Virus record (IMG/VR): IMGVR_UViG_3300037264_008423
Coordinates: 174,437-238,436 of that record
Strand: one strand, 5' to 3'
Length of the DNA: 64,000 nucleotides
The notes beneath the pieces were generated by a model. The model made no database searches, had not been told where the DNA came from, and saw nothing but the letters and a program-made list of their open reading frames with translations. This document shows positions 1 through 64,000 of the stretch, piece after piece. Each line of letters begins with the position of its first letter. Positions within the stretch are counted from its first letter, which is position 1. Both the position numbers and the translations under genes were made by a program.

Positions 1-619
1 TGATCTGGCCCGACCGGAACAGCTTATAGCCGATAATCCAGGAGCCTGCGGTGATTTCAGAGCTAAGGAGCAAGCTTTCAAAATCCTGCTTGGCGATCTC
101 TGTTCCCATCATCCGGTCAAGGCTGCGGATGTCAAACGTTCCGTATTGACGCTGACAGGCCGCCGCGAAGACTTTGACCTGGCGCACGGCATGCTCCGTG
201 GTCAAGACTCTGGCGTGGAAATTTTCATCGGGCCGGGACTGCGCCCAGCCGGTCATGTTGGCCAGGATAAACAGTTTAACAGAAGTGCCACTCTGGCGCG
301 CCCTGGCCAGGACCAGATCGCGCTGGCGGCCCACCCGACCGGGCGCTCGGTGCTCGAAGACCCATTCGTGGCATAGCGCGTAAACATGTTCCAGGTCCGC
401 CGCGTCGGGGTCCAGGCTGTAAACATCTCCGTGCTCGTAGCGATGCAGGGTATAGGGCACAAAGTTAAACTCGGCCCGGTGGAGGGGCACGCGCCGCGCC
501 AAGTGGCCCATGAGTTCCGCGCAGGCGGCGCGATGGGGGCATACGGGACAGGCGGGGTTATCCCGGTTTTGTTCCAGCCCGAAGCAGGGCAGCGGCGGAT
601 CGTAGGCTTGTCTTTCCAC
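1..619 (-). CDS. Hypothetical phage protein, partial (runs off the left edge)
   Basis: Hand translation from GTG at 619 is open to the window edge (VERQAYDPPLPCFGLEQNRDNPACPVCPHRAAC...); Cys cluster; absent from the ORF track because it has no stop. Confidence 0.65.
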   Translation of the reverse strand, partial: MERQAYDPPLPCFGLEQNRDNPACPVCPHRAACAELMGHLARRVPLHRAEFNFVPYTLHRYEHGDVYSLDPDAADLEHVYALCHEWVFEHRAPGRVGRQRDLVLARARQSGTSVKLFILANMTGWAQSRPDENFHARVLTTEHAVRQVKVFAAACQRQYGTFDIRSLDRMMGTEIAKQDFESLLLSSEITAGSWIIGYKLFRSGQI

Positions 620-635
620 AGCCTTAAAGAACGAT

Positions 636-3600
636 TTGGTTCTAGCCCTCATGCCAGAAAATGAGCAAGTCGATGCGGAGACCAAAAAACCACGGGCACC
701 CCTGCGGGTTTTTCGCACCCACGCGGGTGAGCCGGTCAGCTACACGGGGGTCAAAAAGTTTTTTAAGGACATCATCACCTACCACAACGGCTCCCGGATG
801 GAGGGCAAGCGCGAGCTGGTGGAGCTGGCGGACCCCAACCTGCCGTTAGGCGACCGTCCGCTGATACCCGGCAGGCACAGCCCGGTGTGCGCCGCGTGCG
901 GCCTGGACCAGATGGGAGCCAAGCGGCCCTACCTGGAATATGCGGGGCCAGACCGACCGGTGGTCACGATCCTGGTGGAATGCGTGTCTAAAAGGGACGA
1001 TGATCGGGGACAGATCGGGGTGGGCAACCCTATCGCCTACCTGTCCAGCCTCATCTACCGGCTGGAATCGGTCCATAAGGTAAGCCTGGGCGAGATCCGC
1101 TGGGTTCCCATCACACGGTGCGCCTACCGGGAGGGAAAACCTCCCAACTACAAAACGAAAGGCAATTGGTGCCGTTACCACGCCATCCAAGACCTGATCC
1201 TCCATCCGCCCAAAGTGGTCATTCCCGTGGGCACGGACGTGCTGGGCCTTCTATCCCACAAAAGCAACGCCCAAGACTGGAGCGGACGGCTTTTAACCTG
1301 GCGGGGCTGGCCTGATGACTGGCTCACGGAACCGGACTACATACTGGACCGGACCGATCCCGCGCACAAGGAAGGCACGGTGCGCGGACACCCTATCTTT
1401 GGACCGGCCCCCCAGGTAAGGATACCAATGGTGCCACTGCAAAGTCAGCGAATCGTGCTGGCCGCGCAGAACGAAGTGGTCACCCGGCGCTGGGTGGACC
1501 ATTTGATTTACGCGCTTAAGGTGGGAAAAATGGAAATCCCGCCTCCCGACTATATCCGGCCCTGGTATCACCTTAGCCTCGATCCGCAGGAGATTATCCA
1601 AATCTTGCAGACGGTGATTCAGTATGCTAATGCGCACCCGCCCTTTCGCGTGGCTTACGACACCGAAACTACCGGGTTGAAGGCATGGGCTTACTATAAG
1701 CGCGTGAGCGCCGATGAGGTCACCCGCTCCGCTGATCCCCGCATTGTGTTCATGATGTTCCGCTGGGTTAACCCGGAAACACAGCAGCCGGAATCGCTGG
1801 GCTTTCCCTGGGACTACCCGGAGAGCGAGCTGAAGCCGTTTTTACAGGCCATCACACCCTACGTGGTCGAACTGCTGGCCACGGCCAGCATCGTGGGCCA
1901 CAACTTGACCTTCGATGAATTGTTCACCATCGCGACGGTGGGCACCGAGCCAGCCGAGCACGAGCCTTTTACGCCGGACGGCGCGCTCAATCCATCCTGG
2001 CTGTGGCTGCAAGACCGAATTAACCTGCTCGCAAGCGCGATGGGCTGGGATACCTGGCACATGGCTTTCACCGTTCAGAAGCGACGCGGGAGCTTGGGTC
2101 TGGAAGTCATTACTTATGGCTACGCCCCTGATTTGGCCGGTTACGAGGAGGACATGACCCTGCTGATTGATCTGCATGGCGATCTGATGAACCCCGCCAA
2201 TAATAAGGGAGGCCACTACGCCAATTGTCCCAAGCCTCTGTGGGAGACTCACTTAAAACCCTACGTGATGGGCGACGTGGAAGCGACCTATCGGGCCAGG
2301 GACGCGCTGGCCGTGGAACTGAGCCAGACCCAAGGCTACCGTATCCCGATGGCCAAGCCAGGGGTTCCCGGACGCTTCCGCTACTACACCTGTCCCAACC
2401 GGGAGTGGGTTTACCAAAATATCATGGTCCCCGCCTCGCGAACGCTCACCAAAATAATGGCCAGGGGTATGCACATCGACGCCGAGGAACTGATCACCCA
2501 GGAACAGGTTTACCCCGAACGCGTGGAAGCCGCCAAGCGCGAATTGCGCGACGTGGACCCGGCCATTAGCGCCTGGTGCCAGACCAAACTGAGCGAATCC
2601 CAGCAGGTGAAAGAGGGCCAGTCCTCCGAGGATCGGGTGCTGTGGGAACTGGATCTGGAAAATAAAAGTCAGTTGAAGGAGCTGCTGTTCCAGGTCTTAA
2701 AGTGTCCCATCCAACGCATGACAAAGAGCGGACGTAAAATTTATGGCGATGAACTCGCTGGCTGGGAACACCTGGAATGCGCGATCAAGCTCGAATACGC
2801 GGCAGTGGACAAATACACCCTGAACCGGCTAGCCGTGGATCACCCCAACCTGCGTCCGCTCCAGCAATATCGTAAAGAGTTCAAGCTCTATTCCACCTAT
2901 GTGCGGCCTTTGCGCAACATGATGGCCGAGCGCCTGGACAAAAAGCAGCGGGTCAAGGAGCCACACCTGTCCGTGGACCACTGCATTCATGCTCAATTTA
3001 TGCTGACCGGGACACGGGGAGGGCGTCTGTCCTGCCGCGACCCCAACCTGCAACAGCTTCCGAATGACGGCAAGGTGAAGCGCCTTTTTAGTTCCCGATT
3101 TGGCTCTCGTGGCTGTATCTATGCCGCCGATCTCAGCCAGATCGAGCTGCGCCTTATGGCGGCGGCCTGTGGTGACGCGTCAATGGTTGGCGCGTATTTG
3201 AACGATGTTGATCTTCACTCCTTGACCGCCAGCAAAATCGCCTGGAGCGACGGTAAGATCTCCTACGAGGAGTTCACGAAGAAGCACATGGAGAAGCTCC
3301 AGCACGAGGGCCACGCGGACCAGGCCAAGGATTTGGAACTGAAGCGTAAGATCGCAAAAACCGTAAACTTTTTAACGGGTTACGGCGGCGGTGCTTTTGG
3401 TTTACAAAATGTTCTTGCGAACAACCAGGTTTACATTACGCTGGAAGAGTGCGAGCACATTATCGACTCGTTCTTTGAAGCTTATCCCGCGCTTCAGCGT
3501 TTCCTGGGGGTTTACAAGGATTTCATCTTAACCAACGCGTGCGCCGTGTCGCTCTTTGGCCGGGTGCGCTTTTTCGAGGAAGTCCGGGGCGAAGACCAGG

Positions 3601-3983
3601 AGGCGACCAGCAAGGCGCTTCGCGCTGGCTGCAACCACCTGATTCAAAGCACGGCCAGCGACATGATGCTGCTGTGCCTGATCACTATCGAGGCGCTCAT
3701 GCGCGATGCCGGATTAAATTCCCTGCTGGTTTCCACGGTCCACGACAGCTTGGTTGTGGATGCGCTGCGCGAAGAGTTGCCGCAGATCCATGACATCGCG
3801 TATGGGGTGATGAACGACATCCCCACGGTCATTCAGTCCATGCTGCCTGGCTACGATACGTCCTGGATGATTGTGCCGCTGGCCGGGGATAGCGAAGTGG
3901 GCTTGAACTACCTGGAAACCAATAAAATATCCGGGTCCAACCCGGACTGGGAGGCTCTGCTGCAACCCTGGAAGAAGGGATAG
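636..3983 (+). CDS. polA: Family A DNA polymerase with N-terminal UDG-like domain and 3'-5' exonuclease
   Basis: Exo DTETTG; motif A DLSQIELR; motif B RKIAKTVNFLTGYG; motif C TVHDS; N-terminal CAAC...ITRC...LIPVGTD resembles family-4 UDG fold as in SPO1-type polymerases. Confidence 0.95.
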   Translation: MVLALMPENEQVDAETKKPRAPLRVFRTHAGEPVSYTGVKKFFKDIITYHNGSRMEGKRELVELADPNLPLGDRPLIPGRHSPVCAACGLDQMGAKRPYLEYAGPDRPVVTILVECVSKRDDDRGQIGVGNPIAYLSSLIYRLESVHKVSLGEIRWVPITRCAYREGKPPNYKTKGNWCRYHAIQDLILHPPKVVIPVGTDVLGLLSHKSNAQDWSGRLLTWRGWPDDWLTEPDYILDRTDPAHKEGTVRGHPIFGPAPQVRIPMVPLQSQRIVLAAQNEVVTRRWVDHLIYALKVGKMEIPPPDYIRPWYHLSLDPQEIIQILQTVIQYANAHPPFRVAYDTETTGLKAWAYYKRVSADEVTRSADPRIVFMMFRWVNPETQQPESLGFPWDYPESELKPFLQAITPYVVELLATASIVGHNLTFDELFTIATVGTEPAEHEPFTPDGALNPSWLWLQDRINLLASAMGWDTWHMAFTVQKRRGSLGLEVITYGYAPDLAGYEEDMTLLIDLHGDLMNPANNKGGHYANCPKPLWETHLKPYVMGDVEATYRARDALAVELSQTQGYRIPMAKPGVPGRFRYYTCPNREWVYQNIMVPASRTLTKIMARGMHIDAEELITQEQVYPERVEAAKRELRDVDPAISAWCQTKLSESQQVKEGQSSEDRVLWELDLENKSQLKELLFQVLKCPIQRMTKSGRKIYGDELAGWEHLECAIKLEYAAVDKYTLNRLAVDHPNLRPLQQYRKEFKLYSTYVRPLRNMMAERLDKKQRVKEPHLSVDHCIHAQFMLTGTRGGRLSCRDPNLQQLPNDGKVKRLFSSRFGSRGCIYAADLSQIELRLMAAACGDASMVGAYLNDVDLHSLTASKIAWSDGKISYEEFTKKHMEKLQHEGHADQAKDLELKRKIAKTVNFLTGYGGGAFGLQNVLANNQVYITLEECEHIIDSFFEAYPALQRFLGVYKDFILTNACAVSLFGRVRFFEEVRGEDQEATSKALRAGCNHLIQSTASDMMLLCLITIEALMRDAGLNSLLVSTVHDSLVVDALREELPQIHDIAYGVMNDIPTVIQSMLPGYDTSWMIVPLAGDSEVGLNYLETNKISGSNPDWEALLQPWKKG

Positions 3984-3993
3984 TAATTAGAGT

Positions 3994-4908
3994 GTGAATG
4001 CGAGATTGATCATCGAAAAGTTGGCGGCTCTGGATGAAGCACCGGTCGCACCAGAAGTTGAGCCGGATGTGAAACCGGGAGTGGAGCCAGATGCGCCTCC
4101 CGCGCCGTCACGTCCCAGGCGGACTGAACCGGCGCGGCCCACGCGCCCTTCCCCCAGCCCGTGGACGGTGCCCCCGGACTACGAGCCGGGCACTTTTCCG
4201 AGGCCCAAGGCGGAGGACGAATCCGAATCGATTGAATCCTGGCTGGAAGTGACCCAGCAGCCGATCCGCGATTGGGAGTGGGATGGCAATCATCTGCGAT
4301 TGATCATGCTGGACGGCTCCGTGGAGACCTACACCCGCGATCAACTGTCTGAATTTGGCGTGTTTGACTCCGGGGAAAGCCAGGCTTTCGCGGAGAGCCA
4401 GGACGACGATGATGACGACGCTGGCCAGGCGGAGGCAGAAGAGGATGATACCGAGGATGAAGAGGGCGCTGCCGAGAGTCCTTTTGGCGATGAGGGAGAG
4501 AGCTTAGATTCCTGCCCTTGTCCCGCTGGAGCGCCTTCCGGGCCGGACAGCACCATCCAGAGCATTCTAGGGGGTGAGGACACGCAAGTTATCACCGGCG
4601 AGCCAGCCGAGCGCCTCGCCTCGGCGGTGAGTGACGTAGTTTCGGCGATTATCGGATTGGTCACCGGCGACAGTCCGCCTGCGGGTGATCCCACAGGTGA
4701 TTCCGCCTGCGGCGCGGCTTCAGGAGAATTAGATTTGGCCGCCTCGGATCAGCGGCCCGACGAGGATTACGACCAGGGCCAACTGGCCCAAGGCGTCGAA
4801 GTGGAGCAGGAGCACACCCAGGACATGGACGAGGCCAAAAAGATCGCCAAAGACCACCTGGACGAGGACCCGCGTTACTACACCAAACTTAACCAGATGG
4901 AGGGCTGA
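3994..4908 (+). CDS. Acidic, Pro-rich protein with C-terminal DUF5661-like motif
   Basis: C-terminal GVEVEQEHT...AKKIAKDHLDEDPRYYTKL; low-complexity acidic middle. Confidence 0.7.
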   Translation: MNARLIIEKLAALDEAPVAPEVEPDVKPGVEPDAPPAPSRPRRTEPARPTRPSPSPWTVPPDYEPGTFPRPKAEDESESIESWLEVTQQPIRDWEWDGNHLRLIMLDGSVETYTRDQLSEFGVFDSGESQAFAESQDDDDDDAGQAEAEEDDTEDEEGAAESPFGDEGESLDSCPCPAGAPSGPDSTIQSILGGEDTQVITGEPAERLASAVSDVVSAIIGLVTGDSPPAGDPTGDSACGAASGELDLAASDQRPDEDYDQGQLAQGVEVEQEHTQDMDEAKKIAKDHLDEDPRYYTKLNQMEG

Positions 4909-6149
4909 TGCGCGCTTGGGAAATCATCGAGGCCATCGACGACCCCAGCGGCCTGATCCACCCGGAAAAGCATCAGGCCATCGGCGGTCGCACCCACCCG
5001 CTGGGCAGGCACCCCGCTTACCCGGAGCACACGCCTGGACCCGAGGAGCGCACGACCAACTACGAGGAAGTGCTGGCCAGCCGTCAATGGCAGAAGATTT
5101 TGCAAAAGGGCCAGCGTTACCTGGGGGTTCCCTTGACGCGGCAAGCGTTGCCGGTTATCCAGCGCAAGCTGATCCAGGCCATGCAGTTGATTGCCCAGGC
5201 GGAGGCCGAGCATAAGGAGGAGCTGGAAGCCCTGGCCATCGAGCTGGTGTTCGAGCTGCCGGAGTTTAAAAGCGCCCGGCAAGCGTATGAGTCCAACCAG
5301 ATTGTCATTGACGCTCAACTGACCGATGAACCCAGTCTGGAGGGGACCCTGACGAGCGACGAGCCGGAGGCTCAGGCTCCCCTGCACCAAGAGCGAACGC
5401 CTGCTGAAAAAGAGTGGATCAACAAGATGATCCAGCGGCGGCACTTTACCAACGCCATGATCCAAGGCTCCGCTGTCTCCAACAACTACCTGTTCGAGTT
5501 GGCTGGGCAAGCCCTGGACCGCATTCATCCTCAACTGCGCCAAGCCTATGGCACGCTCATGGTCGCCACGGAGACCGGCTACTGGATGTTCCCGCAAAGC
5601 GCCGTCATTCAAGGGGCGCGCGCTCAAACTCAGGTAGGTTCCACCAAAGTGGATTTTACGGACGAGCAGGAAATGGACCAGGACGAGCCGGAGGCTACCC
5701 CCGCCCAGCGCCGACCTAAAGTAAGCGCCCAGGCGCTTCATTTTCCCGTTTTGATTCAGGAAATCATCAAAGGCTTGACGGAATTAGCCTCGCTGCCCAG
5801 CCTGCCGCGTGACCCGGATGAACGCCAGGAAGTCATGAACAAAGCCGACCTGGTGGACATGGAGGCGTGGCACATGATCCTGGGTCCACAGCTTTGGGAC
5901 CAGTTCGTGGCCGCTACGGACGCCGAAAACGAGCGCGAGCTGACTTTTCACCTTTATCGCTATATCCAACAGATGGATGTGGACCAGTTCAACTCTTTCA
6001 TGCGCGAAATCTACGCCAAGACACCCAGGGGCATCCAATTGTTGCGCCAACTGGCGCAGCGGGTAAAGGCGGATCTACAGGCGTACGAGGAGGGCCAGGC
6101 AGGCATGGGTGAGTCCGTGCGCTGGCTGATTCGCGCGCTCATTGATTAA
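4908..6149 (+). CDS. Hypothetical phage protein (413 aa)
   Basis: Long ORF coupled to the upstream stop (TGATG). Confidence 0.8.
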   Translation: MRAWEIIEAIDDPSGLIHPEKHQAIGGRTHPLGRHPAYPEHTPGPEERTTNYEEVLASRQWQKILQKGQRYLGVPLTRQALPVIQRKLIQAMQLIAQAEAEHKEELEALAIELVFELPEFKSARQAYESNQIVIDAQLTDEPSLEGTLTSDEPEAQAPLHQERTPAEKEWINKMIQRRHFTNAMIQGSAVSNNYLFELAGQALDRIHPQLRQAYGTLMVATETGYWMFPQSAVIQGARAQTQVGSTKVDFTDEQEMDQDEPEATPAQRRPKVSAQALHFPVLIQEIIKGLTELASLPSLPRDPDERQEVMNKADLVDMEAWHMILGPQLWDQFVAATDAENERELTFHLYRYIQQMDVDQFNSFMREIYAKTPRGIQLLRQLAQRVKADLQAYEEGQAGMGESVRWLIRALID

Positions 6150-6544
6150 ACTTTGACCTCCACTACCGCGCCACAGTGTTCGCATTTGTAGCGCATTTCC
6201 GTTTTACCGTTCGCCGATTGCACGCGGGTCGCCGCGCTCTTAATGCTTTTCCGGCACGCGCCGCAAAGCAGGACAAAATCCGCAGGAATTTCCGGCTGCG
6301 GCTTGGGGGGTGGGGCCGGGCTGGGTTCCGGTTCTAGCGGGGGTAGGACTTGAGCGGCGGGAGCATTAATCGAAATCGAGGAAGTGGTGACAGGCTCAGC
6401 CGGGTTCATCCAGACATGTGTCTGCGTCGCGGACCGGCTGCCCCGCACGAAGTCGTAAGCCAATTTTAGCAGGACCACGGTCAAGGTCAATAGCCAGGCT
6501 GCGCCGCAGATCCAAAAAGTTTGAGCGCAAATATTTTTAAGCAT
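6146..6544 (-). CDS. Membrane-anchored Zn-ribbon protein
   Basis: N-terminal hydrophobic helix, Pro-rich linker, CGAC...CEHC. Confidence 0.65.
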   Translation of the reverse strand: MLKNICAQTFWICGAAWLLTLTVVLLKLAYDFVRGSRSATQTHVWMNPAEPVTTSSISINAPAAQVLPPLEPEPSPAPPPKPQPEIPADFVLLCGACRKSIKSAATRVQSANGKTEMRYKCEHCGAVVEVKV

Positions 6545-6585
6545 AATTATTTTTGTTTACAAATTCTACCCCATGCATCATCTTA

Positions 6586-8673
6586 ATGGAAAGAACCGAA
6601 TATATGACCATAACTGACGCCCAACGGATCGTGGCTCTTAGAACTGAACTCACTGACCACGCCTATCGCTATTACATCGCCAACTCGCCTTTTATTTCCG
6701 ATGACGAGTATGACCTGAAGTTTAAACAGCTCGTGGAAATGGAGAATCAGCACCCCGAAATGTTCGACCCCAATTCGCCCACTCAGCGCGTTGGTTCGCC
6801 AATTCCCGGAGAGCAGCGCAAAATGCATCACCGGGTGCGTATGCTGTCGCTGGATAACACGAACAGTCTTGACGAAGCGATGGATTTTCTGTCGGGTCAA
6901 GAGGGGAGAGAAGTGACTTTGGAGATGAAAATTGACGGCCTGAGCCTGCACCTGGACTACGAAAAAGGCAGGCTGGTCCGCGCCATCACGCGCGGCGATG
7001 GATCGGATGGCCAGGACGTGACGGAAAACGCGCGCACCATCCATACCCTCCCCCTGGTGCTGCGCCGACCCGTGGACATTTCAGTGCGCGGCGAGGTTTA
7101 TTGGAGTCTGACCCAGTTTGAAAAGTATAACACGACGGTCGCCGAGGGAGACCGGTTTGCCAATCCGCGCAATGGGGCTTCCGGCAGTCTTCAGCTCAAG
7201 GATTCCAGGGAAGTGGCGCGCCGCCACTTGAGTTTTGTGGCCTACAGCGTCCCCACGGATCTTCCCCCAGCCGTTACCACCCAGGAGGCCCTGCTGGAAT
7301 ATCTGGAAAGCCTGGGATTTATCAGCACCATGACGCTGCCGGTGCGCGCGGACATGGCCGGGCTGCCCTACTTGACCAGCGTGATTCAGCGGGAGGAGTT
7401 AGAGCGCGCGATTGGGTTTCTGAAAGAGTATCGGGCAAGCTTGGACCTGGAGACCGATGGCCTGGTGATTAAGCTTTCCTCCCTGGCGCTTCAGCGCGAT
7501 TTAGGCGAGGGCACGCGCGCGCCTAAATGGGCGGCGGCCTACAAATTTCCCCCGGAGAGCAAAGAGGCGCTGCTCCTGTCCATCGCTCCGCAACTAGGTC
7601 GAACGGGACAAATTACGCCCGTAGCTAAAATCGAACCTGTGACGCTGGATGGCGTGGTGGTTCAGAGCGTGTCCCTGTGCAATCAGGACGAACTGGACCG
7701 GCTGGGCATTGATATCGGCGACTATGTTCAGGTCCAGCGCAGCGGCAAAGTGATTCCCAAGATCGTGGGCCTGGCGCGGCCCTCTCCTTCCAAGTCCAGC
7801 CCCCATCAGAGTTTTCAACTTCCCAAAACCTGTCCGTGTTGCGCCACAACTTTGATCCGCCCCCAGGGCATGGTCCACCTATACTGCCCCAACCCGGACT
7901 GCCCGGATCAGGTTTACGCTCGCCTGGTTTACGCCCTGGGCAAAGAGGCGCTGGACATTGACGGTTGCGGGGACATTACCGTGCGCTTGCTGGTGGAAAA
8001 AGCAGGTGTGAAGAAACTGTCCGATCTGTTCGCTTTAACCGAGTTTGGATTCATTAAGGGCGCGGCCCAGCGCAAGCTGAAGGAGGGTATCGAGGCCGCC
8101 AAGAAAGCTCCGCTTTGGCGCAAGTTGGCGGCGCTCAGCATCGAAGAAGTGGGCAGGGTCAAGTGCCAGGACTTGGCCACTAAATTCAGCCAACCGGTGC
8201 CTGCGGATGAATTACAAAAAGAGGAGACGGCGGAAAAGCCGGAAGACCAGCTCAACCCCATCCTGCGCATGATGAACTACTCCGGGCAGGTCGAACGCCT
8301 GATCGGCGCATCAGCTAAAGACCAGCTTATCAACTATCTGTATGACCATATCGACGAGCTGGAGCGCCTGGCCGATCACGGTTTTATTTTCAGCGCGGAC
8401 GCCCGGTCTGCCGGTCCGCTCAGTGGCAAGACTTTTTGCATCACGGGCACGCTCATGAGCGGCAAGCGGGATGAAGTTAGCGCCTTGATCGAGAAGCTAG
8501 GCGGTGTGGTCAAGGGCGAGGTCACCAAGAACGTCGGGTTTTTAATTCAGGGGATGGGCGGGGGCAATAAAAAGGCGGCAGGCGCGCTCAAACACGGCAC
8601 CCGGACGATCACTGAGGAGGAACTTTATCAGATGATGGGTGTCCCTATGCCGATCATGGGAAAAATTGAGTAA
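6586..8673 (+). CDS. ligA: NAD-dependent DNA ligase
   Basis: KIDG adenylation motif, TRGDG, DGLVIK, CPCC..CPNPDC Zn finger, C-terminal BRCT (FCITGTL); start uncertain (6586 or 6604). Confidence 0.97.
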   Translation: MERTEYMTITDAQRIVALRTELTDHAYRYYIANSPFISDDEYDLKFKQLVEMENQHPEMFDPNSPTQRVGSPIPGEQRKMHHRVRMLSLDNTNSLDEAMDFLSGQEGREVTLEMKIDGLSLHLDYEKGRLVRAITRGDGSDGQDVTENARTIHTLPLVLRRPVDISVRGEVYWSLTQFEKYNTTVAEGDRFANPRNGASGSLQLKDSREVARRHLSFVAYSVPTDLPPAVTTQEALLEYLESLGFISTMTLPVRADMAGLPYLTSVIQREELERAIGFLKEYRASLDLETDGLVIKLSSLALQRDLGEGTRAPKWAAAYKFPPESKEALLLSIAPQLGRTGQITPVAKIEPVTLDGVVVQSVSLCNQDELDRLGIDIGDYVQVQRSGKVIPKIVGLARPSPSKSSPHQSFQLPKTCPCCATTLIRPQGMVHLYCPNPDCPDQVYARLVYALGKEALDIDGCGDITVRLLVEKAGVKKLSDLFALTEFGFIKGAAQRKLKEGIEAAKKAPLWRKLAALSIEEVGRVKCQDLATKFSQPVPADELQKEETAEKPEDQLNPILRMMNYSGQVERLIGASAKDQLINYLYDHIDELERLADHGFIFSADARSAGPLSGKTFCITGTLMSGKRDEVSALIEKLGGVVKGEVTKNVGFLIQGMGGGNKKAAGALKHGTRTITEEELYQMMGVPMPIMGKIE

Positions 8674-9260
8674 GCTGTAAAGGGTTGGCTGGCATGACTT
8701 TGCGTTGTCCGTAAAAATATTTTCATTTTTAATTTGCATTGTTTACGAAAATAATTTAGTTTCTGCTTGTCAATGAGACGTAATGTCTTTACGGTGAAAG
8801 TGCAAATCAGAATGAACTTAGAGCGTCACATGTCAGTCAATTTAAAACCCGCCAATTCGGGACGGCATTATGCTGCCCTGATTCAAGGGTGGGATAGTGC
8901 CGCCGTGTTGTGCTTTAGCGCCCGTAGCACACGCGAACCAGGTCAGGAGGTAGCAGGATAGGGTCGCACTCCAAAGAATTTTCATCCTGCTACCTCGAAA
9001 GAAGTCAGCAGGATTTTTCATTTTATGCCCCAGTGGGGACGAGAGCCAGGCCGTTAATCTGGTAAACGCCACAGTTAAAGACCCGTGGGTTCAACTCAGA
9101 CTTGAGATCGTAGGTGTGTGTTCTTTGTTGAAAGGCCCCACGGCCTGTAGCCGCAAGCCGGTGACCGCCGTGGGGCTTTTATTTTAAACCGTATTTAGAG
9201 AAAGAAAATTATGCCGACGCGCCAAGCCGAATCACAGAAGATCGCAGCCGCCGCGCGCAC

Positions 9261-9334
9261 GCGGGTATGGTCTAACAGCAGAACGAGGCGGTGCCAGCGC
9301 TTAGGTGGGGGTGCGATTCCCCCTACCCGCTCCA
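9261..9334 (+). tRNA. tRNA-Gly(GCC)
   Basis: Acceptor GCGGGTA/TACCCGC, loop GTGCCAG, CCA end. Confidence 0.8.
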
Positions 9335-9416
9335 AATTTAGAATGCTACCGGTCTCAACGGTGACGTGATTCAGACCACTGAGTCATCCGAGTTCTATCC
9401 TCGGCGGCTGCACCGT

Positions 9417-9492
9417 GGGGGCGCATGTTCCGTAGCGGCGAGATTGCCTTGCAAGCAAACTGGGTCGGGTGCGACTCCCGTCACCTCCACCA
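9417..9492 (+). tRNA. tRNA-Ala(TGC)
   Basis: Loop CTTGCAA, G3:U70, ACCA end. Confidence 0.8.
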
Positions 9493-9532
9493 AATCTTTT
9501 GACAGATTTTTTTGCGCGCGGTAAGGTCAAGT

Positions 9533-9721
9533 ATGAAACGTAAACACTTTCTATATGGCCTGCTCGCAGGCGCGGCGTCCACTTTAATGCTGGTCTTGTT
9601 CCTAGGCGCGGCAGATCCCACTTGGCTGGACATCGCAAGCAGCCTGAAGCGGATCGCCCATTCCCTGGAGATGATCTCCGGCCAGCGGCCCGGTTGGAAA
9701 ATTCCATACGCGGGTAAATGA
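9533..9721 (+). CDS. Small secreted/membrane protein
   Basis: MKRKHFLYGLLAGAASTLMLVLFLGAA signal-like N-terminus; fills the gap between tRNAs. Confidence 0.6.
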   Translation: MKRKHFLYGLLAGAASTLMLVLFLGAADPTWLDIASSLKRIAHSLEMISGQRPGWKIPYAGK

Positions 9722-9726
9722 CCTTC

Positions 9727-9800
9727 GGGGCCATAGCTCAATAGCAGAGCGGGTCGTTCGCAACGACTAGATCGGGGTGCGACTCCCCGTGGTTCCACCA
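9727..9800 (+). tRNA. tRNA-Ala(CGC)
   Basis: Cloverleaf, loop TTCGCAA, ACCA end. Confidence 0.9.
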
Positions 9801-9805
9801 GATTT

Positions 9806-9880
9806 CGGCTGCGTAGCTCAATAGCAGAGCGTGCGCGTCACATGCACAAGGAACCCGTGCGATTCGGGCGTGGCCGACCA
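9806..9880 (+). tRNA. tRNA-Val(CAC)
   Basis: D arm GCTC/GAGC, loop GTCACAT, ACCA end; one anticodon-stem mismatch. Confidence 0.75.
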
Positions 9881-9896
9881 TTTTGTTCTAAAGCTT

Positions 9897-10340
9897 GTGA
9901 TCAATAGTAAACAAATCAAAGCTGAATTAGCCGTCATAAAGGTGCAGGAAGCGGCACTTAAAATGGGCCGGATATGCAGCAAACCTGTCATTGAAGGGAC
10001 GCGCTACGATTTGATAGTTGATGACGGTAAGCGTCTTATGCGCGTTCAAGTCAAATACTGTGGTGGTTATTACGATGGCGTTGTTGCGGTTAAACTTAAA
10101 AGTTATGGTAGGCAGGGGGCAGACCGTAGCTATTGCGCCAGTGAAATCGACGCCGTTATAGCCTATTCTGATGTGAATGACCGGCTTTATTGTCTGCCGA
10201 TTACTATGCTAGCGGACAAAACAACCATCCGCTTGCGCCATGCTCGTCCTAGAAACAATCAAAAGCAGCGGATTTGGCAGGCAGAAGACTTTATATGGGG
10301 CTGTAGCTCAAATAGGCAGAGCAGCACGATGGCATCGTGA
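9897..10340 (+). CDS. PD-(D/E)XK endonuclease (group I intron-like family), putative free-standing homing endonuclease
   Basis: KAELAV...RYDLIVDDG...RVQVKY; GTG start inferred; stop lies inside tRNA-Ala(GGC). Confidence 0.85.
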   Translation: MINSKQIKAELAVIKVQEAALKMGRICSKPVIEGTRYDLIVDDGKRLMRVQVKYCGGYYDGVVAVKLKSYGRQGADRSYCASEIDAVIAYSDVNDRLYCLPITMLADKTTIRLRHARPRNNQKQRIWQAEDFIWGCSSNRQSSTMAS

Positions 10341-10373
10341 AGGTTGAGGGTGCGATTCCCTTCGGTTCCACCA
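10297..10373 (+). tRNA. tRNA-Ala(GGC)
   Basis: Loop ATGGCAT, G3:U70, ACCA end. Confidence 0.85.
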
Positions 10374-10379
10374 ATTTTT

Positions 10380-10596
10380 GCCAATAAGCTGGGCGGTTGA
10401 TCGAGACTTCCGTCTGGCCGAACGCGGTTACGATCAGCCGGGGGAACCGGTAAAACCTACGGCTGTTGGGAGCGAGGCTTGCCGAGCAGCAGGCCGCTTT
10501 GGCAGTATTTCACGGCACCCAACGTGGGACGGCGGCAGGCCGGTCGTGCGGTCTGTAAACGCGACTCCGCCCGTCAGCGTAAAACAGGTGCCGTGT
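10380..10596 (+). ncRNA. Unidentified structured RNA
   Basis: Stems GGTTGATCG/CGATCAGCC, CACGGCACC/GGTGCCGTG, GGTCGTG/CGCGACT; no credible ORF. Confidence 0.45.
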
Positions 10597-10598
10597 TT

Positions 10599-10674
10599 AC
10601 GGCAGTAGCTCAATTAGCAGAGCGGCGGTCTCCAAAACCGTTGGTTGGGGGTGCGAGTCCTCCCTGCCGTGCCA
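10599..10674 (+). tRNA. tRNA-Trp(CCA)
   Basis: Acceptor ACGGCAG/CTGCCGT, loop CTCCAAA, GCCA end. Confidence 0.9.
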
Positions 10675-10677
10675 TTT

Positions 10678-10917
10678 TTAGCGCGCGGGTTTTACTTTGC
10701 GCCGGGCGCGCGCCTTGCTTTTAGCAATGGGCGCTTGTTGGACATAACTCGGACACTTCGGGTTTTCGCAGTGACCGCCTTTTTTCACCAACCAGCCGCA
10801 AGCGCATTGGCTGAAGCAGTCACATTTTAAGAATCCCTGGGTGCCGCACGTGGGACAGACCACCGTGGCATCGATCAGGCGCTCAATGGCGCTCAAAGGT
10901 TTAGTTTGCATCGGCAT
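10678..10917 (-). CDS. Small Cys-rich putative Zn-binding protein
   Basis: CPTC, CDC, CAC, CENPKC motifs in 79 aa. Confidence 0.6.
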   Translation of the reverse strand: MPMQTKPLSAIERLIDATVVCPTCGTQGFLKCDCFSQCACGWLVKKGGHCENPKCPSYVQQAPIAKSKARARRKVKPAR

Positions 10918-10942
10918 ACACTAAGTCATAGAATCAATTTTA

Positions 10943-11027
10943 CCCACAGTCCAGAAAGAGTGGAGGAAGGTCCCTACGCGCCACAGCGGAAGTAACGGGG
11001 CCAGGACCACAGTGGTTTGGACTGGGG
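10943..11027 (+). ncRNA. Unidentified pseudoknotted small RNA
   Basis: Closing stem CAGTCCA/TGGACTG; interleaved GTGG/CCAC and GGTCC/GGACC pairings. Confidence 0.4.
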
Positions 11028-11032
11028 TGAAC

Positions 11033-11120
11033 GGGCGTGTGACCGGAGCAGCAATCGGCACGGGCTGTAAACCCGTCGGCCTAAAAACCTACGCAGGTGC
11101 GAGTCCTGCCACGCCCCCCA
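11033..11120 (+). tRNA. tRNA-Tyr(GTA)
   Basis: Acceptor GGGCGTG/CACGCCC, loop CTGTAAA, long variable arm. Confidence 0.9.
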
Positions 11121-11126
11121 TTTTAA

Positions 11127-11214
11127 GCGCCGTAGCTCAGAGGCAGAGCAAACCCAAAGCCTGTAACCAGGTGAGCGGTGGGGATGAGAGGTTCGAGTCC
11201 AATCCGGCGCACCA
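11127..11214 (+). ncRNA. tRNA-like RNA with expanded anticodon arm
   Basis: GCGCCG/CGGCGC acceptor, D arm, TTCGAGT loop, ACCA end; anticodon arm replaced by about 30 nt containing CCTG-TAAC-CAGG hairpin. Confidence 0.55.
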
Positions 11215-11243
11215 TTCTTCCGTCTGGCGGTGTAATTAAAGGC

Positions 11244-11666
11244 ATGAACAGCAAGATTATCGGGGATATTTCCGAAGCATCCGTAATTGCGGCTCTTTTA
11301 AAATCGGGTTTGAACGTGTTAATGCCTTTCGGTGACAGGAACAGGTATGATATCGTGATTGAACATGACGGAAAATTTGAACGTGTGCAGATAAAAACAG
11401 GTAGGCAGCGCGGGAGAGTTATAGTCTATAATACACAGAGTTCAACTCGCGTTAACGGCAAACGGTGTGAATTAGGCTACCAAGGCCAAGTTGAAACTTT
11501 TGCGGTTTATCACCGTGAGCTGGATCGGGTCTATATGGTTCCTGTCGGTAAAGCAGCTACCGGTAAAGGGAGTTTGCGCTTGGGGCCTAAAGGCGGTTCT
11601 GGTGTAGGACCAAGATGCCTTTACGCTGATGACTATATTTTAAGGAGCGTTAGCTCAGTCCAGTAG
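11244..11666 (+). CDS. PD-(D/E)XK endonuclease, putative free-standing homing endonuclease
   Basis: GDISEASV...RYDIVIEHDG...RVQIKTG; stop lies in the D loop of tRNA-Asp. Confidence 0.88.
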   Translation: MNSKIIGDISEASVIAALLKSGLNVLMPFGDRNRYDIVIEHDGKFERVQIKTGRQRGRVIVYNTQSSTRVNGKRCELGYQGQVETFAVYHRELDRVYMVPVGKAATGKGSLRLGPKGGSGVGPRCLYADDYILRSVSSVQ

Positions 11667-11720
11667 AGCAATCGACTGTCTATCGAAAGGTCAGGGGAGC
11701 AAAGCCCCTACGCTCCGCCA
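11644..11720 (+). tRNA. tRNA-Asp(GTC)
   Basis: Acceptor GGAGCGT/ACGCTCC, loop CTGTCTA, GCCA end. Confidence 0.85.
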
Positions 11721-11723
11721 TTT

Positions 11724-11833
11724 TTGCTTCCACAGCGCCGCCCCTGAAAGCGGCGACTGTTACGATCCAGACAGGACAGATCGAGCCGGTTAAATAGAGT
11801 CCTTCTTTAATTGGCGGACAGCATGGAAGCAAT
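11724..11833 (+). ncRNA. Unidentified multibranch structured RNA
   Basis: Terminal stem TTGCTTCCA/TGGAAGCAA enclosing three hairpins. Confidence 0.45.
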
Positions 11834-11848
11834 TTGTTCTTACGCGGT

Positions 11849-12463
11849 ATGACGAAACAGGAACAGCTACAGGCCCTTTCTTACCGCGTGATCCGCTGCC
11901 GCCAGTGTCCGCACCTGGTCCTATCCAGGACGCAGACCGTGTTTGGCACCGGTAATCCCGACGCGGAGTTCATGTTCGTAGGAGAGGCACCCGGCAAAGA
12001 TGAAGACCGGATCGGCGAGCCGTTTGTTGGCCGCGCCGGGAAATTTTTAACCAGCTTGATCCGCCTGATGGGATTTACCCGCGATCAGGTTTACATCGCC
12101 AACGTGCTCAAGTGCCGCCCGGACGCGGAATCAGGCAATCGCAAGCCGGAAGCGGAGGAGATGGAAAACTGCCTGCCGTTTTTAAAGGAGCAGATCCAGA
12201 TCATCCAGCCCAAAGTTTTAATCGCCCTGGGCGCGACCGCCCTGGAGGGCTTGAAGGGCAAAATCGCGCCCATCAGCCAAGTGCGCGGCCACATCTATGA
12301 CTTTCACGGCACGCCCCTGGTGCCCACGTTTCACCCGGCCTACGTGCTGCGCAATTCGGCCACGGAAGTCCGCAGCCTGGTCTGGCGGGATTGCTGCCGC
12401 GCAATGGACTTGGCCGGTTATGACACCCTGGACCGGCGCGAATGGGTGCCGGACATGGCTTAG
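11849..12463 (+). CDS. udg: Family-4 uracil-DNA glycosylase (4Fe-4S)
   Basis: CRQC, VFGTG, GEAPG, PFVG, NVLKCRP, FHPAY motifs. Confidence 0.95.
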   Translation: MTKQEQLQALSYRVIRCRQCPHLVLSRTQTVFGTGNPDAEFMFVGEAPGKDEDRIGEPFVGRAGKFLTSLIRLMGFTRDQVYIANVLKCRPDAESGNRKPEAEEMENCLPFLKEQIQIIQPKVLIALGATALEGLKGKIAPISQVRGHIYDFHGTPLVPTFHPAYVLRNSATEVRSLVWRDCCRAMDLAGYDTLDRREWVPDMA

Positions 12464-13792
12464 GATTGAGCGATGAAATTAAGGCTGGCGTAAATGGTTT
12501 CCCCAGCGCCAGTGAGCCTTTGCGCGCAGAGCCATAGCTCGTCGCGCCTGCCGCCGATGGACATGCCCAGCCCAAAAAAGCCCGTCATTCCAATGTTGGC
12601 CAGGCTGGTGCTGGCAATCGCGTAAGCGGCCATAACCTCCGTGCCGCTGACACACGTGTTCGTGTTGGTCGTCGCGGCGGCATACTCCACGGCGCTGTTC
12701 GGGATGGGCACCCAGGAAATCGCGCCTGCGCCGTTGATGGTTGGGTTGACCACCAGGGAGCACCGCAGCGCGGCGTTGCTGGTGCAGGCGGCGGATAAGC
12801 CCGTGGGGCTGACCGTGGCGTGGGTGCCGCTCGTCGTGAGGCGGAGGCCCAGGACCGCGTATAAATTCGCGTCGTTGCCGGTGGCAAAAGGATTAGTTCC
12901 CCGGCTCACCGCGCGCGGGTAGCCCGTATTGATAATGCCGCCCTCGCTAATGACCGTGGAGCAGATGCAGCTCAGCGTGGCCGCCGCCCCCGCGCCGCTG
13001 CTGGCGAGTTCGTAGCGCAGCGGCAAATTCGGTGAGGAGGTATAAACGTCGGTGGACTGGTTGGAGTGGTGCGCGTCATGGACCCGGACCATGTGATGGC
13101 CAAGGATAAACCCGAAATGGACCGTGCCCACCCCTAGCCACTCAAAGTCGATAAACATGATTTGCGCTTTGGACAGATCCAGCGTAATCCCGGAGGGTCC
13201 GGTCCCGTCCAGCCGGTCCATGTTCCAATCCGCCTGAGCAAACGTTTCCGCCGCCAAGCCGTTTTTCCGCAGCACAAAGGCTGGTCCGCTGGCCGTCTGC
13301 TCCAATAAAAATCCGTTGAAATCGTCGAAGTAGCCGACACGCCGGGTAATGCCGGTGGAGGCGGCTCCCATCACGAAGGTCATCATGACCAACTGCGATT
13401 TTCCGGGTTGATAATTGAATCGGCGATAGGTCTGCCGGACGCGCGTGCCAGCAGTGCTGGCCGAGACCCCCAGCAGGACTTTGGCATTGGTCCGATCATG
13501 GGTGCTGGAGGTTCCCGTGCCGCTGGTCGGCTGGTCGTCCCACAGGTGGGGCGCGGCGTCCATGAGCAGCTTGCTGTCCCATATGGTTTCGGGCTGGCTT
13601 ACCCCGCAAGCGTTGAAAGGCGTCGCGGCTCTCCGGCTCCTCGGTGACCGCTGTAAGCACCTGGGCTAAGGTGGCCTGCGTGGCCAGATTGCCCGTGGGT
13701 CCGCCCACGACCGACGTGCCCGTGGTGATAACCTGGGCGACAATGGTTCTGCCGTCCGCTCCGAGCGGATTTGGGACATATGTGATCTCCAT
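12460..13792 (-). pseudogene. Probable virion structural protein split by a 1-nt frameshift (ORFs 13496-13792 and 12460-13563)
   Basis: DAFQRLR in one frame continues as VSQPETIWDSKLLMD in the next across a G4 run at 13602-13605. Confidence 0.7.
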
Positions 13793-13812
13793 AATACGTT
13801 TTAACTACTTTT

Positions 13813-13889
13813 CAGGGTGTAGCTCAGCCTGGCGGAGCGCCTGGCCTGGGACCAGGAGGCCGTGGGATCGAAGCCCACCACCCTGACCA
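13813..13889 (+). tRNA. tRNA-Pro(TGG), C33
   Basis: CCTGG-CCTGGGA-CCAGG arm, CAGGGTG/CACCCTG acceptor. Confidence 0.85.
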
Positions 13890-13893
13890 TTTT

Positions 13894-13970
13894 CGGGCTG
13901 TAGCGTAGCCAAGTAACGCGCTTGCATGGGGTGCAAGAGATCGCCGGTGCGAATCCGGCCAGCCCGACCA
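13894..13970 (+). tRNA. tRNA-Pro(GGG)
   Basis: CTTGC-ATGGGGT-GCAAG arm, ACCA end. Confidence 0.9.
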
Positions 13971-13976
13971 TTTTAA

Positions 13977-14051
13977 CAGCGCGTAGCCTAAAAGCCAGGC
14001 GCTTGCTTCGGGAGCAAGATCAAGCAGGAGCGTTACCTGTCGCGCTGACCA
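13977..14051 (+). tRNA. tRNA-Pro(CGG)
   Basis: CTTGC-TTCGGGA-GCAAG arm, ACCA end. Confidence 0.85.
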
Positions 14052-14192
14052 TCTTAAACACTGGGTGGGCACAACCCCATGTGCCGCACGCATCAAGGGC
14101 GACAGAGCTAGTAGGAGGCTAATGCTGACCGTAATAGCCTGCCGTTGGCGGTGCGCTGCCCAAGAGGGTTATTGGCCCCAGGATCACTTTAT

Positions 14193-14268
14193 TGGCATGT
14201 AGCTCAACTGGTAGAGCACTCGGCTGTTAACCGAGACGTTGTTGGATCGTCCCCAACCATGCCAGCCA
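14193..14268 (+). tRNA. tRNA-Asn(GTT)
   Basis: CTCGG-CTGTTAA-CCGAG arm, GCCA end. Confidence 0.9.
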
Positions 14269-14274
14269 TTTTAG

Positions 14275-14350
14275 GCCCCCGTAGCTCAAAATACAGAGTG
14301 CGAGACTTCTAATCTCGGCGGTGCTGGTGAGAATCCAGCCGGGGGTGCCA
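14275..14350 (+). tRNA. tRNA-Arg(TCT)
   Basis: CGAGA-CTTCTAA-TCTCG arm, GCCA end. Confidence 0.9.
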
Positions 14351-14369
14351 ATTTCAGAAAATGCGGCTT

Positions 14370-14440
14370 TGGCTTGTTGACTCCGGTGTGTCCGACCGTC
14401 GCTAAAGCGGCAGAAGCGGGTTCGATTCCCGCCAAGTCCA
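14370..14440 (+). pseudogene. Degenerate tRNA-like element, possible CTA anticodon
   Basis: Perfect T arm GCGGG-TTCGATT-CCCGC, partial acceptor, loop CGCTAAA; poor D arm, no CCA. Confidence 0.35.
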
Positions 14441-14557
14441 TCGCTTGCGGCACAAAGTGCGCAGTGCTGCCGTTTTCTGATTTAAGGCCGTGTCCGGCAA
14501 TTCGTGAGCCGGGCTAATCACTCGCGCTATCTTGGGCGGGGCGGCGCTTACTTTATA

Positions 14558-14632
14558 GCTCGCGTGGCGCAATCACAGCGCGGGGACCTCCTAAGTCCCA
14601 GGTTGCGGGTGAGATTCCTGCCGCGAGCGCCA
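14558..14632 (+). tRNA. tRNA-Arg(CCT)
   Basis: GGGAC-CTCCTAA-GTCCC arm, GCCA end. Confidence 0.9.
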
Positions 14633-14634
14633 GC

Positions 14635-15114
14635 TTAACGCCTGGGTGTAAACGGGTGACCGCAGGCTTGGAACATTTCCTGGTTGAGGCGGCGGATGGG
14701 GCAGTCGTCTGTGCCGCACTGGGGCAGGATAAATCCGACGAAACCATTGTCATCGACCCGATCCACCAAAGTCAGGGCCAGCGTGGACGATCCATCTCTG
14801 TGCTGATAACGGTGCCAGTGCGAAATTTTTTTATCCGTCTGAATGAACACCCGCCAGACTTCCATCGCCGAGGCGCGGTCCTCTGGATGAATAACAATGG
14901 GCCATTTTCCGTCTTGTAGTTCATCGAGCGTTCTGCCGGTCAGCTCCCGGTAGGCTGGATTGATATAGACAATCGAAATCCCGTCCGAGCCAGTGATGAA
15001 CGCAGGCAGCGGACAGCGTTCTGCTACGGCCATGTAGCGGTGCATTTTTTCGCGATCCGCCTGAAACTTGTTGAGCAGGTGGAAGGCTATGCTGTTGTTA
15101 TACGTTACTTCCAT
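14635..15114 (-). CDS. Stand-alone PAS-domain protein
   Basis: PAFITGSDG.IVYINPAYRELTG.TLDEL.G..W..VIHPEDR...HRYQHRDGS PAS pattern. Confidence 0.85.
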   Translation of the reverse strand: MEVTYNNSIAFHLLNKFQADREKMHRYMAVAERCPLPAFITGSDGISIVYINPAYRELTGRTLDELQDGKWPIVIHPEDRASAMEVWRVFIQTDKKISHWHRYQHRDGSSTLALTLVDRVDDNGFVGFILPQCGTDDCPIRRLNQEMFQACGHPFTPRR

Positions 15115-15162
15115 TAATCTAGTTACTTTGACTTTAGCGGAAGACTGCCGGAACGCAAATTT

Positions 15163-15249
15163 GGCTCCGTAGCATTAAAGCAATGCCCCTGTCCTGAAAA
15201 CAGAGTGCGGGTAACACCGGTAGGGGTGCGAGTCCCCTCGGAGCCGTCA
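15163..15249 (+). tRNA. tRNA-Ser(TGA), C33
   Basis: GGCTCCG/CGGAGCC, loop CCTGAAA, long variable arm, G73; ends TCA. Confidence 0.75.
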
Positions 15250-15300
15250 TCTTGTTCTATTCCAGTTATGACAGCAAGGCATGATCGAACAAGTGGGGAA

Positions 15301-15388
15301 GGATGGTTGGCCGAGCAGCAAGGCTCCCGGTTGGAAGCCGGAGGACTGGGTAACACCAGCGCGGGTGCGATCCCTGCACCATCCGCCA
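15301..15388 (+). tRNA. tRNA-Ser(GGA)
   Basis: GGATGGT/ACCATCC, loop TTGGAAG, long variable arm. Confidence 0.88.
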
Positions 15389-15599
15389 AAAAGATAGGGC
15401 CTCCCCGGCCTGGAACTAAATTTGTTTACCAAGGTATCGACTACCGTTTCCGGTCTTTCAGCGTTGAGTATCAGGTCTTAAAATTGGACCCGGACGAGCG
15501 CCTGATCCACCTAAGCCGCCGTAAGCGCATTACCTACGAGGCATGGCAGACCTTGATGACGCATTATAGGGCTGCGATTACTTTTGTTAGTTGAATTTT

Positions 15600-15673
15600 G
15601 ACGGGCCGATTGGCTGTGGGTTATCTTCACTTGAAATGAAGCGATACGTGTTCAACTCACGTCCGTGGCTCCA
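15600..15673 (+). pseudogene. Degenerate tRNA-like element (TGA loop, short variable region)
   Basis: CTTCA-CTTGAAA-TGAAG and ACGTG-TTCAACT-CACGT arms, CCA; acceptor poorly paired. Confidence 0.4.
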
Positions 15674-15732
15674 TGTGCCACGGCCTCGGAGGTAGCAAAA
15701 ATTCCACGCCGCCCCTTGTCCGTCAATTAAAT

Positions 15733-15859
15733 CGCAGGGAAGTAAAACGGCAAAAACCCGTGACCATCCCTTGTCCGGTAACGGGCCGACCGGAAACGGT
15801 TATCATACATCAACCTAAAGAGTTGAAATTAGGAGGTTCGACTCCTCCCCCTGCGACCA
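15733..15859 (+). ncRNA. tRNA-like RNA with large D-arm insertion bearing a Ro-type bulged helix
   Basis: CGCAGGG/CCCTGCG+ACCA, GGAGG-TTCGACT-CCTCC T arm, TCAAC-CTAAAGA-GTTGA arm; insert TTGTCCG-GTAA-CGGGC-C-GA. Confidence 0.65.
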
Positions 15860-15863
15860 TTTT

Positions 15864-15951
15864 GGAAGGTGACCGGATACACGAGGACCCTGGCCCGAAC
15901 CCAGGCGCGGTGAAATACCCGTCGTGAGTGGAAATCTCACACCTTCCGCCA
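15864..15951 (+). tRNA. tRNA-Ser(CGA), C33
   Basis: GGAAGGT/ACCTTCC, CCTGG-CCCGAAC-CCAGG, long variable arm. Confidence 0.85.
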
Positions 15952-15958
15952 TTTTAAC

Positions 15959-16032
15959 GGCCCGTTAGCTCAAAAATAGAGCACCCGGCTGATAACCGGG
16001 AGACGCCGGAGTGTTACCGGCATGGGCTACCA
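15959..16032 (+). tRNA. tRNA-Ile(GAT)
   Basis: CCCGG-CTGATAA-CCGGG arm, ACCA end. Confidence 0.88.
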
Positions 16033-16347
16033 TTTCATTCGGGGCCGATGAAAAGTGGGAAGTATGGACGTGGCAAAGATACCAGACCTGGGCGACCGGG
16101 CTGTTTTTCACGGCGCGCACGAGCATCTGATAGTGCTTCAGCACCCGATTTGGCTCACTTTCCGGCTGTATGCTGGTTGACTGCATACAGCCTAATATAT
16201 CAAATAAGAATTACCAATGCTATAGGGTCTTTACCCCATATTTTGGCTTAATTTGTGTTGATATTGACTTGGAACTATAAGTAAACATTTAAGCCTGGAT
16301 AGCTCAGAAGTAGAGCGCAGTCAGATTAACTGTTGTTTTAGTTCTAT

Positions 16348-16422
16348 AGCGCATTAGACTAACAGCAAGGTCGCCGGTCTTTCTAACCGGAAGCGCGGGG
16401 GCAGCACCCGCATGCGCTGCCA
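16348..16422 (+). tRNA. tRNA-Glu(TTC)
   Basis: AGCGCAT/ATGCGCT, CCGGT-CTTTCTA-ACCGG. Confidence 0.85.
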
Positions 16423-16425
16423 TTT

Positions 16426-16501
16426 GCCCCCGTAGCTCAGTCTATAGAGCGTCCGCCTCCGAAGCGGAAGGCCGCTGGTGAGATTCCAGCCGGGGGTACC
16501 A
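16426..16501 (+). tRNA. tRNA-Arg(CCG)
   Basis: TCCGC-CTCCGAA-GCGGA arm, ACCA end. Confidence 0.9.
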
Positions 16502-16573
16502 ATTTGAAACCCGCTAGGCGCGCTGTTTGGCGACCAGGGCCTTGGCTTTGTGATAGGCGGCCTGGCGGCACAG

Positions 16574-16774
16574 TCACTTAAGCTGAGGCATATGCTTGGT
16601 GTGCCCGGAAAAAGAGGCGTAGCAACTGGCTGCGGCGAGATTGGCGACCATGCTGGGAAAGAGGCTCCAGTTGAAAGCCTGACCCCGCATGCGGGGGTCC
16701 TGCAAATCCTGATACATGTGCTCGGCCCAGTGGATGCCCACTTCCTTAGCTTTGTCACGGTTGGTTCTTGCCAT
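16574..16774 (-). CDS. Small hypothetical protein
   Basis: MARTNRDKAKEVGIHWAEH...; fills the gap between tRNAs. Confidence 0.5.
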   Translation of the reverse strand: MARTNRDKAKEVGIHWAEHMYQDLQDPRMRGQAFNWSLFPSMVANLAAASCYASFSGHTKHMPQLK

Positions 16775-16793
16775 AAACTGTAGAACATTTTTC

Positions 16794-16869
16794 GCTCCCA
16801 AGGTGTAAGAATCTGCACGCTTCCCTGCGAAGGAAGAGGCTCGTGGTGTGAATCCACGTGGGAGCGCCA
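16794..16869 (+). tRNA. tRNA-Arg(GCG)
   Basis: GCTCCCA/TGGGAGC, CTTCC-CTGCGAA-GGAAG. Confidence 0.85.
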
Positions 16870-16875
16870 TTTTAC

Positions 16876-17004
16876 GGGGACGTAGCTTAATCTGGTAGAG
16901 CGCCAGGGTGAAAACCTGGAGGTGCGGGTTCAAATCCCGTTGTAATTACCCTCCTACAATCCTTGCCTGAAAGGGCCGAACTATGAGGATTATCGTCCCC
17001 GCCA
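16876..17004 (+). tRNA. tRNA-Phe(GAA) interrupted by a 53-nt structured insert between T arm and 3' acceptor strand
   Basis: 5' GGGGACG pairs with CGTCCCC-GCCA at 16994-17004; insert 16941-16993. Confidence 0.75.
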
Positions 17005-17015
17005 TTTAAAAAGCG

Positions 17016-17040
17016 CAGCCCCGAATCCGGTTCGGGGCTG
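17016..17040. terminator. GC-rich hairpin between convergent units
   Basis: CAGCCCCGAA-TCCGG-TTCGGGGCTG. Confidence 0.55.
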
Positions 17041-17108
17041 GCCTGGCTAACTATGATGACTGAATCGAACGACTATCGGCAACCGCGCAACTCACACGGT
17101 CCGCACCA

Positions 17109-17822
17109 TTAACTACCGGGCTTGAGGGCCACGACAAAGTGAACCTCGTTACGGAGCCTCGTTTCGCAGCCGAGCGCCGCCAGCAGATCCATGATGGGGC
17201 GCGTTTTTTCAGGCGGGACCACGGGATCGTAGCAGTTGAGCGTGGCATGGCGCAGGACAGTAAAACCCGCTTGGGTTAAAATGGCGCGCAGGTCATTGAT
17301 GGAAAGCTCGCGCACATGCATCTCGTAGGAAAAGGGACTGCCCCCGGCCATGACCCGCCAGAGCGTGTTGAGCGAGCTTAAGTTAGGCGTGGTCAGAAAC
17401 ATTTTTCCGCCCGGTTTGAGGCAGGCGTAGCAGGTGTTTACAAAATTTTTCAGGCCATCGCCCACGTAGGAGTCGCGGTGAAGCACGTCCTGGACCTCCA
17501 GGTCCTTGATATGCTCGATGACCTCCATGTTCAGCAGCAGGTCATAGTGGTTGGTCTTGTCGGTGAAGACGGTGCGCAGGTCCGTGCTGGTGTTTTCAAC
17601 CGGCAGGTCCGGGAAGAGCAACCGCAGTCCGTCCGTGAAGGCTCCGGGAGAGCCGACCTCCAAAACAGAGCTGGCCTCCGCTAACTCCTGCTCGATAAAA
17701 AGCATCGAGTTGACGTAACGCTGGCAGTGGGGAATGACCCAGGGGTTTCGGCTGTGAGGACTGTCGTGCGGCACGAACTCCAAAAAATATTTCTCAACTC
17801 TGGCTTTAAAGATTTCACCCAT
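17109..17822 (-). CDS. Class I SAM-dependent methyltransferase
   Basis: VLEVGSPG, YDLLLNMEVIEH, LKPGGKMFLTTPN; start placed at MGEIF to avoid the tRNA. Confidence 0.88.
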   Translation of the reverse strand: MGEIFKARVEKYFLEFVPHDSPHSRNPWVIPHCQRYVNSMLFIEQELAEASSVLEVGSPGAFTDGLRLLFPDLPVENTSTDLRTVFTDKTNHYDLLLNMEVIEHIKDLEVQDVLHRDSYVGDGLKNFVNTCYACLKPGGKMFLTTPNLSSLNTLWRVMAGGSPFSYEMHVRELSINDLRAILTQAGFTVLRHATLNCYDPVVPPEKTRPIMDLLAALGCETRLRNEVHFVVALKPGS

Positions 17823-17861
17823 ATGAAAGCCAGAACCAATTTTTAGTGTAAACAAATTTAA

Positions 17862-17938
17862 GGAAGCATAGCTCAATCACGAAGAGCGGGAGTCCTACCC
17901 ACTCAAGGTTGCTGGTGCGAGTCCGGCTGCTTCCACCA
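17862..17938 (+). tRNA. tRNA-Val(TAC), atypical anticodon loop
   Basis: GGAAGCA/TGCTTCC, loop CCTACCC (C33, C37). Confidence 0.7.
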
Positions 17939-17960
17939 TTTTGTTCCAGTAGCCGGGTAT

Positions 17961-18461
17961 ATGGATGGTATTAGTGATGAGAACATGGGCTATATAGTTA
18001 AACTGATGAAAAAATTAGCCAAGCTCATTAGCTGGCTGATCGAACTTGCTTTTCGGCGCGGATACCGTGAAGGCCGGAAGATCGGTAAACTTGGGTTCTG
18101 TTTTCGAGTGGGACCCGTAACCAATAAGAAACCTATGCCATTAGAATTAAAGCTAACAACGGAGCAGCAAGTCGCTGTGCGCATTAAGCCGACCACGCCT
18201 AAAGGCCAACCCGCCCAGTTGGACGGGCTTCCGGCCTGGTCTGTGGCGGTCGGAGACGTAACCCTGCAACCCAGCCAGGACGGCCTGTCTTGCGTGATTG
18301 TCAGCGCGGACACAGCGGGGTTGAGCCAGGTGCTTGTGACCGCCGACGCCGACCTGGGTGAGGGCGTGGAAACGGTCAGCGATACCATCGCGGTGGACGT
18401 GGCCAGCCCTCGCGCGACGAATTTGGGCCTGGCGGCGGACCCGCCCGAACTCAAGCCTTAA
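17961..18461 (+). CDS. Hypothetical protein, beta-rich (Ig-like) C-terminus
   Basis: Alternating beta-strand pattern from MPLELKL... Confidence 0.65.
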   Translation: MDGISDENMGYIVKLMKKLAKLISWLIELAFRRGYREGRKIGKLGFCFRVGPVTNKKPMPLELKLTTEQQVAVRIKPTTPKGQPAQLDGLPAWSVAVGDVTLQPSQDGLSCVIVSADTAGLSQVLVTADADLGEGVETVSDTIAVDVASPRATNLGLAADPPELKP

Positions 18462-18553
18462 GCGCCGCAGGGCGCAACTCCTTGATTGCAGCCCGGAAGT
18501 ATTCCGGGCTTTTTGTTCTTAGGGGTGGAATCCATAAACCAAAGGACACCCCT

Positions 18554-19153
18554 ATGACAGAGAATACTCTTGCTGGCAAGCTGGTCGCGCTGATCCGCGA
18601 AACCGAAGCTCCGGCTCACACGGAAACAGTCAAAGCCGTCATCCGGCTTTTGAAAGAGGCGGTGGTAATACTGGCCCCCAAAATCATCAATCCCACCCAG
18701 GACGATTTTAAGACCACCGCTGAAATCGCGGCGGCTACGGGGATCGACCTGTCTCCCTTGATTCAAACCACCGGGGACCGGAGTCAGATTAAGATAAAGA
18801 CCGATCTGCTCGACTATTTCACCACCAACGACTTCAAAGACGATCCGCAGCCTTTTGTCGTCTGTCTGCCCATGCCGGGATTTAACCCCTCGGTAGTTTA
18901 TCCTGGCCAGGAGGCGGCTCCCTACAATCCTGGTTATCCCATTCGGGACGGGGCCACACTTTGGCTGGATTCGCAGGAGCCAGTGGCCGCGCCGAACGCG
19001 ATTTGCTGCGAGATCTATCAGCCCAAAATGGGCGGCCTATTCATGTTTGTCCGGCCCTTTGCCACGCAGAACTCGCGGCGCGTGGGCTTCAAGTTTACCC
19101 TGAAAGGGAATGGCCGGAAAACCACCGTGGACATGGTGAGCGCCTACTCGTAA
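18554..19153 (+). CDS. Hypothetical protein
   Basis: ATG after AAGGA RBS. Confidence 0.7.
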   Translation: MTENTLAGKLVALIRETEAPAHTETVKAVIRLLKEAVVILAPKIINPTQDDFKTTAEIAAATGIDLSPLIQTTGDRSQIKIKTDLLDYFTTNDFKDDPQPFVVCLPMPGFNPSVVYPGQEAAPYNPGYPIRDGATLWLDSQEPVAAPNAICCEIYQPKMGGLFMFVRPFATQNSRRVGFKFTLKGNGRKTTVDMVSAYS

Positions 19154-19161
19154 ACAATTTC

Positions 19162-19237
19162 GCCTCGCACGCACAGACAGCGGTGCGCCGGTTTCGTAAA
19201 CCGGAGATGGCCGGTGCGATTCCGGCGCGAGGCTCCA
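19162..19237 (+). tRNA. tRNA-Thr(CGT)
   Basis: GCCTCGC/GCGAGGC, CCGGT-TTCGTAA-ACCGG. Confidence 0.88.
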
Positions 19238-19247
19238 GTCGTAGCAT

Positions 19248-19325
19248 GGTGCGTGTAGCATAATCAGTTAGTGCCCTTGATTGTGAATCAAGACTGTGCC
19301 GGTGCAACTCCGGTCACGCACCCCA
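19248..19325 (+). tRNA. tRNA-His(GTG)
   Basis: G-1:C73, CTTGA-TTGTGAA-TCAAG. Confidence 0.9.
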
Positions 19326-19851
19326 AAGTGACAGCGTAACCAGCGTGTTTTACGACTTTTAGGCACATAGCTACAAACTCATTGTAGCTAAAGTCAGCTT
19401 TGGCTTTGTTCACGGGTTTGCAGGTCAGTCCCAGGTTCAGAAGGGAGTTATCCCCTCCCTTCGATACGGGTATGGTATGGTCAAAAGCATAATCATCCGA
19501 AAGCAGGTCTATCGGAGTGCCCGTGAGGTAACACACTGGATCAGACTTGAGCTTATTCCAAAGCATTTTAGCTGTGAACCGGCTTGACAGCTTGCTGCGC
19601 CGCCCCTTGACTGCTCTGTCGAAATTCTTTTTTCTTTCTCTGAACCGGCTGAGCTTCACGGAAAATCTTTTCAGTTTACGGAACTTTTTCACGCGTATAA
19701 TGGTCTGGCTTTTGACTTGGTTGGACAAGTGATACCGGACTGTGCTCGGTGGTAATTTGGTTTCACGGCTGATTCTTTTCACGCCCCAGTCAGGGTGTTC
19801 GCGTTTGACTGTTTCTATTAATTTCTTATTTAATACACGGGTCGTATCCAT
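19288..19851 (-). CDS. HNH endonuclease with N-terminal HTH
   Basis: CYLTG...FDHTIPVSKGGDNSLLNL..TCKPVNKAK; AT-rich; overlaps tRNA-His antisense. Confidence 0.88.
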   Translation of the reverse strand: MDTTRVLNKKLIETVKREHPDWGVKRISRETKLPPSTVRYHLSNQVKSQTIIRVKKFRKLKRFSVKLSRFRERKKNFDRAVKGRRSKLSSRFTAKMLWNKLKSDPVCYLTGTPIDLLSDDYAFDHTIPVSKGGDNSLLNLGLTCKPVNKAKADFSYNEFVAMCLKVVKHAGYAVTLGCVTGVAPAQS

Positions 19852-19883
19852 ACCGTAAATACAGTTACGACCCGTAAGAACAT

Positions 19884-19959
19884 GTTCGGCGACCGAGCTA
19901 GTGACCGGAATGGTCTGCAAAACCAATGTTGTAGAGTGCGATCCTCTAGCCGAACTCCA
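19884..19959 (+). tRNA. tRNA-Cys(GCA)
   Basis: GTTCGGC/GCCGAAC, loop CTGCAAA, U73. Confidence 0.85.
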
Positions 19960-19982
19960 GTATTTAAAGCATGCGGGAAAGC

Positions 19983-20258
19983 ATGGCATCTTTGGCGTCT
20001 CAAATTGTCGCCTACCTTTTGGAGTATGAAGTGGTTCGAGTCTGCGCGTCTTGTGAACAGGAAATGGGGCGGCGCGTCAAGGTCGAGCCAGGTCAGCACC
20101 GCAGCCACGGCTATTGCAGGCGACATATGCTGGAATACTACCGGCAGGCAGATATTGATCCTGGTCCCGTAGCGGCTAAGGACGACCGGATGTTCTGCCC
20201 GGATCTGCGCGAGCACCCGGAAATACCCACCGTCCCGATGGAAAATAACGAGCTATGA
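19983..20258 (+). CDS. Small Zn-binding hypothetical protein
   Basis: CASC...SHGYC..H. Confidence 0.65.
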   Translation: MASLASQIVAYLLEYEVVRVCASCEQEMGRRVKVEPGQHRSHGYCRRHMLEYYRQADIDPGPVAAKDDRMFCPDLREHPEIPTVPMENNEL

Positions 20259-20483
20259 TCTACTACTGGCTTTTCCACCGGGCCAGCCGGAATCGGTGGG
20301 CGCTGTGGGCCTGGCGCAAATGGTCCAGCTTGATCACAGTTCACAAGCACGTGCGCCGGGGTAATTGGGCGCAGGCATGGATCTGGACAAGAAATTTAAC
20401 GCGGCATTATCCCAACAGCTAAGGAGTCTGCCTTCCAAGCAGAAAAAGTCGGGGCAGCCCACCATTTTTAGTTCTATGGGCGT

Positions 20484-21086
20484 ATGATTAACTTGATCGC
20501 GATGTATTACGACCCGACCCGCGCTGATATCGCGCAGATTGCGATACCCGCCGCTACGGCGTTTGCGCAGGCAAACGGCTATGACCTGATCATTCGGGCT
20601 ACGGAAGCATTTCCAGACGCGAACACGGCCATGTTTTACAAGCCGCTGCTGATCGCCGAGCAACTGCCTCCGTGCGCGAAGCTGATTTACGTGGACGTTG
20701 ACATACTGTTCCGGCCCGGCGCTACCGACCAGGAACTCTTCCGAAGTGACCTTAACGTATCCTGCGACTTCAATGGTTTGTGCGTGGGCTTCATGGCGCT
20801 CCGTAATACTGAGACGGTGCGTCGCGCGATCCAGGTTTGGAATGAATTAGGACCCCTCAAGGGAGCGCCGCAGCACGACCAGACCACCTTCAAGTGGCTG
20901 GTAGAGAATGTTCCCTGGATTACAGGTATGACCTCGCTGATCCCAATGGGCCTGGTGTCCAATCCACGGCACCCGGTTCCGGGCACGGTCGCGCATCACT
21001 TCTGGAGCCAACACTCCGGTAAAGAGTGGATCGCCAAGTCAATGGCGGAATATCGATTTGAGCCGGTGCTTCCAGCGAAGGTCTGA
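20484..21086 (+). CDS. Nucleotide-diphospho-sugar transferase (GT-A)
   Basis: FYKPLLI...IYVDVDILF (DxD)...N.GFMALRN...DQTTF. Confidence 0.85.
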   Translation: MINLIAMYYDPTRADIAQIAIPAATAFAQANGYDLIIRATEAFPDANTAMFYKPLLIAEQLPPCAKLIYVDVDILFRPGATDQELFRSDLNVSCDFNGLCVGFMALRNTETVRRAIQVWNELGPLKGAPQHDQTTFKWLVENVPWITGMTSLIPMGLVSNPRHPVPGTVAHHFWSQHSGKEWIAKSMAEYRFEPVLPAKV

Positions 21087-21118
21087 GTCCTGTAAACTTA
21101 GGCAGGTGAGGGCGGCAC

Positions 21119-21403
21119 TCACCACCGGCTCCACAAGCTAGGCCGCTCTAGCAGGCGGTCGGCGGCGGACTCCAGGGTAGTGCCCATCATTTTGTCCTCT
21201 TCCTCGGTATCGCCCTTGTGCCGAAAAGCGCGTTAGCCGGGTAGAAGCCATTTGCCTGTGATCGGTTCCTGCATTCCCTTCCAGGAACACTTTTGGCAGT
21301 AGTCAAAGCACACATCCGTGTGATTGGTGCCAATCATCTGCTCATGGCCGCAAAGCGTGCATTCGTAGCGCCGAGGTTCGTGGGGTAGGCCGAAAAAAGG
21401 CAT
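21119..21403 (-). CDS. Small Cys-rich ORF (56 aa) with in-frame TAA and a 37-codon open continuation
   Basis: Hand translation MPFFGLPHEPRRYECTLCGH...CQKCSWK...LLPG*RAFRHK...LESAADRLLERPSLWSRW*. Confidence 0.5.
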
Positions 21404-21406
21404 AAG

Positions 21407-22135
21407 CTAAGCTGAGGTTACACCCCCGCCATCGCTGGGATAGAAAGAGGCTTTAGAGGGCGGCAGATAGCGGTCCGAGCGCCGTAGCTTTTGGCGAGGA
21501 TTAAGGGTTGTGGCCCGGATGTAAGCGCCGCGATCTTCCCGGAACAGGCCGGAGTCTAGCGCGTCCGACGCGCAGGTGTCACAGAAGAGGGTGCCCTTTT
21601 CGTCGGCCATGTCCACCCGGATCAGGTTGGTCTTGGCGCGCTTAGCGCACCGACCGCCGCAGGCGGGACAGCCAGGATCGGAGCACTCGCAACGGCCAAA
21701 TGGGCGCGACTCGCTTACGGGTGGAACCGGCTGCCAAGTGTGGCCCTTGTCGCGTGTAGTGAACCACCGCTCCAATTGGCATCTATGGCAACGCCAAAGC
21801 ACTTTTTCTCCAGGCTGATAGTGGTGCCCGTGCGACTGGACCTCGATCCACCGGTGCTCGCACTTAGCCTGGTCCTCCGGGCAATGGCCGCAATGCTCCA
21901 AAAGGTTGTCGGCGCGCCGCTGGGTGATGATTCCCTCGTAAGTGCGCGAGGGATCAAACTTGGGCGCAGGCATCAAGATCATGAGCGCCTGGTTATAGAC
22001 ATCCCGCTCCGCCGCCTCGCGGGTGTCCCAGGGCGCGGAGGCGATCCGCTTTCCGCCCGGCAGAAACGCAATGCTGACGAAGCTGTCCGCGTGCGGATAG
22101 GTCTCAACTTCGATCTGGTAATCGCCCACTTTCAT
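21407..22135 (-). CDS. Cys-rich hypothetical protein
   Basis: 242-aa ORF with several CxxC clusters. Confidence 0.7.
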   Translation of the reverse strand: MKVGDYQIEVETYPHADSFVSIAFLPGGKRIASAPWDTREAAERDVYNQALMILMPAPKFDPSRTYEGIITQRRADNLLEHCGHCPEDQAKCEHRWIEVQSHGHHYQPGEKVLWRCHRCQLERWFTTRDKGHTWQPVPPVSESRPFGRCECSDPGCPACGGRCAKRAKTNLIRVDMADEKGTLFCDTCASDALDSGLFREDRGAYIRATTLNPRQKLRRSDRYLPPSKASFYPSDGGGVTSA

Positions 22136-22168
22136 ATGTTAGCTACTCTTTTCAGTTCTAGCATGCGC

Positions 22169-22744
22169 ATGAAAACATTACAGGAAATATATCAGAACCA
22201 TCTGCAATCGGATAAAGGCACGTTTCACAGCTACATAGAAGTTTACGAGCGGATTTTTAGTTCACTTAGATTGGCGGCCAAAAAGGTGTTGGAAATTGGG
22301 ATTGCCGGGGGAGCGTCATTACAAATGTTCGAGGAATATTTTCAAGGAGCCGAGGTCTATGGCGTTGATGCCAGAATTAAACCAACTGGCCCTTTTGGAA
22401 ACTGCGACCTGACCGAGCTTATTGAAACCGGGATGCACCGGATCAGGATTTTAAACGCCAAGGTCAAAGCTCAAGTGGAACTCCACTTTAAGGGCGTAGA
22501 GTTCGATGTCATTATCGATGACGCCAGTCATGACTTGGAGAGCCAGTTAACGGTCTATTCTAATTTCAAAGACAAGCTGTCAGCAAACGGTCTATATGTG
22601 ATAGAAGATGTTTACGAATTAGAACAGCGACGCGCCAGCTATGAGCGCATGGACCCTGAAAAAAATGTAACCATTTACGACCTGCGTCCGATAAAACACC
22701 GAGTAGATGACGTGTTAGTGGTCCTCGGACAGCACAGACAGTAG
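22169..22744 (+). CDS. Class I SAM-dependent methyltransferase
   Basis: SDKGTFHSY...VLEIGIAGGASL...FDVIIDDASH...GLYVIEDV. Confidence 0.9.
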   Translation: MKTLQEIYQNHLQSDKGTFHSYIEVYERIFSSLRLAAKKVLEIGIAGGASLQMFEEYFQGAEVYGVDARIKPTGPFGNCDLTELIETGMHRIRILNAKVKAQVELHFKGVEFDVIIDDASHDLESQLTVYSNFKDKLSANGLYVIEDVYELEQRRASYERMDPEKNVTIYDLRPIKHRVDDVLVVLGQHRQ

Positions 22745-23710
22745 AACTTCAGTCAGGACGCGCACGGTATGCTCCGCCTTTAGAAATGACGGAAAAGCTG
22801 GATTAGGCTTCGGTTGAAGGGCGAGTAAGTCGCAGGCGATACGGCTGGCGTCCGCGTCGGTGGTAAAAGATCCATCCGCGCGCTGAGCCACTTTAAAGTC
22901 CATCAAGGTGCCCCCTAGATGCTGGGCGTGCTCCGCCTGGGAGGGACAATGCTTGGAAACAACAACATGACAGCCGAGCGCGGCGGCTTCGCTCAACAGC
23001 CGGGAATAACCGTCCCATATGGAGGGGTAAAAGAAAATTCGGGTCCGGCTCAGCTTATGCCACAAGTCCGTTTTAGACAGACCTTGCATCATTCCGGCGA
23101 ACCGGCCTCCCTGAACAACAATTTCTCGCATTACCTGTTCTGCGAGCGGCTGACTTTTCCGATTACCAATGCCACTGCTGGCCACGTCGAACTCTTTTAA
23201 AGGGCAACAGTAGGGCTGAATCCCGGTGTAATTTATTCCGCTTGGTATCCACTGGGCGCGCCGACAGAGCTTGGCTACCGCTTCCAGATTCGTCTGAAGC
23301 ATGGGCAGGATTACGTCCATCTGCTGAATAATCTGCGGGTAGTTGAAAAAACCGAACAAGTTAGCGTCACCGTGCAACCACCATACTCGTTTTTTGGCGC
23401 GAATGGGCAAATAGCAGGCGTTGTTCGGATCAAAGCATGTGGCAAGGGCCGAGGGCCAGGTGTTGAAGAAAAGGCAGTCCGTCGTTAAAGAGGGGAGCGC
23501 TTCTCCGTTTTTAGTGCCAATGAAATCAACACCGCGCTTGGTTACACGGCCTGAAACATCATAAGTCGCGCAGAGTAAGGTGCATTCGTGGCCCATAGCG
23601 GCTAATGCTTCCAGGACGGTTAGCACGACGAAGTTACAGGGGTCGGTGTCGTTTACCTTAGTCCACACGTCCCAGGTGTTGGCGTATTGAATTTCAGCGA
23701 TAAATTTCAT
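22715..23710 (-). CDS. Glycosyltransferase, GT-B (GT4-like)
   Basis: IFFYPSIWDGYSRLLSEAAALGCHVV. Confidence 0.8.
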   Translation of the reverse strand: MKFIAEIQYANTWDVWTKVNDTDPCNFVVLTVLEALAAMGHECTLLCATYDVSGRVTKRGVDFIGTKNGEALPSLTTDCLFFNTWPSALATCFDPNNACYLPIRAKKRVWWLHGDANLFGFFNYPQIIQQMDVILPMLQTNLEAVAKLCRRAQWIPSGINYTGIQPYCCPLKEFDVASSGIGNRKSQPLAEQVMREIVVQGGRFAGMMQGLSKTDLWHKLSRTRIFFYPSIWDGYSRLLSEAAALGCHVVVSKHCPSQAEHAQHLGGTLMDFKVAQRADGSFTTDADASRIACDLLALQPKPNPAFPSFLKAEHTVRVLTEVLLSVLSEDH

Positions 23711-24360
23711 AAGCTTTCGCGTTCAAATCCCAATCCGGCTGCAATATAGTCCGAACTCCAGAACTCCAGTTGTCGGCTGTAGAGGATACGGTGCATGCGC
23801 TTCCAGGAAAACCAAACGATCCCCTGCACCACGTTCGGGATCAGGCTTTGTTCGGCTCCGATCTGGCGGATGTCCTCCGCAACCGCGTCGTAAAAACCTG
23901 CGCGCAGCTTTTGGGCCGCCGAGGCCAAGGAGATGCGCACGCCGGTCCAGGCGTTAAAAATGTGCCCGTCCACGGTAACCGGTTGCGGATCTTCGGGATT
24001 CATGATGTTCAGGTAGAAGCTGCGGGTCTTGGGAAACACCAGCAGGTCCAGCGGTTTTTCGCCGTGCGCGATCCGCCAGGCTTTGCGCTTATTATTGCCG
24101 TAAGTGGACACCTTGAAGTCCTCCAGATTCATACCGGCACGCGCGCTGGCTAAGAGCCGGTTCGTGTCGCGCAGGTTGCCCAGGTAGTCGTTGTTAGGGC
24201 TGAGGGCAGCAAAGACGGCGGCTCCGGTGGAGGCGCTATACCCATGCTTGGCCGCGATACCGCCGACGATACGCCGGTAGCGAAACCAAGACTCATGGGC
24301 CAATTCGATGTCCCAGGGAGTAGCCTGGTCCATGACGTTCAGGAGGTTGACCTTGCTCAT
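23707..24360 (-). CDS. Conserved phage protein, possible HhH glycosylase-like fold
   Basis: AAVFAALSPNN...KTRSFYLNI...VTVDGH...QGIVW; family assignment from recall only. Confidence 0.6.
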   Translation of the reverse strand: MSKVNLLNVMDQATPWDIELAHESWFRYRRIVGGIAAKHGYSASTGAAVFAALSPNNDYLGNLRDTNRLLASARAGMNLEDFKVSTYGNNKRKAWRIAHGEKPLDLLVFPKTRSFYLNIMNPEDPQPVTVDGHIFNAWTGVRISLASAAQKLRAGFYDAVAEDIRQIGAEQSLIPNVVQGIVWFSWKRMHRILYSRQLEFWSSDYIAAGLGFERESL

Positions 24361-24488
24361 AGTTGCTCCATTAGAACATACTTTTGCCCCGGTAGTGAAA
24401 CCACAATCACGCGAGTCCTCGAAACTTGAATTGCGGGTGGGAGTCCCGCCTGGGGTGCCAGTATTTAAAGTAGTATGCAGGAAAATGT

Positions 24489-26042
24489 ATGACTCTTGAC
24501 GGGATAGATCAGACCGCGATTGATACAGTCCTATTGACGCTCTTGGAGAGTGACGAGGACGAGGAGTGGATTGGAGTAGATCTGGACGGAACGCTAGCCG
24601 AGTATGACGAGTGGGAAGGTCCGACCAAGATTGGCAAACCGGTCCCCGCGATGGCGCGCCGCATCCGCAACTGGGTAGGCCGCCGCAAGAAAGTTAAAAT
24701 ATTTACCGCCAGGGCCGATGACGAGCGGTCGGTCAACGCCATTAAAAAGTGGCTGAAGGATAACGAGCTGCCTGATCTGGAAATTACGAACCTAAAAGAC
24801 TGCCACATGGCCGAGCTATGGGATGACCGGGCAGTCGCCGTCGAACAGAACACCGGCAAGCTAAAAGAAGCTTACGGGGCGGATGACAAACCCGGCTACG
24901 CTTTTCACGACGATGATGACACCGAGTTGGAGGTCGCGGCTCGGTCGCCTTTCACGGCCCATGACTTGGCGCTCCGGCGCAACAAGCACCATCCGAAGCT
25001 GTGGCAGCGGGTTAAAGGCTCTCCCTACGAGCGGGAATATCGCAAGAAATTTAACCCGACCGAGGCCCTTATCAGCCATCTGCTGGAAGACGATATTGAT
25101 ACTCCGTGGCACCCGCTTTGGCGGCCTCACCCGATGCAGGTGCTCTGGTTTCAACGGCTGCTGTCAAGACTCAGTGTCCGTGCCACTTGGGAAATGCCCG
25201 GCACTGGACAAAAGTATCTGGTCGATAAGGCGAACTACACGGTGACTCTGATCCACGGTGATCCGCGCGATGAGAAGCACTGGCACGATAAAAACAAAAT
25301 AATTCTTAATCTGCTGGGTTTTCGCGTGATTGACGGCACGGAGCCTCCCCCCGATGAGATGACCGTGACGGAGGCGCTGGTCCAGGCATTGCTGGAGGAC
25401 GGGGTAGATGAAGCGCTCAGTCGGCGTGGATTTCTTAATCTTCTAGGCAAATCGGCGACCGCAGCTATGATGGTCAATTCAGTCGGTTTAGCCAAGCACC
25501 TGGTTGGCAGCCCGGCCATGTCGGACGCGGTTAATGACCAACAGCACGACTGGCAAAAATTTTGCGTGCGTTGCCACGCCCCTGTCCCGCGTGCTATGCT
25601 TCCGATTTGCTCTAAGTGTAGCGAATGGTATGCTAAAACTCACGCGGAACAATTGGAAAAAAGCAAGTCAGACCCGGTGCGTCCTGAATCTGAAAGAGGG
25701 TCACGCTTTGACTATGCAGGAGGCAGCGAAGATGCGGACTATTCAAAATACGCGGAATCCCGGTTTAGTTGCCACAGCAAAGCTCTAATCCACGAGTCGC
25801 CGCGTTTTGATGCGCTCAAAAGCAACCGCGTGGACTTGGAACCGGAAGAGCGCCGCCAGGTCATGGCAGCCAAAGCGGTGTGGCCCTTCGGCAAAAAGGG
25901 CGCGGACACGCCAGCCATCCACAAGTCAGTCGTTAAGGGCAAGACCTGGTATTGGAGCAGCACACACCGCTGCTACCAGGCTGATTCCACGCTCAAGAGC
26001 GCAATTAAGTCCTACCATGATACCGTAGAGCCGAGCGCATGA
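24489..26042 (+). CDS. Multidomain protein with N-terminal HAD-family phosphatase (PNKP phosphatase-like) domain
   Basis: WIGVDLDGTLAEY...IFTAR...ELWDDRAV; internal LSRRGFL motif; further unrelated modules. Confidence 0.8.
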   Translation: MTLDGIDQTAIDTVLLTLLESDEDEEWIGVDLDGTLAEYDEWEGPTKIGKPVPAMARRIRNWVGRRKKVKIFTARADDERSVNAIKKWLKDNELPDLEITNLKDCHMAELWDDRAVAVEQNTGKLKEAYGADDKPGYAFHDDDDTELEVAARSPFTAHDLALRRNKHHPKLWQRVKGSPYEREYRKKFNPTEALISHLLEDDIDTPWHPLWRPHPMQVLWFQRLLSRLSVRATWEMPGTGQKYLVDKANYTVTLIHGDPRDEKHWHDKNKIILNLLGFRVIDGTEPPPDEMTVTEALVQALLEDGVDEALSRRGFLNLLGKSATAAMMVNSVGLAKHLVGSPAMSDAVNDQQHDWQKFCVRCHAPVPRAMLPICSKCSEWYAKTHAEQLEKSKSDPVRPESERGSRFDYAGGSEDADYSKYAESRFSCHSKALIHESPRFDALKSNRVDLEPEERRQVMAAKAVWPFGKKGADTPAIHKSVVKGKTWYWSSTHRCYQADSTLKSAIKSYHDTVEPSA

Positions 26043-26065
26043 GCCGTGTCTGGTGGAAAGTTTAA

Positions 26066-26149
26066 GGGCATGTGGTTTACTCGGAATAGCAGACGAGACT
26101 CCCTCAGAAGGAGCCAGCCTTGGGAGTGCAATTCTCCCCATGCCCACCG
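26066..26149 (+). tRNA. tRNA-Leu(CAG), non-canonical core
   Basis: GGGCATG/CATGCCC, loop CTCAGAA, 7-nt connector. Confidence 0.8.
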
Positions 26150-26156
26150 ATTTAAA

Positions 26157-26240
26157 GCGCGACTGATTAAGCCAGAATAGCAGATGGTCCGCGTTTAGAG
26201 CGAGGGAGCCTTCAAGGTGCAAGTCCCTGGTCGCGCACTC
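26157..26240 (+). tRNA. tRNA-Leu(TAG), non-canonical core
   Basis: GCGCGAC/GTCGCGC, loop TTTAGAG; no encoded CCA. Confidence 0.7.
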
Positions 26241-26241
26241 A

Positions 26242-26502
26242 TTACTTAAAGTTGACCAAAGGATGGCCGGTCATGCCCAGCAGGAAGTTGATAAAAGCGA
26301 CTGCGACCAACAGGACAAAAATAGCGGTCCAGACGGTGAAGGCTAGCGGCGGCGGCGCTCCGAATTTCTGCATAAAGTAGCGCCCCAGGAACCAGATGAC
26401 TCCCAGGCAGATGCCGATGATCAAGACATAGAGCAAAGACTGCACCATACCATCGCCGCTAACATTCACAGCGGCTACGAACACCGAATTTAAAGCATTC
26501 AT
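26242..26502 (-). CDS. Small membrane protein (possible holin)
   Basis: Two to three hydrophobic helices in 86 aa. Confidence 0.65.
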   Translation of the reverse strand: MNALNSVFVAAVNVSGDGMVQSLLYVLIIGICLGVIWFLGRYFMQKFGAPPPLAFTVWTAIFVLLVAVAFINFLLGMTGHPLVNFK

Positions 26503-26537
26503 TATACTTTATACACGCCATTACCCGGTCGAATGGA

Positions 26538-27353
26538 CTAGCGCCGGTAGCGGTAAAGGCGCTCCACCACTTTTTGGCGGCCGGGGCCGTTAGGGATGTT
26601 TCGATGGCTTTCAAAGTCGCCCACCACGGTCCACGGTCCCTGGTCATAAAAAGCGTGCGGGTAGTGGGTGAGAAAGATATCCGCGTGTTTGGTCGCGCGC
26701 ACGGCTTCCACAAAAGTTACGTGGTTGAAAGCGTCATTCTCGTAGGCTGAGTTGTGACCTGCGGACTTGGGCCGGGATTCTTCCAGGTAGGGTGGGTCCA
26801 CCAGGTGCAGGATACCGGGATCATCCAATCGGGCCAGGCACTCATCCACGGGCCACTGGGACACTTGAACCTTGGCAAAACGAGCGGCGATGGTCCGCAG
26901 GTGCTCCGGCATGCTGGCCCAGCGCCCAGGCTTGTTGGCTTGCTTGGCGGCGCGCCCGTCCACGCTGTAAGACCAGCCGGTCTTGCCCGGCACCACGGCC
27001 ATCTGCATACGGATGAAAAAAGCCCATGCCTGGTCCACCGGACTTTCACCGGGTTGCCAAGCGGCCTTAAACTCTTCTCTGGCGTAGGGAGTGAGCGCCA
27101 CTCGGTCAATCAGTTCCGCGCCCCATTCCGGGTCGCGCAAGACTCGAAAAAAGTTTACTACCTCGTGATAGACATCGTTGACGGTCTCGAACATGGCTGG
27201 AGGCTTGGCCGCCATTACGGCGGCGCAACCGGCGCAAGTCTCCACGAAGTGGTTGTGTGGAGGCAGGCGCTCAATAATCCAAGGGGCCATGCGCACCTTG
27301 GCACCCCAGTAGCGGAAAGGAGCCATGTGTTTCATCTTGGGGTATAGAACCAA
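26538..27353 (-). CDS. dam: DNA adenine methyltransferase (Dam-like)
   Basis: FRYWGAK, FVETCAG, NDVY, VDPPY. Confidence 0.92.
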   Translation of the reverse strand: MVLYPKMKHMAPFRYWGAKVRMAPWIIERLPPHNHFVETCAGCAAVMAAKPPAMFETVNDVYHEVVNFFRVLRDPEWGAELIDRVALTPYAREEFKAAWQPGESPVDQAWAFFIRMQMAVVPGKTGWSYSVDGRAAKQANKPGRWASMPEHLRTIAARFAKVQVSQWPVDECLARLDDPGILHLVDPPYLEESRPKSAGHNSAYENDAFNHVTFVEAVRATKHADIFLTHYPHAFYDQGPWTVVGDFESHRNIPNGPGRQKVVERLYRYRR

Positions 27354-27362
27354 AGCAATTTA

Positions 27363-27447
27363 GCCAGCGTGGTTAAGGTGGAATGAGCAGACCCCTGCGA
27401 CTTAAAATCGCGGAGCCTTGGGGGTGCGAGTCCCCCCGCTGGCACCA
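27363..27447 (+). tRNA. tRNA-Leu(TAA), non-canonical core
   Basis: GCCAGCG/CGCTGGC, TGCGA-CTTAAAA-TCGCG. Confidence 0.85.
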
Positions 27448-27531
27448 CGGCGCGTGGTTTACCAGGAACAGCAGACTGGCGAGTTTCAAAAACTCTGAGC
27501 CTTGAGAGTGCAATTCTCTCTGCGCCGACCA
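27448..27531 (+). tRNA. tRNA-Leu(CAA), non-canonical core
   Basis: CGGCGCG/TGCGCCG, loop TTCAAAA. Confidence 0.85.
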
Positions 27532-27551
27532 TTTCAAGACAAACAAAAAAT

Positions 27552-27594
27552 GTTTACATTTTAATTTGACACCCGTTCCGCTATTTAATAGAGT
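27552..27594 (+). promoter_or_regulatory. Sigma70-type promoter with upstream GTTTAC box
   Basis: GTTTAC-N8-TTGACA-N17-TAGAGT. Confidence 0.7.
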
Positions 27595-27637
27595 CAGCGC
27601 CGTTCTTTGAGCAAATGCTCGAAGTGTCAGTTTTCAT

Positions 27638-28285
27638 ATGAAAAAACTATCTATGTTAGCGGTCGGAGCCATTCTGGTCGCTATGTTTGCGACAGGATGC
27701 AGCACGACTCATTCTAAAAGCACGACTCCGCTTTCGGAGCCGGTAACGGTCAGTGGACCCGTTAATGTCACAGGTCCCGTCACAGTCAGCGGACCCGTTT
27801 CTGTTACCAGCGGCCAGTCGTCCTCCCTGTCGGGAGGCGCGGCGCAACCCGCTTTACAGTCTGCGCGATCCACCGCCACGGGCGCTGCGGTGGGCGCTAC
27901 GGTGGGTGCTACAGCGGTGAATGGCGAGGGCACGGTCCTGGAGCTTAAGAAAGAGACCGCCACAGCGCAAAAGACGACCGTCAGCAACGGCAAAGCGGTC
28001 ATCCGAAAAAATGTCATCACCGAGCAGGTGAGTGTGCCGGTCCAGACCCGGCGAGAAGAGTTTACGGTGGAGGAGATCGCGGACGATGCCGCGCCCACCA
28101 CATCCTGGGGCGAGGCCCAGACGGTATTTGAGCTACCCTTAACCAGGGAATCGGCTTCGATTGTCATTACCCCGCGCGTGTATAAGCGGGTCAAGATCAA
28201 TAAAACGGCCACGGTGGACCAGGGCGCGGTAACGGGATCAGTTCGCACGGAAAACGTGGAAGTGGTCAAGCAGCCTGCCCCGTAG
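27638..28285 (+). CDS. Lipoprotein with YsnF/AvaK (DUF2382)-like domain
   Basis: Lipobox FATGC; LELKKE...VIRKNVITEQVSVPVQTRREE...LPLTRE. Confidence 0.8.
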   Translation: MKKLSMLAVGAILVAMFATGCSTTHSKSTTPLSEPVTVSGPVNVTGPVTVSGPVSVTSGQSSSLSGGAAQPALQSARSTATGAAVGATVGATAVNGEGTVLELKKETATAQKTTVSNGKAVIRKNVITEQVSVPVQTRREEFTVEEIADDAAPTTSWGEAQTVFELPLTRESASIVITPRVYKRVKINKTATVDQGAVTGSVRTENVEVVKQPAP

Positions 28286-28300
28286 ATTCAGCGGCAAGGG

Positions 28301-28330
28301 CACCTGGAACGGGTAAAACCGTTCCAGGTG
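28301..28330 (+). terminator. 12-bp hairpin after lipoprotein gene
   Basis: CACCTGGAACGG-GTAAAA-CCGTTCCAGGTG. Confidence 0.55.
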
Positions 28331-28347
28331 AAGATTTAAACAAAAAA

Positions 28348-28390
28348 GTTTACAATATTATTTGACACAGGGCTGAGCAGTGGTTAAGGT
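28348..28390 (+). promoter_or_regulatory. Sigma70-type promoter with upstream GTTTAC box
   Basis: GTTTAC-N8-TTGACA-N17-TAAGGT, upstream of the fMet/tmRNA unit. Confidence 0.7.
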
Positions 28391-28411
28391 AGGCGCAGAT
28401 TTTTGAAAAAT

Positions 28412-28478
28412 GCTCGTGCGAGCCAATTGAGCTAACGGTTCATGCTTGAATCCGGTGCTCCGGTAAGCACGAGCGCCA
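28412..28478 (+). ncRNA. 67-nt minimal tRNA-like RNA lacking a normal T arm
   Basis: GCTCGTGC/GCACGAGC+GCCA; three small hairpins, two with TGCT loops. Confidence 0.5.
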
Positions 28479-28481
28479 AGT

Positions 28482-28557
28482 CGCGGGGTGGCGCAGATGG
28501 TAGCGCGCTAGGCTCATAACCTAGAGGTCGCCGGTTCAAGTCCGGCCCCTGCAACCA
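28482..28557 (+). tRNA. tRNA-Met(CAT), initiator type
   Basis: C1:A72 mismatch, loop CTCATAA, canonical GG and TTC. Confidence 0.9.
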
Positions 28558-28774
28558 ATTTATCCGGGGACACCCGGATTTAAAGCAGGCGAAAGGGCTA
28601 GTTGAAGCGATTAAGAGTCGGGAGATGTCTCAGCTCAACGTTAAACCGGGTCCGTGTAGCCTGTAGCTTTAAACGTGGTGAAGTTTTAGTAGCCCAGGTC
28701 GCACCGGTAAGCGGCGTGCGAGAGGATTTTTTACCGGTCCTCTTGACGTTTCTTGGAATTTGATCTTTGACAGT

Positions 28775-29204
28775 GGGGGCGTATTAGACTCGATCTAGTG
28801 CCCTGAACGCTTAGCGACAGCCGAGGATGGTGGTTGGACCTCGATAATACCTCCACCGAAAACATCAAATGCCGAAAGCACTGATGATACGGCTCTCTTA
28901 GCCCAAGCCGAAGCGATCTTCGCCGACCCGGATGAAGTCCTCGCCAAGACCGGCTATGCAGAGCCAGCTTTGGCCTAGCGCCAAACCGTCCACCCTCTGA
29001 CGCCTGCTACGGGGTGTGGGCGTAACCAGCAGGCAAAAACGCGGTCTCTTCCCGTGAACCGCGCCGTAGATCACGTGAGTGTGGCCGGGGTGATGTCTTG
29101 CCGTTCTCTTACCCGGTCATTCTAAATAAAGAAGCGGAGATGCCTGTGGATGCTCGCGCAAGGACTATTAGAGACAGGAGGGGCAGTGCCTCCTCGCCTC
29201 CACC
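28775..29204 (+). ncRNA. ssrA: tmRNA
   Basis: 5' GGGGGCGTATTAGACTCGA; 3' T arm plus CGCCTCC-ACCA with G3:U70; tag frame 28871-28978 after the CAAAT resume context. Confidence 0.92.
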
Positions 29205-29239
29205 AATTTCCGCCTCCACTGTTTACAGTTCTGTAATCC

Positions 29240-29854
29240 ATGAACGTGGCTCTGAACTGTAAACAGTGTGGTGATTCTTTCGAGATCCGAAAGGCCGAGC
29301 ATAACCGGCAGCTTAAAAAAGGCAGGCAGCACTTTTTCTGTAGCCTTTCCTGTTGCGCCGCTTATGGCAACACAGCAAGGATCGCACCAGTCATAAAGAA
29401 AAACTGTAAGCATTGCGGTGGAGAGTTTGAGACAAAACAGGATCGGCATGAAGCTGACTTTTGCGGTAAACGATGCGCTTCGCTGGGAAGCGTAACTGCG
29501 TATCGTCGAGCCAGAGCGAGGCTGTCGGGACAGGCGCATGCCAATAATTTTAGCAACGCTAAGGCGCTGCTTGGTAGAGAAAATAAGAAATATAGGCTGC
29601 TGATTCCTTTGCTGACCGAAAGACAGATTAGGTATGAGTTTGAAAAAAGGATCGATAAGTTTGTATTTGACTTGGCGCTCGAAGACCAGAGGGTTTTGAT
29701 CGAGTTTGACGGTCCAGAGCACCGCACGCCTAAAGGGACCGAGCGAGATGCGGTCAGGGACAGGTCCGCCGAGCTGCTGGGTTGGAAGGTTTTAAGGATA
29801 CCGGTGAAAACCGGTCAGATTATTCCAGCTTCCATGCTGGAAGCTGTTCTTTGA
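29240..29854 (+). CDS. DUF559/Vsr-like endonuclease with N-terminal Zn-binding repeats
   Basis: CKQC..FFCSLSC..CKHC; FVFDLALEDQRVLIEFDGPEH...RD...LGWKVLRI. Confidence 0.85.
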   Translation: MNVALNCKQCGDSFEIRKAEHNRQLKKGRQHFFCSLSCCAAYGNTARIAPVIKKNCKHCGGEFETKQDRHEADFCGKRCASLGSVTAYRRARARLSGQAHANNFSNAKALLGRENKKYRLLIPLLTERQIRYEFEKRIDKFVFDLALEDQRVLIEFDGPEHRTPKGTERDAVRDRSAELLGWKVLRIPVKTGQIIPASMLEAVL

Positions 29855-30098
29855 TAAATTTTGCGCCGGTCTGGCCAAGATCGTTCGTAGCGTTTGTGTA
29901 ACGGAACTTGTCTTTCATTCTCCAGACTGGCGCGATCTTTTTAATTTGACGGGTCGTTTGATGTCGGTTATCAGCACCAAAATCATAAGTTGGAAATTGT
30001 GGCGTAACAACCACCAGGGGCACCATCAGCTCACGCGCGTCGTGGTCTGAATTGCCCCTGAAGCTAAAATCAAAACGATGTCGCTTTTTATCCGTCAA
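29820..30098 (-). CDS. Hypothetical protein
   Basis: 92-aa ORF filling the gap. Confidence 0.45.
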   Translation of the reverse strand: MTDKKRHRFDFSFRGNSDHDARELMVPLVVVTPQFPTYDFGADNRHQTTRQIKKIAPVWRMKDKFRYTNATNDLGQTGAKFIKEQLPAWKLE

Positions 30099-30106
30099 AA
30101 CTTTTT

Positions 30107-30268
30107 AGCGCGCGAACCGCGCGGGTCGAATGTGATTGGTTACCATCAAACCGTTGGTTATTGGTGCAAATCCAATCCGGTCCGCAAGGGCCGGTAGCTC
30201 AATCAGCAGAGCAGCGGTTCCCGTAAGGGATTTCCGATCCTGAGCCTTACCCGTGCGGTTCGCGCGCT
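30107..30268 (+). ncRNA. yrlA: YrlA-type Y RNA (circularly permuted tRNA-like domain plus Ro60-binding stem)
   Basis: 19-bp terminal stem; GTCGAATG with bulged C opposite TTACC; T arm, GCAA-closed acceptor, D arm; about 0.8 kb from Ro60. Confidence 0.88.
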
Positions 30269-30313
30269 CATTTTGGTTCTACAGTGGAGATTAAAAGTAA
30301 ACAAAGCAAAACT

Positions 30314-30880
30314 ATGCTCGATAAAAATAATATCCTCTCTGTGGTGCAAGCCAACCTGTTTGAACCAGTTAACGACGCTAACCGCGAGGCTACCCGGCAG
30401 CGCATCGCTTCCGGTTTGAATCTCGGCCCGGACAAAGTGCTCCTGGGCCGTGAGGCCATCACGATCATTGATGATCAGGAAGTTCATCAGGTCCAGATCG
30501 GCACGGATGGTCAAGCCGTGCTCCTGGGAAACGCCATCGACCGCGCTCTCGGCTTCCTCAACGATCTGTTCAACTGCGACCCCATCGCGATCTGGCTGGC
30601 TTGCTGCAACCGTATTCCGATCAGTGAGAGGGTGAGCCGGGAAAATGTCATGCAGCCGGTGAGCCACGTCCGCGCCGACGGCACGTCTTACTCCCTCAGC
30701 GGTTTGGACCTGGTGAACGGCGTGCTGGCCGCCATGACGGGCAGATACCTGGAAATTGATTTCGTGAAGCCCGAGGAGGGCCGTCCGCCGACCGCGATGA
30801 AGGGCTTTAAAATTCACAGGGAGGCCCTCCAGTCTTCTGAGCCTGCCGCAAATTTAGGCGGCGAGTCCCATACCGATTAG
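30314..30880 (+). CDS. Hypothetical protein between the Y RNAs
   Basis: ORF of about 190 aa. Confidence 0.7.
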   Translation: MLDKNNILSVVQANLFEPVNDANREATRQRIASGLNLGPDKVLLGREAITIIDDQEVHQVQIGTDGQAVLLGNAIDRALGFLNDLFNCDPIAIWLACCNRIPISERVSRENVMQPVSHVRADGTSYSLSGLDLVNGVLAAMTGRYLEIDFVKPEEGRPPTAMKGFKIHREALQSSEPAANLGGESHTD

Positions 30881-30891
30881 CTGCTTTTGAT

Positions 30892-30985
30892 GCCACGAGC
30901 CGAACAGGACCGCGCCCTTGAGTGAGGGGGCTGTCGATGTTTCATGGCGCGCTTCCCGCGCCGTCCAACTTGCTCGTTGCCGTTA
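30892..30985 (+). ncRNA. Second Y RNA candidate (non-tRNA-like)
   Basis: ACGAGC-C-GA pairs with TT-GCTCGT; followed by terminator and Ro60. Confidence 0.7.
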
Positions 30986-30992
30986 GAAAGTC

Positions 30993-31015
30993 AGGCCGCA
31001 CGCAGCGGCCTTTTT
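30993..31015 (+). terminator. Rho-independent terminator after the Y RNA candidate
   Basis: AGGCCGC-ACGCA-GCGGCCT then TTTT. Confidence 0.6.
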
Positions 31016-31058
31016 GCTGCCACATGGTTGGGGGCAGACTGCGCTGAAAGGAAAAACC

Positions 31059-32708
31059 ATGAGTGTTTACCAGACGGTTAGCCGTAAGGCAACCCCGCAA
31101 AATCAACCCATTCCCGGTTCCAAGCAGGTGAAGAACTCCGCAGGTGGTTACACCTGGCTCCTGGATGACTGGAGCCGCCTGCGCCGATTCCTGGTGCTTG
31201 GCTCCCAGGGTGGAACGTATTACGTCAAGGAACAGGATCTCGTCAAGGCCAACGCGGAAGTGGTTGACCGGTGCTTGGGTCTTGACGCGGCCAGGACGAT
31301 TCAGCAAATCGTGGAAGTTTCGGATAAGGGCCTGGCCTATCGCAACGAGGCGGCGCTCTTCGCGCTGGCCAAGGCCGCCGCCGACCAGAATGAAAAGTCA
31401 CGAGCGTTGGCTCTTGACGCGCTGCCGCAAGTGGCGCGCACCGGCACCCACCTGTTTCACTGGGCAAACTATGTTCAGTCGATGCGGGGCTGGGGCCGCG
31501 CCCTGAGAAAGGCGGTCGGGCACTGGTATAACCAGTGGACGGCGGACGAGCTGGCCTACCAGGTCGTCAAGTATCAGCAGCGCGATGGCTGGTCCCACCG
31601 GGACCTGCTCCGCCTGGCGCACCCGGTCGCCGAGACCGAGGGGCACGACGCGGTATTCCGCTGGGTCCTGGGCGGCCAGGAGGCCCTGGCGGCGCGCACG
31701 GTGAAGCGCCAGCGTCCCGGTCAAGAGGTAAAGCCTGAATACACCTACCCGGATCTGGCTTTCCACCTGCCGCAGTTCATCGAGATCTTTGAAAAGGCCA
31801 AGACGGCGGACGCCAAGACGCTTGTCAAGCTGATCACCGAGCGCAGCCTGCCCCGCGAGGCGATCCCCACGGAGCAGTTGAACTGCCCGGAGGTTTGGGA
31901 GGCGCTCTTAGTCAACATGCCAGCCACGGCCCTGGTCCGCAACCTGGGCAAGATGACCAGCATCGGGCTGGTCAAGACGCTTTCCAAGGCGTCCAAGACC
32001 ATTGTGGACAAGCTGGGTAACGCCGCGTGGCTCAAGAAGTCCCGCGTCCACCCGATGCAGTTTTTGATCGCGGCCAAGGTGTATGCCCAGGGTCACGGGG
32101 AAAAGGGCAAGCTCGCCTGGACGCCGGATCAGTCGGTGGTCTCGGCCCTGGAGCGCGCCTTCTACGCCTCTTTTGGCAACGTCAAGCCCATCGGCAACAA
32201 CGTGCTGATCTCGCTGGATATCTCCAGTTCGATGGGACATACGATGGAAGGCACCTGCTTGTCCTGCTACGAGGCGGAAGCGGCCCTGGCGCTAATCCAT
32301 GTCAGCATTGAGGACACCGTGGGGGTCATGGGTTTCGCCACAAACTACCGGGAAATCAAGATCCGCAAGGGCATGAGCCTGGTGGACGCGATGCAGCACG
32401 TCGCCGGTCAGGGCTTCGGCGGCACGGACTGCTCGCTGCCGTTTCGCTGGGCGGGAACGGAGCGGATGGATGTGAACTCATTTATCACGGTCACGGACAA
32501 TGAATCATGGCACGGCGGTGTTCACCCGTCCCAGGCGCTCAACGCCTATCGCCAGGCTTCCGGCAATCAGGCCCGGTCGGTCGTCATGGGCATGACGAGC
32601 ACGGGCTTTACTATCGCGGACCCCAATGACGCGGGTTCGCTCGACGTGGTGGGCTTTGACGCCTCCGCGCCTGCGCTCATCTCGGATTTCTGCCGGGGTG
32701 ATGTCTAA
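31059..32708 (+). CDS. rsr: Ro60/TROVE ribonucleoprotein (Rsr)
   Basis: NSAGGY..LRRFLVLGSQGGTYY; ARTGTHLF; KYQQRDGWSHRDLLRLAHP; vWA DISSSM, GGTDCSLP, TDNESW, VVGFD. Confidence 0.97.
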   Translation: MSVYQTVSRKATPQNQPIPGSKQVKNSAGGYTWLLDDWSRLRRFLVLGSQGGTYYVKEQDLVKANAEVVDRCLGLDAARTIQQIVEVSDKGLAYRNEAALFALAKAAADQNEKSRALALDALPQVARTGTHLFHWANYVQSMRGWGRALRKAVGHWYNQWTADELAYQVVKYQQRDGWSHRDLLRLAHPVAETEGHDAVFRWVLGGQEALAARTVKRQRPGQEVKPEYTYPDLAFHLPQFIEIFEKAKTADAKTLVKLITERSLPREAIPTEQLNCPEVWEALLVNMPATALVRNLGKMTSIGLVKTLSKASKTIVDKLGNAAWLKKSRVHPMQFLIAAKVYAQGHGEKGKLAWTPDQSVVSALERAFYASFGNVKPIGNNVLISLDISSSMGHTMEGTCLSCYEAEAALALIHVSIEDTVGVMGFATNYREIKIRKGMSLVDAMQHVAGQGFGGTDCSLPFRWAGTERMDVNSFITVTDNESWHGGVHPSQALNAYRQASGNQARSVVMGMTSTGFTIADPNDAGSLDVVGFDASAPALISDFCRGDV

Positions 32709-33285
32709 TTCACGGAACCGCGCCCTGGGTGACCGGGACGCGGTTCTACTCTTTACTATGGGTGCTAATCGTCACTGTGTGATTGACTGTTTCGAGTTTG
32801 AGCCAGATAGCAATATCGTGGAAATTGGAACCGATCAGGGCGGGGGTTCCACTCGATTTTTGGCGGACTACGCGCGAGCGCGCCGTTTGAATTTTTGGAC
32901 CGTGGACATCAATCCCCAGCGCATTGATCAGGCCGCCCGGCTGGGCTGCCACGCGGTTTGCGCCAAGGGGGAGGATTTTCTGATCGACTTTGGCAGGCCG
33001 ATTCACTTTGCCTATCTGGACAATCTGGACTGGATGGGCGGCGGCATGGAGGTCCCCGCCAACGTGGCCAGCGCCCAGGCTCACCTGCTTCAAGCGCGGC
33101 GTTTGCTCCAATGGATGACAGCGGGGGTCATCGTCATTGATGATACCTGGCTTAGCCAGGGATTTGGCAAGGGTTATTACGCCGCTCAATTTCTGGCTGA
33201 TTCCGGTTTTACGGTGGAATCGGGACCCGGCTGGCTGGTCCTGGTTCGGAGCATGGCCGCTGGCCGCCGTCTATCGGAAAAGTAA
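32701..33285 (+). CDS. Class I SAM-dependent methyltransferase
   Basis: IVEIGT..GGGST..WTVDIN..FAYLD..VIVIDD; start overlaps Ro60 stop. Confidence 0.82.
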   Translation: MSNSRNRALGDRDAVLLFTMGANRHCVIDCFEFEPDSNIVEIGTDQGGGSTRFLADYARARRLNFWTVDINPQRIDQAARLGCHAVCAKGEDFLIDFGRPIHFAYLDNLDWMGGGMEVPANVASAQAHLLQARRLLQWMTAGVIVIDDTWLSQGFGKGYYAAQFLADSGFTVESGPGWLVLVRSMAAGRRLSEK

Positions 33286-33297
33286 TCGCTTTCAATT

Positions 33298-33486
33298 ATG
33301 GCCTACCTCAATAAGATTGTAAACGGACACCGGGTTCGAGTGAAGTTGCTCAGTCCCGCCGCCTTGCGGAAGCTGAAAAAAGAAGAACTGGAGTTGGTGC
33401 GAGAGATGTCCGGTCTCGCCGATGAATTGATCGCCGAAAGGCGCACGGAAAGCAAACCGGTCAAGCGTGCCGGGACTGTCCGCTAA
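33298..33486 (+). CDS. Small basic hypothetical protein
   Basis: 62-aa ORF ending inside tRNA-Ser(GCT). Confidence 0.5.
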   Translation: MAYLNKIVNGHRVRVKLLSPAALRKLKKEELELVREMSGLADELIAERRTESKPVKRAGTVR

Positions 33487-33537
33487 ACAGCTCGCCCCTT
33501 CACTGCGGGTGTGGTGCAAGTCCACTGCTTTCCGCCA
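33447..33537 (+). tRNA. tRNA-Ser(GCT), C33
   Basis: GGAAAGC/GCTTTCC-GCCA, CTGT-CCGCTAA-ACAG, long variable arm. Confidence 0.8.
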
Positions 33538-33543
33538 TTTTAT

Positions 33544-33635
33544 GGCCCCTTGGTGTAACAGTAACACGACCGTCTTATACACGGGAAGTCCTAGATGTGG
33601 GCACGATGCTGGTGCAAATCCGGCAGGGGCTACCA
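33544..33635 (+). tRNA. tRNA-Ile(TAT) with long variable region
   Basis: GGCCCCT/AGGGGCT-ACCA, loop CTTATAC, about 22-nt variable region. Confidence 0.75.
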
Positions 33636-33644
33636 CTATTTAGA

Positions 33645-34682
33645 CTATTGGTTTACAGGCACTTGAGCTACGCTCATTGTGGTTTTGACTTGGGATTTGT
33701 AGATCTGTCTCGAAACACCACTGAGACGATACAGATCCCATAGCGCAGTGCTAATAGCCTTGGCAGTGGGGCGATCCAGTTTGCTGTTATCACTTTTTTT
33801 CCATTCAGGCCGACTTGCCACGTATTGGTGGATGATCTCCACAACATGCGCCATGTGGTTCAGAGTGAGCTGATCGAGCCACCGCTCAAAACTTTCACGA
33901 GGATTTTGCGCGGCTTCTTTACCAAAGAAGAAGTCCCACACCCAAGCCATGCAGATGTTTATTTGACGACTGCCATGCTTATACTTGTTCTCGTAGGCCC
34001 GGTTGATGCAATTGGTAAGATCTTCGGCCCAATCCAGGTAGCGGGTAAGCGTGGGAGACTCCAGCCTCTTCAAGAATTTACCACGGTATTCGTAGTCCAC
34101 GATTTGCCAGTCGTTAAAACCGTGGCTACTAAGCCACGTGAGTATCTCGTAACCGCTAAAATGCCTGGCGCGCGCAAAGCCAGCGGCCACGGTGCTTGCC
34201 AGCGTGCAGATGACACTGGATCTGTGGAGTCCCTTAACCAGATTTTTAGCGTTGGATTCGTTAATTTGAGTATTAATGGGTTGGCTCAGATCAAGGCTAA
34301 CCGTGCTTGCATTTCTCAGTGTTACGGAGGTAAGTTGCGAGATCGGAGGATTAGGGCTAGGGGCCTGAACGCGCACTTCAACTTGTTGGACGCGCACTTC
34401 AGCTTGTTGCGAGGATTTCTGTGTGCCCTCTCTGTAACCTTGAACAAAGCCTTCATGAAAGCCTTTAGTATAGCCCGTCTTTTTTCCATTTCGCTCGCCC
34501 ACGGTCTTACCGTAATCGAAGCCCTCCTCCCAGGCTACGTGAACCTGCTGGTTCGTTATTGTATTAATGATCAGCGCGTTCCTGTTGACGCTTTCAATGC
34601 CCTTCTCTAGTTTTTGAAAAGCTTCATCAGGCTCTTTGGTTTGCGGTGGGGGTTCGTTTTTGAGATTTAATTCAGCATTCAT
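33645..34682 (-). CDS. Hypothetical protein with GxxxG repeat segment
   Basis: EEGFDYG..VGE.NG..TGYTKGFHEGFVQGYREG; AT-rich. Confidence 0.75.
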   Translation of the reverse strand: MNAELNLKNEPPPQTKEPDEAFQKLEKGIESVNRNALIINTITNQQVHVAWEEGFDYGKTVGERNGKKTGYTKGFHEGFVQGYREGTQKSSQQAEVRVQQVEVRVQAPSPNPPISQLTSVTLRNASTVSLDLSQPINTQINESNAKNLVKGLHRSSVICTLASTVAAGFARARHFSGYEILTWLSSHGFNDWQIVDYEYRGKFLKRLESPTLTRYLDWAEDLTNCINRAYENKYKHGSRQINICMAWVWDFFFGKEAAQNPRESFERWLDQLTLNHMAHVVEIIHQYVASRPEWKKSDNSKLDRPTAKAISTALWDLYRLSGVSRQIYKSQVKTTMSVAQVPVNQ

Positions 34683-34716
34683 AGTTTCATTTAGAACGAA
34701 AAAAGTTCTATGGGTC

Positions 34717-35334
34717 ATGATTCGTCAAAGCAGCATCGACGCTTACCGTGAAGCTCAGGAGAGCGGCCTGGTCGCCCAGTGCCAGATCCTTGTGCTGGAA
34801 ACCGTGTTCAACCACCATCCGGTTACGGCCAATGAAGTTTTAGACATCCTCTACCAGCAGAACCAGCGTGTGTCTCAAAACACCATCAACACGCGCTTCA
34901 GCGAGTTGGAGGGCATGGGTTTGATCAAGACGGTGGAGCGCAAGCAGGACAAGGTGACTGGCAAGCTCAATAACGCCTGGGTGCCCTGCCCGGAGTTCAG
35001 TGACGAGCAGATTCAGGCTTACAAGCAGGCGCGCCAGCAGGCCGTCAAAGAGAGGCAATCCAACGTGGCGCGCCTGGAGGCGGAGTGCGCCAACCTGCGC
35101 GCCGAGGTTCAACGTTTAAGCCGCCACGCTACGGTGAGCACCGCTTTCACACCGGTCGCCGCCCCCGCCGCTGGCGCTCAGCGGTATGAGCTTTACGCCA
35201 AAGACAAGCCGGGCATGACCGTCAGCAGCCTGGAGCGCGCCAAATCGGAAAAGATGATGCTTTTCTACTGCGAGGCTTTTCAGGTCCCGATGATCCAGGT
35301 TAAGATCAGAAAATTAGCGGTTATCCCGGAATAA
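34717..35334 (+). CDS. Winged HTH DNA-binding protein
   Basis: TANEV...SQNTINTRFSELEGMGLIK; coiled coil. Confidence 0.75.
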   Translation: MIRQSSIDAYREAQESGLVAQCQILVLETVFNHHPVTANEVLDILYQQNQRVSQNTINTRFSELEGMGLIKTVERKQDKVTGKLNNAWVPCPEFSDEQIQAYKQARQQAVKERQSNVARLEAECANLRAEVQRLSRHATVSTAFTPVAAPAAGAQRYELYAKDKPGMTVSSLERAKSEKMMLFYCEAFQVPMIQVKIRKLAVIPE

Positions 35335-35345
35335 ACAGGCACCCT

Positions 35346-35651
35346 ATGACACATCCTATCATTGAGGCTTTTCGGATCGAACAATGCACGATGGGCGGCT
35401 CGGCGTTTCTGCCCACGGTTTACCTGGACAAGGCGGTTGCGACCAGCATCGCCCAAAGTAAAAACGAGGAATTTGTTGACTATAAAGTCAGGCCAGTGCG
35501 CGTGAGGCGCTTTGGAAAAACCGAGTGCGTGGCGGTTGAGAATATTTTAACCCTGGACGAAACGACCGAGCCGGAGCATGCGCGCCGGAACGCTTTAAAG
35601 AAACTGACTCCCTCGGACCGGAAGGCGCTGGGGTTAACCCCTTTAAAATAA
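35346..35651 (+). CDS. Hypothetical protein
   Basis: 101 aa; ALKKLTPSDRKALGL C-terminus typical of phage small proteins. Confidence 0.65.
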   Translation: MTHPIIEAFRIEQCTMGGSAFLPTVYLDKAVATSIAQSKNEEFVDYKVRPVRVRRFGKTECVAVENILTLDETTEPEHARRNALKKLTPSDRKALGLTPLK

Positions 35652-35660
35652 AAACGAGCT

Positions 35661-35993
35661 ATGTATGGTTTTTCCGATTCCTGGCACACGCTGGTCATTG
35701 ACTTTGGCGCGGAAGAGCGCCTTCAGCGCGCCGCGCAGGAGCAGACGATTGGCACGGAGATCGTAACGCTTACCGTTGACGGTTTCAGACAGCGTTACAT
35801 CGAAGAGAGCGACCTTCATTTTTTAGAAAACGATCCCCGCTGGCAGAGACTCAAAGCGGTGTTTAGGCCGGGGGACGTGCTAGTCAAGTTTAATAGCAGC
35901 GAGGCGAGCTGGGCAGCGTTAGCCGGACGCGCTGGATACGCGGTTGTGCGCGACGGCCAAGCGGTGGATAGTTACTTGACTCGGTTATCTTAG
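35661..35993 (+). CDS. Hypothetical protein
   Basis: 110 aa; WAALAGRAGYAVVRDG. Confidence 0.65.
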   Translation: MYGFSDSWHTLVIDFGAEERLQRAAQEQTIGTEIVTLTVDGFRQRYIEESDLHFLENDPRWQRLKAVFRPGDVLVKFNSSEASWAALAGRAGYAVVRDGQAVDSYLTRLS

Positions 35994-36076
35994 GGCGCGT
36001 GGTTTACCCGGAACAGCAGACGGGCCTGGTCGAGAACCAGTGAGCCTTGGAAGTGCAATTCTTCTCGCGCCCACCA
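35993..36076 (+). tRNA. tRNA-Leu(GAG), non-canonical core, C33
   Basis: GGGCGCG/CGCGCCC, loop TCGAGAA. Confidence 0.82.
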
Positions 36077-36083
36077 TTTTTAA

Positions 36084-36159
36084 GCTGACGTAACTCAATT
36101 GGCAGAGTAACGGACTTTTAATCCGTAAGTTACGGGATCGTGGCCCGTCGTCAGCACCA
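36084..36159 (+). tRNA. tRNA-Lys(TTT)
   Basis: ACGGA-CTTTTAA-TCCGT arm, ACCA end. Confidence 0.9.
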
Positions 36160-36166
36160 ATTTTAC

Positions 36167-36240
36167 AGCCCAGTAGCACAATGCGGTGCGGCTCCCTTTG
36201 AAGGAGACGGATGGGGGTGCGAATCCCTCCTGGGCTACCA
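36167..36240 (+). tRNA. tRNA-Gln(TTG)
   Basis: AGCCCAG/CTGGGCT, loop CTTTGAA. Confidence 0.85.
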
Positions 36241-36261
36241 TTTTTAAGCTAAAAATAAAAA

Positions 36262-36304
36262 GTTTACTTTTTATTTTGACAGCCAGGTCACTTTCTTTTA
36301 AGTT
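36262..36304 (+). promoter_or_regulatory. Sigma70-type promoter with upstream GTTTAC box
   Basis: GTTTAC-N8-TTGACA-N17-TAAGTT. Confidence 0.7.
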
Positions 36305-36334
36305 CTGGCTCAACGAACAGAAAGACAAAAACCA

Positions 36335-37099
36335 GTGAAACCAAAACTACATGAACTCCTGGCGGCGGAGACGAACCTGGACAACCAGGCGAATAAGTGC
36401 CGCACTGACTTGGTGGACACCCTGACCAAGAAACGGCACCACTTTGAGGAAAAAAAGACGGTGTTTATCCCGAATACGGAAGGCGCGACGCCGATGGTGG
36501 AAGCGCAGTCCGACATCGTGACCACCGTGCGCAAGGAGCTGGACTGGATCAAGGGCCATCTCACCAAAGCTTTGGACGCCGCGTTCCAGATTGCGGAGAC
36601 CAACATGGTCGCGCGCGGCGACGTGGTGATCGATGATGACGCGGCGACGGTTCTGCTCACGGGGATTCCAGCCACGGCGCTCCTGGAACTGGAAAAGCGC
36701 GCCGTTGAGATCAAGCAGCTAGTCGAGGCGATCCCCACGCTGGACCCCGCCAAAGGTTTCCAGTCCGACGAACAGCGGGGCGATGGATTCTTCAAGGCCA
36801 GGGACGTGGCGAAAACGCGCACCAAGAAAGAGAAGAAAGTCATCGTGCTCCACGCGCCGACCAAAGAGCATCCGGCCCAGGTGCAGTTGATCGATGTGGA
36901 TGTGCCGGTGGGCGCTTTGCAGGAGCAGGAATGGTCCAGCCTGATCACCACCGCCCAAAAAGCGGACATGCTGGATCGGGCAGAGAAAGTGGTTCGCGCG
37001 CTCAAGAAAGCGCGCTCGCGTGCCAATGACACGGAAGTGGACACGACCAAGAAGCTGGGCAACCGGCTGCTGAGCTACGTGTTTGATGGAAAAGTGTAA
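36335..37099 (+). CDS. Conserved hypothetical coiled-coil protein
   Basis: KLHELLAAE...IPATALLELEKR...IPTLDP..HPAQV; GTG start. Confidence 0.85.
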   Translation: MKPKLHELLAAETNLDNQANKCRTDLVDTLTKKRHHFEEKKTVFIPNTEGATPMVEAQSDIVTTVRKELDWIKGHLTKALDAAFQIAETNMVARGDVVIDDDAATVLLTGIPATALLELEKRAVEIKQLVEAIPTLDPAKGFQSDEQRGDGFFKARDVAKTRTKKEKKVIVLHAPTKEHPAQVQLIDVDVPVGALQEQEWSSLITTAQKADMLDRAEKVVRALKKARSRANDTEVDTTKKLGNRLLSYVFDGKV

Positions 37100-37210
37100 A
37101 CAATTTCGGGTGTGGAAAGCGGCCTCCGGGTTGCTTTCCTAGCTCAAAGCTCAAGGTGAAGCTCAGATTCAGGGTTACAGGTCAGGCTATCACCCGAAGG
37201 CTCAAAACCC

Positions 37211-37376
37211 TAAGCGAAAGGAACGTTGAAAGGTAGCGCCACTCCAACTGAGGTCGGGGGTTCAAATCCCTCCTCCGCCCCCAAAATCATATGGCGGAGT
37301 AGCTCAGCGGTAGAGCATCAGGATCAGGCTAACGGCGCTAAGCGTTTTGACGAACAGAGCTAAAAAGCTTCGCTTA
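37211..37376 (+). ncRNA. Second YrlA-like circularly permuted tRNA-like RNA
   Basis: T arm, then CTCCGCC-loop-GGCGGAG acceptor, then D arm; closed by CTGA/TCAG, TAGCGCC/GGCGCTA, TAAGCGAA/TTCGCTTA. Confidence 0.75.
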
Positions 37377-37432
37377 ATAAAACCAAGGGCCACTCGCGTG
37401 GAAGCGGGTGGCCCCCATTATTTCAAAGTTCT

Positions 37433-37675
37433 ATGATCGATCAGTCTCCCCCTACGGAAGCCATTGAGGCGTTTCACCGGCATTTGGATCGCTGTGAGCA
37501 GTGCCGGGACCGGCCCTTTGAATTATGCGCGGTGGGCCAGCCTCTTTTGCTGGCAGCCGCCAACCAGGACCAACTGGGGCCGCAGCCGCCGCCTAATCCC
37601 TATAATCACGAAGAGTGCTTGCTCGCGGCAGTGGGCTGGCTCATACTCAACCGTAAACGATTTATTGCCGGGTAG
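37433..37675 (+). CDS. Small hypothetical protein
   Basis: HLDRCEQC..C; ends in tRNA-Gln. Confidence 0.45.
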   Translation: MIDQSPPTEAIEAFHRHLDRCEQCRDRPFELCAVGQPLLLAAANQDQLGPQPPPNPYNHEECLLAAVGWLILNRKRFIAG

Positions 37676-37741
37676 TTCAAGTAGTGGAACGCGGGTCTCT
37701 GAAACCCGATGGTGCTGGTGCGAGTCCAGCCCCGGCAACCA
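37666..37741 (+). tRNA. tRNA-Gln(CTG)
   Basis: TGCCGGG/CCCGGCA, CGGGT-CTCTGAA-ACCCG. Confidence 0.9.
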
Positions 37742-37783
37742 CTTTCAACAAAGACACACACGCCAAAATAATTAGCGGGAAAA

Positions 37784-38389
37784 ATGTCTATGAAGAGCAT
37801 ACTCCAAGAGGAAGTCCTGGTCTTGAACCGGGGCTGGCAGGCGATTGACACTACCGATGTCGCCACGGCGCTGTGCGATTTATTTCGGGGCGTGGCCACG
37901 GCCATTGATACCGGTAACGAGGATAGCGGCATGCAGGCGGTCACCCTTGAAGAGTGGCTGACCCTGCCGATTCGACCCGCTCGGCCAGGGCACGCGGCGG
38001 ACAAGTGGATTGGCACGGTGCGCAGCAAAGTGCGCGTGCCCACGGTGATCGTAAAGGCCAGCTACAGCGACATCCCCAAAAGACGGCCCAAGCTGGATAA
38101 CCGGGGCATCCGCGACCGCGACCGCTGCCGGTGCCAGGTCACTGGCGATCTCTGCCCGGACGGCTCGGTGGATCACCTGGTTCCTCGCAGCCGGGGCGGC
38201 GCGAAGAAGTCCTGGACCAACATGGTCTGGATGCGCCGCGACCTGAATGGCAAAAAGGGCGACCGCACGCTGGAGGAAATGGGCTGGAAACTGCGCCGAC
38301 CGCCCAAGGAGCCAATGGCTGTTCCGGTGAGTATCACGATTCGTCGGCGCGAGGATAAGCCTGACTGGAATCATTTCTTGATTCACTAA
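37784..38389 (+). CDS. HNH endonuclease (McrA-like)
   Basis: VLVLN...VPTVI...RDRDRCRCQVTG..SVDHLVPRSRGG..SWTNMV. Confidence 0.9.
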   Translation: MSMKSILQEEVLVLNRGWQAIDTTDVATALCDLFRGVATAIDTGNEDSGMQAVTLEEWLTLPIRPARPGHAADKWIGTVRSKVRVPTVIVKASYSDIPKRRPKLDNRGIRDRDRCRCQVTGDLCPDGSVDHLVPRSRGGAKKSWTNMVWMRRDLNGKKGDRTLEEMGWKLRRPPKEPMAVPVSITIRRREDKPDWNHFLIH

Positions 38390-38393
38390 CCGA

Positions 38394-38427
38394 CTGCCCC
38401 CAGGACATCACCTGGGGGCGGTTTTTT
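38394..38427 (+). terminator. Rho-independent terminator
   Basis: GCCCCCAGG-ACATCA-CCTGGGGGC then T run. Confidence 0.65.
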
Positions 38428-38447
38428 GTTTTCGAGGTAGTTACGAT

Positions 38448-39692
38448 GTGCAAGTGGAAAGCGATACCAAACAACTGATTAACCGGCTCATGGAATCGGA
38501 GGGCATACACGCCTTTGTCCTGATTAGCGAAGCAGCGGACAAATATTTGCCGATCATCGACAGCTTGACGGTGCGGCTGGCCAACGATCAGCAGGTCAAG
38601 GCCACCGCGTTGCAGCCGGAAGTCGCCCAAAAGGTCGATGAAACCCGCAGGACGCTCAAGCGGGAAGACCGGATCATGTGGGCCCTGCGTTTCTACAAGA
38701 AAGCTTTGATCGAGGAGCTGCTCTGGATGGTTATTAACGAGCCAAAATTTTTTATCAAAAAAGCCGGATTTCCAGCCAGTGTGGAGCAGCCGCAACTCAA
38801 CCGGCAGTTGCAGAAACTCGCCGATGTGGACTTGGCCCCTTTCCAAGAGAGCGACCCGGATGATCTTGAATCCATCAGTCCCGCCTACACGGGCTACGGG
38901 GTGATCGACGGTATTAACGCGACCCTGGGCCAGTATTTGAAGATCCACGAGAGCTACGGCGAGCACGAGCCGCATAACCCCATTAACCGCTTGAGGCTAC
39001 AGCGGCAGCCTTTCGGGGAAGTAATCTATTTTTACCGGCGCGGCGCGGTAGAGTTGATGCGCCGGTATGGCGCGGCCATCGAAATCGTTCCCCAACCGCG
39101 CCAGCAGGCGGCCAGGGGCGGGTCTTTCTCGGATATGCGGGACAAGGAAGGCCCCCTGGAAACCATTGTTCAATTTCCCAACGGCTGGCGCTGGTTCAAT
39201 CTGCACCGCAATTGCAGCGAGATCCGCAGCGATCCCGGTGTGCATGGACCCAGGGCCATTACCGGTCACTGTGCCAATACCGCCGCCAAAGGCGACGTGG
39301 AGTGCCTGGAACTGGCTGAACCGCTGGGCGGAAACCGCTGGCGACACCATGCCCTGTTTATTCTCCATCGCGATGGCACCCTGGGCGAAATGAAGGGCCG
39401 GGAAAACCAAAAGCCCTCCCACCGTTTGCACAAATATATTTTTGGGCTACTGCGGCAGTATTCGCAGATCAAGGGGCTGGAAGGTGAGGGGTATAACGCC
39501 TCCAATAATTTTTACCTGAAAGAGCTACCCCGCCCCTACTTGGAGCAGTTGGCCGCCGCGCGCCCGGAACTTTGGCGGAACTCTGCGGAAAACCAACTAC
39601 CCGAGGAGCCAGATCCCCGCCCAGCGCTCCCTGGAGGCGCGGCCCAGGGTCGGCCTATTCCCGGCCAGATTGGTCCAGGCCAGCCAGCTTGA
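38448..39692 (+). CDS. Hypothetical jumbo-phage protein (possible PcfJ-like C-terminal domain)
   Basis: GWRWFNL...GHCAN...EMKGRENQKP. Confidence 0.75.
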   Translation: MQVESDTKQLINRLMESEGIHAFVLISEAADKYLPIIDSLTVRLANDQQVKATALQPEVAQKVDETRRTLKREDRIMWALRFYKKALIEELLWMVINEPKFFIKKAGFPASVEQPQLNRQLQKLADVDLAPFQESDPDDLESISPAYTGYGVIDGINATLGQYLKIHESYGEHEPHNPINRLRLQRQPFGEVIYFYRRGAVELMRRYGAAIEIVPQPRQQAARGGSFSDMRDKEGPLETIVQFPNGWRWFNLHRNCSEIRSDPGVHGPRAITGHCANTAAKGDVECLELAEPLGGNRWRHHALFILHRDGTLGEMKGRENQKPSHRLHKYIFGLLRQYSQIKGLEGEGYNASNNFYLKELPRPYLEQLAAARPELWRNSAENQLPEEPDPRPALPGGAAQGRPIPGQIGPGQPA

Positions 39693-39961
39693 AGCTGTTT
39701 ACAATTTAGAGAAAAACTTGTTTACTTATTTGCATTCATGGTCGATGTTGTGCCCATGAATGCAAATATAAACGCATACGCACCCAGGGAACAGGGGAGT
39801 GCGCACAAGTCTCCTTGCTTTTGCGAGATCTGCGTGCCGGTGTGGGCTGACCTAGACCGGTTGCCGATTCAGGTAGAGCCTCCCGCAGAAGAGACGGAGG
39901 AGGACACCGTGCCAGTAAATCGGCTAACGGGACGGCGCGCTCCAGTTTTAACTCGCCGATT

Positions 39962-40804
39962 CTAAGCCGGAGGAGGCTTACAGAAACCTCCAAATGCTTG
40001 AGGATGCGCCGGTGCCGCGAGAACAGGCGTCTTGTCCACCTGTATCCCGTCTTTTAGCAGCCCTTCCCGGTCCGAATAGAAGATCTCCAGTGTAGCCAGG
40101 ACCAGTCCCCGCTGAAAATAAGCCTGAGTGACGCAATCGGTCGCCGCCGATCCGTAGCCAGTGCCCAGGTTGAAGTCTGGCGCGCTACAGCAGGCGTTGA
40201 ACGCTTGCGCAGGTGTATGTTTGCTGGAAGTAAGGCATCTCTCTACCGGGGTGCCGAGGGTCTCCTCCAGACTAGCGGTCAGTCCTTGGCTGGCACAGGT
40301 GGTGTATTCTTTGAAGATCGAGGGCTTGGCTGTAGGCCAGTCATAGGGCAAGACCGGCGTTACGAGGACTGGCGCAGGCGGCTGCTCGGCATACACCAGC
40401 ACACCGATTACTCCGCAATTCTGTTGTCCTTGGGTTTTACCCGCGTAGCTGCCGCTGCGGTCGGTAAACTCAAACTGGCGAACTTCGGTCATGGAAGTCC
40501 GCCAGCCCCGCACAGTAAGCGAGCTGTAGCCTTGGACCACGTAGCCTGACGAGTTGCCGTGGGCGGGTTGGCCCTCCACTGTGCTCAGGCCATCCACGCT
40601 GGGAACCACCAGGACGCGCTCCGGTCGGTTATTGCGGAATTTGATTTGATAGTAGTGGCCTTTTCTACCGGCCACGTAAGTGAGACCCTTGTGCCCGTAT
40701 TCGGGGATGCGGCTGCCATTAACCTCAACGGACAGCTCGAAGCCATTAACAAACATAGGAACCTTTCTATTGCCGCTTCGCGGACTTTTAACGCCCGGCA
40801 TCAT
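39962..40804 (-). CDS. Conserved hypothetical protein
   Basis: FELSVEVNG..YVAG..YQIKFRNN..SVDGL..GVIGV. Confidence 0.8.
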   Translation of the reverse strand: MMPGVKSPRSGNRKVPMFVNGFELSVEVNGSRIPEYGHKGLTYVAGRKGHYYQIKFRNNRPERVLVVPSVDGLSTVEGQPAHGNSSGYVVQGYSSLTVRGWRTSMTEVRQFEFTDRSGSYAGKTQGQQNCGVIGVLVYAEQPPAPVLVTPVLPYDWPTAKPSIFKEYTTCASQGLTASLEETLGTPVERCLTSSKHTPAQAFNACCSAPDFNLGTGYGSAATDCVTQAYFQRGLVLATLEIFYSDREGLLKDGIQVDKTPVLAAPAHPQAFGGFCKPPPA

Positions 40805-40927
40805 TGCCGGACTGATTTAGCTACTCCCGATAGAACTTTTCCACGTGGAACTTTTTTTGTTTACATTTTATATCCAATTCGCTACGTTGAGCGATATTTA
40901 TCGATACGGTTTAAAAACGAACAATTT

Positions 40928-41527
40928 ATGCCTAAGCTGGGTGATAAAATTCACGGCTGCTGGTTCGAGTGCCTTGTCTGTCGAAAAGCATTCTGGCGAG
41001 TAAACGCTTGGTTGAGAAAGTCAGGCAATCCCAAAACTTGTAGTTTGGAATGCAGGAAGCGTTTTTTAAGTGGAATAATTGGGCAAGAAGACGAGATTCT
41101 CTCGGATTACAGGTCTGGAAGCAGTCTTACACGCCTATGTGAAAGCTACCGGTCAGATAATAAAACACTGCGTGATTTTCTCGTTAGAAACGGAGAATTT
41201 GTGAGACCTAATGGGTTTTATCAAGAGGGGTCGCGCAACAAGAACTGGAAAGGCGGACACATCACAAAAGAGGGTTATCGGCGCATTGGGCACCGCTTTG
41301 AGCACCGGATTGTCATGGAGCAGATCATCGGTAGGAAATTATTAAGAAATGAACACGTTCACCACCTTAACGGTATTAAGCTCGATAATCGTCCAGAAAA
41401 TCTGGCTTTACACTCACCACACGCGCACGGAGAACTTCATGCGAAACAATTCAGAGATTTGCAAGAAATGTATTATGCTCGGATTCGTTTTCTTGAGCAT
41501 AGACTTCAAAGTATCGGGCAGCAGTGA
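40928..41527 (+). CDS. HNH homing endonuclease
   Basis: NKNWKGG..YR..EHRIVMEQIIGRKL...VHHLNGIKLDNRPENL; AT-rich. Confidence 0.9.
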   Translation: MPKLGDKIHGCWFECLVCRKAFWRVNAWLRKSGNPKTCSLECRKRFLSGIIGQEDEILSDYRSGSSLTRLCESYRSDNKTLRDFLVRNGEFVRPNGFYQEGSRNKNWKGGHITKEGYRRIGHRFEHRIVMEQIIGRKLLRNEHVHHLNGIKLDNRPENLALHSPHAHGELHAKQFRDLQEMYYARIRFLEHRLQSIGQQ

Positions 41528-41912
41528 AACTTATGGTCAGAGGATAGTGGCCAGCGTTCTATGCGCTGAAGCCGGTAATCAAGGCATGATCGGCATGACT
41601 GCCGTAGCGGAAGTCATCCGCAATAGGTCCAAGGCTACAGGCAGCACACCGCTGGAAGTGGTGACCAAGCGCAAACAATTTTCCTGCCTGAACGGAGTGG
41701 GGCCGGACAAGCTCTACCAGCGTTATGCCCGGCAGCGGCAATTCAGCCTGGCCCTGCGGATCGCCCGGACGTGCTGCGACGTTCCCCATCAGCTTCCCAA
41801 CCGCACCCGAGGAGCCACTTACTACGACCAAAAAGCCAACCGGCCTCCGTGGCTCAGCCAGATGAAACTGGTTGCAACGATTGGCAATCATAGCTTTTAC
41901 ACGCTTAAATGA
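41475..41912 (+). CDS. Cell wall hydrolase, SleB/Hydrolase_2 family
   Basis: LCAEAGNQG..GM.AVAEVIRNR..QFSC..GATYY..IGNHSFY; start uncertain. Confidence 0.9.
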   Translation: MLGFVFLSIDFKVSGSSETYGQRIVASVLCAEAGNQGMIGMTAVAEVIRNRSKATGSTPLEVVTKRKQFSCLNGVGPDKLYQRYARQRQFSLALRIARTCCDVPHQLPNRTRGATYYDQKANRPPWLSQMKLVATIGNHSFYTLK

Positions 41913-42012
41913 CGTTTAAGCTTGACACGAGACCGGTCTATCCGCACACTGAACTGACCAACGCGCCGAACACGTTTCAGTAAGACGTGTGCCTATACCA
42001 TTCTATGGGCAC

Positions 42013-42300
42013 ATGGAGCTACCGGAAAAGATAAACGAGTTAGCGGCAGCCAACGATGAAGCGATCACCTTTGACGGCTACGAGGACGCGCTGATCGGCA
42101 TATGCCATCAGTTCGGTCGCCCTCCGGTCGCCTGCTACGACCTGGACAAGTGCCTTAAGATTCTGCAAGAACGCGACGGCATGACCGAGGAAGACGCGCT
42201 GGAGTTTTTTGATTTCAATACCCTGGGCTGCTCGGTGGGTGACAGCACGCCAGTTTTCATTAAATTGTTTACATGCCAGACCAACGGCCATGAGTTGTAG
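42013..42300 (+). CDS. Conserved small phage protein
   Basis: DGYEDALIG..YD..K..L..DGMTEEDALEFFDFNTLG..G..TPVF. Confidence 0.8.
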   Translation: MELPEKINELAAANDEAITFDGYEDALIGICHQFGRPPVACYDLDKCLKILQERDGMTEEDALEFFDFNTLGCSVGDSTPVFIKLFTCQTNGHEL

Positions 42301-42307
42301 CTAAGTC

Positions 42308-42886
42308 ATGGATAATAATTCGTGGTCCGTAGCTGGTCAGTCCGTAGCGGTTGGAAGCGTGTATGGTCGGCTTACTGTCGTTCGTATTTTTAGGCGAGAG
42401 GGCAAAGTTATGGCTGAAGCTGTTTGCCTTTGCGGTAAAACTATTACTACGCGCGCCTACCATCTCGTTAAAAGCCAATCAACAAGCTGTGGCTGCACAC
42501 GAGCGGCGATCACTGCTTCTGTAAACGCTATTAAGCGGCGGAAGACTTACGGCTGGGCTTCAATGATCCAAGTTTACAATTCTTATCGGGCTGGAGCCAG
42601 ACGTAGAAATGTGGATTTTACAATCTCTAAAGAATTGTTTTCCGTTCTTTCTAAGCAAAACTGCCACTACTGTGGTAAAGAACCGGATAATGTAAACAAG
42701 GCAGCTCGTCGCTATGGTGAATACGTCTATAGTGGAATCGACAGGGTGGATAATTCGATTGGCTATGTGCCGTCGAATGTTGTTCCAGCATGCTATACCT
42801 GTAACCGGGCGAAGGGCACCAAGTCAAAAAATGATTTTTTAGCATGGGTCCTGACTGTAGCCAAATACTATGAACAAAGAAGCTGA
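42308..42886 (+). CDS. HNH homing endonuclease
   Basis: YGRLTV..CLCG..SCGC; CHYCG..GIDRVDNSIGY...NVVPACYTCNRAK. Confidence 0.9.
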   Translation: MDNNSWSVAGQSVAVGSVYGRLTVVRIFRREGKVMAEAVCLCGKTITTRAYHLVKSQSTSCGCTRAAITASVNAIKRRKTYGWASMIQVYNSYRAGARRRNVDFTISKELFSVLSKQNCHYCGKEPDNVNKAARRYGEYVYSGIDRVDNSIGYVPSNVVPACYTCNRAKGTKSKNDFLAWVLTVAKYYEQRS

Positions 42887-44024
42887 TCCAGCCTGCACCA
42901 AGGTCGTCGGTTATTTTAACCCCAACTCCTGGTCCATCTATTTTGAAGTGTCGGAGCTGAACCTCCGTTGCGAGCTTAAACCAAACCAGTATATCACGGA
43001 TCGAGCTGGCCACTATATCAACGATCCGGTGTTCGAGGACTACGTGCAGCCCAAGGGTTTGAGCCGGGCCACAGGCACCCAGGATTTGCCCTTCAATTAT
43101 GTGCCGCGCGTCGTCAAAAGTGCCCGGCCCATCCACGCGGTCACCCAGGCGTCTGGTTTCGTGCGCACTGCGGATGGATCGGTAATGCCCACCTATACCA
43201 CACCACCGCCCACTGTGGCCGTCGAGACTCCCGCCAATAAAGCTCCCATTTTGGGTATGTCGATGACCAAGGCGCGTGAGTTGGGCCTGGTCGGCAAACC
43301 TCGTCTGGTGCCAGAGGATTACGGAGTGGCCGATTCCTCCGGCGCACCAGACTCCTCCGCTAAAATTCCCGACATTCGCTATTCCATCGAATCGAATCCC
43401 AAAGTAAGGACCGCCGCGCCGCTGACGCCTGAGCTAATGGAGGCGGACGCGCGCTTGTCGCCACAAGAAGCCGCTCACCGCGCGGTATTGCAGCAGAGCT
43501 TAAATCAGGTCGCTAACCAGCCCATGGACGAGTTTAATCCTGCCGCCGTGGGTCCAACCCCGGTTTCCGCCGTAGCGGCTGCCCCGGTCGCCGTGGCCCG
43601 GCGCGTTTCCGCCGCCGCCCCTCCCCTCCCCGAAATTCCCGCGCCGGTGCGCATGCGAGCGCCCAAGGAGCCTGCCCCGATCAGGGTGCCCAGCGCCGCC
43701 CACCCCCTGCCCGAAATTCCCCAGCGAGTGCTGGCGCAGCGCGTGGCGACTGTGGTTGCCCCCCGGTCAGAGGAGGAGTTTGAGCCAGCGGAGGCATCGG
43801 GGGTAATGCAGCCTTTAAGCGAAGGCCAGGAGATGCCCAATCCAATTCTGGGCACGCCCCCGGTTTCCCAGCCGGACGGCGACACGGAAAAGCGTTTTGT
43901 TTGCGCGGCTGACGGCAGGCCGTTCCACTACCGCTCGGAGCTGGATCGGTATGTCCGGCGCAAGTATCCCACCCAATACGAACAATTGATGAGCGCCTAT
44001 CCTGCCGAGCACCAGCCCGGCTAG
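42870..44024 (+). CDS. Pro/Ala-rich hypothetical protein
   Basis: 384-aa ORF. Confidence 0.75.
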   Translation: MNKEADPACTKVVGYFNPNSWSIYFEVSELNLRCELKPNQYITDRAGHYINDPVFEDYVQPKGLSRATGTQDLPFNYVPRVVKSARPIHAVTQASGFVRTADGSVMPTYTTPPPTVAVETPANKAPILGMSMTKARELGLVGKPRLVPEDYGVADSSGAPDSSAKIPDIRYSIESNPKVRTAAPLTPELMEADARLSPQEAAHRAVLQQSLNQVANQPMDEFNPAAVGPTPVSAVAAAPVAVARRVSAAAPPLPEIPAPVRMRAPKEPAPIRVPSAAHPLPEIPQRVLAQRVATVVAPRSEEEFEPAEASGVMQPLSEGQEMPNPILGTPPVSQPDGDTEKRFVCAADGRPFHYRSELDRYVRRKYPTQYEQLMSAYPAEHQPG

Positions 44025-44049
44025 TTAGGACATGGTAACAAGTAACGCG

Positions 44050-44793
44050 ATGCAGCCGGTAAAGTCGTCGCAGCAGTCTCCCGACACGCTGCCGATGACC
44101 GGCTTTACCTGCGACCAGTTGACTGACTACATCTTCCGGCAACTTGGCTCTCCGACCTGGCAGGTAGAATTAACCCGCCAGCAGGTGCTTGACGCGATTC
44201 AAGACGCGCTTCAACTGTGCGGCCAATGGCGGCCCACGATTCGCGTGGGCAACGTGCAGTTGAGCCGGGGAATTTTCGAGTATCTCAGCGGTGCCAACGT
44301 TTTCCTGGGGATCGCGGATGTTCAGTTCGTGGAACCCAACCCGGTTCCGACCGAGCTATTTTACGGCAACCTTATTAACCCAGCGCCGCTTTTCCGCACC
44401 GGACTGGATGAATACGACAGCTTTCTGCGCTGGCGCAAAGTATGGCAGCGGGTGACCTCGATTCAGCCCAATTGGTTCTACGATGACGGGCGCAAGTGCC
44501 TTTACATCCACAATCCCATCGAACGCTATCAGGCGGGGGTGTTCATGTATGCCCCTTATGACCGGACTCAGGACTTGGATTTTACGGGCGCTCAGTGGGT
44601 CAAGGAGTATTCGCTGGAGCAGGCGCGCTACCTTTACGGAGAAGTCCTGGCCAAGTATAGTGGCGCGGTGCCCGGTCCGCTGCAAGCACTCGTGCTGGAC
44701 CAGAATAAGCGCCAAAACGCCGAGGAAAGGCTCAAAGCACTCAGGTTAAAACTGGAGGGGATGCAGCTAATTCCTCCCATCAGTGTGGACTAG
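44050..44793 (+). CDS. gp13: Neck/head-completion protein (T4 gp13-like)
   Basis: LTDYIFRQLGSP..VEL...DAIQDAL; WVKEYSLEQAR..GE..AKY. Confidence 0.75.
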   Translation: MQPVKSSQQSPDTLPMTGFTCDQLTDYIFRQLGSPTWQVELTRQQVLDAIQDALQLCGQWRPTIRVGNVQLSRGIFEYLSGANVFLGIADVQFVEPNPVPTELFYGNLINPAPLFRTGLDEYDSFLRWRKVWQRVTSIQPNWFYDDGRKCLYIHNPIERYQAGVFMYAPYDRTQDLDFTGAQWVKEYSLEQARYLYGEVLAKYSGAVPGPLQALVLDQNKRQNAEERLKALRLKLEGMQLIPPISVD

Positions 44794-45080
44794 CTGGTAG
44801 CCCTATCTATCAGGCCACAGGCGGCAAGGACCAGCTTTCCCCTGGATTCACGAACAAACACGCCAAGGCACTCCACCTTGGCGTCATTTTTTCGGGTGGA
44901 GACTTCTTCGGAATGGAATAGGCGGCACTCCACGGGCACTCCCTCCCACACCGGAGCAACGCTCTGTTTTAATCCTAGCGCGACCAGGGCTACCGGCGCA
45001 ACCACAATTTTATCCGGCAGCCGACCGTGGACTGCTAGAAACCGCCGCACCATTAAGCTTAGGACTTTCTTCTCGCTCAT
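44790..45080 (-). CDS. Hypothetical protein
   Basis: 96-aa ORF. Confidence 0.5.
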   Translation of the reverse strand: MSEKKVLSLMVRRFLAVHGRLPDKIVVAPVALVALGLKQSVAPVWEGVPVECRLFHSEEVSTRKNDAKVECLGVFVRESRGKLVLAACGLIDRATS

Positions 45081-45243
45081 TTTTAAAATTTTCGGTCAGC
45101 TCGGCGACGAGGCGGACAAGCTGCTGGTTAAGGTTCACGGCCTCCTGGAGCAAAGCCGACGCCATGATTAAGGGCGCGGCTTTGGCCGCCAATCGGGCGC
45201 TCTGCTGTTGCAGGGCCAAACTCTTTTGATCCAACTCCGACAT
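45010..45243 (-). CDS. Small coiled-coil hypothetical protein
   Basis: 77-aa ORF. Confidence 0.4.
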   Translation of the reverse strand: MSELDQKSLALQQQSARLAAKAAPLIMASALLQEAVNLNQQLVRLVAELTENFKNEREESPKLNGAAVSSSPRSAAG

Positions 45244-45288
45244 ACGTCACGTTCTATTCTTCTAAACTGTATGAAGATATAGAACGAT

Positions 45289-46836
45289 ATGACCCAACCA
45301 ATATTCAGCTTAGCTTACACCAGCGCGCGCCCGGACGATATTTTTTCCGTGGTCGAGCTTTGGAGAAAAACCGCCACAGGCCGCTATCCCATCGAAGTGG
45401 TGATCTCGGTGGACGCACCGAATGCCAGGGCTTTAGAGCAGGCGCGCCGCGTGCCGGAAGCCCTGGCGGTGGTGCAGGAGAAAGCGCCCTTTAACTGCGT
45501 TCGGGGCTGGAACGCGGCAGCCGCCGCGACCAGCGGCAAAGTGATCATCGCCGTGGCGGACGACTTCAAACCGTGCCAGGACTGGGATGATAAATTGTTT
45601 ACATTAAAAACCGGCTGGATGGAGGAAGACTGGACGGTCCACACGGAGGATGGCTACGTGCATAACCTCATGGTCCTGGCTATCCTGACCCGCAAACGCT
45701 ACGAGCGGTTCGGCTACCTTTTTTATCCCAACTATGAAAGCATTTTCTGCGATACGGAGTTTACGGAGGTCGCTTACGCCGAGGGCCGCGTGATCAACGC
45801 CAAGCATATCTTGATGGAGCACCTGCACCCGGACTGCCACAAGCGGCCCAGGGACGCGGTGGATCTGAGCCACGCCAGTGAGGAACGCTGGCGGCGCGGC
45901 GAGATGTTGTTCAATTACCGGAAACATCGCCAATTTCCTAACGATATCAAGCTCGAAACGACACCCACGGCCTCCGCTGGTCCGACTCTGAGCGGAGCTT
46001 ACGGCGACTACGCCGTCTATATGCAGGCCAATCGAAACGATTTCTGTTTGATGGAAGTAGTGCAGCGCCTTTTTGAGGAGGGTCTGCGCAATTTCTTTTT
46101 CTGTATTCCTAATGAATACTGGTCGGGCAAGCCCAGCAGTGCCCCGGAGATGGACCAGGTGTTGGCCGCTGCCGAGTATTTGAACCACCTGGGGGCCAAG
46201 GCCCAGTCCAAAATATTCAATGTCGCTGACTTCCGCTTCCCAGGGGACACGCGCATTACCGTGGAAACGCGCGTGCGCAACGACGCCCTGGCCTGGGTGC
46301 GCCAGCAGGGCTTTCAGCAGATCTGCGTTGTGGACAGCGACGAACTATGGCCCAAAGGCAGTCTGGCCGTTGTAAGTGGTATTGTAAACAAAGTAAATCC
46401 ACTGGCTATCTCCCTGCCTATGATTCCGGTGGTGGGGCTGCCGGGGTATCCTATTGGCGGGGCCACGGACCGAGTGATCTCCTACGTGGGTCAAGGCTGC
46501 CAGTTGCGGGACTGCCGCACCCCCGTGGGTCAAGTCCACTACGAGAACAGCATCAAGGTATATCACTTTACCGGCACGCGGCGGACGATGGCCGAGACCA
46601 TTGAGAAACACCGGCAGAGCGGACATTTCGATGATCCTGAGTATTTATTTGAAGAATGGCTGGAAAACGTTCTGCCAAATATAAAACCAGGATTCGACTA
46701 CCAATGGAAAAACGGAATGAAAGGACTGCACATGTATTCAAAGTATCAAATATGGCCAGCGTGTCGCGCATGGACGGCACAGGAGTTGGAACACATTCCG
46801 AAGTCCATTCATCCTTACCTCGGTATTGGCTCATAA
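45289..46836 (+). CDS. Two-domain GT-A glycosyltransferase (GT2-like)
   Basis: VIIAVADDF; YESIFCDTEF; second domain VVDSDELW. Confidence 0.85.
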   Translation: MTQPIFSLAYTSARPDDIFSVVELWRKTATGRYPIEVVISVDAPNARALEQARRVPEALAVVQEKAPFNCVRGWNAAAAATSGKVIIAVADDFKPCQDWDDKLFTLKTGWMEEDWTVHTEDGYVHNLMVLAILTRKRYERFGYLFYPNYESIFCDTEFTEVAYAEGRVINAKHILMEHLHPDCHKRPRDAVDLSHASEERWRRGEMLFNYRKHRQFPNDIKLETTPTASAGPTLSGAYGDYAVYMQANRNDFCLMEVVQRLFEEGLRNFFFCIPNEYWSGKPSSAPEMDQVLAAAEYLNHLGAKAQSKIFNVADFRFPGDTRITVETRVRNDALAWVRQQGFQQICVVDSDELWPKGSLAVVSGIVNKVNPLAISLPMIPVVGLPGYPIGGATDRVISYVGQGCQLRDCRTPVGQVHYENSIKVYHFTGTRRTMAETIEKHRQSGHFDDPEYLFEEWLENVLPNIKPGFDYQWKNGMKGLHMYSKYQIWPACRAWTAQELEHIPKSIHPYLGIGS

Positions 46837-46886
46837 AAGGCGATCCAATAGCCCGTGCGGAAGCTAAACGGAGTTACGGGCGGCAG

Positions 46887-47435
46887 ATGTATCGTAAACA
46901 TTTTGACAAAAACAGGGACCAGCGCAATGCCAAAATTAGAAGGCGCAGACGAGAAATCAGTGCCAGGCGCAAGCGGGAGCGGCGCTACCGCCTCAACCAC
47001 TTGGAAAAAGTCCGGGCTTCGGGGCGAGCTTGCTACCGCAAACGGCGTGTTTATTACGTTAATAAGTCAAAAAAATACGCGAGGGAACATCGACATGAAC
47101 GAGCTGAGAGAATGAAAAGCTGCTATGCCAAAAATCCGCAGGCAAAACTGGCGCACGCTCTGCGCACGCGGCTTAATAGAGTGCTGTCTGGCCGAGCTAA
47201 AACAAGTAGCGCCCTGGACTTGCTGGGATGCAGCATTGTTAGCTTTAAAAATTACATTGAATCGCTTTTTAAGCCGGGCATGTCTTGGAAGGACAGGCAC
47301 CTTTGGCACTTGGATCATATTAGGCCGTGCGCTTCGTTTAATCTTAACTGCAAATCGGAATTACGTTCTTGTTTTCATTGGTCTAACTTTCAACCGCTTT
47401 GGAAGAAGGAAAATCTCATAAAATGGGCACATTGA
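46887..47435 (+). CDS. HNH-type endonuclease
   Basis: LGCS...GMSW....WHLDHIRPCASF...CFHWSNFQPLW..EN; start uncertain. Confidence 0.85.
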   Translation: MYRKHFDKNRDQRNAKIRRRRREISARRKRERRYRLNHLEKVRASGRACYRKRRVYYVNKSKKYAREHRHERAERMKSCYAKNPQAKLAHALRTRLNRVLSGRAKTSSALDLLGCSIVSFKNYIESLFKPGMSWKDRHLWHLDHIRPCASFNLNCKSELRSCFHWSNFQPLWKKENLIKWAH

Positions 47436-47704
47436 TTGAAGCTCAAGTCTCCTTTTCCGACGATATTCTGGACTACCTGCGCGTCCGGCGCGGCACGCTG
47501 GTGTGCATGATGGACATGATCGATGACCTGACCCGGCGCATTAATGACCGCAGCGAGTCGCGCCGCCTGCGCGGAAGGCTGTTATCCGATCTTTCCCTCT
47601 TGACGCGACAGAAAAAGGTCATTCGCTATCGGCGCGTCAGCATGGTCAAGCGCCTACCCCGCTCGGCTCAGGGCTTGCTGCGAATCTCCGAACTACACGC
47701 TTGA
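47423..47704 (+). CDS. Hypothetical protein
   Basis: About 93-aa ORF in the gene string. Confidence 0.55.
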   Translation: MGTLIEAQVSFSDDILDYLRVRRGTLVCMMDMIDDLTRRINDRSESRRLRGRLLSDLSLLTRQKKVIRYRRVSMVKRLPRSAQGLLRISELHA

Positions 47705-47728
47705 CGCTTCCCTATTGACGATTAAATT

Positions 47729-48988
47729 ATGACCCCAAGAAAACCTCACAACGCGCGCTGGGCGGTAGTCTCCGTCAACCGGCCCATGCTGATGCGCCGG
47801 TCCGACGAGGAAACCTGGCTGCTCAATCCCCGCCGCCGCTATATCCTGAACACCGATGTGTTGGACGAGCTAACCCCCTATATTGATCGCATGTCCGACC
47901 TGGCCGGGTGCTCGGCGTTTAATCCCCTGGTTCAAGCGCCCAAGGTCCGGCTTCCCGGCTCCTCTGTGCTGATTGACCGGTATCGGGATCGGGGCATCGG
48001 AGATCTGCTTTTCACCACCGGCCCCCTGGCTTACATGCACCACGTCACGGGCGGCACCGCCTCGCTTTATTTTTACGCGTATGCCGAGCGGGGAGCGGTG
48101 CTCAATAAGTGCCCATACCTGATGGATAACAGTCCCCTGGTGGGACCCATCCTTTACAGCGACCTGGCCGAGTATGACTATCACTGGTTCGTGGAGACGG
48201 TGACCGAGTTTAACGAACAGGCCGACCAGTTAAATGTCTATGACGCGCTTTACGCCAGTTTGGGCATTGATCCGTCCACCGTGGACCGGCGCTTCAAGCG
48301 TCCCTACGTGCAACTGTATGATTCGGAAATTAAACACCTGGACGACTTCTTTTATTGGGTTTTCGTCAATACTCGTGTCAAAATGGACCTGCGGCACACC
48401 GGCTACTACGTGGTAGCTCCCCTGGCCAACAGCGCCCTCCGCTGCGCCCCCTACGCGCTGTGGCTCGAAGTCATCGCCGCGCTGTCCGAGAAACGACCGG
48501 TCCTGGTCGTGGGCGCGCTACGGGATCGGATGCCCCCGGCAGGCATGTCGGTGGGAGATTTTGGAGCGCGCCTGGATAGTGACCTAGTGGCCACGGGCCG
48601 GGTGCTCAACCTGATGGGCAAGACGCAGTTGCGCCATCTCATGGAAATCATCTCCAAAGCAACCGCTGTGCTTAGCTTGGATTCAGCCTCCCTCTACCTC
48701 GCGCAGGCGTTTCGGACCCCTTGCGTGTCCCTGTGGGGCAGCCACGATCCGCAGGTTCGCCTGGGCTACGATACGGAATACATGAGCACGGCCATCTGGC
48801 AAAAGTCCGCCTGTCGCCATAGCCCTTGTTTTGCGTGGCAGGGCTTTCCCGTCAACCGGTGCCCCTTGGGTGAGGCGCAGTCGGTGTGTCACTGTCAGTT
48901 GGCCGTGGAGCCGACCGACATCCTCCAAATGGTCCAAAGAATCGAAGACCAAACTCCCAGCTTCATTACTGTTCCCCCCGCCCCATGA
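47729..48988 (+). CDS. GT9 (heptosyltransferase-like) glycosyltransferase
   Basis: RGIGDLLF; LMGKTQLRHL..II..A..V.SLDS..L..AQA...PCVSLWG. Confidence 0.88.
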   Translation: MTPRKPHNARWAVVSVNRPMLMRRSDEETWLLNPRRRYILNTDVLDELTPYIDRMSDLAGCSAFNPLVQAPKVRLPGSSVLIDRYRDRGIGDLLFTTGPLAYMHHVTGGTASLYFYAYAERGAVLNKCPYLMDNSPLVGPILYSDLAEYDYHWFVETVTEFNEQADQLNVYDALYASLGIDPSTVDRRFKRPYVQLYDSEIKHLDDFFYWVFVNTRVKMDLRHTGYYVVAPLANSALRCAPYALWLEVIAALSEKRPVLVVGALRDRMPPAGMSVGDFGARLDSDLVATGRVLNLMGKTQLRHLMEIISKATAVLSLDSASLYLAQAFRTPCVSLWGSHDPQVRLGYDTEYMSTAIWQKSACRHSPCFAWQGFPVNRCPLGEAQSVCHCQLAVEPTDILQMVQRIEDQTPSFITVPPAP

Positions 48989-49485
48989 AAAGAAAACCTG
49001 TTCATGCCCCGCCAGAAATGGAGATCCGCGAGCGTATTGACCCGGAAACGCCCGTGCTGGATGCCATCGACAACGAGTTGATCGGCATCAACGTGGATAA
49101 GTGGTTTAAAAAATCATACCCTCTTGACTTCGGCCTGGCCCACATCGAGATCTCGTCCGTTTTAGAGGAAATCAACTGCGCTATTCAGCGCACCGCAATC
49201 TATGTGTATGACTCCAAAGCCGACGCCGAGCGCCTGGAGTCGGCAAAGCTGCTAAAATTGCGTCAAGAGTGGAGCACTCTCTATCAGGATAAAATGACCG
49301 TGGAGACCCTCAAAGCCGTGTTGGCCCAGGATGAGGAGATCCTTGCCGCCTGGCACCGGCACCACGTTCTTAAGGGATACTTGGCGCGCTTTGAAAACAT
49401 GATGGAAAACTTGAGGCTGAAGCTGGGGGCCATGCGCTCCTTTGAGGCAACCCGCCGCAAGATCATCGATGACGATCCGCGCTAA
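48985..49485 (+). CDS. uvsY: Recombination mediator, UvsY-like
   Basis: Helical protein of fitting size next to SSB and RecA; ENMMENLRLKLGAMRS. Confidence 0.55.
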   Translation: MKRKPVHAPPEMEIRERIDPETPVLDAIDNELIGINVDKWFKKSYPLDFGLAHIEISSVLEEINCAIQRTAIYVYDSKADAERLESAKLLKLRQEWSTLYQDKMTVETLKAVLAQDEEILAAWHRHHVLKGYLARFENMMENLRLKLGAMRSFEATRRKIIDDDPR

Positions 49486-49514
49486 AAATTAAATGTAAAC
49501 AGCAGACTAAAACT

Positions 49515-51122
49515 ATGAATGACATTAGCCCGACAGCCATGATGCGCTACATGGAAGAAGATGAGGCCGTGGTAGCCTCCCTGACCAAATCGGTCCGGCG
49601 CGTAAAAATCGAACTTAACCACACCTGGAACTTGCGTTTGCTGCCGGTCCAGATCGGGGCCGACAAAATGCCTTACGTGCGTGTCGCCCAGCACTGGCGG
49701 AACAACAAGCCGCTGCATTGTCCCCGGCACACCCCCAAATCTTGGGGCGGTGATCCCGAACGTGTCTGTCCCGTGTGCGAGTTGTCCGAGCGGCTTTCCG
49801 AAAGTGGTTCAGAGGCCGTGCGTGATTTTGGTTACCAAGCCAAGTGCGTGCTTCGCTTTCGCTTCTGGTGCGTGGTCTTCGACAAGGAGGATCAGCGCGG
49901 ACGCATTGAGGAAATGCCCTGGAACGAAATCATCAATCCCTACGAGTTCGACATGTATAAGACCACCTGGGAGGATTTCAAAAAATGGCAGCGGTGGGCC
50001 ACAACCCGGCGCAAAAACGCTTCGGACTGGGGTATCATGGACCTGGAAGCGGGTTGCAATGTCCTGGCAACTCACACCACGAAAGGCGTCAAGCTGGATC
50101 GTAATGATCCGGGTCCGATTTTTGACCTGGAGGGCCAGGCGTTGGACGATGCCATTGCCAAAGTATGGACGCGCATCCGCAAGCCCGTCATTCCCATGCC
50201 CACCGAGAAACAGCTCGTGGAGATGTCGGTAAAGTTTGAAGAGGATTCGGAAGGAGGAGGCCGAGGGCGCTCTCGCCGTAGCCGGGATGAAGATGACGAC
50301 AGCCGGGGCGGACGCTTCCGGGGTCGCCGGGAAGGGGATGATGAAGGCTACGGTCGCGCGCGCCGCTCAGGCGGTGACGAGGGTGCCGGTCGCGGTCGTT
50401 ACCGGGGTGACGACGACGAAGAGCCAGTGCGCGGTCAGCGCAGTCGCTACACCGGTGAAGACGAGGACGAGTCCTCCCCGCCTAACAATGGTCGCCGTCG
50501 CTACGCCGGAGAGGACGAGTCGGGGACGGAACCGGCTACCCGGCGCGGGAGCGCGAGCGCGGAAGCGGAAGCGGATTCCACCCCGCTGCCCCCGCCCCGC
50601 CGCCGCGAACAGCCTGCCAGCGCGCGGGAGAGCGGAGAACGCGCGGAAGCGGATTCCACCCCGCTGCCCCCGCCCCGCCGCCGCGAACAGCCGGTAACGC
50701 CGGAAGAGCTGGACGAGGACCAAATTCCGGGCGCTGAGTATCCGGCTCGGAACCCGGTTCCGACCACGCGTCGCGCGCCTCCCGCTGAGGAAGCCGACAA
50801 TACCGCCGTGCCGCCCCCGCCCCGCCGCGTCGCCGCTCCGGCCAGAGACGACAGCAAACCCGCCAGAGCGAGCAAGGAACCCCCTGCCGAGGAGAATACC
50901 GTTGCTCCGCCTCCGCCCCGGCGCAGCGCGCCGCCTGCTACGGGAGTGAGCGAAGAGGAAGACACCGCGCCCGAAGAGCGGCGTGATCCGGCCCCGCCCC
51001 TCAAGGAAAAGGTAGAAGACGCCCCCACTCCTGTCAGCGCCAGCGCCCCCGCCCCGGCGCGTGCCGTGACCGAATCCATGCTTAAAAACCGGCTCGGTCG
51101 CCTTACCAATCGTGGACAATAG
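49515..51122 (+). CDS. gp32: ssDNA-binding protein (gp32-like) with long disordered tail
   Basis: LRLLP..VAQHW..HCP..CPVCE core; acidic/Arg/Pro tail. Confidence 0.75.
   Translation: MNDISPTAMMRYMEEDEAVVASLTKSVRRVKIELNHTWNLRLLPVQIGADKMPYVRVAQHWRNNKPLHCPRHTPKSWGGDPERVCPVCELSERLSESGSEAVRDFGYQAKCVLRFRFWCVVFDKEDQRGRIEEMPWNEIINPYEFDMYKTTWEDFKKWQRWATTRRKNASDWGIMDLEAGCNVLATHTTKGVKLDRNDPGPIFDLEGQALDDAIAKVWTRIRKPVIPMPTEKQLVEMSVKFEEDSEGGGRGRSRRSRDEDDDSRGGRFRGRREGDDEGYGRARRSGGDEGAGRGRYRGDDDEEPVRGQRSRYTGEDEDESSPPNNGRRRYAGEDESGTEPATRRGSASAEAEADSTPLPPPRRREQPASARESGERAEADSTPLPPPRRREQPVTPEELDEDQIPGAEYPARNPVPTTRRAPPAEEADNTAVPPPPRRVAAPARDDSKPARASKEPPAEENTVAPPPPRRSAPPATGVSEEEDTAPEERRDPAPPLKEKVEDAPTPVSASAPAPARAVTESMLKNRLGRLTNRGQ
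50565..50692 (+). repeat. 50-bp exact direct repeat (50565-50614, 50643-50692)
   Basis: Encodes AEADSTPLPPPRRREQP twice; 78-bp period. Confidence 0.9.
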
Positions 51123-51124
51123 CT

Positions 51125-52630
51125 ATGGCCAAATCTGCAAAAGAAGAGCGCGATCTCACGTCCTCTTTTGTGGCATCCATGACGAAGCGGCGGCCCTACA
51201 AAGCAGGGGCCGCCACATTTGACATTGTGATGTCCGACAAAACGATCCTGGGAGATGTGCGCTACGTGCTGCTCACCGGCATTGACGCCTTCGACAAAAT
51301 CGTGGGCGGCTTTCCTTTTGGCCGTATCAACGAGGTTTTTGGCCTGGAAAATTGCGGCAAGACCGCCATGATGATCCGGGCCATGTGCCGCTTCCAGGCT
51401 AATCACATCTACGAAGTAATCGACCGACAGGGATTTGTTTATTCATTAAGGAGGGTCAATTCCAAAAAGACCCGGCAAATTCGAGCTTACGTGGACAACG
51501 AGCACTCGCTGGAGCGTGGTTTTAAAATTACGATCAACGATGTGACTTACAACGAGGCGGGAGAAGAAGTTTCTGAGCGCGTGGAAATGAAAACCGCACT
51601 CATGATGTGCGACACCGTGGACCAGATCTTCGAGGCTGTGGACCACTTCATTGATTTGATTAAAGCCGCCGAAATACAAGAAAAAGAGCGCGAGAAAGAT
51701 GAGAAAGGCTCAGGCCGCATGGTCTTCGGCTTGTTTTTAGTGGACACCGTTGCGGGAACCAGTAGCAAAGAAGAGTTGGAGCGTGAGTGGGGCAAGCGGG
51801 ACTATCCGCGCCACGCTCAGCAGATTAGCGAGGGTTTCCGCTGCATGACCAACGAGATCAGCCGCCATAACGTCGCCATGATCTGCACCAACCAGGTGCG
51901 CACCAAGTTTAAGGATTTGCAGCAAGGCAGAGGTCATCAGGCGCGTTTTAATACGCCGCAGGCTGATGATTTTTCGACTTTCGGCGGCAAAGCCCTGTCT
52001 TACTATTCCACCCATCGGGTCTTCATGTTCAGGATGCCGATCAAATACACCCTGGTCAAAGGAGCGCAGTTTCCCGCTGGCTACTTGATTGGATTTAGGA
52101 CGGACAAAAACCGCTTGCGCAAGCCAGGCCGGGAGGGGCGCATCGTGCTTTTGTTTGACGAGGAAAAGGGCGGACTACACGACGCTCTGAGCATATTGGA
52201 ATCAATGATATTCCTCCGCGTTGCGAAAATGCAAGAGGGCGGCGGCGCGATCAGTTTTCTGTTCCGCAAGCACGGGATCACCACGACCACCTTCGCGGAG
52301 AACATCATACTGGACGCGTCTGACCAAGCTCTGTCAGTAAAACCGGCCAAGCGGGTCAAAGATCCACAGATCGACGGTCGCTACGAGTGGCTTAGCTTCT
52401 ACAAAGCCCATCGTTCTGACTTGAATCTACTGTGGGACGCAGCGATGCGAAAAGCCTATGAAACCGAGGGATTGGGTGAATTTTACGCACCTCCCGACGA
52501 TGATGATGATGATGATGACACTGCCGCCGAGGATGAGGATTACGGCGAGGATGAGGCCGAGGCGGTGTCCCGACCGGCAGCACCCCGCCGAAAACCATCC
52601 ATTCCCACTATCAGTGACGAGGATTTATGA
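51125..52630 (+). CDS. recA: RecA/UvsX recombinase
   Basis: TGIDAFD..GGFPFGRINEVFGLENCGKT; LVDTVA; NQVRTK; GGKAL..YST. Confidence 0.93.
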   Translation: MAKSAKEERDLTSSFVASMTKRRPYKAGAATFDIVMSDKTILGDVRYVLLTGIDAFDKIVGGFPFGRINEVFGLENCGKTAMMIRAMCRFQANHIYEVIDRQGFVYSLRRVNSKKTRQIRAYVDNEHSLERGFKITINDVTYNEAGEEVSERVEMKTALMMCDTVDQIFEAVDHFIDLIKAAEIQEKEREKDEKGSGRMVFGLFLVDTVAGTSSKEELEREWGKRDYPRHAQQISEGFRCMTNEISRHNVAMICTNQVRTKFKDLQQGRGHQARFNTPQADDFSTFGGKALSYYSTHRVFMFRMPIKYTLVKGAQFPAGYLIGFRTDKNRLRKPGREGRIVLLFDEEKGGLHDALSILESMIFLRVAKMQEGGGAISFLFRKHGITTTTFAENIILDASDQALSVKPAKRVKDPQIDGRYEWLSFYKAHRSDLNLLWDAAMRKAYETEGLGEFYAPPDDDDDDDDTAAEDEDYGEDEAEAVSRPAAPRRKPSIPTISDEDL

Positions 52631-53109
52631 TCGAATACGAGGTAAACGAAGGCTTTGACAAAGACGTGCGCCGGGTCCTGGACGATCCGAGCTTCGTCGA
52701 GTTCAACGGCATACGGGATCTTGAGGTTGTCATCTTGACCGCCTTAGTGATCCGCACCAACACCGAGGGCGAGCATCAACCGGGCAAGGGATGCCCGGTG
52801 GTTTGCAAAAAGATCTCCCCTCTTTACCAGTTGCTCACCGAGGCCCATTACATCGTCGTGGGCGAGTATTATTATTGGACTCATGTGAGCGACGTGCAGC
52901 GGGATGCTGCCATCCATCGTGCTTTGTCCACAATTCTAGTGGAAAAAGTTGACGACGCGATTAAGTTAAAAACACGGAAGCCGGATATACAGGAATTTAC
53001 AGCGACCATCGCTCGGTTTGGAGCTTGGAACGAGCCGTTATTGGATGTTAAAGAAGTTTTAAGATCGGCGGGGAAACAGTTCGCGGAAAGTCTTAAGTCG
53101 AAGGCTTAA
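52627..53109 (+). CDS. Putative phage metallopeptidase-like protein, degenerate site
   Basis: RDAAIHRAL...KPDIQEF..IARFGAW; HE replaced by HR. Confidence 0.6.
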   Translation: MIEYEVNEGFDKDVRRVLDDPSFVEFNGIRDLEVVILTALVIRTNTEGEHQPGKGCPVVCKKISPLYQLLTEAHYIVVGEYYYWTHVSDVQRDAAIHRALSTILVEKVDDAIKLKTRKPDIQEFTATIARFGAWNEPLLDVKEVLRSAGKQFAESLKSKA

Positions 53110-53172
53110 AAATTTCTAACTAAAAAAGTGGACAAAATTATTTAAGCCGTTAAATAGGATACGAACACGAGT

Positions 53173-53970
53173 ATGTCTTCAAATGTTACAGCTACTAAAA
53201 TGCAAACTAAGCCGCCTACATCGATGCGCTACGAACGGGTGCAGGAGATCCTGGACCATGAACCGGCGTTTGAGGGGCGGCTGAGTCCGCGCACGGTTCA
53301 GGTGGAAACCCGCTTTGGGGAAAAGCTCTTCTTTTCCAAGGAAACGGTGGAAATCACGGAAACCATGCACCGGGAAGGACGGGACGCGCACAAAGTGCCT
53401 AAATCCGACGTGCTGAGGGCAGCCGGTCGCTTGATCCGCGCCGTAGCGCACGGCGGCTTGTCTTCCGTAAGCGGTAACGGCAGCGCCCACGAGTCAGGCA
53501 CTCCTCCCAAGAATCCTTACGAACTGGTCGCGCCGCCGTCGCCGCCTCCTCCGCGCTCGGAGAAACCGGCCAGCGTGGCATCGGACACCAAGCTTAAGAA
53601 AAAGCCGGTCGGGGTCGCTAAACCCGTTTTGGCGGCGACCCCGAAAAAAGCGCCCGTCAAAAAATCCGAAGCATCGCCCTCCACGGTTAAGCCCAAGCCT
53701 GCCAAGCCCGGACCGGCGCTAGAGCCGGAGTTGCCTTTGAGCGAGCTTCCGCCCGAAAAGCAGCCCCTTAGTCTGCCGCCTGGTTTCGACCCCAGCAAGT
53801 ATCCGCACTACAGCGTTCAATCCAGCGTTTACTCACTGCTGCTGAGCGCGCTGGCCATGTCCGAGCAGTATGAGAAATATCCTAATCACGAGCAGCGCCA
53901 GCACAAGTTGGACGAGCTGGTGAAGGAGTATCAAGCGACTTGTGACACGCTGCGAGTGGTTCATACCTGA
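53173..53970 (+). CDS. Pro/Lys-rich hypothetical protein
   Basis: 265-aa ORF. Confidence 0.7.
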   Translation: MSSNVTATKMQTKPPTSMRYERVQEILDHEPAFEGRLSPRTVQVETRFGEKLFFSKETVEITETMHREGRDAHKVPKSDVLRAAGRLIRAVAHGGLSSVSGNGSAHESGTPPKNPYELVAPPSPPPPRSEKPASVASDTKLKKKPVGVAKPVLAATPKKAPVKKSEASPSTVKPKPAKPGPALEPELPLSELPPEKQPLSLPPGFDPSKYPHYSVQSSVYSLLLSALAMSEQYEKYPNHEQRQHKLDELVKEYQATCDTLRVVHT

Positions 53971-54998
53971 TGTCCAAAACTCCTGTCAAAAGTGCCGTGG
54001 TCCCGGTCGCCGGAGAGCATATTTTTCCGGCGAGCTACCTGGAGCCGCTAGCGATCCGCTGGAAAGAGCTGAATGCCAAGGGCAGGCATACCGAAGCGAT
54101 GCACGTGCTGGAGGATATCGTAGTGGGATCTACGCAGATGTTCGAGCGCCTGGCCCAGCACGAGGGCTATCACTACACCGTGGATCTGGACGTGCTGGTG
54201 GACGCCGCCCAGCAGAAAGTCGTTAAATGGCTGCTGCGCTGGCAGCGCAAGCGAGGCCGCCTCTTTGCCTGGTTTTCCAAGTGCGCCAAAAACGCGTTCC
54301 GGTCGGAATTGGTCAAGGTTAACCAATTCCGCAAACGTTACCACGTTACCAGCGATAGTTTGGAAAAGTTTTTTGGAGCGGAAGACCACACGGTGGACAA
54401 GCACGACATGGCGGCGGAAGTGCGCGCGCGCCTGGCCAACTTAACCTGTCGCTGGGGCAGCCCCCAGGAGATCGGAGCCATCCACTACCTGGTGGAGTGC
54501 ATTATCGACGAAGACCACGACAGGCAGGCGGCTATTAAAGGAGCCGCCTACGCTTTCGGGATCTCGATGGAACTTTCCAAATTTTTTTACTCCTGGGCGC
54601 TCGTGGCGCTCCGGGACCAGATGTATCGAAAAATCCGCGTGCCCTTCACTGAAGAGGATCTGGTGCGCGCGGCGATGAGCTACACGCACTTTGTAAACTT
54701 GTTCGACCTGCCCAACACACCTTTTACCTGGCCGGTTCATGGCAAGTATCTCTGCGCGGTATATGGGGGCATGCGCATTAAGATTCCAACCATTGCGCAG
54801 ATCAGTAACTTGGTGGAAGCCAAGAAGTTGTTTGATGAAATCGATAATGGCGACAAAGACCCTGAAGCGATTGCGGAAGCGGGTCAGCGCCACGGAAAGA
54901 ACGCCCGAACCGCCCAGGAGATCTACCACGAAATGGTGGAAGTCCTGGACCCGCGCCGTTCAGGTGAATACGAGGTATATGCACCGAACTCCGAATAA
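53970..54998 (+). CDS. Sigma-factor-like protein
   Basis: Region-2-like DAAQQKVVKWL..W...RGRLFAWFSKCAKNAF; C-terminal YGGMRIKIP. Confidence 0.6.
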   Translation: MSKTPVKSAVVPVAGEHIFPASYLEPLAIRWKELNAKGRHTEAMHVLEDIVVGSTQMFERLAQHEGYHYTVDLDVLVDAAQQKVVKWLLRWQRKRGRLFAWFSKCAKNAFRSELVKVNQFRKRYHVTSDSLEKFFGAEDHTVDKHDMAAEVRARLANLTCRWGSPQEIGAIHYLVECIIDEDHDRQAAIKGAAYAFGISMELSKFFYSWALVALRDQMYRKIRVPFTEEDLVRAAMSYTHFVNLFDLPNTPFTWPVHGKYLCAVYGGMRIKIPTIAQISNLVEAKKLFDEIDNGDKDPEAIAEAGQRHGKNARTAQEIYHEMVEVLDPRRSGEYEVYAPNSE

Positions 54999-55002
54999 AC
55001 TG

Positions 55003-56490
55003 ATGCCCACGGCTGCCCCGACGCAAGCCCCTGTCATTAACGTGATGGTGGTTGTCCTGCCCCCACCCCCACCCCGTCATCGTCTTTTCCTGGTCTTCCG
55101 CGAGCCGGAACTGCGGCCTCCCGTTTACGACGAGATGCTCACGGACATGACCCACGTGATCCATAAGTCGGTGGAGCCTTACGTGGACCCGTCCTGCGTG
55201 GAATTACACCACGATGAACTCGTAGCTGGCTGCTGGGCCAAGACTACCGAGATGGTTCATCGGGGCTTGATCATCCGGTGCCGCACGCGCTTGGAGTTTT
55301 TCAAACAATACAAGACCGCGATCCTGAACCATATCCGCAGCCTGGTCCAAAAGCACCGATTTACCGAAAAACGAACGGGGGTCAAGCCGCCGCCCAAGGA
55401 CCAGCGCAACATCTTCACCAATCAGTCCACCAAGCCCAAAGAGATCCGCATCGATGACCCGGATTCCGGCTTTCAGGTTGCGGATATCGACTCCGGCAAT
55501 GAGGCGATGGTCATGCGGGAGCTTATGGAGGAGATTAATTTGCGCCTTAACTGGGCGGAACGCATCGTTCTGGAACAATTGGTCTCCCCTAACGAGGAGG
55601 CGCTCCACTACGCCAGGATGGACGCGGAAATTGGACGCAAAGACGGCGATCCACTGAGCATCAGAATCCGCCAGGAGCACCTGGCCAAAGGTATAGGAGA
55701 ACAGATAAAACCTGAACTGTTTCAGGAAATCCACGATTCGATTAAAGCCAAGTGCTTGTTTATGAAGAGCCAACATGAGGACGATCCTAATAGAGCCGCT
55801 GCGATGGCCACGCTGCTGCAATTTTTCGGCATCCAAATTCCCAACGGTATCGACAGCACCACCCGCAAGCGCACCCTGATGCTGGCCGCTCAGCACCAAT
55901 TTGACCGGCTCAAGGATGACGACGGTATTAAAGAGGCCCTGGTCGCCGTGGGGGTGCCTGTGCCCTGCTTGCGCAACGACCGGTTCAAGTGCTTTGGAAT
56001 CATGTTCCAAAAGCATCACCGCACTTGCGACAACTGCGGCCTGCGGGAAAGCTGTGAACTCAAGGCGGCTAATTTCGGCCTGGGCGAGTTTACGATCAGT
56101 CACAAGCTCTTGGGTTCCCGCCACGCGCGGGTGCCGGTCTTGCAGCCCACGCGCTCCCTCCAGGACAGCGCCATTTCCGAGTCCATGCGCGACGAGGAAA
56201 TTTTGGCTTTCCTGGACGAGCATTTTAAATTAGTGCGGCACCAGGGAGACAACTATTATCGGCACAAAGACCGGCTGGAAAAGAAAGGCATGCAGTTTAT
56301 TTTTTCGACGGGCCGCCAAGAGTTTCGGCTGCGTTTCATTAATCCGACTGACGTGCTCAAAAAGTCTTTGGTGCTGGAGACCAGCCAAAAAGGCGGAAAA
56401 TCCCTTTGGTTCTTGCCCGGTCAGCTCAGTTCCGAGGAGGCGATCAACTTAATCCGCGCGCATGCCCAAGCCACTTTTGTAAACGAATAA
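55003..56490 (+). CDS. Hypothetical protein, weak sigma-like N-terminus and Cys cluster
   Basis: DELVAGCW..FKTAILNHIRSL; CFG..CDNCGLRESC; start uncertain. Confidence 0.7.
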   Translation: MPTAAPTQAPVINVMVVVLPPPPPRHRLFLVFREPELRPPVYDEMLTDMTHVIHKSVEPYVDPSCVELHHDELVAGCWAKTTEMVHRGLIIRCRTRLEFFKQYKTAILNHIRSLVQKHRFTEKRTGVKPPPKDQRNIFTNQSTKPKEIRIDDPDSGFQVADIDSGNEAMVMRELMEEINLRLNWAERIVLEQLVSPNEEALHYARMDAEIGRKDGDPLSIRIRQEHLAKGIGEQIKPELFQEIHDSIKAKCLFMKSQHEDDPNRAAAMATLLQFFGIQIPNGIDSTTRKRTLMLAAQHQFDRLKDDDGIKEALVAVGVPVPCLRNDRFKCFGIMFQKHHRTCDNCGLRESCELKAANFGLGEFTISHKLLGSRHARVPVLQPTRSLQDSAISESMRDEEILAFLDEHFKLVRHQGDNYYRHKDRLEKKGMQFIFSTGRQEFRLRFINPTDVLKKSLVLETSQKGGKSLWFLPGQLSSEEAINLIRAHAQATFVNE

Positions 56491-56492
56491 GT

Positions 56493-56882
56493 ATGGCCGA
56501 CGCAATTCCTACCCCCGCTGGAGAGCCGCAGGCTCCGATTCAATCCACCGTCGTCATCAAATCACCGCCGCTCACGCAGTGGCAGGCGCTCAAAGAGGCA
56601 GGCTGGTGGACCCCCTATGATTGGGTCATGACGGGGCTGATCGGGCTGGTGGGGACTACGACGGCGTTCTGGCTGATCTTTAGCTCGCACGGGCCGGAAA
56701 GCGTTCCGGTGACAACGGGCCTCATCCTGGCCCTGCTGGTGAAACTGGATCTACTGGGTATCTGGATCGTTTCCCTGGCCTTTCGCTGCTCCTGGTTCGT
56801 GCTGCGCGTCCACGCGGATATCGCTATGCTGCCCCATGAGTCAGCGCGCATCGCCGCGTCGTTCTTAGCGGGTAAACAGTGA
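56493..56882 (+). CDS. Membrane protein
   Basis: Two hydrophobic helices. Confidence 0.65.
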   Translation: MADAIPTPAGEPQAPIQSTVVIKSPPLTQWQALKEAGWWTPYDWVMTGLIGLVGTTTAFWLIFSSHGPESVPVTTGLILALLVKLDLLGIWIVSLAFRCSWFVLRVHADIAMLPHESARIAASFLAGKQ

Positions 56883-56885
56883 TTT

Positions 56886-57245
56886 ATGCGAAACCATACG
56901 ACAACCAAAATTGATCTCATCAAGTATGTGGCGAAGCAAACGGGGCAGACACAAGCGGTCGTGGAGCTTGTGATTAACGCCCTGATCAGCCAGATTGCCG
57001 GGTCACTGGCTAGTTTCCAGCGGGTGGAGTTGCGTAATTTCGGCGTTTGGGAGGTCTATATCGGCGCATCGCGTGTGGGCCGAAATCCCGCTTTACCGGA
57101 ACAGGGTCCCATCCATATCCCGCCGCGACCGACCGTTCGCTTTCGCTCCAGCCAGGAATTAAAAAGCACTGTCCAACGCTCGAACAAAGGTAAAAGCAAA
57201 GTCCTTGTGGCCGAGCCAGTGGCCGCGCCGATTACGCGCGTATGA
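56886..57245 (+). CDS. hup: HU/IHF DNA-binding protein
   Basis: TKIDLI..VA..TG; VELRNFGVW..R.GRNP..I.IP.R..V.FR.S..LK. Confidence 0.93.
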   Translation: MRNHTTTKIDLIKYVAKQTGQTQAVVELVINALISQIAGSLASFQRVELRNFGVWEVYIGASRVGRNPALPEQGPIHIPPRPTVRFRSSQELKSTVQRSNKGKSKVLVAEPVAAPITRV

Positions 57246-58135
57246 AATCAGCTATCGCTATTATCACCTATAACCGACTGGGCGCGCTCCAGGAAACTCT
57301 GAAGGGCCTGACCGAGCACTGTGCTCAGTATCCTTTAGCCATATTCGAGGACTGCGGCCAAAGAGACGGGACGGAAACCTGGCTCAAAGGGCCTCAGCCA
57401 CGCTTGATCCAGGCAAGGCCGGAGATCCTGGCGGAGGAATACGACGCTAAGCACCTGGCCCCGCACGCGCAAGTGTTCCTGGGCACAACCAACCTGGGCG
57501 TGAGCGGCAACAGCAATCGGGCACTGCGCTGGTTCGCCGGGACCGATTGCGAGCACTTATGCCTGCTTAACGATGATTTGCATGTTCTAGGGGACTTTGT
57601 AAACTTTTACAAGAGTGGCCATCAAGACCTGGGCGTGGGACTGTTTTGCTTCTGCGATTTCACCCACAACAGTTACCGGTGGATGACGGTCAACTCGCGC
57701 GGCTACCGGGTAAAGCTTCTGCCGCGTATGACGGGAATCATGCTATCGCTTACCCGTGAGGTCCTGGATAAAATCGGCTACTTCGATGTGCGGTTTGGTA
57801 AATTTGGCGAGGAACACTGCGACTACACCGTGCGCGCTCGTTTTAGCGGATTCGTGAACCTGGACGGCCAGCCGCAAAACTGCTTGGACCTGGAATTTCC
57901 GCAAAGCCCCCTGCTGAAACATCAGGAAGTGGAAACCAGCGTGATTGGGCCGGAGCGCGCCGCGCGCGACCAGGAAGCCTACCAGATCATGAACTATATC
58001 TCTAAACGCTACGGCCAGGAGCCGCTGTATCGTCCTTTTTATCTGCGTCTGCCCGGCCCAGTTGGGGGTCAGGGAGGTTTAGGTACCCCATTCGATAAAC
58101 TCAAGCATTACCAGCTTGTGGATGTCCCGGCGTAA
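57242..58135 (+). CDS. GT2 glycosyltransferase
   Basis: IAIITYNR; LLNDDL; IGYFD.RFG.FGEEH.DY..R. Confidence 0.9.
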   Translation: MKSAIAIITYNRLGALQETLKGLTEHCAQYPLAIFEDCGQRDGTETWLKGPQPRLIQARPEILAEEYDAKHLAPHAQVFLGTTNLGVSGNSNRALRWFAGTDCEHLCLLNDDLHVLGDFVNFYKSGHQDLGVGLFCFCDFTHNSYRWMTVNSRGYRVKLLPRMTGIMLSLTREVLDKIGYFDVRFGKFGEEHCDYTVRARFSGFVNLDGQPQNCLDLEFPQSPLLKHQEVETSVIGPERAARDQEAYQIMNYISKRYGQEPLYRPFYLRLPGPVGGQGGLGTPFDKLKHYQLVDVPA

Positions 58136-58143
58136 TTAGGGTT

Positions 58144-58638
58144 ATGGACAGCACCATTAAGCGTATTTTAGGCGAGGCGGAGGACGATACAGAGAAGCCG
58201 GATAAGAAGAAGAAGAAAAGTCAGCCCAAGGGCAAAACTGCGCCGCCGTCTAAATCGGAATCAGAGCCAGAGACGGAGACGGATCGGGAACAGCCGGATC
58301 GCCAGGTCCCGGAAGAAGCCGAAATCGAGGAATTGGCAAATTTGTGGACCCAGGGAAATCGCAACGAAGTCGTTCGCCGGTTCATGCAGATGGACAACGA
58401 AACCGCTGTGAAGGTCGTGTTTGTCATAGGCCGGGAAGGGGCGCTGGAATTAGGGCGGATGGTGGATGATATGCTCGAACAGATGGGAGATCAGGAGGGC
58501 GTTACGCCTCCTTCCGAGTTTGGGAGTCTCCCTGCGGGTGGTCGAGCAGAAGCGCCGTCCACCGAGCCAATCTCCGTCGAGCACCCCTCCGCCGAGGAGG
58601 ACTATCCGGCACGCCAGATTATGGGCGGTTCTCGCTAA
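58144..58638 (+). CDS. Acidic hypothetical (probable head) protein
   Basis: MDSTIKRILGEAED N-terminus. Confidence 0.7.
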   Translation: MDSTIKRILGEAEDDTEKPDKKKKKSQPKGKTAPPSKSESEPETETDREQPDRQVPEEAEIEELANLWTQGNRNEVVRRFMQMDNETAVKVVFVIGREGALELGRMVDDMLEQMGDQEGVTPPSEFGSLPAGGRAEAPSTEPISVEHPSAEEDYPARQIMGGSR

Positions 58639-58660
58639 AAACCAGTGTAATATAAGCGGT

Positions 58661-59380
58661 ATGAGCTTGGTTGATCAAATTCTAGGCCGTGCAAAAAACT
58701 TGCGCGAGGACAGCTCGGTTCCTCCTGTCATGGCTGCCAGAGCGCGGCGGCCTCAACCCGCGCGGATCGCGCCTCCCCAGGACAAGGAGGAGGACAAGTT
58801 GAGAAACAAAGCCCGGCACGGAAGTGTGGTTGCCAGTATTTTGGGCATGACGGAGAGCGAGAGCGAGGGCATTATACCTGATGACGCCACGCTGATGGAC
58901 CAGTTCGGGTCCGCCGCCGCGATTCCCGGTGTGCGCCGCGATCCTGTGCCGCGCCAGGATGAGCCTGCCGAGCCTGCCGCGACCGCACTGGTGGACGGCG
59001 AGGAACTGATCCAGCCCACAGCGGCCCTGGTCGCTCCCGATGTTACGCCCAACGCTTTGAAGCCGATTGATCCTTCTCAGGTTCCGGCTGCCCCCAGGCC
59101 AATGGCGCGCCCTATGCCGCATCCCGCCACGGGTGCGCCCGGTGGCGCGGCGGGGACAATGGATACCGTGCTGGGCCGCCAAGACCCCCAGGCGGAGATG
59201 GCTGCCAACGCGATGGCCGAAAGTTTGGCCGCTTCCGCGTATGAGCCTGACCCGGAAGTAGTGCAGGCTAAAGCGGCGGCGGCGTTGACCCCCGCTCCTG
59301 CAAATGCGTCCATTATGCCGGATCACAAGGAAGGGGACGGTAAAAGAATTTACGAGACCTTCCGCCGTTTTTCCAAATGA
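58661..59380 (+). CDS. Pro/Ala-rich hypothetical (probable head) protein
   Basis: MSLVDQILG start. Confidence 0.7.
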   Translation: MSLVDQILGRAKNLREDSSVPPVMAARARRPQPARIAPPQDKEEDKLRNKARHGSVVASILGMTESESEGIIPDDATLMDQFGSAAAIPGVRRDPVPRQDEPAEPAATALVDGEELIQPTAALVAPDVTPNALKPIDPSQVPAAPRPMARPMPHPATGAPGGAAGTMDTVLGRQDPQAEMAANAMAESLAASAYEPDPEVVQAKAAAALTPAPANASIMPDHKEGDGKRIYETFRRFSK

Positions 59381-59664
59381 CCGAAGCGCCTAAAACTGTC
59401 CTTAAGTCCCTTACCGTGCTCATCACCCGTGAGGCGTTCACGGATTTTTTCATTTTGACCGTGCCCAAGGCGGGAGGGCAGGTCTATACGGAGGAACTGG
59501 AAGTGGACGACGCCGTGGAGTGGTTTCGCCTGCGCGGTGCCGATCCGATCCTGGTGGAAAAGGCGCTTGATCACTGCTGGAATTTTTATCGGGCTTCGGT
59601 TGAGATTGTAAACTACAGAGAGCCTCCAGTCCGCGATCCGCTGCTCGCGCCCAAGCTAGACTAA
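59377..59664 (+). CDS. Hypothetical protein
   Basis: 95-aa ORF coupled to upstream gene. Confidence 0.65.
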   Translation: MTEAPKTVLKSLTVLITREAFTDFFILTVPKAGGQVYTEELEVDDAVEWFRLRGADPILVEKALDHCWNFYRASVEIVNYREPPVRDPLLAPKLD

Positions 59665-59798
59665 CTACTCGTAAAAGTTGACTTTTATTAGCAGTGACAA
59701 GTTAATTTTCAATCGTCTTAGCTGCGTTTGTCCCTAAACGCGCATACGCAAGGTTGCTCCATAATGTTTACGGTAGTCTTGTAAACTATCTATAACAC

Positions 59799-61415
59799 AT
59801 GGCACGTCAATACCTTGCCGAAGGGCTGAAAGGCGCTTTTCCTTTCATTGCCGATGTTAAAAACATCGTGGTTGAAAGCTTGCCCAACGGCAAGATCCGA
59901 ACCCGAATCCCTGGTCGTTTTAGCGTATGCGATTGTGTCAACGGCAATGGTCGCCGCTACGGCAGGCATGTTTGGGAAAAGAACCTGGATACCACATCCA
60001 CCTTGATGGAGTCTATCCGGCGCAATGCCGCTTTCGGTCTGCTCGAACACCCCAAGGACGGCCAAGTTACCCTCCTGTCGCCGATCTCTCACCTGGTCAC
60101 CGAGGCCAAGTTGCAGCGGGGCCAGAACACCGCTGGTAAAGAAATTTGGGAGGTTGTCGGCGAGATTCAAGTCCTGGGCACGGAGGAAGGCAAAAAATTA
60201 ACCGCGCTCATCGAGGCCGGATATAACCCCCTGGTCTCCAGTCGCGGGTTCGGCTCCCTGGTGCGCGCCACGGACGGCGTGGATGACGTGCAGGATGACT
60301 ACGTGTGCGAAGGGTGGGATGTGGTCATTAAACCTTCCTTTGAGACCGCCGAGCTGAATCCCCCGCGCGAAACCATTTTAACCACGACCGAAGCAGCCTC
60401 CCCGCAGGCTGCTTCACCGTCTCCAGCCGCGACGATTACGGAAAATAAACCCCCCGTGGCTCCCCCCGCCGCCGCGAAACCTAATTTGGAACCTGCCGCT
60501 TGTGCGCCGGTTCCGGCTCCGGGGCCAACTCCGGTGAAAACCACAAATGAATCATCCCAAGATAAAACTATGAATCTGAATGAGATTAAACAGGCAATCG
60601 CCTCGTTCAGGAGCACGGAAGCCCGTAAGCTCCAGCCGAAGCAGTTTGCCGAAGGGATGGCTCAATTGGGTGCCCTCCACCAGGAGGTTGCGAACTACCT
60701 CGCCGAGGATACTAAACGGTCCTGGCAGGCGACGCAGCTTCAGGAAGAGATCACCGCGATTGAGGCCGCCTGGAATGAGACTCAGCTTGCTCCTGTCAAG
60801 ACCGCCGCCAAGTTGAATGAGAATAACACCAAATTGATGCACGTCATCAAAGCGGTCGCGAAAACCGGGCTGTCCTACAAAAACCAACTGGGCGAGTCAG
60901 TCAAGCAGGCTACCCGCCAGTCCGCCTTGTTAAACGAAGTAGTGGAGCGGGGCCGCGCCTGGCGTCAAGTGGCCAAGGTTAACGAGTCCGCCGCCGCCAA
61001 GTATAAGCGCCGGTTCATGATGGCTTCGGAGACCCTGACCCAGCTCGCCGACAAATACAAGAGTGACGTGGTGGAGCTGGGACGGCGCGTCATCACTTTA
61101 GAGTTTGGCGACAAGGCCCAAACTCCCGATATCCAGAAGATGCTCAAAGAGGCGACCAAGCCCAAGCGGATCGTCGAGATCCGCAACATCCTGGAAGGTA
61201 AGACTACGGCTGCCGCGTGCAACGCGTCCAAGCAGCCCACGGTGGCTCCGCCTGTCGCGGAGGGACGGAAACCTGCGGCTCCGCCAGCAGGAAACCCCGC
61301 AGCTACGGTTAGCGAAGGGGTGACGATCCTTAGCCAGGCCCCCAAAGATCCTCGTGGTCTGACGGAGGCCGTTGGCATGGTCAACCGGCTGTCCAAAGCG
61401 ATGGTCCAAGGTTGA
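59799..61415 (+). CDS. gp21: Prohead protease (gp21-like) fused to coiled-coil scaffold
   Basis: NGNGRRY; GLLEHP; SHLV; VSSRGFGS; WDVV..PS; helical C-terminal half. Confidence 0.92.
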   Translation: MARQYLAEGLKGAFPFIADVKNIVVESLPNGKIRTRIPGRFSVCDCVNGNGRRYGRHVWEKNLDTTSTLMESIRRNAAFGLLEHPKDGQVTLLSPISHLVTEAKLQRGQNTAGKEIWEVVGEIQVLGTEEGKKLTALIEAGYNPLVSSRGFGSLVRATDGVDDVQDDYVCEGWDVVIKPSFETAELNPPRETILTTTEAASPQAASPSPAATITENKPPVAPPAAAKPNLEPAACAPVPAPGPTPVKTTNESSQDKTMNLNEIKQAIASFRSTEARKLQPKQFAEGMAQLGALHQEVANYLAEDTKRSWQATQLQEEITAIEAAWNETQLAPVKTAAKLNENNTKLMHVIKAVAKTGLSYKNQLGESVKQATRQSALLNEVVERGRAWRQVAKVNESAAAKYKRRFMMASETLTQLADKYKSDVVELGRRVITLEFGDKAQTPDIQKMLKEATKPKRIVEIRNILEGKTTAAACNASKQPTVAPPVAEGRKPAAPPAGNPAATVSEGVTILSQAPKDPRGLTEAVGMVNRLSKAMVQG

Positions 61416-61464
61416 GCGTTAACCAATAACCGAAACTGAACTATCAAATAAAAAGCAAAAACTT

Positions 61465-62919
61465 ATGGTTATTCAAGATGCACTAACCGGTAGGCCGATG
61501 CTGGCGACTAATGGTGGGCACATCGCCCGTTTCACCGAAACACTGGAATGGGGCTACAAGCTGGCCGAGACGCCGGTCGGAGTTACCGACAAAAATCCGA
61601 AAGGTCTTTGGGAAGCCAAGGGCTGGAAAGAGTTCGTATCGCACATGCCTGAGCACAAACAGGCATACACCGCAATCATGCTCGAAAACTGCCGGGCGCG
61701 CTTTGGCCAACTGGACGAAGTGACCCGCACCAGCAGCCTGGGCACTTTTGATAAGTGGATCTTCCCGATCATTGCCAATATGTCGGAGAACGACGTAATC
61801 GATCAACTCGTCGCTCTCCAACCGATGGCCGGGCCGGTCTCCCAAATTGTTTACATGGACATCGTGACGGGTCGGCGCAAAGGCCGCACTCCGGCTGGCG
61901 CTCCCATGTGGCGCGCTTTGCAGGGAGCGGTGGACCGTGACGATGATGCCGACGAACTCGTCCAAGACGAGACCGGAGTTCTGGCAGGTAACGCCGCGAC
62001 CCTGGAATGGTCTCCCGTGCGCGCTGGCACCTTGACGGTCACCGTGGGCAGCGACACCACGACCGATGACAGCAACGGCAATATTCTGCCTTCCGGTGTC
62101 ATCGCTGGCGGCACGGTCAACTATGTTACCGGTGCGATCACAGTTACGGGTGTAGGGGCCACGGCGACCTACAGCGTGACTTACGCGTTTAACGCGGAAG
62201 GCAACCTGAACATTCAGGACTACGAGATGAAGCTCTCCAGCACCCCGGTTACAGCCAAGGTGATGAAGCTCAAAACGCTCTGGTCCGAGGAAGCCGACCA
62301 GAACTTGCAAGCGATGTATAACATCAAAGCGGAGAGCGTCCTGCTTAACGCCTTGACCAATGCCTTGACTTACCAGAAGCACCGTCAAGTCATCTACGAC
62401 CTGCGCGCTCGCGCGGACGCCGGTTTCGTGGTTTGGGACGCGGTAGCTCCCGCTTCGGTCAACTACCAGACCCATAAATTCTCGATTATCGACGCGTTCG
62501 AGACCGCCAGCAATTTCATCTACGGCGCGACCAACATGGTCTGCGGCAACTGGCTCCTGCTGGGTCTCCAGGCGGCGACCGTTGTCGTTACCCTGCCCCA
62601 GTTCGTGGCGCGCAACGCCCGGACACAGATGCAGGGTGTGACTTACCTCGGTGATCTCGGCAACAAGAAAGTTTTTGCCGATCCTCACTTCCCCGTCAAT
62701 GAGTGGCTGGTTGGCCACAAAGGCGACCAATTTTTGACCACGGGCTACGTTCTGGCGGAATACCAGAAACTATACACCACCCCGGATGTGGTGCTGCCTG
62801 ACTTCATCCATCAACGGGGTTTTGCGACCTCGTTCGCGCGGAAGATGATCAACAGCAAGATGTATTGCCGCGGTTTAGTTCAGAACAGTCCAACTAGCTT
62901 CGGTTCGGTCATCGGCTAA
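61465..62919 (+). CDS. gp23: Major capsid protein (T4 gp23-like)
   Basis: MLEN; VALQPMAGPVSQI.Y; VTAK..KLK..WSEEA.QNL.A.Y.I.AE; EYQKLY. Confidence 0.93.
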   Translation: MVIQDALTGRPMLATNGGHIARFTETLEWGYKLAETPVGVTDKNPKGLWEAKGWKEFVSHMPEHKQAYTAIMLENCRARFGQLDEVTRTSSLGTFDKWIFPIIANMSENDVIDQLVALQPMAGPVSQIVYMDIVTGRRKGRTPAGAPMWRALQGAVDRDDDADELVQDETGVLAGNAATLEWSPVRAGTLTVTVGSDTTTDDSNGNILPSGVIAGGTVNYVTGAITVTGVGATATYSVTYAFNAEGNLNIQDYEMKLSSTPVTAKVMKLKTLWSEEADQNLQAMYNIKAESVLLNALTNALTYQKHRQVIYDLRARADAGFVVWDAVAPASVNYQTHKFSIIDAFETASNFIYGATNMVCGNWLLLGLQAATVVVTLPQFVARNARTQMQGVTYLGDLGNKKVFADPHFPVNEWLVGHKGDQFLTTGYVLAEYQKLYTTPDVVLPDFIHQRGFATSFARKMINSKMYCRGLVQNSPTSFGSVIG

Positions 62920-62956
62920 GCCCGACCCAGCCTTCGACAACTGGATATTTCCAATA

Positions 62957-62995
62957 AGATGGCCCTCGGATCTCCGAGGGCCATCTCTGTTTTTC
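62957..62995 (+). terminator. Terminator after capsid gene
   Basis: AGATGGCCCTCGGA/TCCGAGGGCCATCT then T run. Confidence 0.75.
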
Positions 62996-63017
62996 GATCA
63001 GTTGGCGCGCGCCGTGA

Positions 63018-63635
63018 TTAGTGCTTTTCCTTTTCCAGGTTCAGGGCCGAGGCCACAGTTTTTCCGTGGCCCATCGGCGTGTTCGTCTGGTCCAGTAGTT
63101 GGACCATCCAGGCACCCACCTGGTGAAAAAGGTAGCTGTCCCCTGAGATAAGAGCGCCGTCTTGCAGATTACCCAGGCAGACGGCTTGGCCCCGGTCCCC
63201 GGCATTTCGTCCGGGCTGGTCGCTGATGGGAAAATCGGTGACGGTTATGTGCCAGAGTGGCGAGCGTGCCTCCCAAAACCGGCTCCGCGCGATCACTCGC
63301 TGGGCTTCAGGATTGTCCGGTTCCTCTGGCGGTCGGCATGCGCGCCAATCCTGGGGGCTGTGGAGCAGCCGGTCCAGATCGAGAGACGCCTCGGCGGAGA
63401 TGCTTTTTCCGCTGATAAAAAGAAACATGATAAAGTGTTGAACCGGGTCCAGCATACTTAGAATCCTGTGGGAGTGTTTTGAAAACCGACCATCGGGTCC
63501 GGGTAGTTGTCCAACGGTCGTACGGGGGCCTGTCCGTCCAGCGCGCGCTTTTGGTCGGCGCAGCAAGCTGTAGCGTGCAAAAAGGCGCGGATCAGCGTCA
63601 ACGGAAAACCTTCGTGCATCAAATTGGAGGGACAC
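63018..63635 (-). CDS. Hypothetical protein
   Basis: ORF; true start probably internal (MLDPV or MFLFI). Confidence 0.5.
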   Translation of the reverse strand: MSLQFDARRFSVDADPRLFARYSLLRRPKARAGRTGPRTTVGQLPGPDGRFSKHSHRILSMLDPVQHFIMFLFISGKSISAEASLDLDRLLHSPQDWRACRPPEEPDNPEAQRVIARSRFWEARSPLWHITVTDFPISDQPGRNAGDRGQAVCLGNLQDGALISGDSYLFHQVGAWMVQLLDQTNTPMGHGKTVASALNLEKEKH

Positions 63636-63722
63636 CCGTGCTCAATGAGCCTGTGGAGCCGCTGTGCTTCATTTCGGACTTGTTCCGAGTCAGGGTTTAT
63701 CGGTATGGATGTGGGCATAGGT

Positions 63723-63968
63723 TTAGCGTGAGGGGGCATGGATGATAATCTCGTAGCGGTCGAAGTCGCAGAGTCGGCCTAGCTGGGTGTGGTTGATGCG
63801 GTCTCCAACTTTGAACGTTTTGTCGGCATCGGCGGAAGTCAGGCCAGGAAGGAGCACGTCGGCCCGGCCTACCAGGCTGAGCAGCGTGTAATTAGCCATC
63901 GGTCCGACATCCCCGATCCTTTCGACAACGAGCTTAATCTTGCGGCTGTTCTTAGATTTTAATGGCAT
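63723..63968 (-). CDS. Hypothetical protein
   Basis: 81-aa ORF. Confidence 0.45.
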   Translation of the reverse strand: MPLKSKNSRKIKLVVERIGDVGPMANYTLLSLVGRADVLLPGLTSADADKTFKVGDRINHTQLGRLCDFDRYEIIIHAPSR

Positions 63969-64000
63969 GGGATTAAAAGGGGGCTGGCCTGTAGAAGCCA

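What the first reader, a model, noticed from the sequence alone, without database searches (positions are those of the whole stretch)
15733..37376. Phage Ro60 with a family of up to five Y-RNA-like RNAs, including tRNA/Y-RNA chimeras
Seen: a full Ro60 gene (31059-32708). Four RNAs carry the same helix, N-C-[bulged C]-G-A paired to U-U-G-N (15771-15789, 16963-16979, 30123-30129 with 30247-30252, 30895-30903 with 30970-30977). A fifth permuted tRNA-like RNA lies at 37211-37376. Established: Ro60 binds a bulged-C helix (GUCCGA/UUGAC in vertebrate Y RNA; GNCGAA in bacteria), and YrlA RNAs are permuted tRNA mimics, some phage-encoded. Inference: this phage may use several Ro adaptors, two of which keep a normal tRNA order, anticodon arm and CCA end. 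These could tether Ro to synthetases, ribosomes or tRNA nucleases, or act as decoys for host anticodon nucleases. I do not recognise that architecture from described Y RNAs.
Basis: partly seen in the sequence, partly recalled or inferred. Interest (0 to 1): 0.92.

Follow-up and report, generated by a model that had tools for sequence, protein, structure and literature searches.

The report
Phage Ro60 with tRNA-shaped Y RNAs
An uncultivated giant phage encodes the ring-shaped RNA-binding protein Ro60 plus about seven partner "Y RNAs" scattered through its tRNA gene array, and two of them are tRNA-shaped molecules carrying a grafted Ro60-docking arm, a layout I found no description of and that recurs in other Ro60 phages.

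Summary
Ro60 (31059-32708) is intact. All four bulged-C helices and the permuted tRNA-like RNA sit at the stated coordinates. The bare helix pattern is not above chance. The fuller module is: capped lower stem with bulged C, upper stem, then UUAUC. A covariance model built only from phages outside this clade finds just two significant matches in the 64 kb window, c1 (44.7 bits) and c2 (34.7 bits).

- **c2** is a tRNA-Phe(GAA) cloverleaf with a Y-RNA arm inserted before the 3' acceptor strand. It is conserved with compensatory changes in three related phages.
- **c1** has an acceptor stem, ACCA end, anticodon arm and T arm, with the Y arm where the D arm would be. Analogous chimeras lie beside Ro60 in at least six other uncultivated phage lineages.
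- **c3** is YrlA-like and **c4** is YrlB-like.
- **c5** is a conserved permuted tRNA-like RNA without a Ro60 motif.

Best reading: a multi-Y-RNA Ro60 particle system in which c1 and c2 are YrlA-type tRNA mimics in true tRNA topology. Ro60 binding and function are untested. This is a new variant of a known kind.

The parts
31059..32708 (+). Ro60 (TROVE + vWA) gene
   Evidence: Pfam TROVE and vWA_Ro60. PDB Ro60/Rsr matches at 1e-104 to 1e-113. Homologues at 61-74% identity lie on syntenic 100-250 kb phage contigs.
Lower stem GACGGGC[C]GA (15600-15609) pairs with CUUGUCCGUC (15715-15724). Upper stem plus GGGUUAUC at 15612-15625 pairs with 15704-15710. The loop holds an anticodon-like arm (15625-15641) and a T arm (15646-15662).
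   Evidence: Read. The Rfam nematode stem-bulge RNA model aligns the lower stem, upper stem and GGGUUAUC. Homologues: L008 3400-3532 (nhmmer 6e-21) and L009 8044-8177. Family alignment.
15733..15859 (+). c1: tRNA-topology Y chimera. Acceptor 15733-15739 pairs with 15849-15855, followed by ACCA. Capped Y arm 15755-15804, with hairpin 15770-15789 (GUAA cap, bulged C) and UUAUC 15800-15804. Anticodon-like arm 15810-15826 (loop CUAAAGA). T arm 15832-15848. No D arm.
   Evidence: Model R1 42.1 bits, E=4e-8. Model R2 44.7 bits, E=2e-9. Partial Rfam tRNA hit of 17.2 bits over the anticodon and T arms.
16876..17004 (+). c2: tRNA-Phe(GAA) cloverleaf with a Y arm. Acceptor 16876-16882 pairs with 16994-17000, followed by GCCA. 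D arm 16885-16901. Anticodon arm 16903-16919. T arm 16924-16940. Capped Y arm 16947-16994, with hairpin 16962-16979 (GAAA cap, bulged C) and UUAUC 16990-16994.
   Evidence: Rfam tRNA core 52.5 bits at 16876-16948. R1 36.3 bits and R2 34.7 bits. Homologues: L008 4586-4716, L093 610-740 and a mini form at L009 11064-11156.
It has a lower stem, an upper stem and GGUUAUC (29960-29972). In the window the CGA of the motif reads CGU.
   Evidence: Six-sequence alignment with 13 compensatory pairs. Coordinates.
30108..30267 (+). c3: YrlA-like RNA. Long closing stem with GGGU[C]GAAUG, matching GNCGAAN0-1G. GGUUACC, T arm 30160-30176, GCAA-capped acceptor-like stem 30177-30194, D arm 30195-30213.
   Evidence: Rfam YrlA hit of 33.5 bits over model positions 23-85. 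Seven-sequence alignment with 15 compensatory pairs, including U-A to C-G next to the bulged C.
30894..30979 (+). c4: short YrlB-like Y RNA immediately upstream of Ro60. CGAGC[C]GAA pairs with CUUGCUCG. A terminator-like hairpin follows at 30993-31015.
   Evidence: Six-sequence alignment with 10 compensatory pairs. The pair next to the bulge is C-G in the window and U-A in relatives. Coordinates.
37211..37376 (+). c5: permuted tRNA-like RNA. T arm 37256-37273, capped acceptor-like stem 37274-37298, D arm 37299-37317. There is no bulged-C helix; the outer helix UAAGCGAA/UUCGCUUA is fully paired.
   Evidence: Rfam YrlA hit of 36.6 bits over model positions 1-114, below the gathering score of 69. 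Three-sequence alignment with 16 compensatory pairs.
28775..29205 (+). tmRNA gene in the same RNA array (context only)
   Evidence: Rfam RF00023 at 55.2 bits, above its gathering score of 47. The position is syntenic in relatives.

Best explanation
The window holds a phage-encoded Ro60 ribonucleoprotein system with a set of Y RNAs embedded in the phage's tRNA/tmRNA array. They are probably co-transcribed with the tRNAs and matured by the same enzymes.

c0 and c7 are canonical stem-bulge Y RNAs. c3 is YrlA-type and c4 is YrlB-type.

c1 and c2 carry the whole Ro60-docking stem as a closed arm on a tRNA-shaped body that has its own acceptor stem and encoded CCA end. That stem comprises a lower helix with a bulged C, an internal loop, an upper helix and the UUAUC motif.

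In effect c1 and c2 are YrlA-type tRNA mimics written in true tRNA topology. In YrlA the Ro stem holds the RNA ends and the acceptor-like stem is capped. Here the acceptor is open and the Ro stem is capped.

Inferred working: RNase P and 3' processing release the chimeras from the array. Ro60 binds the capped arm through the conserved G-N-C-[C]-G-A strand. The tRNA-shaped part then engages tRNA-binding proteins. In this way Ro60, and any nuclease it recruits, is coupled to tRNA metabolism or surveillance during infection.

Shown here: sequence anatomy, conservation, covariation and genomic linkage to Ro60. Inferred: Ro60 binding, processing and the downstream partner.
For: - **Ro60 is intact**.
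- **The motif is known.** GNCGAAN0-1G is the proposed Ro60 site of bacterial Y RNAs, and YrlA has the order motif-V-T-AS-D (PMC4201824). A phage Ro60 binds phage hairpins carrying CGAA in gel-shift assays (PMC12135203).
- **Strand and position bias.** The composite motif [CT]CGA-N5-10-G(G/A)UUA(U/C)C occurs 160 times on the Ro60 strand and 38 times on the other strand, over about 1.5 Mb of Ro60 phage loci. Most + hits read GGG(C/U)CGA..GGUUAUC and lie beside Ro60. The window has four: c0, c1, c2 and c3.
- **Independent covariance models.** R1 and R2 find only c1 and c2 in the window.
- **Structure of the capped arm.** 86.6% of cells are paired against 76% in shuffles. Eight of 12 pairs show compensatory change (0 of 500 shuffles reach this). 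The U-A and U-G pairs flanking the bulged C are invariant or nearly so.
- **c2 family.** All three full homologues have perfect 7-bp acceptors of differing sequence, a GAA anticodon and covarying stems. All sit directly after tRNA-Arg(gcg).
- **Chimeras elsewhere.** Examples with perfect acceptor stems and CCA-like tails lie next to Ro60 in L022, L051, L057/L059, L066, L172/L180 and L175.
- **Unbiased scan.** Of 11 stretches found in IMG/VR, 7 are on Ro60 contigs.
Against: - There are no expression, processing or binding data; all loci are metagenomic.
- c1 has no close homologue in the window's own clade.
- No Y-like RNA in the window reaches an Rfam gathering score.
- c5 lacks the motif, and c7 in the window has CGU in place of CGA.
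- Six cultured Ro60 phages examined have ordinary Y modules but no capped arm; the best score is 15.9 bits.
- Two micro-versions (L173, L174) show no Ro60 within the 9-13 kb fetched.
- Model E-values are rough because calibration was shortened.
Confidence: 0.7

Rival explanations
1. c2, and perhaps c1, are working decoder tRNAs. On this reading the extra arm has nothing to do with Ro60. It would be a processing or stability element, or a site for another phage protein.
For: - c2 keeps a full cloverleaf, a GAA anticodon and an encoded CCA end.
- No other tRNA-Phe is called in the window.
- The UUAUC motif has no assigned function.
Against: - The arm reproduces the entire Ro60-linked Y stem and is found almost only on Ro60 contigs.
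- L008 has a normal tRNA-Phe as well as the chimera.
- The L009 homologue has lost the D and anticodon arms but keeps the acceptor, T arm and Y arm, so decoding is dispensable.
- An arm at the T/acceptor junction lies on the acceptor/T helix that elongation factor Tu binds (own knowledge).
Confidence: 0.1
2. The capped arms act as Ro60 sponges or operators. They would titrate or regulate Ro60 rather than tether it, and the tRNA body would serve only as a stable, processable scaffold.
For: A capped bulged hairpin of the same kind sits directly 5' of the Ro60 ribosome-binding site in 21 of 82 phage loci, where about 1.3 are expected. This shows that the closed form of the site is used as a cis element in other phages.
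Against: - tRNA features are kept under selection: perfect acceptor stems with compensatory changes, T arms and CCA ends.
- That is more than a scaffold needs.
- The window has no operator-like hairpin upstream of its own Ro60.
Confidence: 0.1
3. c1 and c2 are evolutionary debris. They would be recombination or duplication junctions between tandem Y RNA genes and tRNA genes, in which the 3' strand of one Y RNA meets the 5' strand of the next, and would have no function of their own.
For: - c1 starts 4 nt after c0, and its arm reads like c0's 3' strand, a tetraloop, then c0's 5' strand.
- Junctions of tandem Y RNAs give weak model hits of 23-34 bits.
- c1 has no close homologue.
Against: - Tetraloop caps leave no room for two separate RNA ends.
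- c2 is conserved across phages whose Ro60 proteins are only 63-74% identical to the window's, with compensatory changes.
- The same design recurs in several unrelated lineages.
- In c1 the acceptor (7 of 7 pairs), T arm and anticodon arm are all intact.
Confidence: 0.07

Closest known systems
YrlA (bacterial and mycobacteriophage Y RNA; Rfam RF02553; Chen et al. 2014, PMC4201824)
   Same: - Both have the Ro60-site motif GNCGAA near a closing stem.
- Both have a tRNA-like domain with T and D arms.
- Both are encoded near Ro60 on the same strand.
- c3 matches this layout.
- The L051/L022-type chimeras have the same elements in the same cyclic order.
   Different: - In YrlA the RNA ends lie in the Ro stem and the acceptor-like stem is capped.
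- In c1 and c2 the Ro stem is capped, and the ends lie in a real acceptor stem with an encoded CCA.
- c2 also keeps a complete anticodon arm and places the Y arm at the T/acceptor junction.
- None of these RNAs reaches the Rfam gathering score.
M. smegmatis YrlA after RNase P cleavage and CCA addition (Chen et al. 2014)
   Same: Processing produces a Ro60-bound RNA with a tRNA-like acceptor end carrying CCA.
   Different: In M. smegmatis that end is made by cutting the capped stem of a permuted RNA, which nicks the molecule. In c1 and c2 the tRNA topology is encoded directly in one continuous chain.
D. radiodurans Yrn1 and eukaryotic Y / nematode stem-bulge RNAs (Rfam RF01656)
   Same: - All have a lower stem with a bulged C, an upper stem, and GGGUUAUC opening the loop.
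- Yrn1 also has an anticodon-like arm and a T arm in non-permuted order.
- c0 and c7 fit this layout.
- From my own memory, human Y1 and Y4 carry a similar GUUAUC motif a few bases after CCGA.
   Different: - c0 scores only 15.5 bits against a gathering score of 38, because its loop holds tRNA-like arms.
- Yrn1 and the eukaryotic Y RNAs have no acceptor stem or CCA end separate from the Ro stem.
Thermus phage phiLo Yrl1 and Yrl2 (PMC12135203)
   Same: These are phage-encoded Y-like RNAs upstream of a phage Ro60. They are hairpins with a CGAA motif that bind Ro60 in gel-shift assays.
   Different: No tRNA scaffold, acceptor stem or CCA end is reported for them. The phiLo Ro60 is only distantly related to the window's (E=1.8e-11 over part of the protein).

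Membership tests
Ro60 / TROVE protein | TROVE (HEAT-repeat ring) domain followed by a vWA domain, full length | tested here: met
   PF05731 at 2.5e-47 and PF25045 at 2.2e-53. Residues 13-544 align to 1yvp and 12-549 to 2nvo.
YrlA (RF02553) | Score at or above the Rfam gathering threshold (69 bits) | tested here: not met
   c3 scores 33.5 bits over model positions 23-85. c5 scores 36.6 bits. c6 scores 27.8 bits.
YrlA (RF02553) | GNCGAAN0-1G motif near the 5' end | tested here: met
   c3 reads GUCGAAUG at 30125-30132, and this is conserved in all seven homologues. The motif is not met by c5.
YrlA (RF02553) | Permuted tRNA-like domain in the order T arm, capped acceptor-like stem, D arm | tested here: met
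   c3 and c5 show this order, supported by covariation. c1 and c2 do not: they have tRNA order with an open acceptor stem.
YrlA (RF02553) | Encoded within about 4 kb of Ro60 on the same strand | tested here: met
   c3 ends about 0.8 kb upstream of Ro60, and c4 ends 80 nt upstream. c5 starts about 4.5 kb downstream. c1 and c2 lie 14-15 kb upstream in the same + strand array.
Y RNA (any kind) | Physically bound by Ro60 | not testable with these tools
   Needs gel-shift, pull-down or RNA immunoprecipitation. Only genomic linkage and motif identity were shown here.
Canonical Y / stem-bulge RNA | Lower stem with bulged C, upper stem, then a UUAUC-initiated loop | tested here: met
   c0 and c7 meet it. 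The Rfam threshold is not reached: c0 scores 15.5 bits against 38, while the short Y RNAs of L012 score 37.4 against 38.
tRNA (RF00005) | Cloverleaf above the gathering score with a contiguous acceptor stem | tested here: inconclusive
   The c2 core scores 52.5 bits (gathering score 29), but its true 3' acceptor strand is displaced by 53 nt and ARAGORN does not call it. c1 scores 17.2 bits and has no D arm.
tRNA (function) | Aminoacylation and use in decoding | not testable with these tools
   The mini homologue in L009, which lacks D and anticodon arms, argues that decoding is not the conserved function.
Capped-Y-arm tRNA-topology RNAs (class defined here) | Matches a covariance model of upper 3' strand, lower 3' strand, cap, lower 5' strand with [C]GA, upper 5' strand and UUAUC, where the model was trained without the sequence tested | tested here: met
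   R2, trained only outside the window's clade, gives c1 44.7 bits, c2 34.7, L093 42.9 and L009 32.1. R1 gives c1 42.1 and c2 36.3, with the next window hit at 11.5.
Capped-Y-arm tRNA-topology RNAs (class defined here) | Arm enclosed by a 7-bp acceptor stem with an NCCA-like tail, and co-occurrence with Ro60 | tested here: met
   Perfect acceptor stems occur in the window (c1, c2), L008, L093, L022, L051, L057 and L066. Seven of 11 IMG/VR pattern hits are on Ro60 contigs.

The most novel reading that the evidence does not exclude
The tRNA-topology Y RNAs are true substrates of the tRNA machinery: RNase P, the CCA-adding enzyme, and for c2 perhaps PheRS. They would use that identity in one of two ways. 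Either they deliver Ro60 and a bound exonuclease to ribosomes or to tRNA repair and decay enzymes, or they serve as Ro60-guarded decoys for host anticodon nucleases that attack the phage's large tRNA set. They would then also be living intermediates showing how Y RNAs arose from tRNAs.
Probability: 0.12. Interest if true: 0.9.

Novelty: new variant of a known kind. Interest (0 to 1): 0.7.

Why it matters
Why Ro60's partner RNAs mimic tRNA remains an open question in the papers consulted here. These chimeras make that link explicit. The same Ro60-docking stem is grafted at two different points onto molecules that keep a real acceptor end, a CCA tail and, in c2, a Phe anticodon.

This yields specific testable predictions: processing by RNase P, CCA maintenance, charging, and partners that depend on the tRNA part.

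It also shows that searches with the permuted YrlA model miss a whole topology. And it shows that Ro60 phages often carry many Y RNAs, up to about eight, which changes how such loci and their 'odd tRNAs' should be annotated.

Tried and rejected
- **Bare helix pattern.** N-C-[C]-G-A paired to U-U-G-N as a statistic gave 76 + strand against 62 - strand hits in the window. Five loose capped hairpins were found against 1.9 in shuffles. This is not evidence on its own.
- **Rfam at gathering thresholds.** It returned only tRNAs and tmRNA, with no Y family.
- **DNA-level search of cultured phages.** No match.
- **Single-protein search of IMG/VR.** It found only the window's own contig. Close relatives had to be fetched from other assemblies, and one of them (P0004) returned no DNA.
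- **c6 (14365-14520) as a sixth Y RNA.** Rejected: it has a T arm only and no Y motif.
- **c5 as a Ro60 partner.** Not supported: the motif is not conserved.
- **c1 homologues in the window's clade.** None found.
- **Capped arms in six cultured Ro60 phages** (Rizal, Comrade, Quaran19, Boopy, Atu_ph07, Tribute). None found. Phosso also gave none (L001).
- **Two review papers** (PMC10870794, PMC6047535). Not held in the library.
- **RNA-repair genes next to the array.** None seen among the ORFs scanned.
- **My regular-expression parse of the D, anticodon and T arms.** It mis-registered those arms. Only its acceptor and Y-hairpin lines are used here. The cloverleaf rests.

Full report
**Setting**

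The window is part of a 238 kb IMG/VR viral contig. Its + strand carries a long RNA gene array. ARAGORN tRNAs and Rfam adds five more. A tmRNA lies at 28775-29205. A family A DNA polymerase and an NAD-dependent DNA ligase lie upstream. No cultured phage matches at the DNA level.

The ORF 31059-32708 is a complete Ro60. It has the TROVE and vWA_Ro60 domains and full-length similarity to Xenopus Ro60 and Deinococcus Rsr structures. Ro60 is annotated in 365 cultured phage records, all below 60% identity.

A clade of Ro60 proteins 61-74% identical sits on 100-250 kb contigs. These share the synteny tRNA array, tmRNA, Y RNAs, Ro60, DUF7873. These relatives (L003/L009, L004, L005/L008, L006/L092, L007/L010, L093) are the basis of the comparative work.

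**Checking the observation**

The bare helix they describe is too short to mean anything alone. A scan for it finds 76 matches on the + strand and 62 on the - strand.

What is significant is a longer shared module. It consists of a lower stem with the bulged C, an internal loop, an upper stem, and the motif UUAUC 5-10 nt after CGA. The composite [CT]CGA-N5-10-G(G/A)UUA(U/C)C occurs 160 times on the Ro60 strand and 38 times on the other strand, across about 1.5 Mb of Ro60 phage loci. Most + strand hits read GGG(C/U)CGA..GGUUAUC and cluster beside Ro60. The window has four such hits: c0, c1, c2 and c3.

The Rfam model of nematode stem-bulge RNAs, which are Y RNA homologues, has the same consensus (UCGGUCCG..UGGGUUAUC..CUUGACCG). 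It aligns to c0. It nearly reaches threshold on two short Y RNAs that follow the Ro60 gene of another phage, scoring 37.4 against 38 bits.

**The two chimeras**

*c2 (16876-17004)* is a tRNA-Phe(GAA) cloverleaf.
- Rfam scores its core at 52.5 bits.
- Its 3' acceptor strand is displaced by a 53-nt insert between the T stem and that strand.
- The insert is a closed Y arm: upper-stem 3' strand, CUUGCCU, GAAA cap, GGGC[C]GA, upper-stem 5' strand, UUAUC. The acceptor 3' strand and GCCA follow.
- Homologues in L008 and L093 have the same design and the same place, directly after tRNA-Arg(gcg).
- Their acceptor stems (GGGGACG, GCGAGCG, GGGGAUG) each pair perfectly with their own 3' strand. The anticodon, T and Y stems covary, and the anticodon is GAA in all three.
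- In L009 the homologue has lost the D and anticodon arms but keeps the acceptor, T arm, Y arm and ACCA. What is conserved is therefore the acceptor/T/Y-arm part, not decoding.
- L008 also has an ordinary tRNA-Phe.

*c1 (15733-15859)* has a perfect 7-bp acceptor stem with ACCA, a T arm, and a 5-bp anticodon-like arm with a 7-nt loop. Its Y arm is capped by GUAA and sits where the D arm would be. It starts 4 nt after c0.

**Objective membership test**

I built a covariance model of the capped arm from 12 sequences, none from the window (R1).
- Searching the whole window on both strands with filters off returns c1 (42.1 bits, E=4e-8) and c2 (36.3 bits, E=1e-6). The next hit scores 11.5 bits.
- A second model used only phages outside the window's clade (R2). 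It gives c1 44.7 bits, c2 34.7, L093 42.9 and the L009 mini form 32.1.
- On the unfitted MAFFT alignment, 86.6% of cells pair against 76% in shuffles. Eight of 12 pairs show compensatory change (0 of 500 shuffles reach this). Slid controls fall to 31-54%.
- The U-A pair flanking the bulged C is invariant (12 of 12) and the U-G pair nearly so (11 of 12). That pattern is expected for a protein contact site.

**The class outside this clade**

Chimeras with the same arm, a perfect acceptor stem and a CCA-like tail lie within about 1 kb of Ro60, on its strand, in several phages. These are L022, L051, L057/L059, L066, L172/L180 (two in tandem) and L175. L040 has a capped arm 91 nt after Ro60.

In these phages the Y arm sits between the D arm and a short anticodon-like arm. 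L051 and L057 differ by compensatory changes in the acceptor, upper, lower and T stems. The cyclic order is Ro strand, UUAUC, V/anticodon-like arm, T arm, acceptor, D arm, Ro strand. This is the order Chen et al. give for YrlA. The chimeras are therefore YrlA in tRNA topology.

An unbiased pattern scan of all 2.9 million IMG/VR contigs gave 11 stretches:
- seven are on Ro60 contigs;
- two are micro-versions (5-bp acceptor-like stem, Y arm, then UUAUC and the 3' strand of that stem; L174 ends in G-CCA, L173 in GCCUA) with no Ro60 in the 9-13 kb fetched;
- two look like chance hits in coding sequence.

Six cultured Ro60 phages have ordinary Y modules but no capped arm.

**The other RNAs in the window**

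| RNA | Coordinates | Kind | Key evidence |
|---|---|---|---|
| c0 | 15598-15728 | Canonical Y RNA with tRNA-like arms in its loop; layout resembles Deinococcus Yrn1 | |
| c7 | 29945-30099 | Canonical Y RNA; CGA reads CGU in the window | 13 compensatory pairs |
| c3 | 30108-30267 | YrlA-like, with GUCGAAUG | 15 compensatory pairs, including U-A to C-G beside the bulged C |
| c4 | 30894-30979 | Short YrlB-like Y RNA just upstream of Ro60, with its own terminator-like hairpin | 10 compensatory pairs |
| c5 | 37211-37376 | Permuted tRNA-like RNA, well supported, but motif neither bulged nor conserved | 16 compensatory pairs |

Because the motif in c5 is neither bulged nor conserved, Ro60 binding by c5 is doubtful.

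**How it most likely works**

Established from the literature:
- Ro60 binds the bulged helix mainly through the 5' strand.
- Bacterial Y RNAs tether Ro60 to PNPase.
- YrlA mimics tRNA.
- M. smegmatis YrlA is cut by RNase P and receives CCA (PMC4201824).
- A phage Ro60 binds CGAA hairpins and forms complexes with host PNPase (PMC12135203).

Inferred for this window:
- The array is transcribed with the tRNAs.
- RNase P and 3' processing free c1 and c2.
- Ro60 docks on the capped arm.
- The tRNA-shaped body recruits tRNA-binding proteins, coupling Ro60 to tRNA surveillance, repair or decay during infection.

I put 0.7 on this general model. The specific partner remains open.

**Rivals**

The rivals are a Ro60-independent tRNA arm, a sponge or operator role, and evolutionary debris. 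Each is weakened by the Ro60 linkage, the retention of tRNA features under compensatory change, and the L009 mini form.

**Novelty and limits**

Phage Ro60, phage YrlA and multiple Y RNAs per genome are already known. A Ro-stem-capped, acceptor-open topology with encoded CCA, at two different graft points, was not found in any paper I could search. Two reviews were not available.

Everything here is in silico and rests on metagenomic contigs. Model E-values are rough. c1 rests on analogues, not orthologues.

Noticed in passing
L014 9927-9950; L022 732-753; L057 9979-9999; 21 of 82 phage Ro60 loci (not in the window): A capped bulged hairpin (UUG-stem-loop-stem-C[C]GAA) sits directly 5' of the Shine-Dalgarno sequence or start codon of Ro60. 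About 1.3 such loci are expected by chance. The stems covary between phages. It looks like an operator for translational autoregulation of Ro60.
   Followed up: partly
L050 9158-9885; L090 9087-9659 and 17626-17868; L040 11726-12308; L041, L057, L058: Many uncultivated Ro60 phages carry arrays of four to eight tandem Y modules (GGGCCGAAG..GGUUAUC) beside Ro60. This is far more than the one or two reported for studied systems.
   Followed up: partly
window 15863-15954: An 8-bp acceptor-like stem (GGAAGGUG/CACCUUCC) followed by GCCA encloses three hairpins. Neither ARAGORN nor Rfam calls it a tRNA, and it has no Y motif.
   Followed up: no
window 16294-16423: A divergent tRNA-Glu(UUC)-like gene lies at 16347-16423, with acceptor AGCGCAU/AUGCGCU, GCCA, and an unusual T loop. 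A 5' half-tRNA remnant precedes it at 16294-16345. Both escape the tRNA finders.
   Followed up: no
window 14365-14520: A structured RNA with a T arm lies between tRNA-Arg(tct) and tRNA-Arg(cct). It gives a weak YrlA hit of 27.8 bits and has no Y motif. In L009 the same slot (6772-6911) holds a Y module.
   Followed up: partly
L184 (Gordonia phage Boopy) 8567-8634 and 8753-8841: Two features annotated as tRNA-Ile and tRNA-Leu overlap Y modules (..GGGCCGAAG..GGUUACC and ..CGGCCGAUUGAG..GGUUAUC). They are probably YrlA-type RNAs annotated as tRNAs.
   Followed up: no
window 33544-33635: tRNA-Ile(tat) is 92 nt long and has a long extra arm. The same form occurs in L004 at 12738-12829.
   Followed up: no
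window 29240-29854: An HNH/DUF559-type endonuclease ORF sits between the tmRNA and c7. It is present only in the window and is absent from that slot in relatives, as expected for a homing element.
   Followed up: no
L173 6968-7037; L174 7894-7963; L177 4377-4468: Micro-versions of the c2 design consist of a 5-8 bp acceptor-like stem closed around a capped Y arm with UUAUC. L174 and L177 end in N-CCA; L173 ends in GCCUA. They have no T, D or anticodon arms.
   Followed up: partly

What the first reader, a model, noticed from the sequence alone, without database searches (positions are those of the whole stretch)
15733..15859. 127-nt tRNA-like RNA whose D arm is replaced by a hairpin with the same bulged-C motif
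It has a perfect 7-bp acceptor with ACCA, a canonical TTCGACT T arm, and an anticodon-like arm with loop CTAAAGA (AAA). The D region is about 70 nt, containing TGACC/GGTTA enclosing TTGTCCG-GTAA-CGGGC-[C]-GA. This is the same GNRA-capped, bulged-C module as in the tRNA-Phe insert, with different sequence and a different insertion site. Two sequence-divergent copies argue for selection on the structure.
Basis: partly seen in the sequence, partly recalled or inferred. Interest (0 to 1): 0.82.

Follow-up and report, generated by a model that had tools for sequence, protein, structure and literature searches.

The report
tRNA-ended Y RNA with capped Ro60 site
This 127-nt gene in a jumbo phage's tRNA array is a Y RNA, the partner RNA of the Ro60 protein the phage also encodes, built in tRNA gene order with an open acceptor stem ending in ACCA and a loop-capped Ro60-binding helix; I found no description of this layout, although it is common next to Ro60 genes in bacteria and phages.

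Summary
The element has a 7-bp acceptor stem plus ACCA, a T arm, an anticodon-like hairpin and a GUAA-capped helix with a bulged C. That helix matches the Ro60-binding helix of Y RNAs (GGGC[C]GA opposite UUGUCC).

The window encodes Ro60 (31014-32708). Directly upstream of the candidate lies a conventional linear Y RNA (15599-15725) with the same helix. The candidate is a circular permutation of that neighbour.

A pattern scan found the same capped module in 92 metagenome stretches, 61 bacterial contigs and a few viral contigs. In 77 fetched loci a Ro60 gene lies nearby, on the same strand in 76, at a median distance of 316 nt.

A covariance model built without the window ranks the candidate as its best hit in the window (56.8 bits, E 1e-12, exactly these coordinates).

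- The D stem is lost, not replaced. Relatives carry both a D arm and the Y stem.
- The enclosing helix is CCGU/ACGG, not TGACC/GGTTA.

Rfam has no family for this topology, and I found no description in the open literature I could search. Expression, RNA ends and Ro60 binding are untested. I rate it a new variant of a known kind.

The parts
15733..15739 (+). acceptor stem, 5' strand (CGCAGGG); predicted RNase P site at its 5' edge
   Evidence: 7/7 pairs with 15849-55. The acceptor covaries strongly in the family. Model R1 aligns its position 1 here.
15740..15757 (+). remnant of the D region (AAGUAAAACGGCAAAAAC): D-loop-like CGG and the A-rich linker are kept, both D-stem strands are lost
   Evidence: Comparison with family members (GUAGCUCA..GGUAGAGC + A-rich linker) and with the G005 ortholog of Y#1, which has a full D arm. 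No D stem can be formed.
15758..15799 (+). Y stem, loop-capped. Upper stem CCGU 15758-61 / ACGG 15796-99; CC 15768-69 / GG 15792-93; lower stem UUGUCCG 15771-77 / CGGGC[C]GA 15782-89 with bulged C15787; GUAA cap 15778-81. Predicted Ro60-binding site.
   Evidence: Same letters as the terminal helix of the linear Y RNA at 15600-09/15716-24, which the vertebrate Y_RNA model aligns to full length. The geometry matches the family mode. The module is linked to Ro60 genes.
15800..15809 (+). UUAUC motif plus a 5-nt linker
   Evidence: GGUUAUC follows the Ro60-site strand in all three copies in this genome and in five Y RNAs of phage G001. It resembles GGGUUAU of the vertebrate Y_RNA consensus. Its role is unknown.
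15810..15831 (+). anticodon-arm-like hairpin UCAAC-CUAAAGA-GUUGA plus a 5-nt variable-loop-like AAUUA
   Evidence: An equivalent hairpin at the tRNA-canonical distance from the T stem occurs in 23 of 79 family members, with U33 in 20/23, R37 in 22/23 and diverse 'anticodons'. It is also present in Y#1 and in the G004 element.
15832..15848 (+). T arm GGAGG-UUCGACU-CCUCC
   Evidence: The T stem covaries in the family.
15849..15859 (+). acceptor stem 3' strand (CCCUGCG), discriminator A, encoded CCA
   Evidence: About one third of family members encode NCC after the stem.
15599..15725 (+). Y#1, the paralogous linear Y RNA. Terminal helix GACGGGC[C]GA / UUGUCCGUC; upper stem UGUGGG/UCCACG; UUAUC; hairpin with CUUGAAA loop; T arm; 7-bp acceptor-like stem closed by a loop (15663-69/15677-83).
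   Evidence: Full-length alignment to Rfam Y_RNA RF00019 at 18.2 bits, below threshold. Ortholog in G005/G001. Strain variants change only unpaired positions.
16876..17004 (+). tRNA-Phe(GAA) with a 53-nt insert (16941-93) between the T stem and the 3' acceptor strand. The insert holds UUGCCU-GAAA-GGGC[C]GA and GGAUUAUC.
   Evidence: The same chimera occurs in three unrelated contigs, L079, L115 and L071.
31014..32708 (+). Ro60 (TROVE + vWA) gene, the presumed protein partner
   Evidence: Pfam TROVE 2.5e-47 and vWA_Ro60 2.2e-53; 47% identical to the Ro-like protein of Sinorhizobium phage Phosso.
30115..30260 (+). conventional YrlA-like RNA just upstream of Ro60, with terminal helix ..GGGU[C]GA / UUACCC..
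   Evidence: Rfam YrlA partial hit at 33.5 bits, below threshold; fold.

Best explanation
The element is a Y RNA of the tRNA-mimicking (YrlA-like) kind whose gene is laid out in tRNA order. In known Y RNAs the 5' and 3' ends pair to form the Ro60-binding helix, and in YrlA the acceptor-like stem is closed by a loop. Here it is the other way round. The Ro60-binding helix (UUGUCCG / CGGGC[C]GA) is closed by a GUAA tetraloop, and the ends lie in a normal 7-bp acceptor stem followed by ACCA.

Proposed mechanism:
1. It is transcribed with the surrounding tRNAs as one precursor.
2. RNase P cuts at 15733, which also releases the upstream linear Y RNA. The encoded CCA end is trimmed or repaired like a tRNA's, giving a single-chain, exonuclease-resistant RNA.
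3. The phage Ro60 binds the capped bulged-C helix.
4. The tRNA-like body (T arm, D-loop remnant, anticodon-like hairpin) serves as the stable scaffold and effector-binding module. By analogy with the Deinococcus, Salmonella and Thermus-phage systems, the effector would be a host exoribonuclease such as PNPase.

It most likely arose by tandem duplication of the neighbouring linear Y RNA followed by trimming (permutation by duplication).

Shown here: the sequence anatomy, the permuted homology to the neighbour, membership of a large Ro60-linked family, and covariation of the helices. Inferred: transcription, processing, Ro60 binding and the effector.
For: - Anatomy.
- Ro60 gene in the window.
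- The adjacent RNA 15599-15725 has the same helix letters at its termini, and the vertebrate Y_RNA model aligns to it end to end. It has an ortholog in phages G001/G005.
- Rotating the candidate so that it starts in the GUAA loop gives the best alignment to that neighbour: score 50.5, against -0.3 +/- 8.1 for shuffles and -2 unrotated.
- By eye, the acceptor, T, anticodon-like and upper stems of the two paralogs differ at 14 base pairs by double changes, yet every pair is kept.
- The capped module was found in 92 metagenome stretches, 61 bacterial contigs and viral contigs L027 and L028. Most have acceptor + D arm + capped Y stem + T arm at 120-130 nt.
- Of 149 such loci, 77 hold a Ro60 gene in the fetched flank, 76 on the same strand, at a median gap of 316 nt.
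- Family covariation: 216 double-change cells against 52 in shuffles; slid controls collapse. The upper stem averages 6.1 bp with a sequence's own partner against 4.1 with other members' partners.
- Model R1, built without the window, gives the candidate 56.8 bits, E 1.3e-12, over model positions 1-127 = 15733-15859. The best true tRNA scores 40.7.
- Related phage G004 has a 130-nt element of the same layout ending in ACCA.
- Literature precedents: M. smegmatis YrlA is cut by RNase P and gains CCA, and D. radiodurans Yrn2 is co-transcribed with a tRNA (PMC4201824). A Thermus phage Ro60 binds phage Y-like RNAs and host PNPase (PMC12135203).
Against: - No RNA-level evidence. The one metatranscriptome contig covers 15503-15686 only, and such a library may contain DNA.
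- Ro60 binding to a loop-capped helix has never been shown. All characterised Y RNAs use a helix formed by their termini (bioRxiv 10.1101/312249).
- The gene lies 15 kb from the Ro60 gene, not a few hundred nt as in bacteria.
- This copy lacks the D stem and U8, which are nearly invariant in the family, so it could be a decaying copy.
- Phages G001/G005 lack it at the syntenic site.
- The motif reads GCCGAC, not the published GNCGAA.
- The family was collected with a sequence pattern, so invariance of the module and of GTTATC is by construction. Acceptor frames were chosen for at least 6 of 7 pairs.
- Thermodynamics alone slightly prefers a different local fold with a D-like hairpin.
Confidence: 0.72

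Rival explanations
1. It is a working tRNA that carries a Ro60-binding handle: charged, delivered by EF-Tu, and decoding UUU or acting as a suppressor through its AAA 'anticodon'. The tRNA-Phe chimera at 16876-17004 may work this way.
For: - Perfect acceptor stem with encoded ACCA, a canonical T loop, and a 5-bp stem with a 7-nt loop carrying U33 and a purine at 37, followed by a 5-nt variable loop.
- In 23 of 79 family members the equivalent hairpin has tRNA-like loop rules.
- Full tRNA-Phe genes with the module exist in four genomes.
Against: - No D stem and no U8.
- A34-A35-A36 with G37 is not a normal bacterial anticodon loop (general tRNA knowledge).
- 56 of 79 family members have no anticodon-like arm, and where one is present the 'anticodons' are unrelated, so decoding cannot be the family's function.
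- ARAGORN and Rfam tRNA reject it.
Confidence: 0.07
2. It is a non-functional by-product: a recent rearranged duplicate of the neighbouring Y RNA that is decaying.
For: - It is absent at the syntenic position in G001/G005.
- The D stem is lost and U8 replaced.
- There is no transcript evidence.
Against: - All five helices are intact, although their sequences differ from the paralog's by about 14 compensatory double changes.
- The layout matches, to within a nucleotide or so, a family found in many phyla.
- The paralog Y#1 has lost the same D stem and is conserved, with loop-only variation among strains.
- Strain contigs from two other samples carry the first 15-35 nt of the candidate unchanged.
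Confidence: 0.13
3. The hairpin has a role unrelated to Ro60: a processing signal or structural spacer in the tRNA precursor, or a site for another protein.
For: - It sits in a polycistronic tRNA array.
- GNRA-capped GC-rich hairpins are common.
- It is 15 kb from the Ro60 gene.
Against: - The helix letters match the Ro60-site consensus, down to the bulged C.
- The module sits next to Ro60 genes on the same strand in 76 of 77 loci.
- The pattern occurs only in Y-like RNAs in this genome.
Confidence: 0.05

Closest known systems
YrlA (Rfam RF02553), the tRNA-mimicking bacterial and phage Y RNA (Chen et al. 2014, PMC4201824; Wang et al. 2018, bioRxiv 10.1101/312249)
   Same: A Ro60-site helix with a bulged C, joined to a tRNA-like body with a T arm and an acceptor-type stem. 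Encoded with Ro60. Conventional YrlA-like genes are also present in this window (30115-30260; 37233-37344).
   Different: The topology is circularly permuted. YrlA has its ends in the Ro60-site helix, a loop-closed acceptor stem and no free CCA. This RNA has a loop-closed Ro60-site helix and an open 7-bp acceptor with ACCA. The Rfam YrlA model gives no hit on it even at E 10. This copy also lacks the D stem.
[quoted passage not shown]
   Same: A Y RNA with a real 7-bp acceptor stem, an RNase P-generated 5' end and a CCA 3' end.
   Different: The mycobacterial RNA becomes two base-paired pieces of 82 and 65 nt, because the Ro60-site helix still carries the original ends. Here a tetraloop joins them, so a single chain would result, and the order is fixed in the gene.
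Metazoan Y RNAs (Rfam RF00019) and D. radiodurans Yrn1/Yrn2
   Same: The helix has GGNC[C]GA opposite UUGNCC, followed by a second stem and a GGGUUAU-like motif. The neighbouring Y#1 aligns to RF00019 over its full length. Yrn2 is co-transcribed with a tRNA.
   Different: In those RNAs the helix is formed by the termini, and metazoan Y RNAs have no acceptor/CCA module. In Yrn1 the Ro60-site stem takes the acceptor position.
Permuted (two-piece) tmRNA genes and permuted tRNA genes of algae and archaea
   Same: The same structured RNA is encoded in two circularly permuted gene orders, a relationship usually explained by tandem duplication.
   Different: Different RNA families. In those cases the permuted precursors are processed back to the standard molecule or into two pieces. 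Here the two orders would give two different mature topologies, encoded side by side.

Membership tests
Y RNA (Ro60-binding ncRNA, broad sense) | Conserved helix with a GGUCCGA-like strand, a bulged C and a CUUGAC-like partner strand | tested here: met
   CGGGC[C]GA 15782-89 pairs with UUGUCCG 15771-77. The same letters in Y#1 align to the RF00019 consensus helix.
Y RNA (Ro60-binding ncRNA, broad sense) | The Ro60-site helix is formed by pairing of the RNA's 5' and 3' ends | tested here: not met
   The helix is closed by a GUAA loop. The predicted ends lie in the acceptor stem.
Y RNA (Ro60-binding ncRNA, broad sense) | Encoded close to a Ro60 gene and on the same strand | tested here: inconclusive
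   Same strand, but 15 kb upstream of Ro60 (31014-32708), inside the tRNA array. For the family as a whole the feature is met: 76 of 77 on the same strand, median gap 316 nt.
Y RNA (Ro60-binding ncRNA, broad sense) | Physically bound and stabilised by Ro60 | not testable with these tools
   Needs RIP, EMSA or a Ro60 deletion.
YrlA (Rfam RF02553) | Scores at or above the family's gathering threshold (69 bits) | tested here: not met
   No YrlA match on 15733-15859 at E up to 10. Twelve Ro60 loci carrying family members also give no YrlA hit at gathering.
YrlA (Rfam RF02553) | tRNA-like domain with T arm, D arm and acceptor-like stem | tested here: inconclusive
   The T arm and a 7-bp acceptor stem are present. 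The D stem is absent in this copy but present in nearly all family members.
YrlA (Rfam RF02553) | Loop-closed acceptor stem and no free CCA end | tested here: not met
   Open acceptor stem with encoded ACCA.
tRNA (RF00005 / ARAGORN) | Recognised as a tRNA with a complete cloverleaf | tested here: not met
   ARAGORN makes no call. Rfam tRNA gives 17.2 bits over a partial match, against a threshold of 29. There is no D stem. Family members that keep a D arm do pass as 120-155-nt 'tRNAs'.
tRNA-ordered, capped-stem Y RNAs (model R1, built here) | Full-length match to a covariance model built from 60 members, window excluded | tested here: met
   56.8 bits, E 1.3e-12, model positions 1-127 = 15733-15859. 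It is the top hit in the window and in the whole 238-kb genome.
tRNA-ordered, capped-stem Y RNAs (model R1, built here) | Upper stem whose 3' strand ends at the G just before UUAUC, about 8 nt from CUUG on the 5' side | tested here: met
   CCGU/ACGG, with an 8-nt distance equal to the family mode.

The most novel reading that the evidence does not exclude
tRNA-ordered Y RNAs, together with the tRNA-Phe/Y-module chimeras, are real substrates of the tRNA machinery: RNase P, the CCA-adding enzyme, perhaps aminoacyl-tRNA synthetases and EF-Tu. They would then physically couple Ro60 to the tRNA pool or the translation apparatus. One possible role is to let a phage survey, protect or turn over tRNAs during infection. 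They would also be the 'missing' Y RNAs of the many Ro60-encoding phyla in which YrlA searches found none.
Probability: 0.15. Interest if true: 0.9.

Novelty: new variant of a known kind. Interest (0 to 1): 0.74.

Why it matters
- Every characterised Y RNA is described as having its Ro60 site in a helix made by the RNA's two ends, and YrlA is described as a tRNA mimic "without a free CCA end". A large Ro60-linked family with the opposite topology would change that definition.
- The family is currently either unannotated or called as over-long tRNAs.
- It would supply candidate Y RNAs for lineages where few or none were found, including Myxococcota, Gemmatimonadota, Armatimonadota and Chloroflexota.
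- It implies that the tRNA maturation pathway can make a Y RNA.
- In this phage the linear and permuted forms lie side by side. That is a snapshot of how a tRNA, a tRNA carrying a Ro60 handle, and YrlA could be converted into one another, a question raised but left open in the YrlA structure paper.
- It also makes testable whether Ro60 needs free helix ends to bind.

Tried and rejected
- blastn of the region against GenBank phages: no match.
- Exact 19-mer of the hairpin in viral contigs: one hit, L003, inside a coding region with no tRNAs. Treated as chance.
- The search for related loci with the Ro60 protein: nothing. DNA polymerase gave seven related phage contigs instead.
- Looser viral pattern: L033/L036, L035 and L038 show no tRNA frame or other Y-RNA features and look like chance hits. 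L034 and L037 also lack a tRNA frame but lie beside tRNA-like or Y-like sequence, and L034 has a Ro60 gene in its flank. Several metagenome hits also lie in apparent coding sequence with no tRNA frame (L046/L069, L055, L064, L065, L086, L105, L110).
The homologous GG+TTA helix is mostly 2-3 bp in the family, so I rejected it as the conserved fold. I cannot exclude that this one copy forms it.
- Single-sequence constrained folding of all members was too noisy to define the architecture. I replaced it with anchored-helix and hairpin tests.
- RNA evidence: the only RNA run holds a contig over 15503-15686 and nothing over the candidate. This is uninformative for a small structured RNA.
- ORF 15673-15927, which overlaps the element, has no Pfam match and spans three RNA genes. 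Treated as spurious.
- Promoter and terminator scan: nothing decisive. The nearest terminator-like site on the + strand is at 16087-16100.
- Literature: no description of this topology in the searchable library. Two key reviews (PMC10870794, PMC6047535) and the supplements of Chen 2014 are not held, so prior description cannot be fully excluded.
- Sinorhizobium phage Phosso (best Ro60 match) has no annotated RNA next to its Ro60 gene. One GGGCCGA..GGGTTATC site far from it was not followed up.

Full report
**Context.** The window is the last 64 kb of a 238-kb IMG/VR jumbo-phage record. It carries a large tRNA array: 23 ARAGORN calls, with Rfam tRNA matches above threshold at five further sites. 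It also holds a tmRNA (28775-29205) and a Ro60 gene (31014-32708; TROVE 2.5e-47, vWA_Ro60 2.2e-53). The closest GenBank Ro60 relative is the Ro-like protein of Sinorhizobium phage Phosso, at 47% identity.

**Observation.**
- Acceptor CGCAGGG/CCCTGCG plus ACCA.
- T arm GGAGG-TTCGACT-CCTCC.
- Hairpin TCAAC-CTAAAGA-GTTGA followed by 5 nt.
- A 70-nt stretch containing TTGTCCG-GTAA-CGGGC[C]GA.

ARAGORN does not call the element, and Rfam tRNA gives only a sub-threshold partial match. The tRNA-Phe(GAA) gene at 16876-17004 has acceptor GGGGACG/CGTCCCC, discriminator G and CCA. It carries TTGCCT-GAAA-GGGC[C]GA in a 53-nt insert between the T stem and the 3' acceptor strand.

Directly upstream, at 15599-15725, lies a conventional linear Y RNA (Y#1).
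- Its 5' end GACGGGC[C]GA pairs with its 3' end TTGTCCGTC. These are the same letters as the two arms of the candidate's hairpin.
- The vertebrate Y_RNA model RF00019 aligns to it over its whole length: lower stem, bulged C, second stem and GGGUUAU. The score is 18.2 bits, below threshold.
- Its interior holds a hairpin with a 7-nt loop, a T arm and a 7-bp acceptor-like stem closed by a loop. This is the YrlA layout.

Pieces of the candidate match pieces of Y#1 in rotated order. The candidate's 5' half (acceptor strand..GCAAAAA.., CCCTTGTCCG) corresponds to the 3' half of Y#1. Its 3' half (CGGGCCGA..GGTTATC, hairpin, T arm, acceptor strand) corresponds to the 5' half of Y#1. Of all rotations of the candidate, those starting at 15778-15783, inside the GTAA loop, align best to Y#1. 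The score is 50.5, against -0.3 +/- 8.1 for shuffles (z 6.2) and -2 without rotation.

The acceptor, T, hairpin and upper stems of the two paralogs differ by about 14 double (compensatory) changes, and every pair is kept (read). So both copies have been kept foldable.

**Relatives.** DNA-polymerase searches found seven related phage contigs.
- G001/G005 encode Ro60 and five linear Y RNAs on the tRNA-array strand. One of these is the ortholog of Y#1, with a canonical D arm, and it is followed directly by ordinary tRNA-Ile and tRNA-Phe genes. The permuted copy and the Phe insert are therefore absent at that syntenic site, and the D-stem loss is specific to this phage's lineage.
- G004 has a 130-nt element with acceptor, D arm, a capped bulged hairpin, GUGACCGAUUGGGUUAC, an anticodon-like hairpin, a T arm and ACCA.

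**The family.** I scanned for the capped module plus GTTATC.
- Viral contigs: two unrelated contigs have exactly this architecture, L027 and L028.
- Metagenomes: 92 stretches.
- Bacterial genomes: 61 contigs, from Gemmatimonadaceae, Polyangiaceae/Sorangium, Kofleriaceae, Armatimonadales, Anaerolineales and other Chloroflexota, Rhizobium, Deinococcus xinjiangensis and Mycobacterium scrofulaceum.

Most hits show acceptor strand, U8-A9, canonical D arm, A-rich linker, upper stem, CUUGYCCG-loop-CGGGC[C]GA, upper stem, UUAUC, an 8-20-nt segment, T arm and acceptor strand, totalling 120-130 nt. About a third have NCC after the stem.

tblastn with the window's Ro60 protein finds a Ro60 gene in the fetched flank of 77 of 149 loci. 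It is on the same strand in 76, at a median gap of 316 nt, with the RNA upstream in 54 and downstream in 23. Rfam calls these elements over-long tRNAs (42-51 bits) and never YrlA.

Covariation:
- The acceptor and T stems covary massively: 216 double-change cells against 52 in shuffles, and 99% of cells paired against 37-47% when the partner columns are slid.
- A helix anchored at the G before UUAUC averages 6.1 bp with a sequence's own 5' region, against 4.1 bp with other members' regions, over 25 distinct strand sequences.

Caveats:
- The module and GTTATC are invariant by construction of the search pattern.
- Acceptor frames were selected for at least 6 of 7 pairs. Their fixed position two bases before the D stem was not selected.

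**Membership of the candidate.** Model R1 was built from 60 members with the window excluded. It scores 15733-15859 at 56.8 bits, E 1.3e-12, covering model positions 1-127. This is the best hit in the window and in the whole genome. True tRNAs reach at most 40.7 bits, and the Phe chimera scores 30.8.

The family geometry predicts the following for this copy:
- upper stem CCGU 15758-61 with ACGG 15796-99, 8 nt from CUUG, which is the family mode;
- CC/GG at 15768-69 with 15792-93;
- then the lower stem.

Thermodynamics cannot exclude it for this one copy.

The D stem is missing. GUAAAACGGCAAAAAC corresponds to the family's UAGCUCAACGGUAGAGCGCUAAAAAC with both stem strands deleted. So the D arm is lost, not replaced by the hairpin.

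**The anticodon-like hairpin.** A hairpin of at least 4 bp with a 7-nt loop, placed 4-6 nt before the T stem, occurs in 23 of 79 members. Shuffles give a mean of 8.3 and a maximum of 15. U33 is present in 20 of 23 and R37 in 22 of 23, but the 'anticodons' are unrelated. The other members lack the hairpin. This points to descent from various tRNAs, or retention of a tRNA-shaped scaffold. It argues against decoding as the family's function.

**The tRNA-Phe chimera.** The same design, a full tRNA-Phe(GAA) with the module between the T arm and the 3' acceptor strand, recurs in L079, L115 and L071. It is therefore a second conserved way of attaching the module to a tRNA.

**Expression.** The source sample holds the region. 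One metatranscriptome run has a contig over 15503-15686 only. Two DNA runs hold strain variants over 15532-15767. Within Y#1 their differences fall only at unpaired positions, and the first 15-35 nt of the candidate are unchanged. This says nothing either way about the mature RNA.

**Comparison with what is known.**
- Chen et al. [quoted passage not shown] They found few YrlAs in delta-proteobacteria and cyanobacteria, discarded hits overlapping tandem tRNA genes, and predicted that further structural variants exist.
- Wang et al. [quoted passage not shown] They speculated that some YrlAs might be processed to resemble tRNAs more closely.
- A Thermus phage Ro60 binds phage Y-like RNAs and host PNPase (PMC12135203).
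- I found no description of a gene-encoded, tRNA-ordered, capped-helix Y RNA, and Rfam 15 has no such family. Two reviews and the 2014 supplements could not be read.

**Verdict.** The element is best described as a circularly permuted, tRNA-ordered member of the Y RNA/YrlA kind, and in this phage it is a D-stem-less copy. Processing, Ro60 binding and function remain inferences.

Noticed in passing
window 15599-15725: A conventional linear Y RNA whose lower stem, bulged C, second stem and GGGUUAU resemble vertebrate Y RNAs closely enough for RF00019 to align end to end (18.2 bits, below threshold). Its interior is a D-stem-less tRNA-like module. It has an ortholog with a full D arm in phages G001/G005.
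   Followed up: yes
window 16876-17004; L079, L115, L071: A full tRNA-Phe(GAA) with a Ro60-type capped module inserted between the T stem and the 3' acceptor strand. The same chimera occurs in three unrelated metagenome contigs. Whether it is charged, or whether the insert is removed, is unknown.
   Followed up: partly
window 15864-15951 and 16341-16424: By eye, two further tRNA-like genes that ARAGORN and Rfam do not call. The first has acceptor GGAAGGU/ACCUUCC plus GCCA, loop CCCGAAC, a long variable region and a deviant T loop UGGAAAU. The second has acceptor AGCGCAU/AUGCGCU plus GCCA, loop CUUUCUA and a deviant T loop GGCAGCA.
   Followed up: no
window 30115-30260, 37233-37344, 14392-14494: Three sub-threshold Rfam YrlA matches (33.5, 36.6 and 27.8 bits). 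The first lies just upstream of Ro60 and has a terminal helix ..GGGU[C]GA/UUACCC... The 37233 element has a T arm, closed acceptor and D arm, but I saw no obvious bulged-C helix. The phage may encode up to six Ro60 partner RNAs.
   Followed up: partly
G001 (L029-L032), L017 2225-2290: Related phages G001/G005 carry five linear Y RNAs. Some are short hairpin-type without a tRNA module, spread through the tRNA array and next to Ro60. All have GGGCCGA..GGTTATC.
   Followed up: partly
family alignment A1/A2; window 15800-04, 15621-25, 16990-94: The UUAUC motif right after the upper stem recurs in this genome's three copies and in G001, and resembles GGGUUAU of metazoan Y RNAs. In some members it is the 5' strand of the anticodon-like stem, and in the tRNA-Phe chimeras it is paired within the insert. 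Its conservation in the wider family is by construction of my search pattern, so its importance is untested.
   Followed up: partly
L165 (Sorangium), L133 (Gemmatimonadaceae), L028, L150: Several bacterial and viral Ro60 loci with capped-module RNAs also carry dense clusters of ordinary tRNA genes. This suggests a recurrent Ro60 + Y RNA + tRNA-array cassette, possibly mobile or prophage-borne.
   Followed up: no
window 11126-11215: A 90-nt stretch right after tRNA-Tyr scores 31 bits with model R1, through its tRNA-like parts, but ARAGORN and Rfam do not call it. It may be another atypical tRNA-like gene.
   Followed up: no
window 28775-29205; 17109-17876 (-); 21740-22744: A phage tmRNA (Rfam 55.2 bits) and two methyltransferase-domain ORFs lie among the tRNA genes. 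The second (21740-22744) matches Pfam only below its gathering cut-off. No RtcB-type ligase was seen among the 30 ORFs scanned with Pfam.
   Followed up: no

What the first reader, a model, noticed from the sequence alone, without database searches (positions are those of the whole stretch)
16876..17004. tRNA-Phe with a 53-nt insert carrying a Ro-binding-type hairpin between T arm and acceptor
The 5' part is a normal tRNA-Phe(GAA) through the T arm. The matching 3' acceptor strand CGTCCCC-GCCA appears only after an insert (16941-16993). The insert folds as TTGTA/TACAA plus AATCCT/AGGATT, enclosing TT-GCCT-GAAA-GGGC-[C]-GA, a GNRA-capped helix with bulged C and the GCCGAA motif. This is an unusual insertion point for a bacterial tRNA. 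It could be a Ro-tethered aminoacylatable RNA or a removable intron-like segment.
Basis: partly seen in the sequence, partly recalled or inferred. Interest (0 to 1): 0.88.

Follow-up and report, generated by a model that had tools for sequence, protein, structure and literature searches.

The report
Phage tRNA carrying a Ro60-binding hairpin
A giant phage encodes a complete tRNA (anticodon GAA, CCA end) with a conserved hairpin spliced in that looks just like the docking site for the Ro60 protein the same phage encodes, so it is probably a new form of "Y RNA" built on a real tRNA.

Summary
Window 16876-17004 is a tRNA-Phe(GAA) body, a 53-nt insert between the T stem and the 3' acceptor strand, then CGTCCCC-G-CCA.

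It is not an accident. Nine distinct homologues in related uncultured jumbo phages carry an insert of 53-59 nt at the same junction. Compensatory changes support the acceptor stem that pairs across the insert, and both insert helices.

The insert core is UU-helix-loop-helix-[bulged C]-GAA. It contains the published bacterial Rsr/Ro60 motif GNCGAA. It also shares the flanking CAAUCC and GGUUAYC blocks with the terminal stem of the phage's own YrlA-like Y RNA (30108-30269), but in permuted connectivity.

The window encodes a full-length Ro60/Rsr (31059-32708). X and rsr share one contig and strand in three phages, and are joined by a 100%-identical contig overlap in a fourth.

The anticodon arm drifts within the family (GAA, CAU, ACG; loops longer than 7 nt; absent in one mini version). 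The acceptor, CCA, T arm and Ro hairpin stay constant.

Best reading: a Y RNA whose effector module is a genuine CCA-ended tRNA, not an intron. Rsr binding and charging are untested. It is a new variant of a known kind.

The parts
16876..16940 (+). tRNA body of X: acceptor 5' strand (16876-16882), D arm, anticodon arm (anticodon GAA), variable loop, T arm ending in an invariant G49-U65 pair
   Evidence: Rfam tRNA 52.5 bits; helices 97-100% paired in 9 homologues
16941..16993 (+). 53-nt insert between tRNA positions 65 and 66, read here as an Rsr/Ro60-binding module
   Evidence: conserved at the same junction in 9 distinct sequences
16942..16956 (+). 5' strand of basal helix P1 of the insert (contains CCUCCU, which pairs with UAUGAGG)
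   Evidence: 8 of 11 P1 pairs changed on both sides, 89% paired
16957..16962 (+). conserved 5' side of the internal loop, CAAUCC, also present on the 3' strand of the YrlA stems
16963..16980 (+). Ro-type site: U16963-U16964, helix GCCU/GGGC capped by GAAA, bulged C16977, G16978-A16979 pairing with the two U, then A16980. GNCGAA lies at 16975-16980
   Evidence: U-G 9/9, U-A 8/9, helix covaries; motif as in PMC4201824
16982..16993 (+). 3' strand of P1, ending in GGAUUAU(C), the GGUUAYC block shared with YrlA-type RNAs
16994..17004 (+). acceptor 3' strand CGTCCCC, discriminator G, encoded CCA
   Evidence: 4 of 7 acceptor pairs compensatory
16794..16866 (+). tRNA-Arg(GCG) immediately upstream, syntenic with X in all relatives; promoter-like site at 16752-16779
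17016..17040 (.). G+C-rich hairpin after X. It scores as a terminator for the convergent methyltransferase gene and may be bidirectional
   Evidence: similar hairpins follow X in L026 and L014
31059..32708 (+). rsr: Ro60 orthologue (TROVE plus Ro60 vWA), the presumed protein partner
30108..30269 (+). YrlA-like Y RNA: terminal helix with GGGU[C]GAAUG..GGUUACC on the 5' strand and GCC-UU-ACCC on the 3' strand; permuted tRNA-like core
   Evidence: Rfam YrlA 33.5 bits, below the gathering score
29946..30095 (+). second Y-like RNA (YrlB-like): GACGGGU[C]G..GGUUAUC pairing with AUCCGUC
   Evidence: conserved in L141, L143, L146
15598..15727 (+). Y-like RNA with terminal Ro stem GACGGGC[C]GA / CUUGUCCGUC and an internal T arm
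   Evidence: conserved in L015, L026, L148, with C-G to U-A covariation next to the bulge
15733..15860 (+). X2: a second CCA-ended RNA with acceptor stem CGCAGGG/CCCUGCG, a closed Ro hairpin, GGUUAUC and a T arm
   Evidence: homologue in L015 with a compensatory acceptor change

Best explanation
X (16876-17004) is an Rsr/Ro60 partner RNA, in other words a Y RNA, built on a complete, unpermuted tRNA.

Shown:
- A canonical tRNA body with a 7-bp acceptor stem and an encoded CCA.
- A conserved, covarying insert of 53-59 nt at the T-stem/acceptor junction.
- An insert core identical in architecture and sequence blocks to the Rsr-binding stem of the phage's own YrlA.
- A Ro60 gene on the same strand of the same contig.

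Inferred:
- The RNA is made from the tRNA operon together with tRNA-Arg(GCG). RNase P trims its 5' end and it is trimmed at the 3' end to the encoded CCA. The insert stays in the mature RNA as a side arm.
- The phage Rsr ring docks on the bulged-C/GNCGAA helix.
- The tRNA part serves as the effector or tether module, as the tRNA-like domain is thought to do in YrlA. It would link Rsr, and through it a host 3'-5' exonuclease such as PNPase, to something that recognises tRNA shape and a free CCA end.
- The side arm leaves the acceptor/T helix on the strand that EF-Tu contacts (nucleotides 63-67; this is established tRNA knowledge, not tested here), and the anticodon arm drifts in the family. So ordinary decoding is probably not the conserved function, although charging of the GAA versions by PheRS remains possible.
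For: - Structure and conservation.
- Ro site: the closed helix, bulged C, and G-U/A-U pairs are present in 9 of 9 or 8 of 9 members. GNCGAA is the motif that Chen et al. 2014 assign to Rsr recognition (PMC4201824), and Thermus phage Yrl RNAs were found through the same CGAA motif (PMC12135203).
- Same-genome comparator: YrlA stems in W, L141, L143, L145 and L146 read GCGGGU[C]GAAUG-N5-GGUUAYC on one strand and (G/C/U)CC-UU-ACCCGC on the other, preceded by CAA in the relatives. X reads CAAUCC-UU-GCCU-loop-GGGC[C]GAAC-N5-GGAUUAUC.
- Rsr.
- Linkage on one contig and strand: window (14.05 kb), L145 (9.1 kb), L148 (11.7 kb); L026/L143 by a 655-bp 100% overlap.
- Anticodon drift: an 8-nt loop in L015, CAU in a loop longer than 7 nt in L139, ACG in L145.
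- L146 has a mini version at the syntenic site that keeps only a short acceptor, CCA, one hairpin and the Ro hairpin.
- A second CCA-ended family with the same hairpin, X2, is also present.
- Precedent: M. smegmatis YrlA is cut by RNase P and receives CCA in vivo.
Against: - There are no binding, expression or processing data.
- X lies 9-14 kb from rsr, whereas known YrlA genes lie within about 4 kb.
- The Rfam YrlA and Y_RNA models do not hit X, even at E up to 10. The permuted topology would explain this.
- The bare closed-hairpin motif is not rare: 6 in the window against 2.3 +/- 1.6 in shuffles. The argument therefore rests on conservation, the flanking blocks and rsr, not on the motif alone.
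- The trailing N0-1G of the published motif is absent in W. L138 has GCCGCA and L145 has GCCGAC.
- There are only 9 sequences in about three subclades, and the alignment was fitted to the model.
- In W the ordinary phage tRNA-Phe is reduced to a 5' remnant. X may therefore still have to decode UUY there.
Confidence: 0.75

Rival explanations
1. The insert is an intron-like segment that is removed, by a phage or host nuclease plus a ligase, to give an ordinary 76-nt tRNA-Phe. The conserved hairpin would be the recognition element for that machinery, possibly with Rsr as a chaperone.
For: - The flanking tRNA halves would make a perfect tRNA.
- In W the ordinary tRNA-Phe gene is degenerate, so a functional Phe tRNA might be needed.
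- In bacteria, Rsr loci are often linked to the RtcB ligase (PMC7790460, listed).
Against: - No group I, ribozyme or other intron family matches at E up to 10.
- A bulge-helix-bulge motif cannot form, because the 3' exon pairs with the 5' end of the RNA rather than with the intron (read from the sequence).
- None of the 37 window ORFs scanned against Pfam is an RNA ligase or splicing endonuclease.
- L015 and L026 keep a normal tRNA-Phe beside X.
- The anticodon arm decays or changes identity while the insert is conserved. That is the opposite of what is expected if the spliced tRNA were the product.
Confidence: 0.08
2. The insert is a conserved structured arm with a partner other than Rsr, for example a phage tRNA-modifying or tRNA-repair enzyme or a processing signal. 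Its resemblance to the Y RNA stem would reflect shared ancestry, not shared binding.
For: - The GGUUAYC and CAAUCC blocks lie outside the minimal published Rsr motif. They recur in many small RNAs of the island, so a second factor could read them.
- X always lies near a class I methyltransferase gene in close relatives.
Against: - Every RNA carrying these blocks also carries the bulged-C/GNCG core.
- The blocks are found in the bona fide YrlA next to rsr.
- L012 has the methyltransferase without X, and L145 has X without an adjacent methyltransferase.
Confidence: 0.12
3. X is a tRNA gene disrupted by an insertion scar or small mobile element, with no function.
For: ARAGORN fails to call it. 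The insert has no repeat elsewhere in the window, so it is not an active repeat family.
Against: - Nine distinct sequences keep the insert at one junction, with compensatory changes in the acceptor, P1 and P2.
- Their neighbouring methyltransferases are only 49-66% identical to the window's at the protein level.
- The encoded CCA and the TTT context are kept.
Confidence: 0.02

Closest known systems
YrlA (Rfam RF02553), the tRNA-like bacterial and phage Y RNA bound by Rsr/Ro60 (Chen et al. 2014, PMC4201824)
   Same: - GNCGAA Rsr motif next to a bulged helix.
- T and D arms of tRNA type.
- Encoded on the same strand as rsr.
- Same flanking blocks (GGUUAYC, CAAUCC-UU) as the YrlA of this very phage.
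   Different: - In YrlA the Ro helix is made by the 5' and 3' termini and joins the tRNA-like core through the anticodon-stem position. The acceptor is closed by a loop and there is no anticodon and no CCA.
- In X the Ro helix is closed by a loop and enters between tRNA positions 65 and 66. The termini form a normal acceptor stem with encoded CCA, and a full anticodon arm is present.
- X lies 9-14 kb from rsr, not within 4 kb.
- X is not detected by RF02553.
[quoted passage not shown]
   Same: A Y RNA that ends up with an open 7-bp acceptor stem and a CCA end while bound to Rsr. The authors raised possible aminoacylation.
   Different: There the open acceptor arises by cutting a loop, which gives a two-piece RNA without an anticodon arm. 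X is a one-piece RNA with a genomically encoded CCA and an anticodon.
D. radiodurans Yrn1 and Yrn1-type Y RNAs (Ro helix continuing from the acceptor position)
   Same: Both strands of the bulged Ro helix are recognisable, and the order of D and T arms is that of a tRNA. The window's 15598-15727 RNA and the L106 array are of this type.
   Different: In Yrn1 the termini are buried in the Ro helix, so there is no free acceptor or CCA end. X has both.
tmRNA (also present in this window, 28775-29205)
   Same: A chargeable tRNA-like acceptor/T-arm module interrupted by a large functional insert. It is encoded in the same phage island.
   Different: The tmRNA insert lies between the D-analogue and the T arm and encodes a tag. 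tmRNA has no anticodon arm and its partner is SmpB, not Ro60.
tRNA introns (bacterial group I introns in the anticodon loop; archaeal bulge-helix-bulge introns at non-canonical positions)
   Same: An intervening sequence inside a tRNA gene.
   Different: X has no group I core and no BHB geometry. Its position at 65/66 lies in the acceptor/T stack. Conservation falls on the insert rather than on the anticodon.

Membership tests
tRNA (RF00005, canonical cloverleaf) | 7-bp acceptor stem formed by the 5' and 3' ends, plus discriminator and CCA | tested here: met
   GGGGACG/CGTCCCC-G-CCA; 98% paired, 4 of 7 pairs compensatory in 9 sequences
tRNA (RF00005, canonical cloverleaf) | D arm with A14, G18-G19; 5-bp anticodon stem with 7-nt loop and U33; T arm with UUCRANY loop | tested here: met
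   (52.5 bits). Met in W. L015 and L139 have anticodon loops longer than 7 nt
tRNA (RF00005, canonical cloverleaf) | T stem continues directly into the acceptor 3' strand (positions 65-66 adjacent) | tested here: not met
   53-nt insert at 16941-16993; ARAGORN does not call the gene
tRNA (RF00005, canonical cloverleaf) | aminoacylation and use in decoding | not testable with these tools
   Needs a PheRS charging assay, an EF-Tu binding assay and a translation assay
Bacterial Y RNA / YrlA (RF02553) | GNCGAA(N0-1G) motif assigned to Rsr recognition | tested here: met
   GCCGAA at 16975-16980. Present in 7 of 9 members; GCCGCA in L138 and GCCGAC in L145. The trailing N0-1G is met in L014, L148, L015 and L139 but not in W
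Bacterial Y RNA / YrlA (RF02553) | a Ro60/Rsr gene in the same genome, same strand, usually within 4 kb | tested here: inconclusive
   rsr is present on the same strand, but 14 kb away in W and 9-12 kb away in relatives
Bacterial Y RNA / YrlA (RF02553) | Ro-binding helix formed by the RNA's own 5' and 3' termini; tRNA-like core with a closed acceptor | tested here: not met
   In X the helix is a closed hairpin inside the RNA and the acceptor is open with CCA. No RF02553 or RF00019 match at E up to 10
Bacterial Y RNA / YrlA (RF02553) | physical binding to Rsr | not testable with these tools
   Needs EMSA or co-immunoprecipitation
tRNA intron (group I or bulge-helix-bulge) | group I catalytic core, or a BHB motif at the exon-intron junctions | tested here: not met
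   No Rfam intron or ribozyme family at E up to 10. The 3' exon pairs with the RNA's 5' end, so no BHB can be drawn (from the sequence)

The most novel reading that the evidence does not exclude
X, and the sister family X2, are charged on their CCA end while carrying Rsr. This would be an aminoacyl-tRNA/Ro60 particle. It could bring an RNA-surveillance ring, and through it a host exonuclease, to tRNA-reading machinery such as the ribosome A site, a synthetase or a tRNA-repair enzyme. Alternatively, the 3' end could thread the Ro cavity as a built-in gate. Either way, these phages would have turned real tRNAs into Y RNAs. That would give the first direct functional link between Ro60 and the translation apparatus.
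Probability: 0.25. Interest if true: 0.92.

Novelty: new variant of a known kind. Interest (0 to 1): 0.8.

Why it matters
Why bacterial and phage Y RNAs imitate tRNA has been an open question since 2014, and the factor that reads their tRNA-like domain is still unknown. Here the imitation is replaced by the real thing: an unpermuted tRNA with an anticodon and an encoded CCA, with the Ro60 docking stem grafted on as a side arm.

This gives a simple, testable object. Does Rsr bind it? Is it processed by RNase P? Is it charged by PheRS? Is it excluded by EF-Tu?

The natural variants (changed anticodons, a mini version without the anticodon arm, and the sister X2 family) already indicate which parts matter. 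It also shows that tRNA gene finders miss a class of phage tRNA-derived RNAs, and that tRNA islands of jumbo phages can hold at least five Ro-module RNAs.

Tried and rejected
- Ribozyme or intron. An Rfam E-value scan of 16700-17100 found nothing but the two tRNAs.
- Repeat or mobile element. blastn-short of the insert against the window found only itself.
- Anti-Shine-Dalgarno reading of CCUCCU. The block is absent in the L015 subclade and pairs within P1 instead.
- MFE folds of the single sequence. These are weak (z -2.4 and -1.05) and differ from the fold supported by covariation.
- Relatives in other collections:
  - GenBank phages, blastn: none.
  - IMG/VR, by five DNA patterns: only the window's own contig. 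A sixth pattern, whose gap range was too long for W-type loops, returned only chance hits.
  - The virion-protein route gave distant contigs without tRNAs.
- Cultured relative. Major capsid protein is at most 30% identical. The closest cultured Rsr is in Sinorhizobium phage Phosso, at 47%. Its 41 kb around rsr has a GACGAAG..GGGUUAUC site upstream of rsr but no X. The rest of that genome was not scanned.
- Genome-contig scan.
- RNA ligase or nuclease near X or rsr: none among 37 ORFs scanned.

Full report
**1. Where we are**

The window is part of IMGVR_UViG_3300037264_008423, a 238-kb uncultured jumbo phage contig. It encodes a gp23-type capsid protein, a prohead protease, a family A DNA polymerase, an NAD-dependent ligase and a RecA-like protein. 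No cultured phage is close; the capsid protein is at most 30% identical. From about 9.2 to 37.7 kb the + strand carries a tRNA island of roughly 28 tRNAs and a tmRNA at 28775-29205.

**2. The observation**

- 5' acceptor strand GGGGACG, a canonical D arm, an anticodon arm with GAA, and a T arm GCGGG/UUCAAAU/CCCGU ending at 16940.
- 53 extra nucleotides (16941-16993).
- CGTCCCC, the perfect complement of the 5' strand, then G, CCA and TTT.

The CCA-TTT ending is the one seen after the other tRNAs of the array. Rfam scores the body at 52.5 bits but has to break the acceptor. ARAGORN skips the gene. The insert has no other copy in the window and matches no Rfam ribozyme, intron or Y RNA model at E up to 10.

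**3. Homologues**

DNA patterns found nothing but the window's own contig in IMG/VR, and blastn found nothing in GenBank phages. Relatives of the neighbouring methyltransferase led to syntenic tRNA islands. One metagenome pattern scan and relatives of the Rsr protein added more.

The nine distinct members are:
- the window
- L026:1712-1843
- L014:8650-8780
- L148:4586-4716
- L124:157-284
- L015:6610-6740 (identical in L016 and L114)
- L138:2159-2286
- L139:1215-1341 (5' end cut by the contig)
- L145:799-933

All nine carry an insert of 53-59 nt at the same junction. A covariance model built on seven of them scores members at 93-137 bits and ordinary tRNAs below 49 bits. More distant relatives (L012/L013) have the island without X.

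**4. Structure**

On the nine-sequence alignment, 95.8% of pair cells are standard pairs and 18 of 38 pairs have changes on both sides. None of 500 shuffles reaches these values, and sliding the partners drops pairing to 35-50%.

- The acceptor stem that bridges the insert has 4 of 7 compensatory pairs, so the two halves really pair.
- The insert is one long imperfect hairpin:
  - a basal helix P1 (in W, 16942-16956 with 16982-16993; 8 of 11 pairs compensatory);
  - an asymmetric internal loop (5' side CAAUCC, 3' side A-C);
  - an apical helix P2 of 4-6 bp with a 4-5-nt loop, which also covaries (C-G to U-A).
- Between loop and P2 lie two invariant U. They pair with G and A that follow a bulged C (U-G in 9 of 9, U-A in 8 of 9).

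**5. What the insert is**

Four lines converge on an Rsr/Ro60 docking module.

(a) The 3' side of the core reads GGGC[C]GAA. It contains GNCGAA, the motif that Chen et al. 2014 found near the 5' end of every YrlA. They related it to the GGUCCGA contacted by Xenopus Ro60 (PMC4201824). The Yrl RNAs of a Thermus phage were found through the same CGAA motif (PMC12135203).

(b) The window encodes a full-length Ro60 orthologue at 31059-32708. It matches TROVE at 2.5e-47 and the Ro60 vWA domain at 2.2e-53. It also matches solved Ro60 and Rsr structures at E 1e-113 to 1e-104.

(c) About 800 nt upstream of rsr lies a YrlA-like RNA (30108-30269). Its Rfam YrlA score is 33.5 bits, below the gathering score. 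The same arrangement, tmRNA-YrlA-rsr, is found in L141, L143, L145 and L146.
- Its terminal stem reads GCGGGU[C]GAAUG-N5-GGUUAYC on the 5' strand and (G/C/U)CC-UU-ACCCGC on the 3' strand; the relatives have CAA before it, W has GAG.
- X reads CAAUCC-UU-GCCU-loop-GGGC[C]GAAC-N5-GGAUUAUC.
- So both strands of the YrlA stem, including blocks outside the minimal motif, are present in the insert. The connectivity is permuted: the end that is open in YrlA is closed by a loop in X, and the end that leads to the tRNA-like core in YrlA opens into the tRNA at positions 65/66.

(d) Linkage. X and rsr lie on the same strand of one contig in the window (14.05 kb apart), in L145 (9.1 kb) and in L148 (11.7 kb). 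In a fourth phage they are joined by a 655-bp 100%-identical overlap of L026 and L143.

An independent control comes from L106, an unrelated hit of the metagenome pattern. It carries an Rsr 48% identical to the window's, and upstream of it at least four modules read GGGCCG..GGUUAUC (three with GAAAG, one with CUGAG); those whose 3' strand was traced pair with CUUGCCC or CUUGUCC.

One caution: the bare closed-hairpin motif is not rare by chance (6 in the window against 2.3 expected). The case rests on the conservation, the flanking blocks and rsr together.

**6. Is it a decoding tRNA?**

The acceptor, CCA, D arm, T arm (nearly invariant; the G49-U65 pair is in all nine) and the insert are all kept. 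The anticodon arm is not:
- Seven members have GAA, but L015 has an 8-nt loop.
- L139 has CAU in a loop longer than 7 nt.
- L145 has ACG.
- In L146, which has rsr and YrlA, the syntenic site holds an 87-nt mini version. It has a 4-bp acceptor, CCA, one hairpin and the Ro hairpin, but no D or anticodon arm.
- L015 and L026 keep an ordinary tRNA-Phe beside X.

These facts argue that decoding is not the conserved function, and that the spliced tRNA is not the intended product.

Against this, in W the ordinary phage tRNA-Phe survives only as a 5' remnant at about 16297-16335. X is therefore the only GAA tRNA of the island.

From established tRNA structure, the side arm leaves the acceptor/T helix on the strand contacted by EF-Tu (nucleotides 63-67). 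I have not tested this.

**7. Mechanism proposed**

X is transcribed with tRNA-Arg(GCG); a promoter-like site lies at 16752-16779 and a hairpin follows X. It is processed like a tRNA, keeps its side arm, and binds the phage Rsr through that arm. The tRNA part, with its free CCA, is the effector module.

- The Rsr docking reading has my confidence of about 0.75.
- What the complex then does (tether Rsr and a host exonuclease to tRNA-reading machinery, gate the Ro cavity with its own 3' end, or protect a tRNA) is inference only.
- I give charging about 0.4, and routine decoding about 0.15.

**8. Rivals**

- Removable intron: 0.08.
- Arm read by another factor: 0.12.
- Dead gene: 0.02.

The evidence for and against each is set out in the Rival explanations section.

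**9. Comparison with known systems, and novelty**

Known bacterial Y RNAs come in two topologies:
- YrlA type: the Ro helix is made from the termini and joins through the anticodon position, and the acceptor is closed.
- Yrn1 type: the Ro helix continues from the acceptor position.

M. smegmatis YrlA acquires an open acceptor and CCA only after RNase P cuts it in two.

X is a third topology. It is a one-piece, unpermuted tRNA with an anticodon and an encoded CCA, and the Ro helix is a closed side arm at 65/66. I found no description of this in two full-text searches and the Ro/Y RNA papers I read. No Rfam family captures it. I therefore rate it a new variant of a known kind.

X fails the YrlA membership test on topology and on the Rfam score. 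It meets the test on the motif and on having an rsr partner in the genome.

**10. Context found on the way**

The island holds at least four further RNAs with the same Ro module:
- 15598-15727, terminal-stem type with a T arm, conserved in three relatives with C-G to U-A covariation next to the bulge;
- 15733-15860, 'X2', a second CCA-ended family with an acceptor stem, closed Ro hairpin and T arm, conserved in L015 with a compensatory acceptor change;
- 29946-30095, YrlB-like;
- 30108-30269, YrlA.

So CCA-ended RNAs carrying a Ro site are a recurring theme of this phage clade, not a single oddity.

Noticed in passing
window 15733-15860 (+); L015 about 9222-9345 (-): 'X2': a second family of CCA-ended RNAs. 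It has acceptor stem CGCAGGG/CCCUGCG-A-CCA-UUUU, a closed Ro-type hairpin (CUU-GUCC-GGUAAC-GGGC[C]GAC), GGUUAUC, a further hairpin and a T arm. There is no D or anticodon arm. The L015 copy has a compensatory change in the acceptor.
   Followed up: partly
window 15598-15727 (+); L015 ~8600-8739 (-), L026 ~3845-3985 (-), L148 3404-3540 (+): Y-like RNA with terminal Ro stem GACGGGC[C]GA / CUUGUCCGUC, GGGUUAUC and an internal T arm. It is conserved in three relatives; the pair next to the bulged C switches from C-G to U-A in L015.
   Followed up: partly
window 29946-30095 and 30108-30269 (+): Two Y RNA-like genes between the tmRNA and rsr. One is YrlB-like (GACGGGU[C]GUU..GGUUAUC with AUCCGUC). 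The other is YrlA-like (Rfam 33.5 bits, below the gathering score). The order tmRNA-YrlB-YrlA-rsr recurs in L141, L143 and L146; L145 has tmRNA-YrlA-rsr.
   Followed up: partly
L146 1405-1491 (+) (NCBI GCA_037025325.1, JBAIHS010000018.1): At the site syntenic with X (between tRNA-Arg(GCG) and tRNA-Val(UAC)) there is an 87-nt mini version. It has GCGA..UCGC-A-CCA, one hairpin and the Ro hairpin CUUGCUCG-UUUA-CGAGC[C]GAAG..GAUUAUC, but no D or anticodon arm.
   Followed up: partly
window about 16297-16335 (+): 5' remnant of the ordinary phage tRNA-Phe. Its acceptor 5' strand and D arm match the normal tRNA-Phe of L015, L026 and L012, but the sequence diverges from the anticodon stem on, and there is no T arm or 3' acceptor strand. 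X is therefore the only GAA tRNA in this island.
   Followed up: partly
window 16348-16425 (+): tRNA-Glu(UUC)-like gene with acceptor AGCGCAU/AUGCGCU, CCA, an aberrant D region and a GGCAGCA T loop. ARAGORN and Rfam both miss it; it was seen only as a weak hit of model R1 (23.7 bits).
   Followed up: no
window 33544-33635 (+): 92-nt tRNA-Ile(UAU) with a ~20-nt extra arm in the variable region, about 830 nt downstream of rsr. The arm does not carry the GNCGAA site.
   Followed up: no
L106 2600-3460 (+), upstream of an Rsr 48% identical to the window's (L106 3449-5149): An array of at least four modules starting GGGCCG..GGUUAUC (three with GAAAG, one with CUGAG) plus a GGGUCGCAG..GGUUAUU variant, wrapped around tRNA-like bodies. 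It looks like a cluster of Yrn1-type Y RNAs in an unrelated contig.
   Followed up: partly
window 10297-10370, 11644-11717, 15959-16029, 16794-16866 (+): Four ordinary-looking tRNAs (Ala GGC, Asp GUC, Ile GAU, Arg GCG) that Rfam finds and ARAGORN misses. The phage tRNA count from one tool alone is too low.
   Followed up: partly
L140 18352-18377 (Sinorhizobium phage Phosso, PV764938.1): GACGAAG..GGGUUAUC site in an unannotated gap about 1.6 kb upstream of the annotated Ro-like gene of a cultured 469-kb phage. It is probably an unannotated Y RNA, and Phosso is a possible laboratory system.
   Followed up: no
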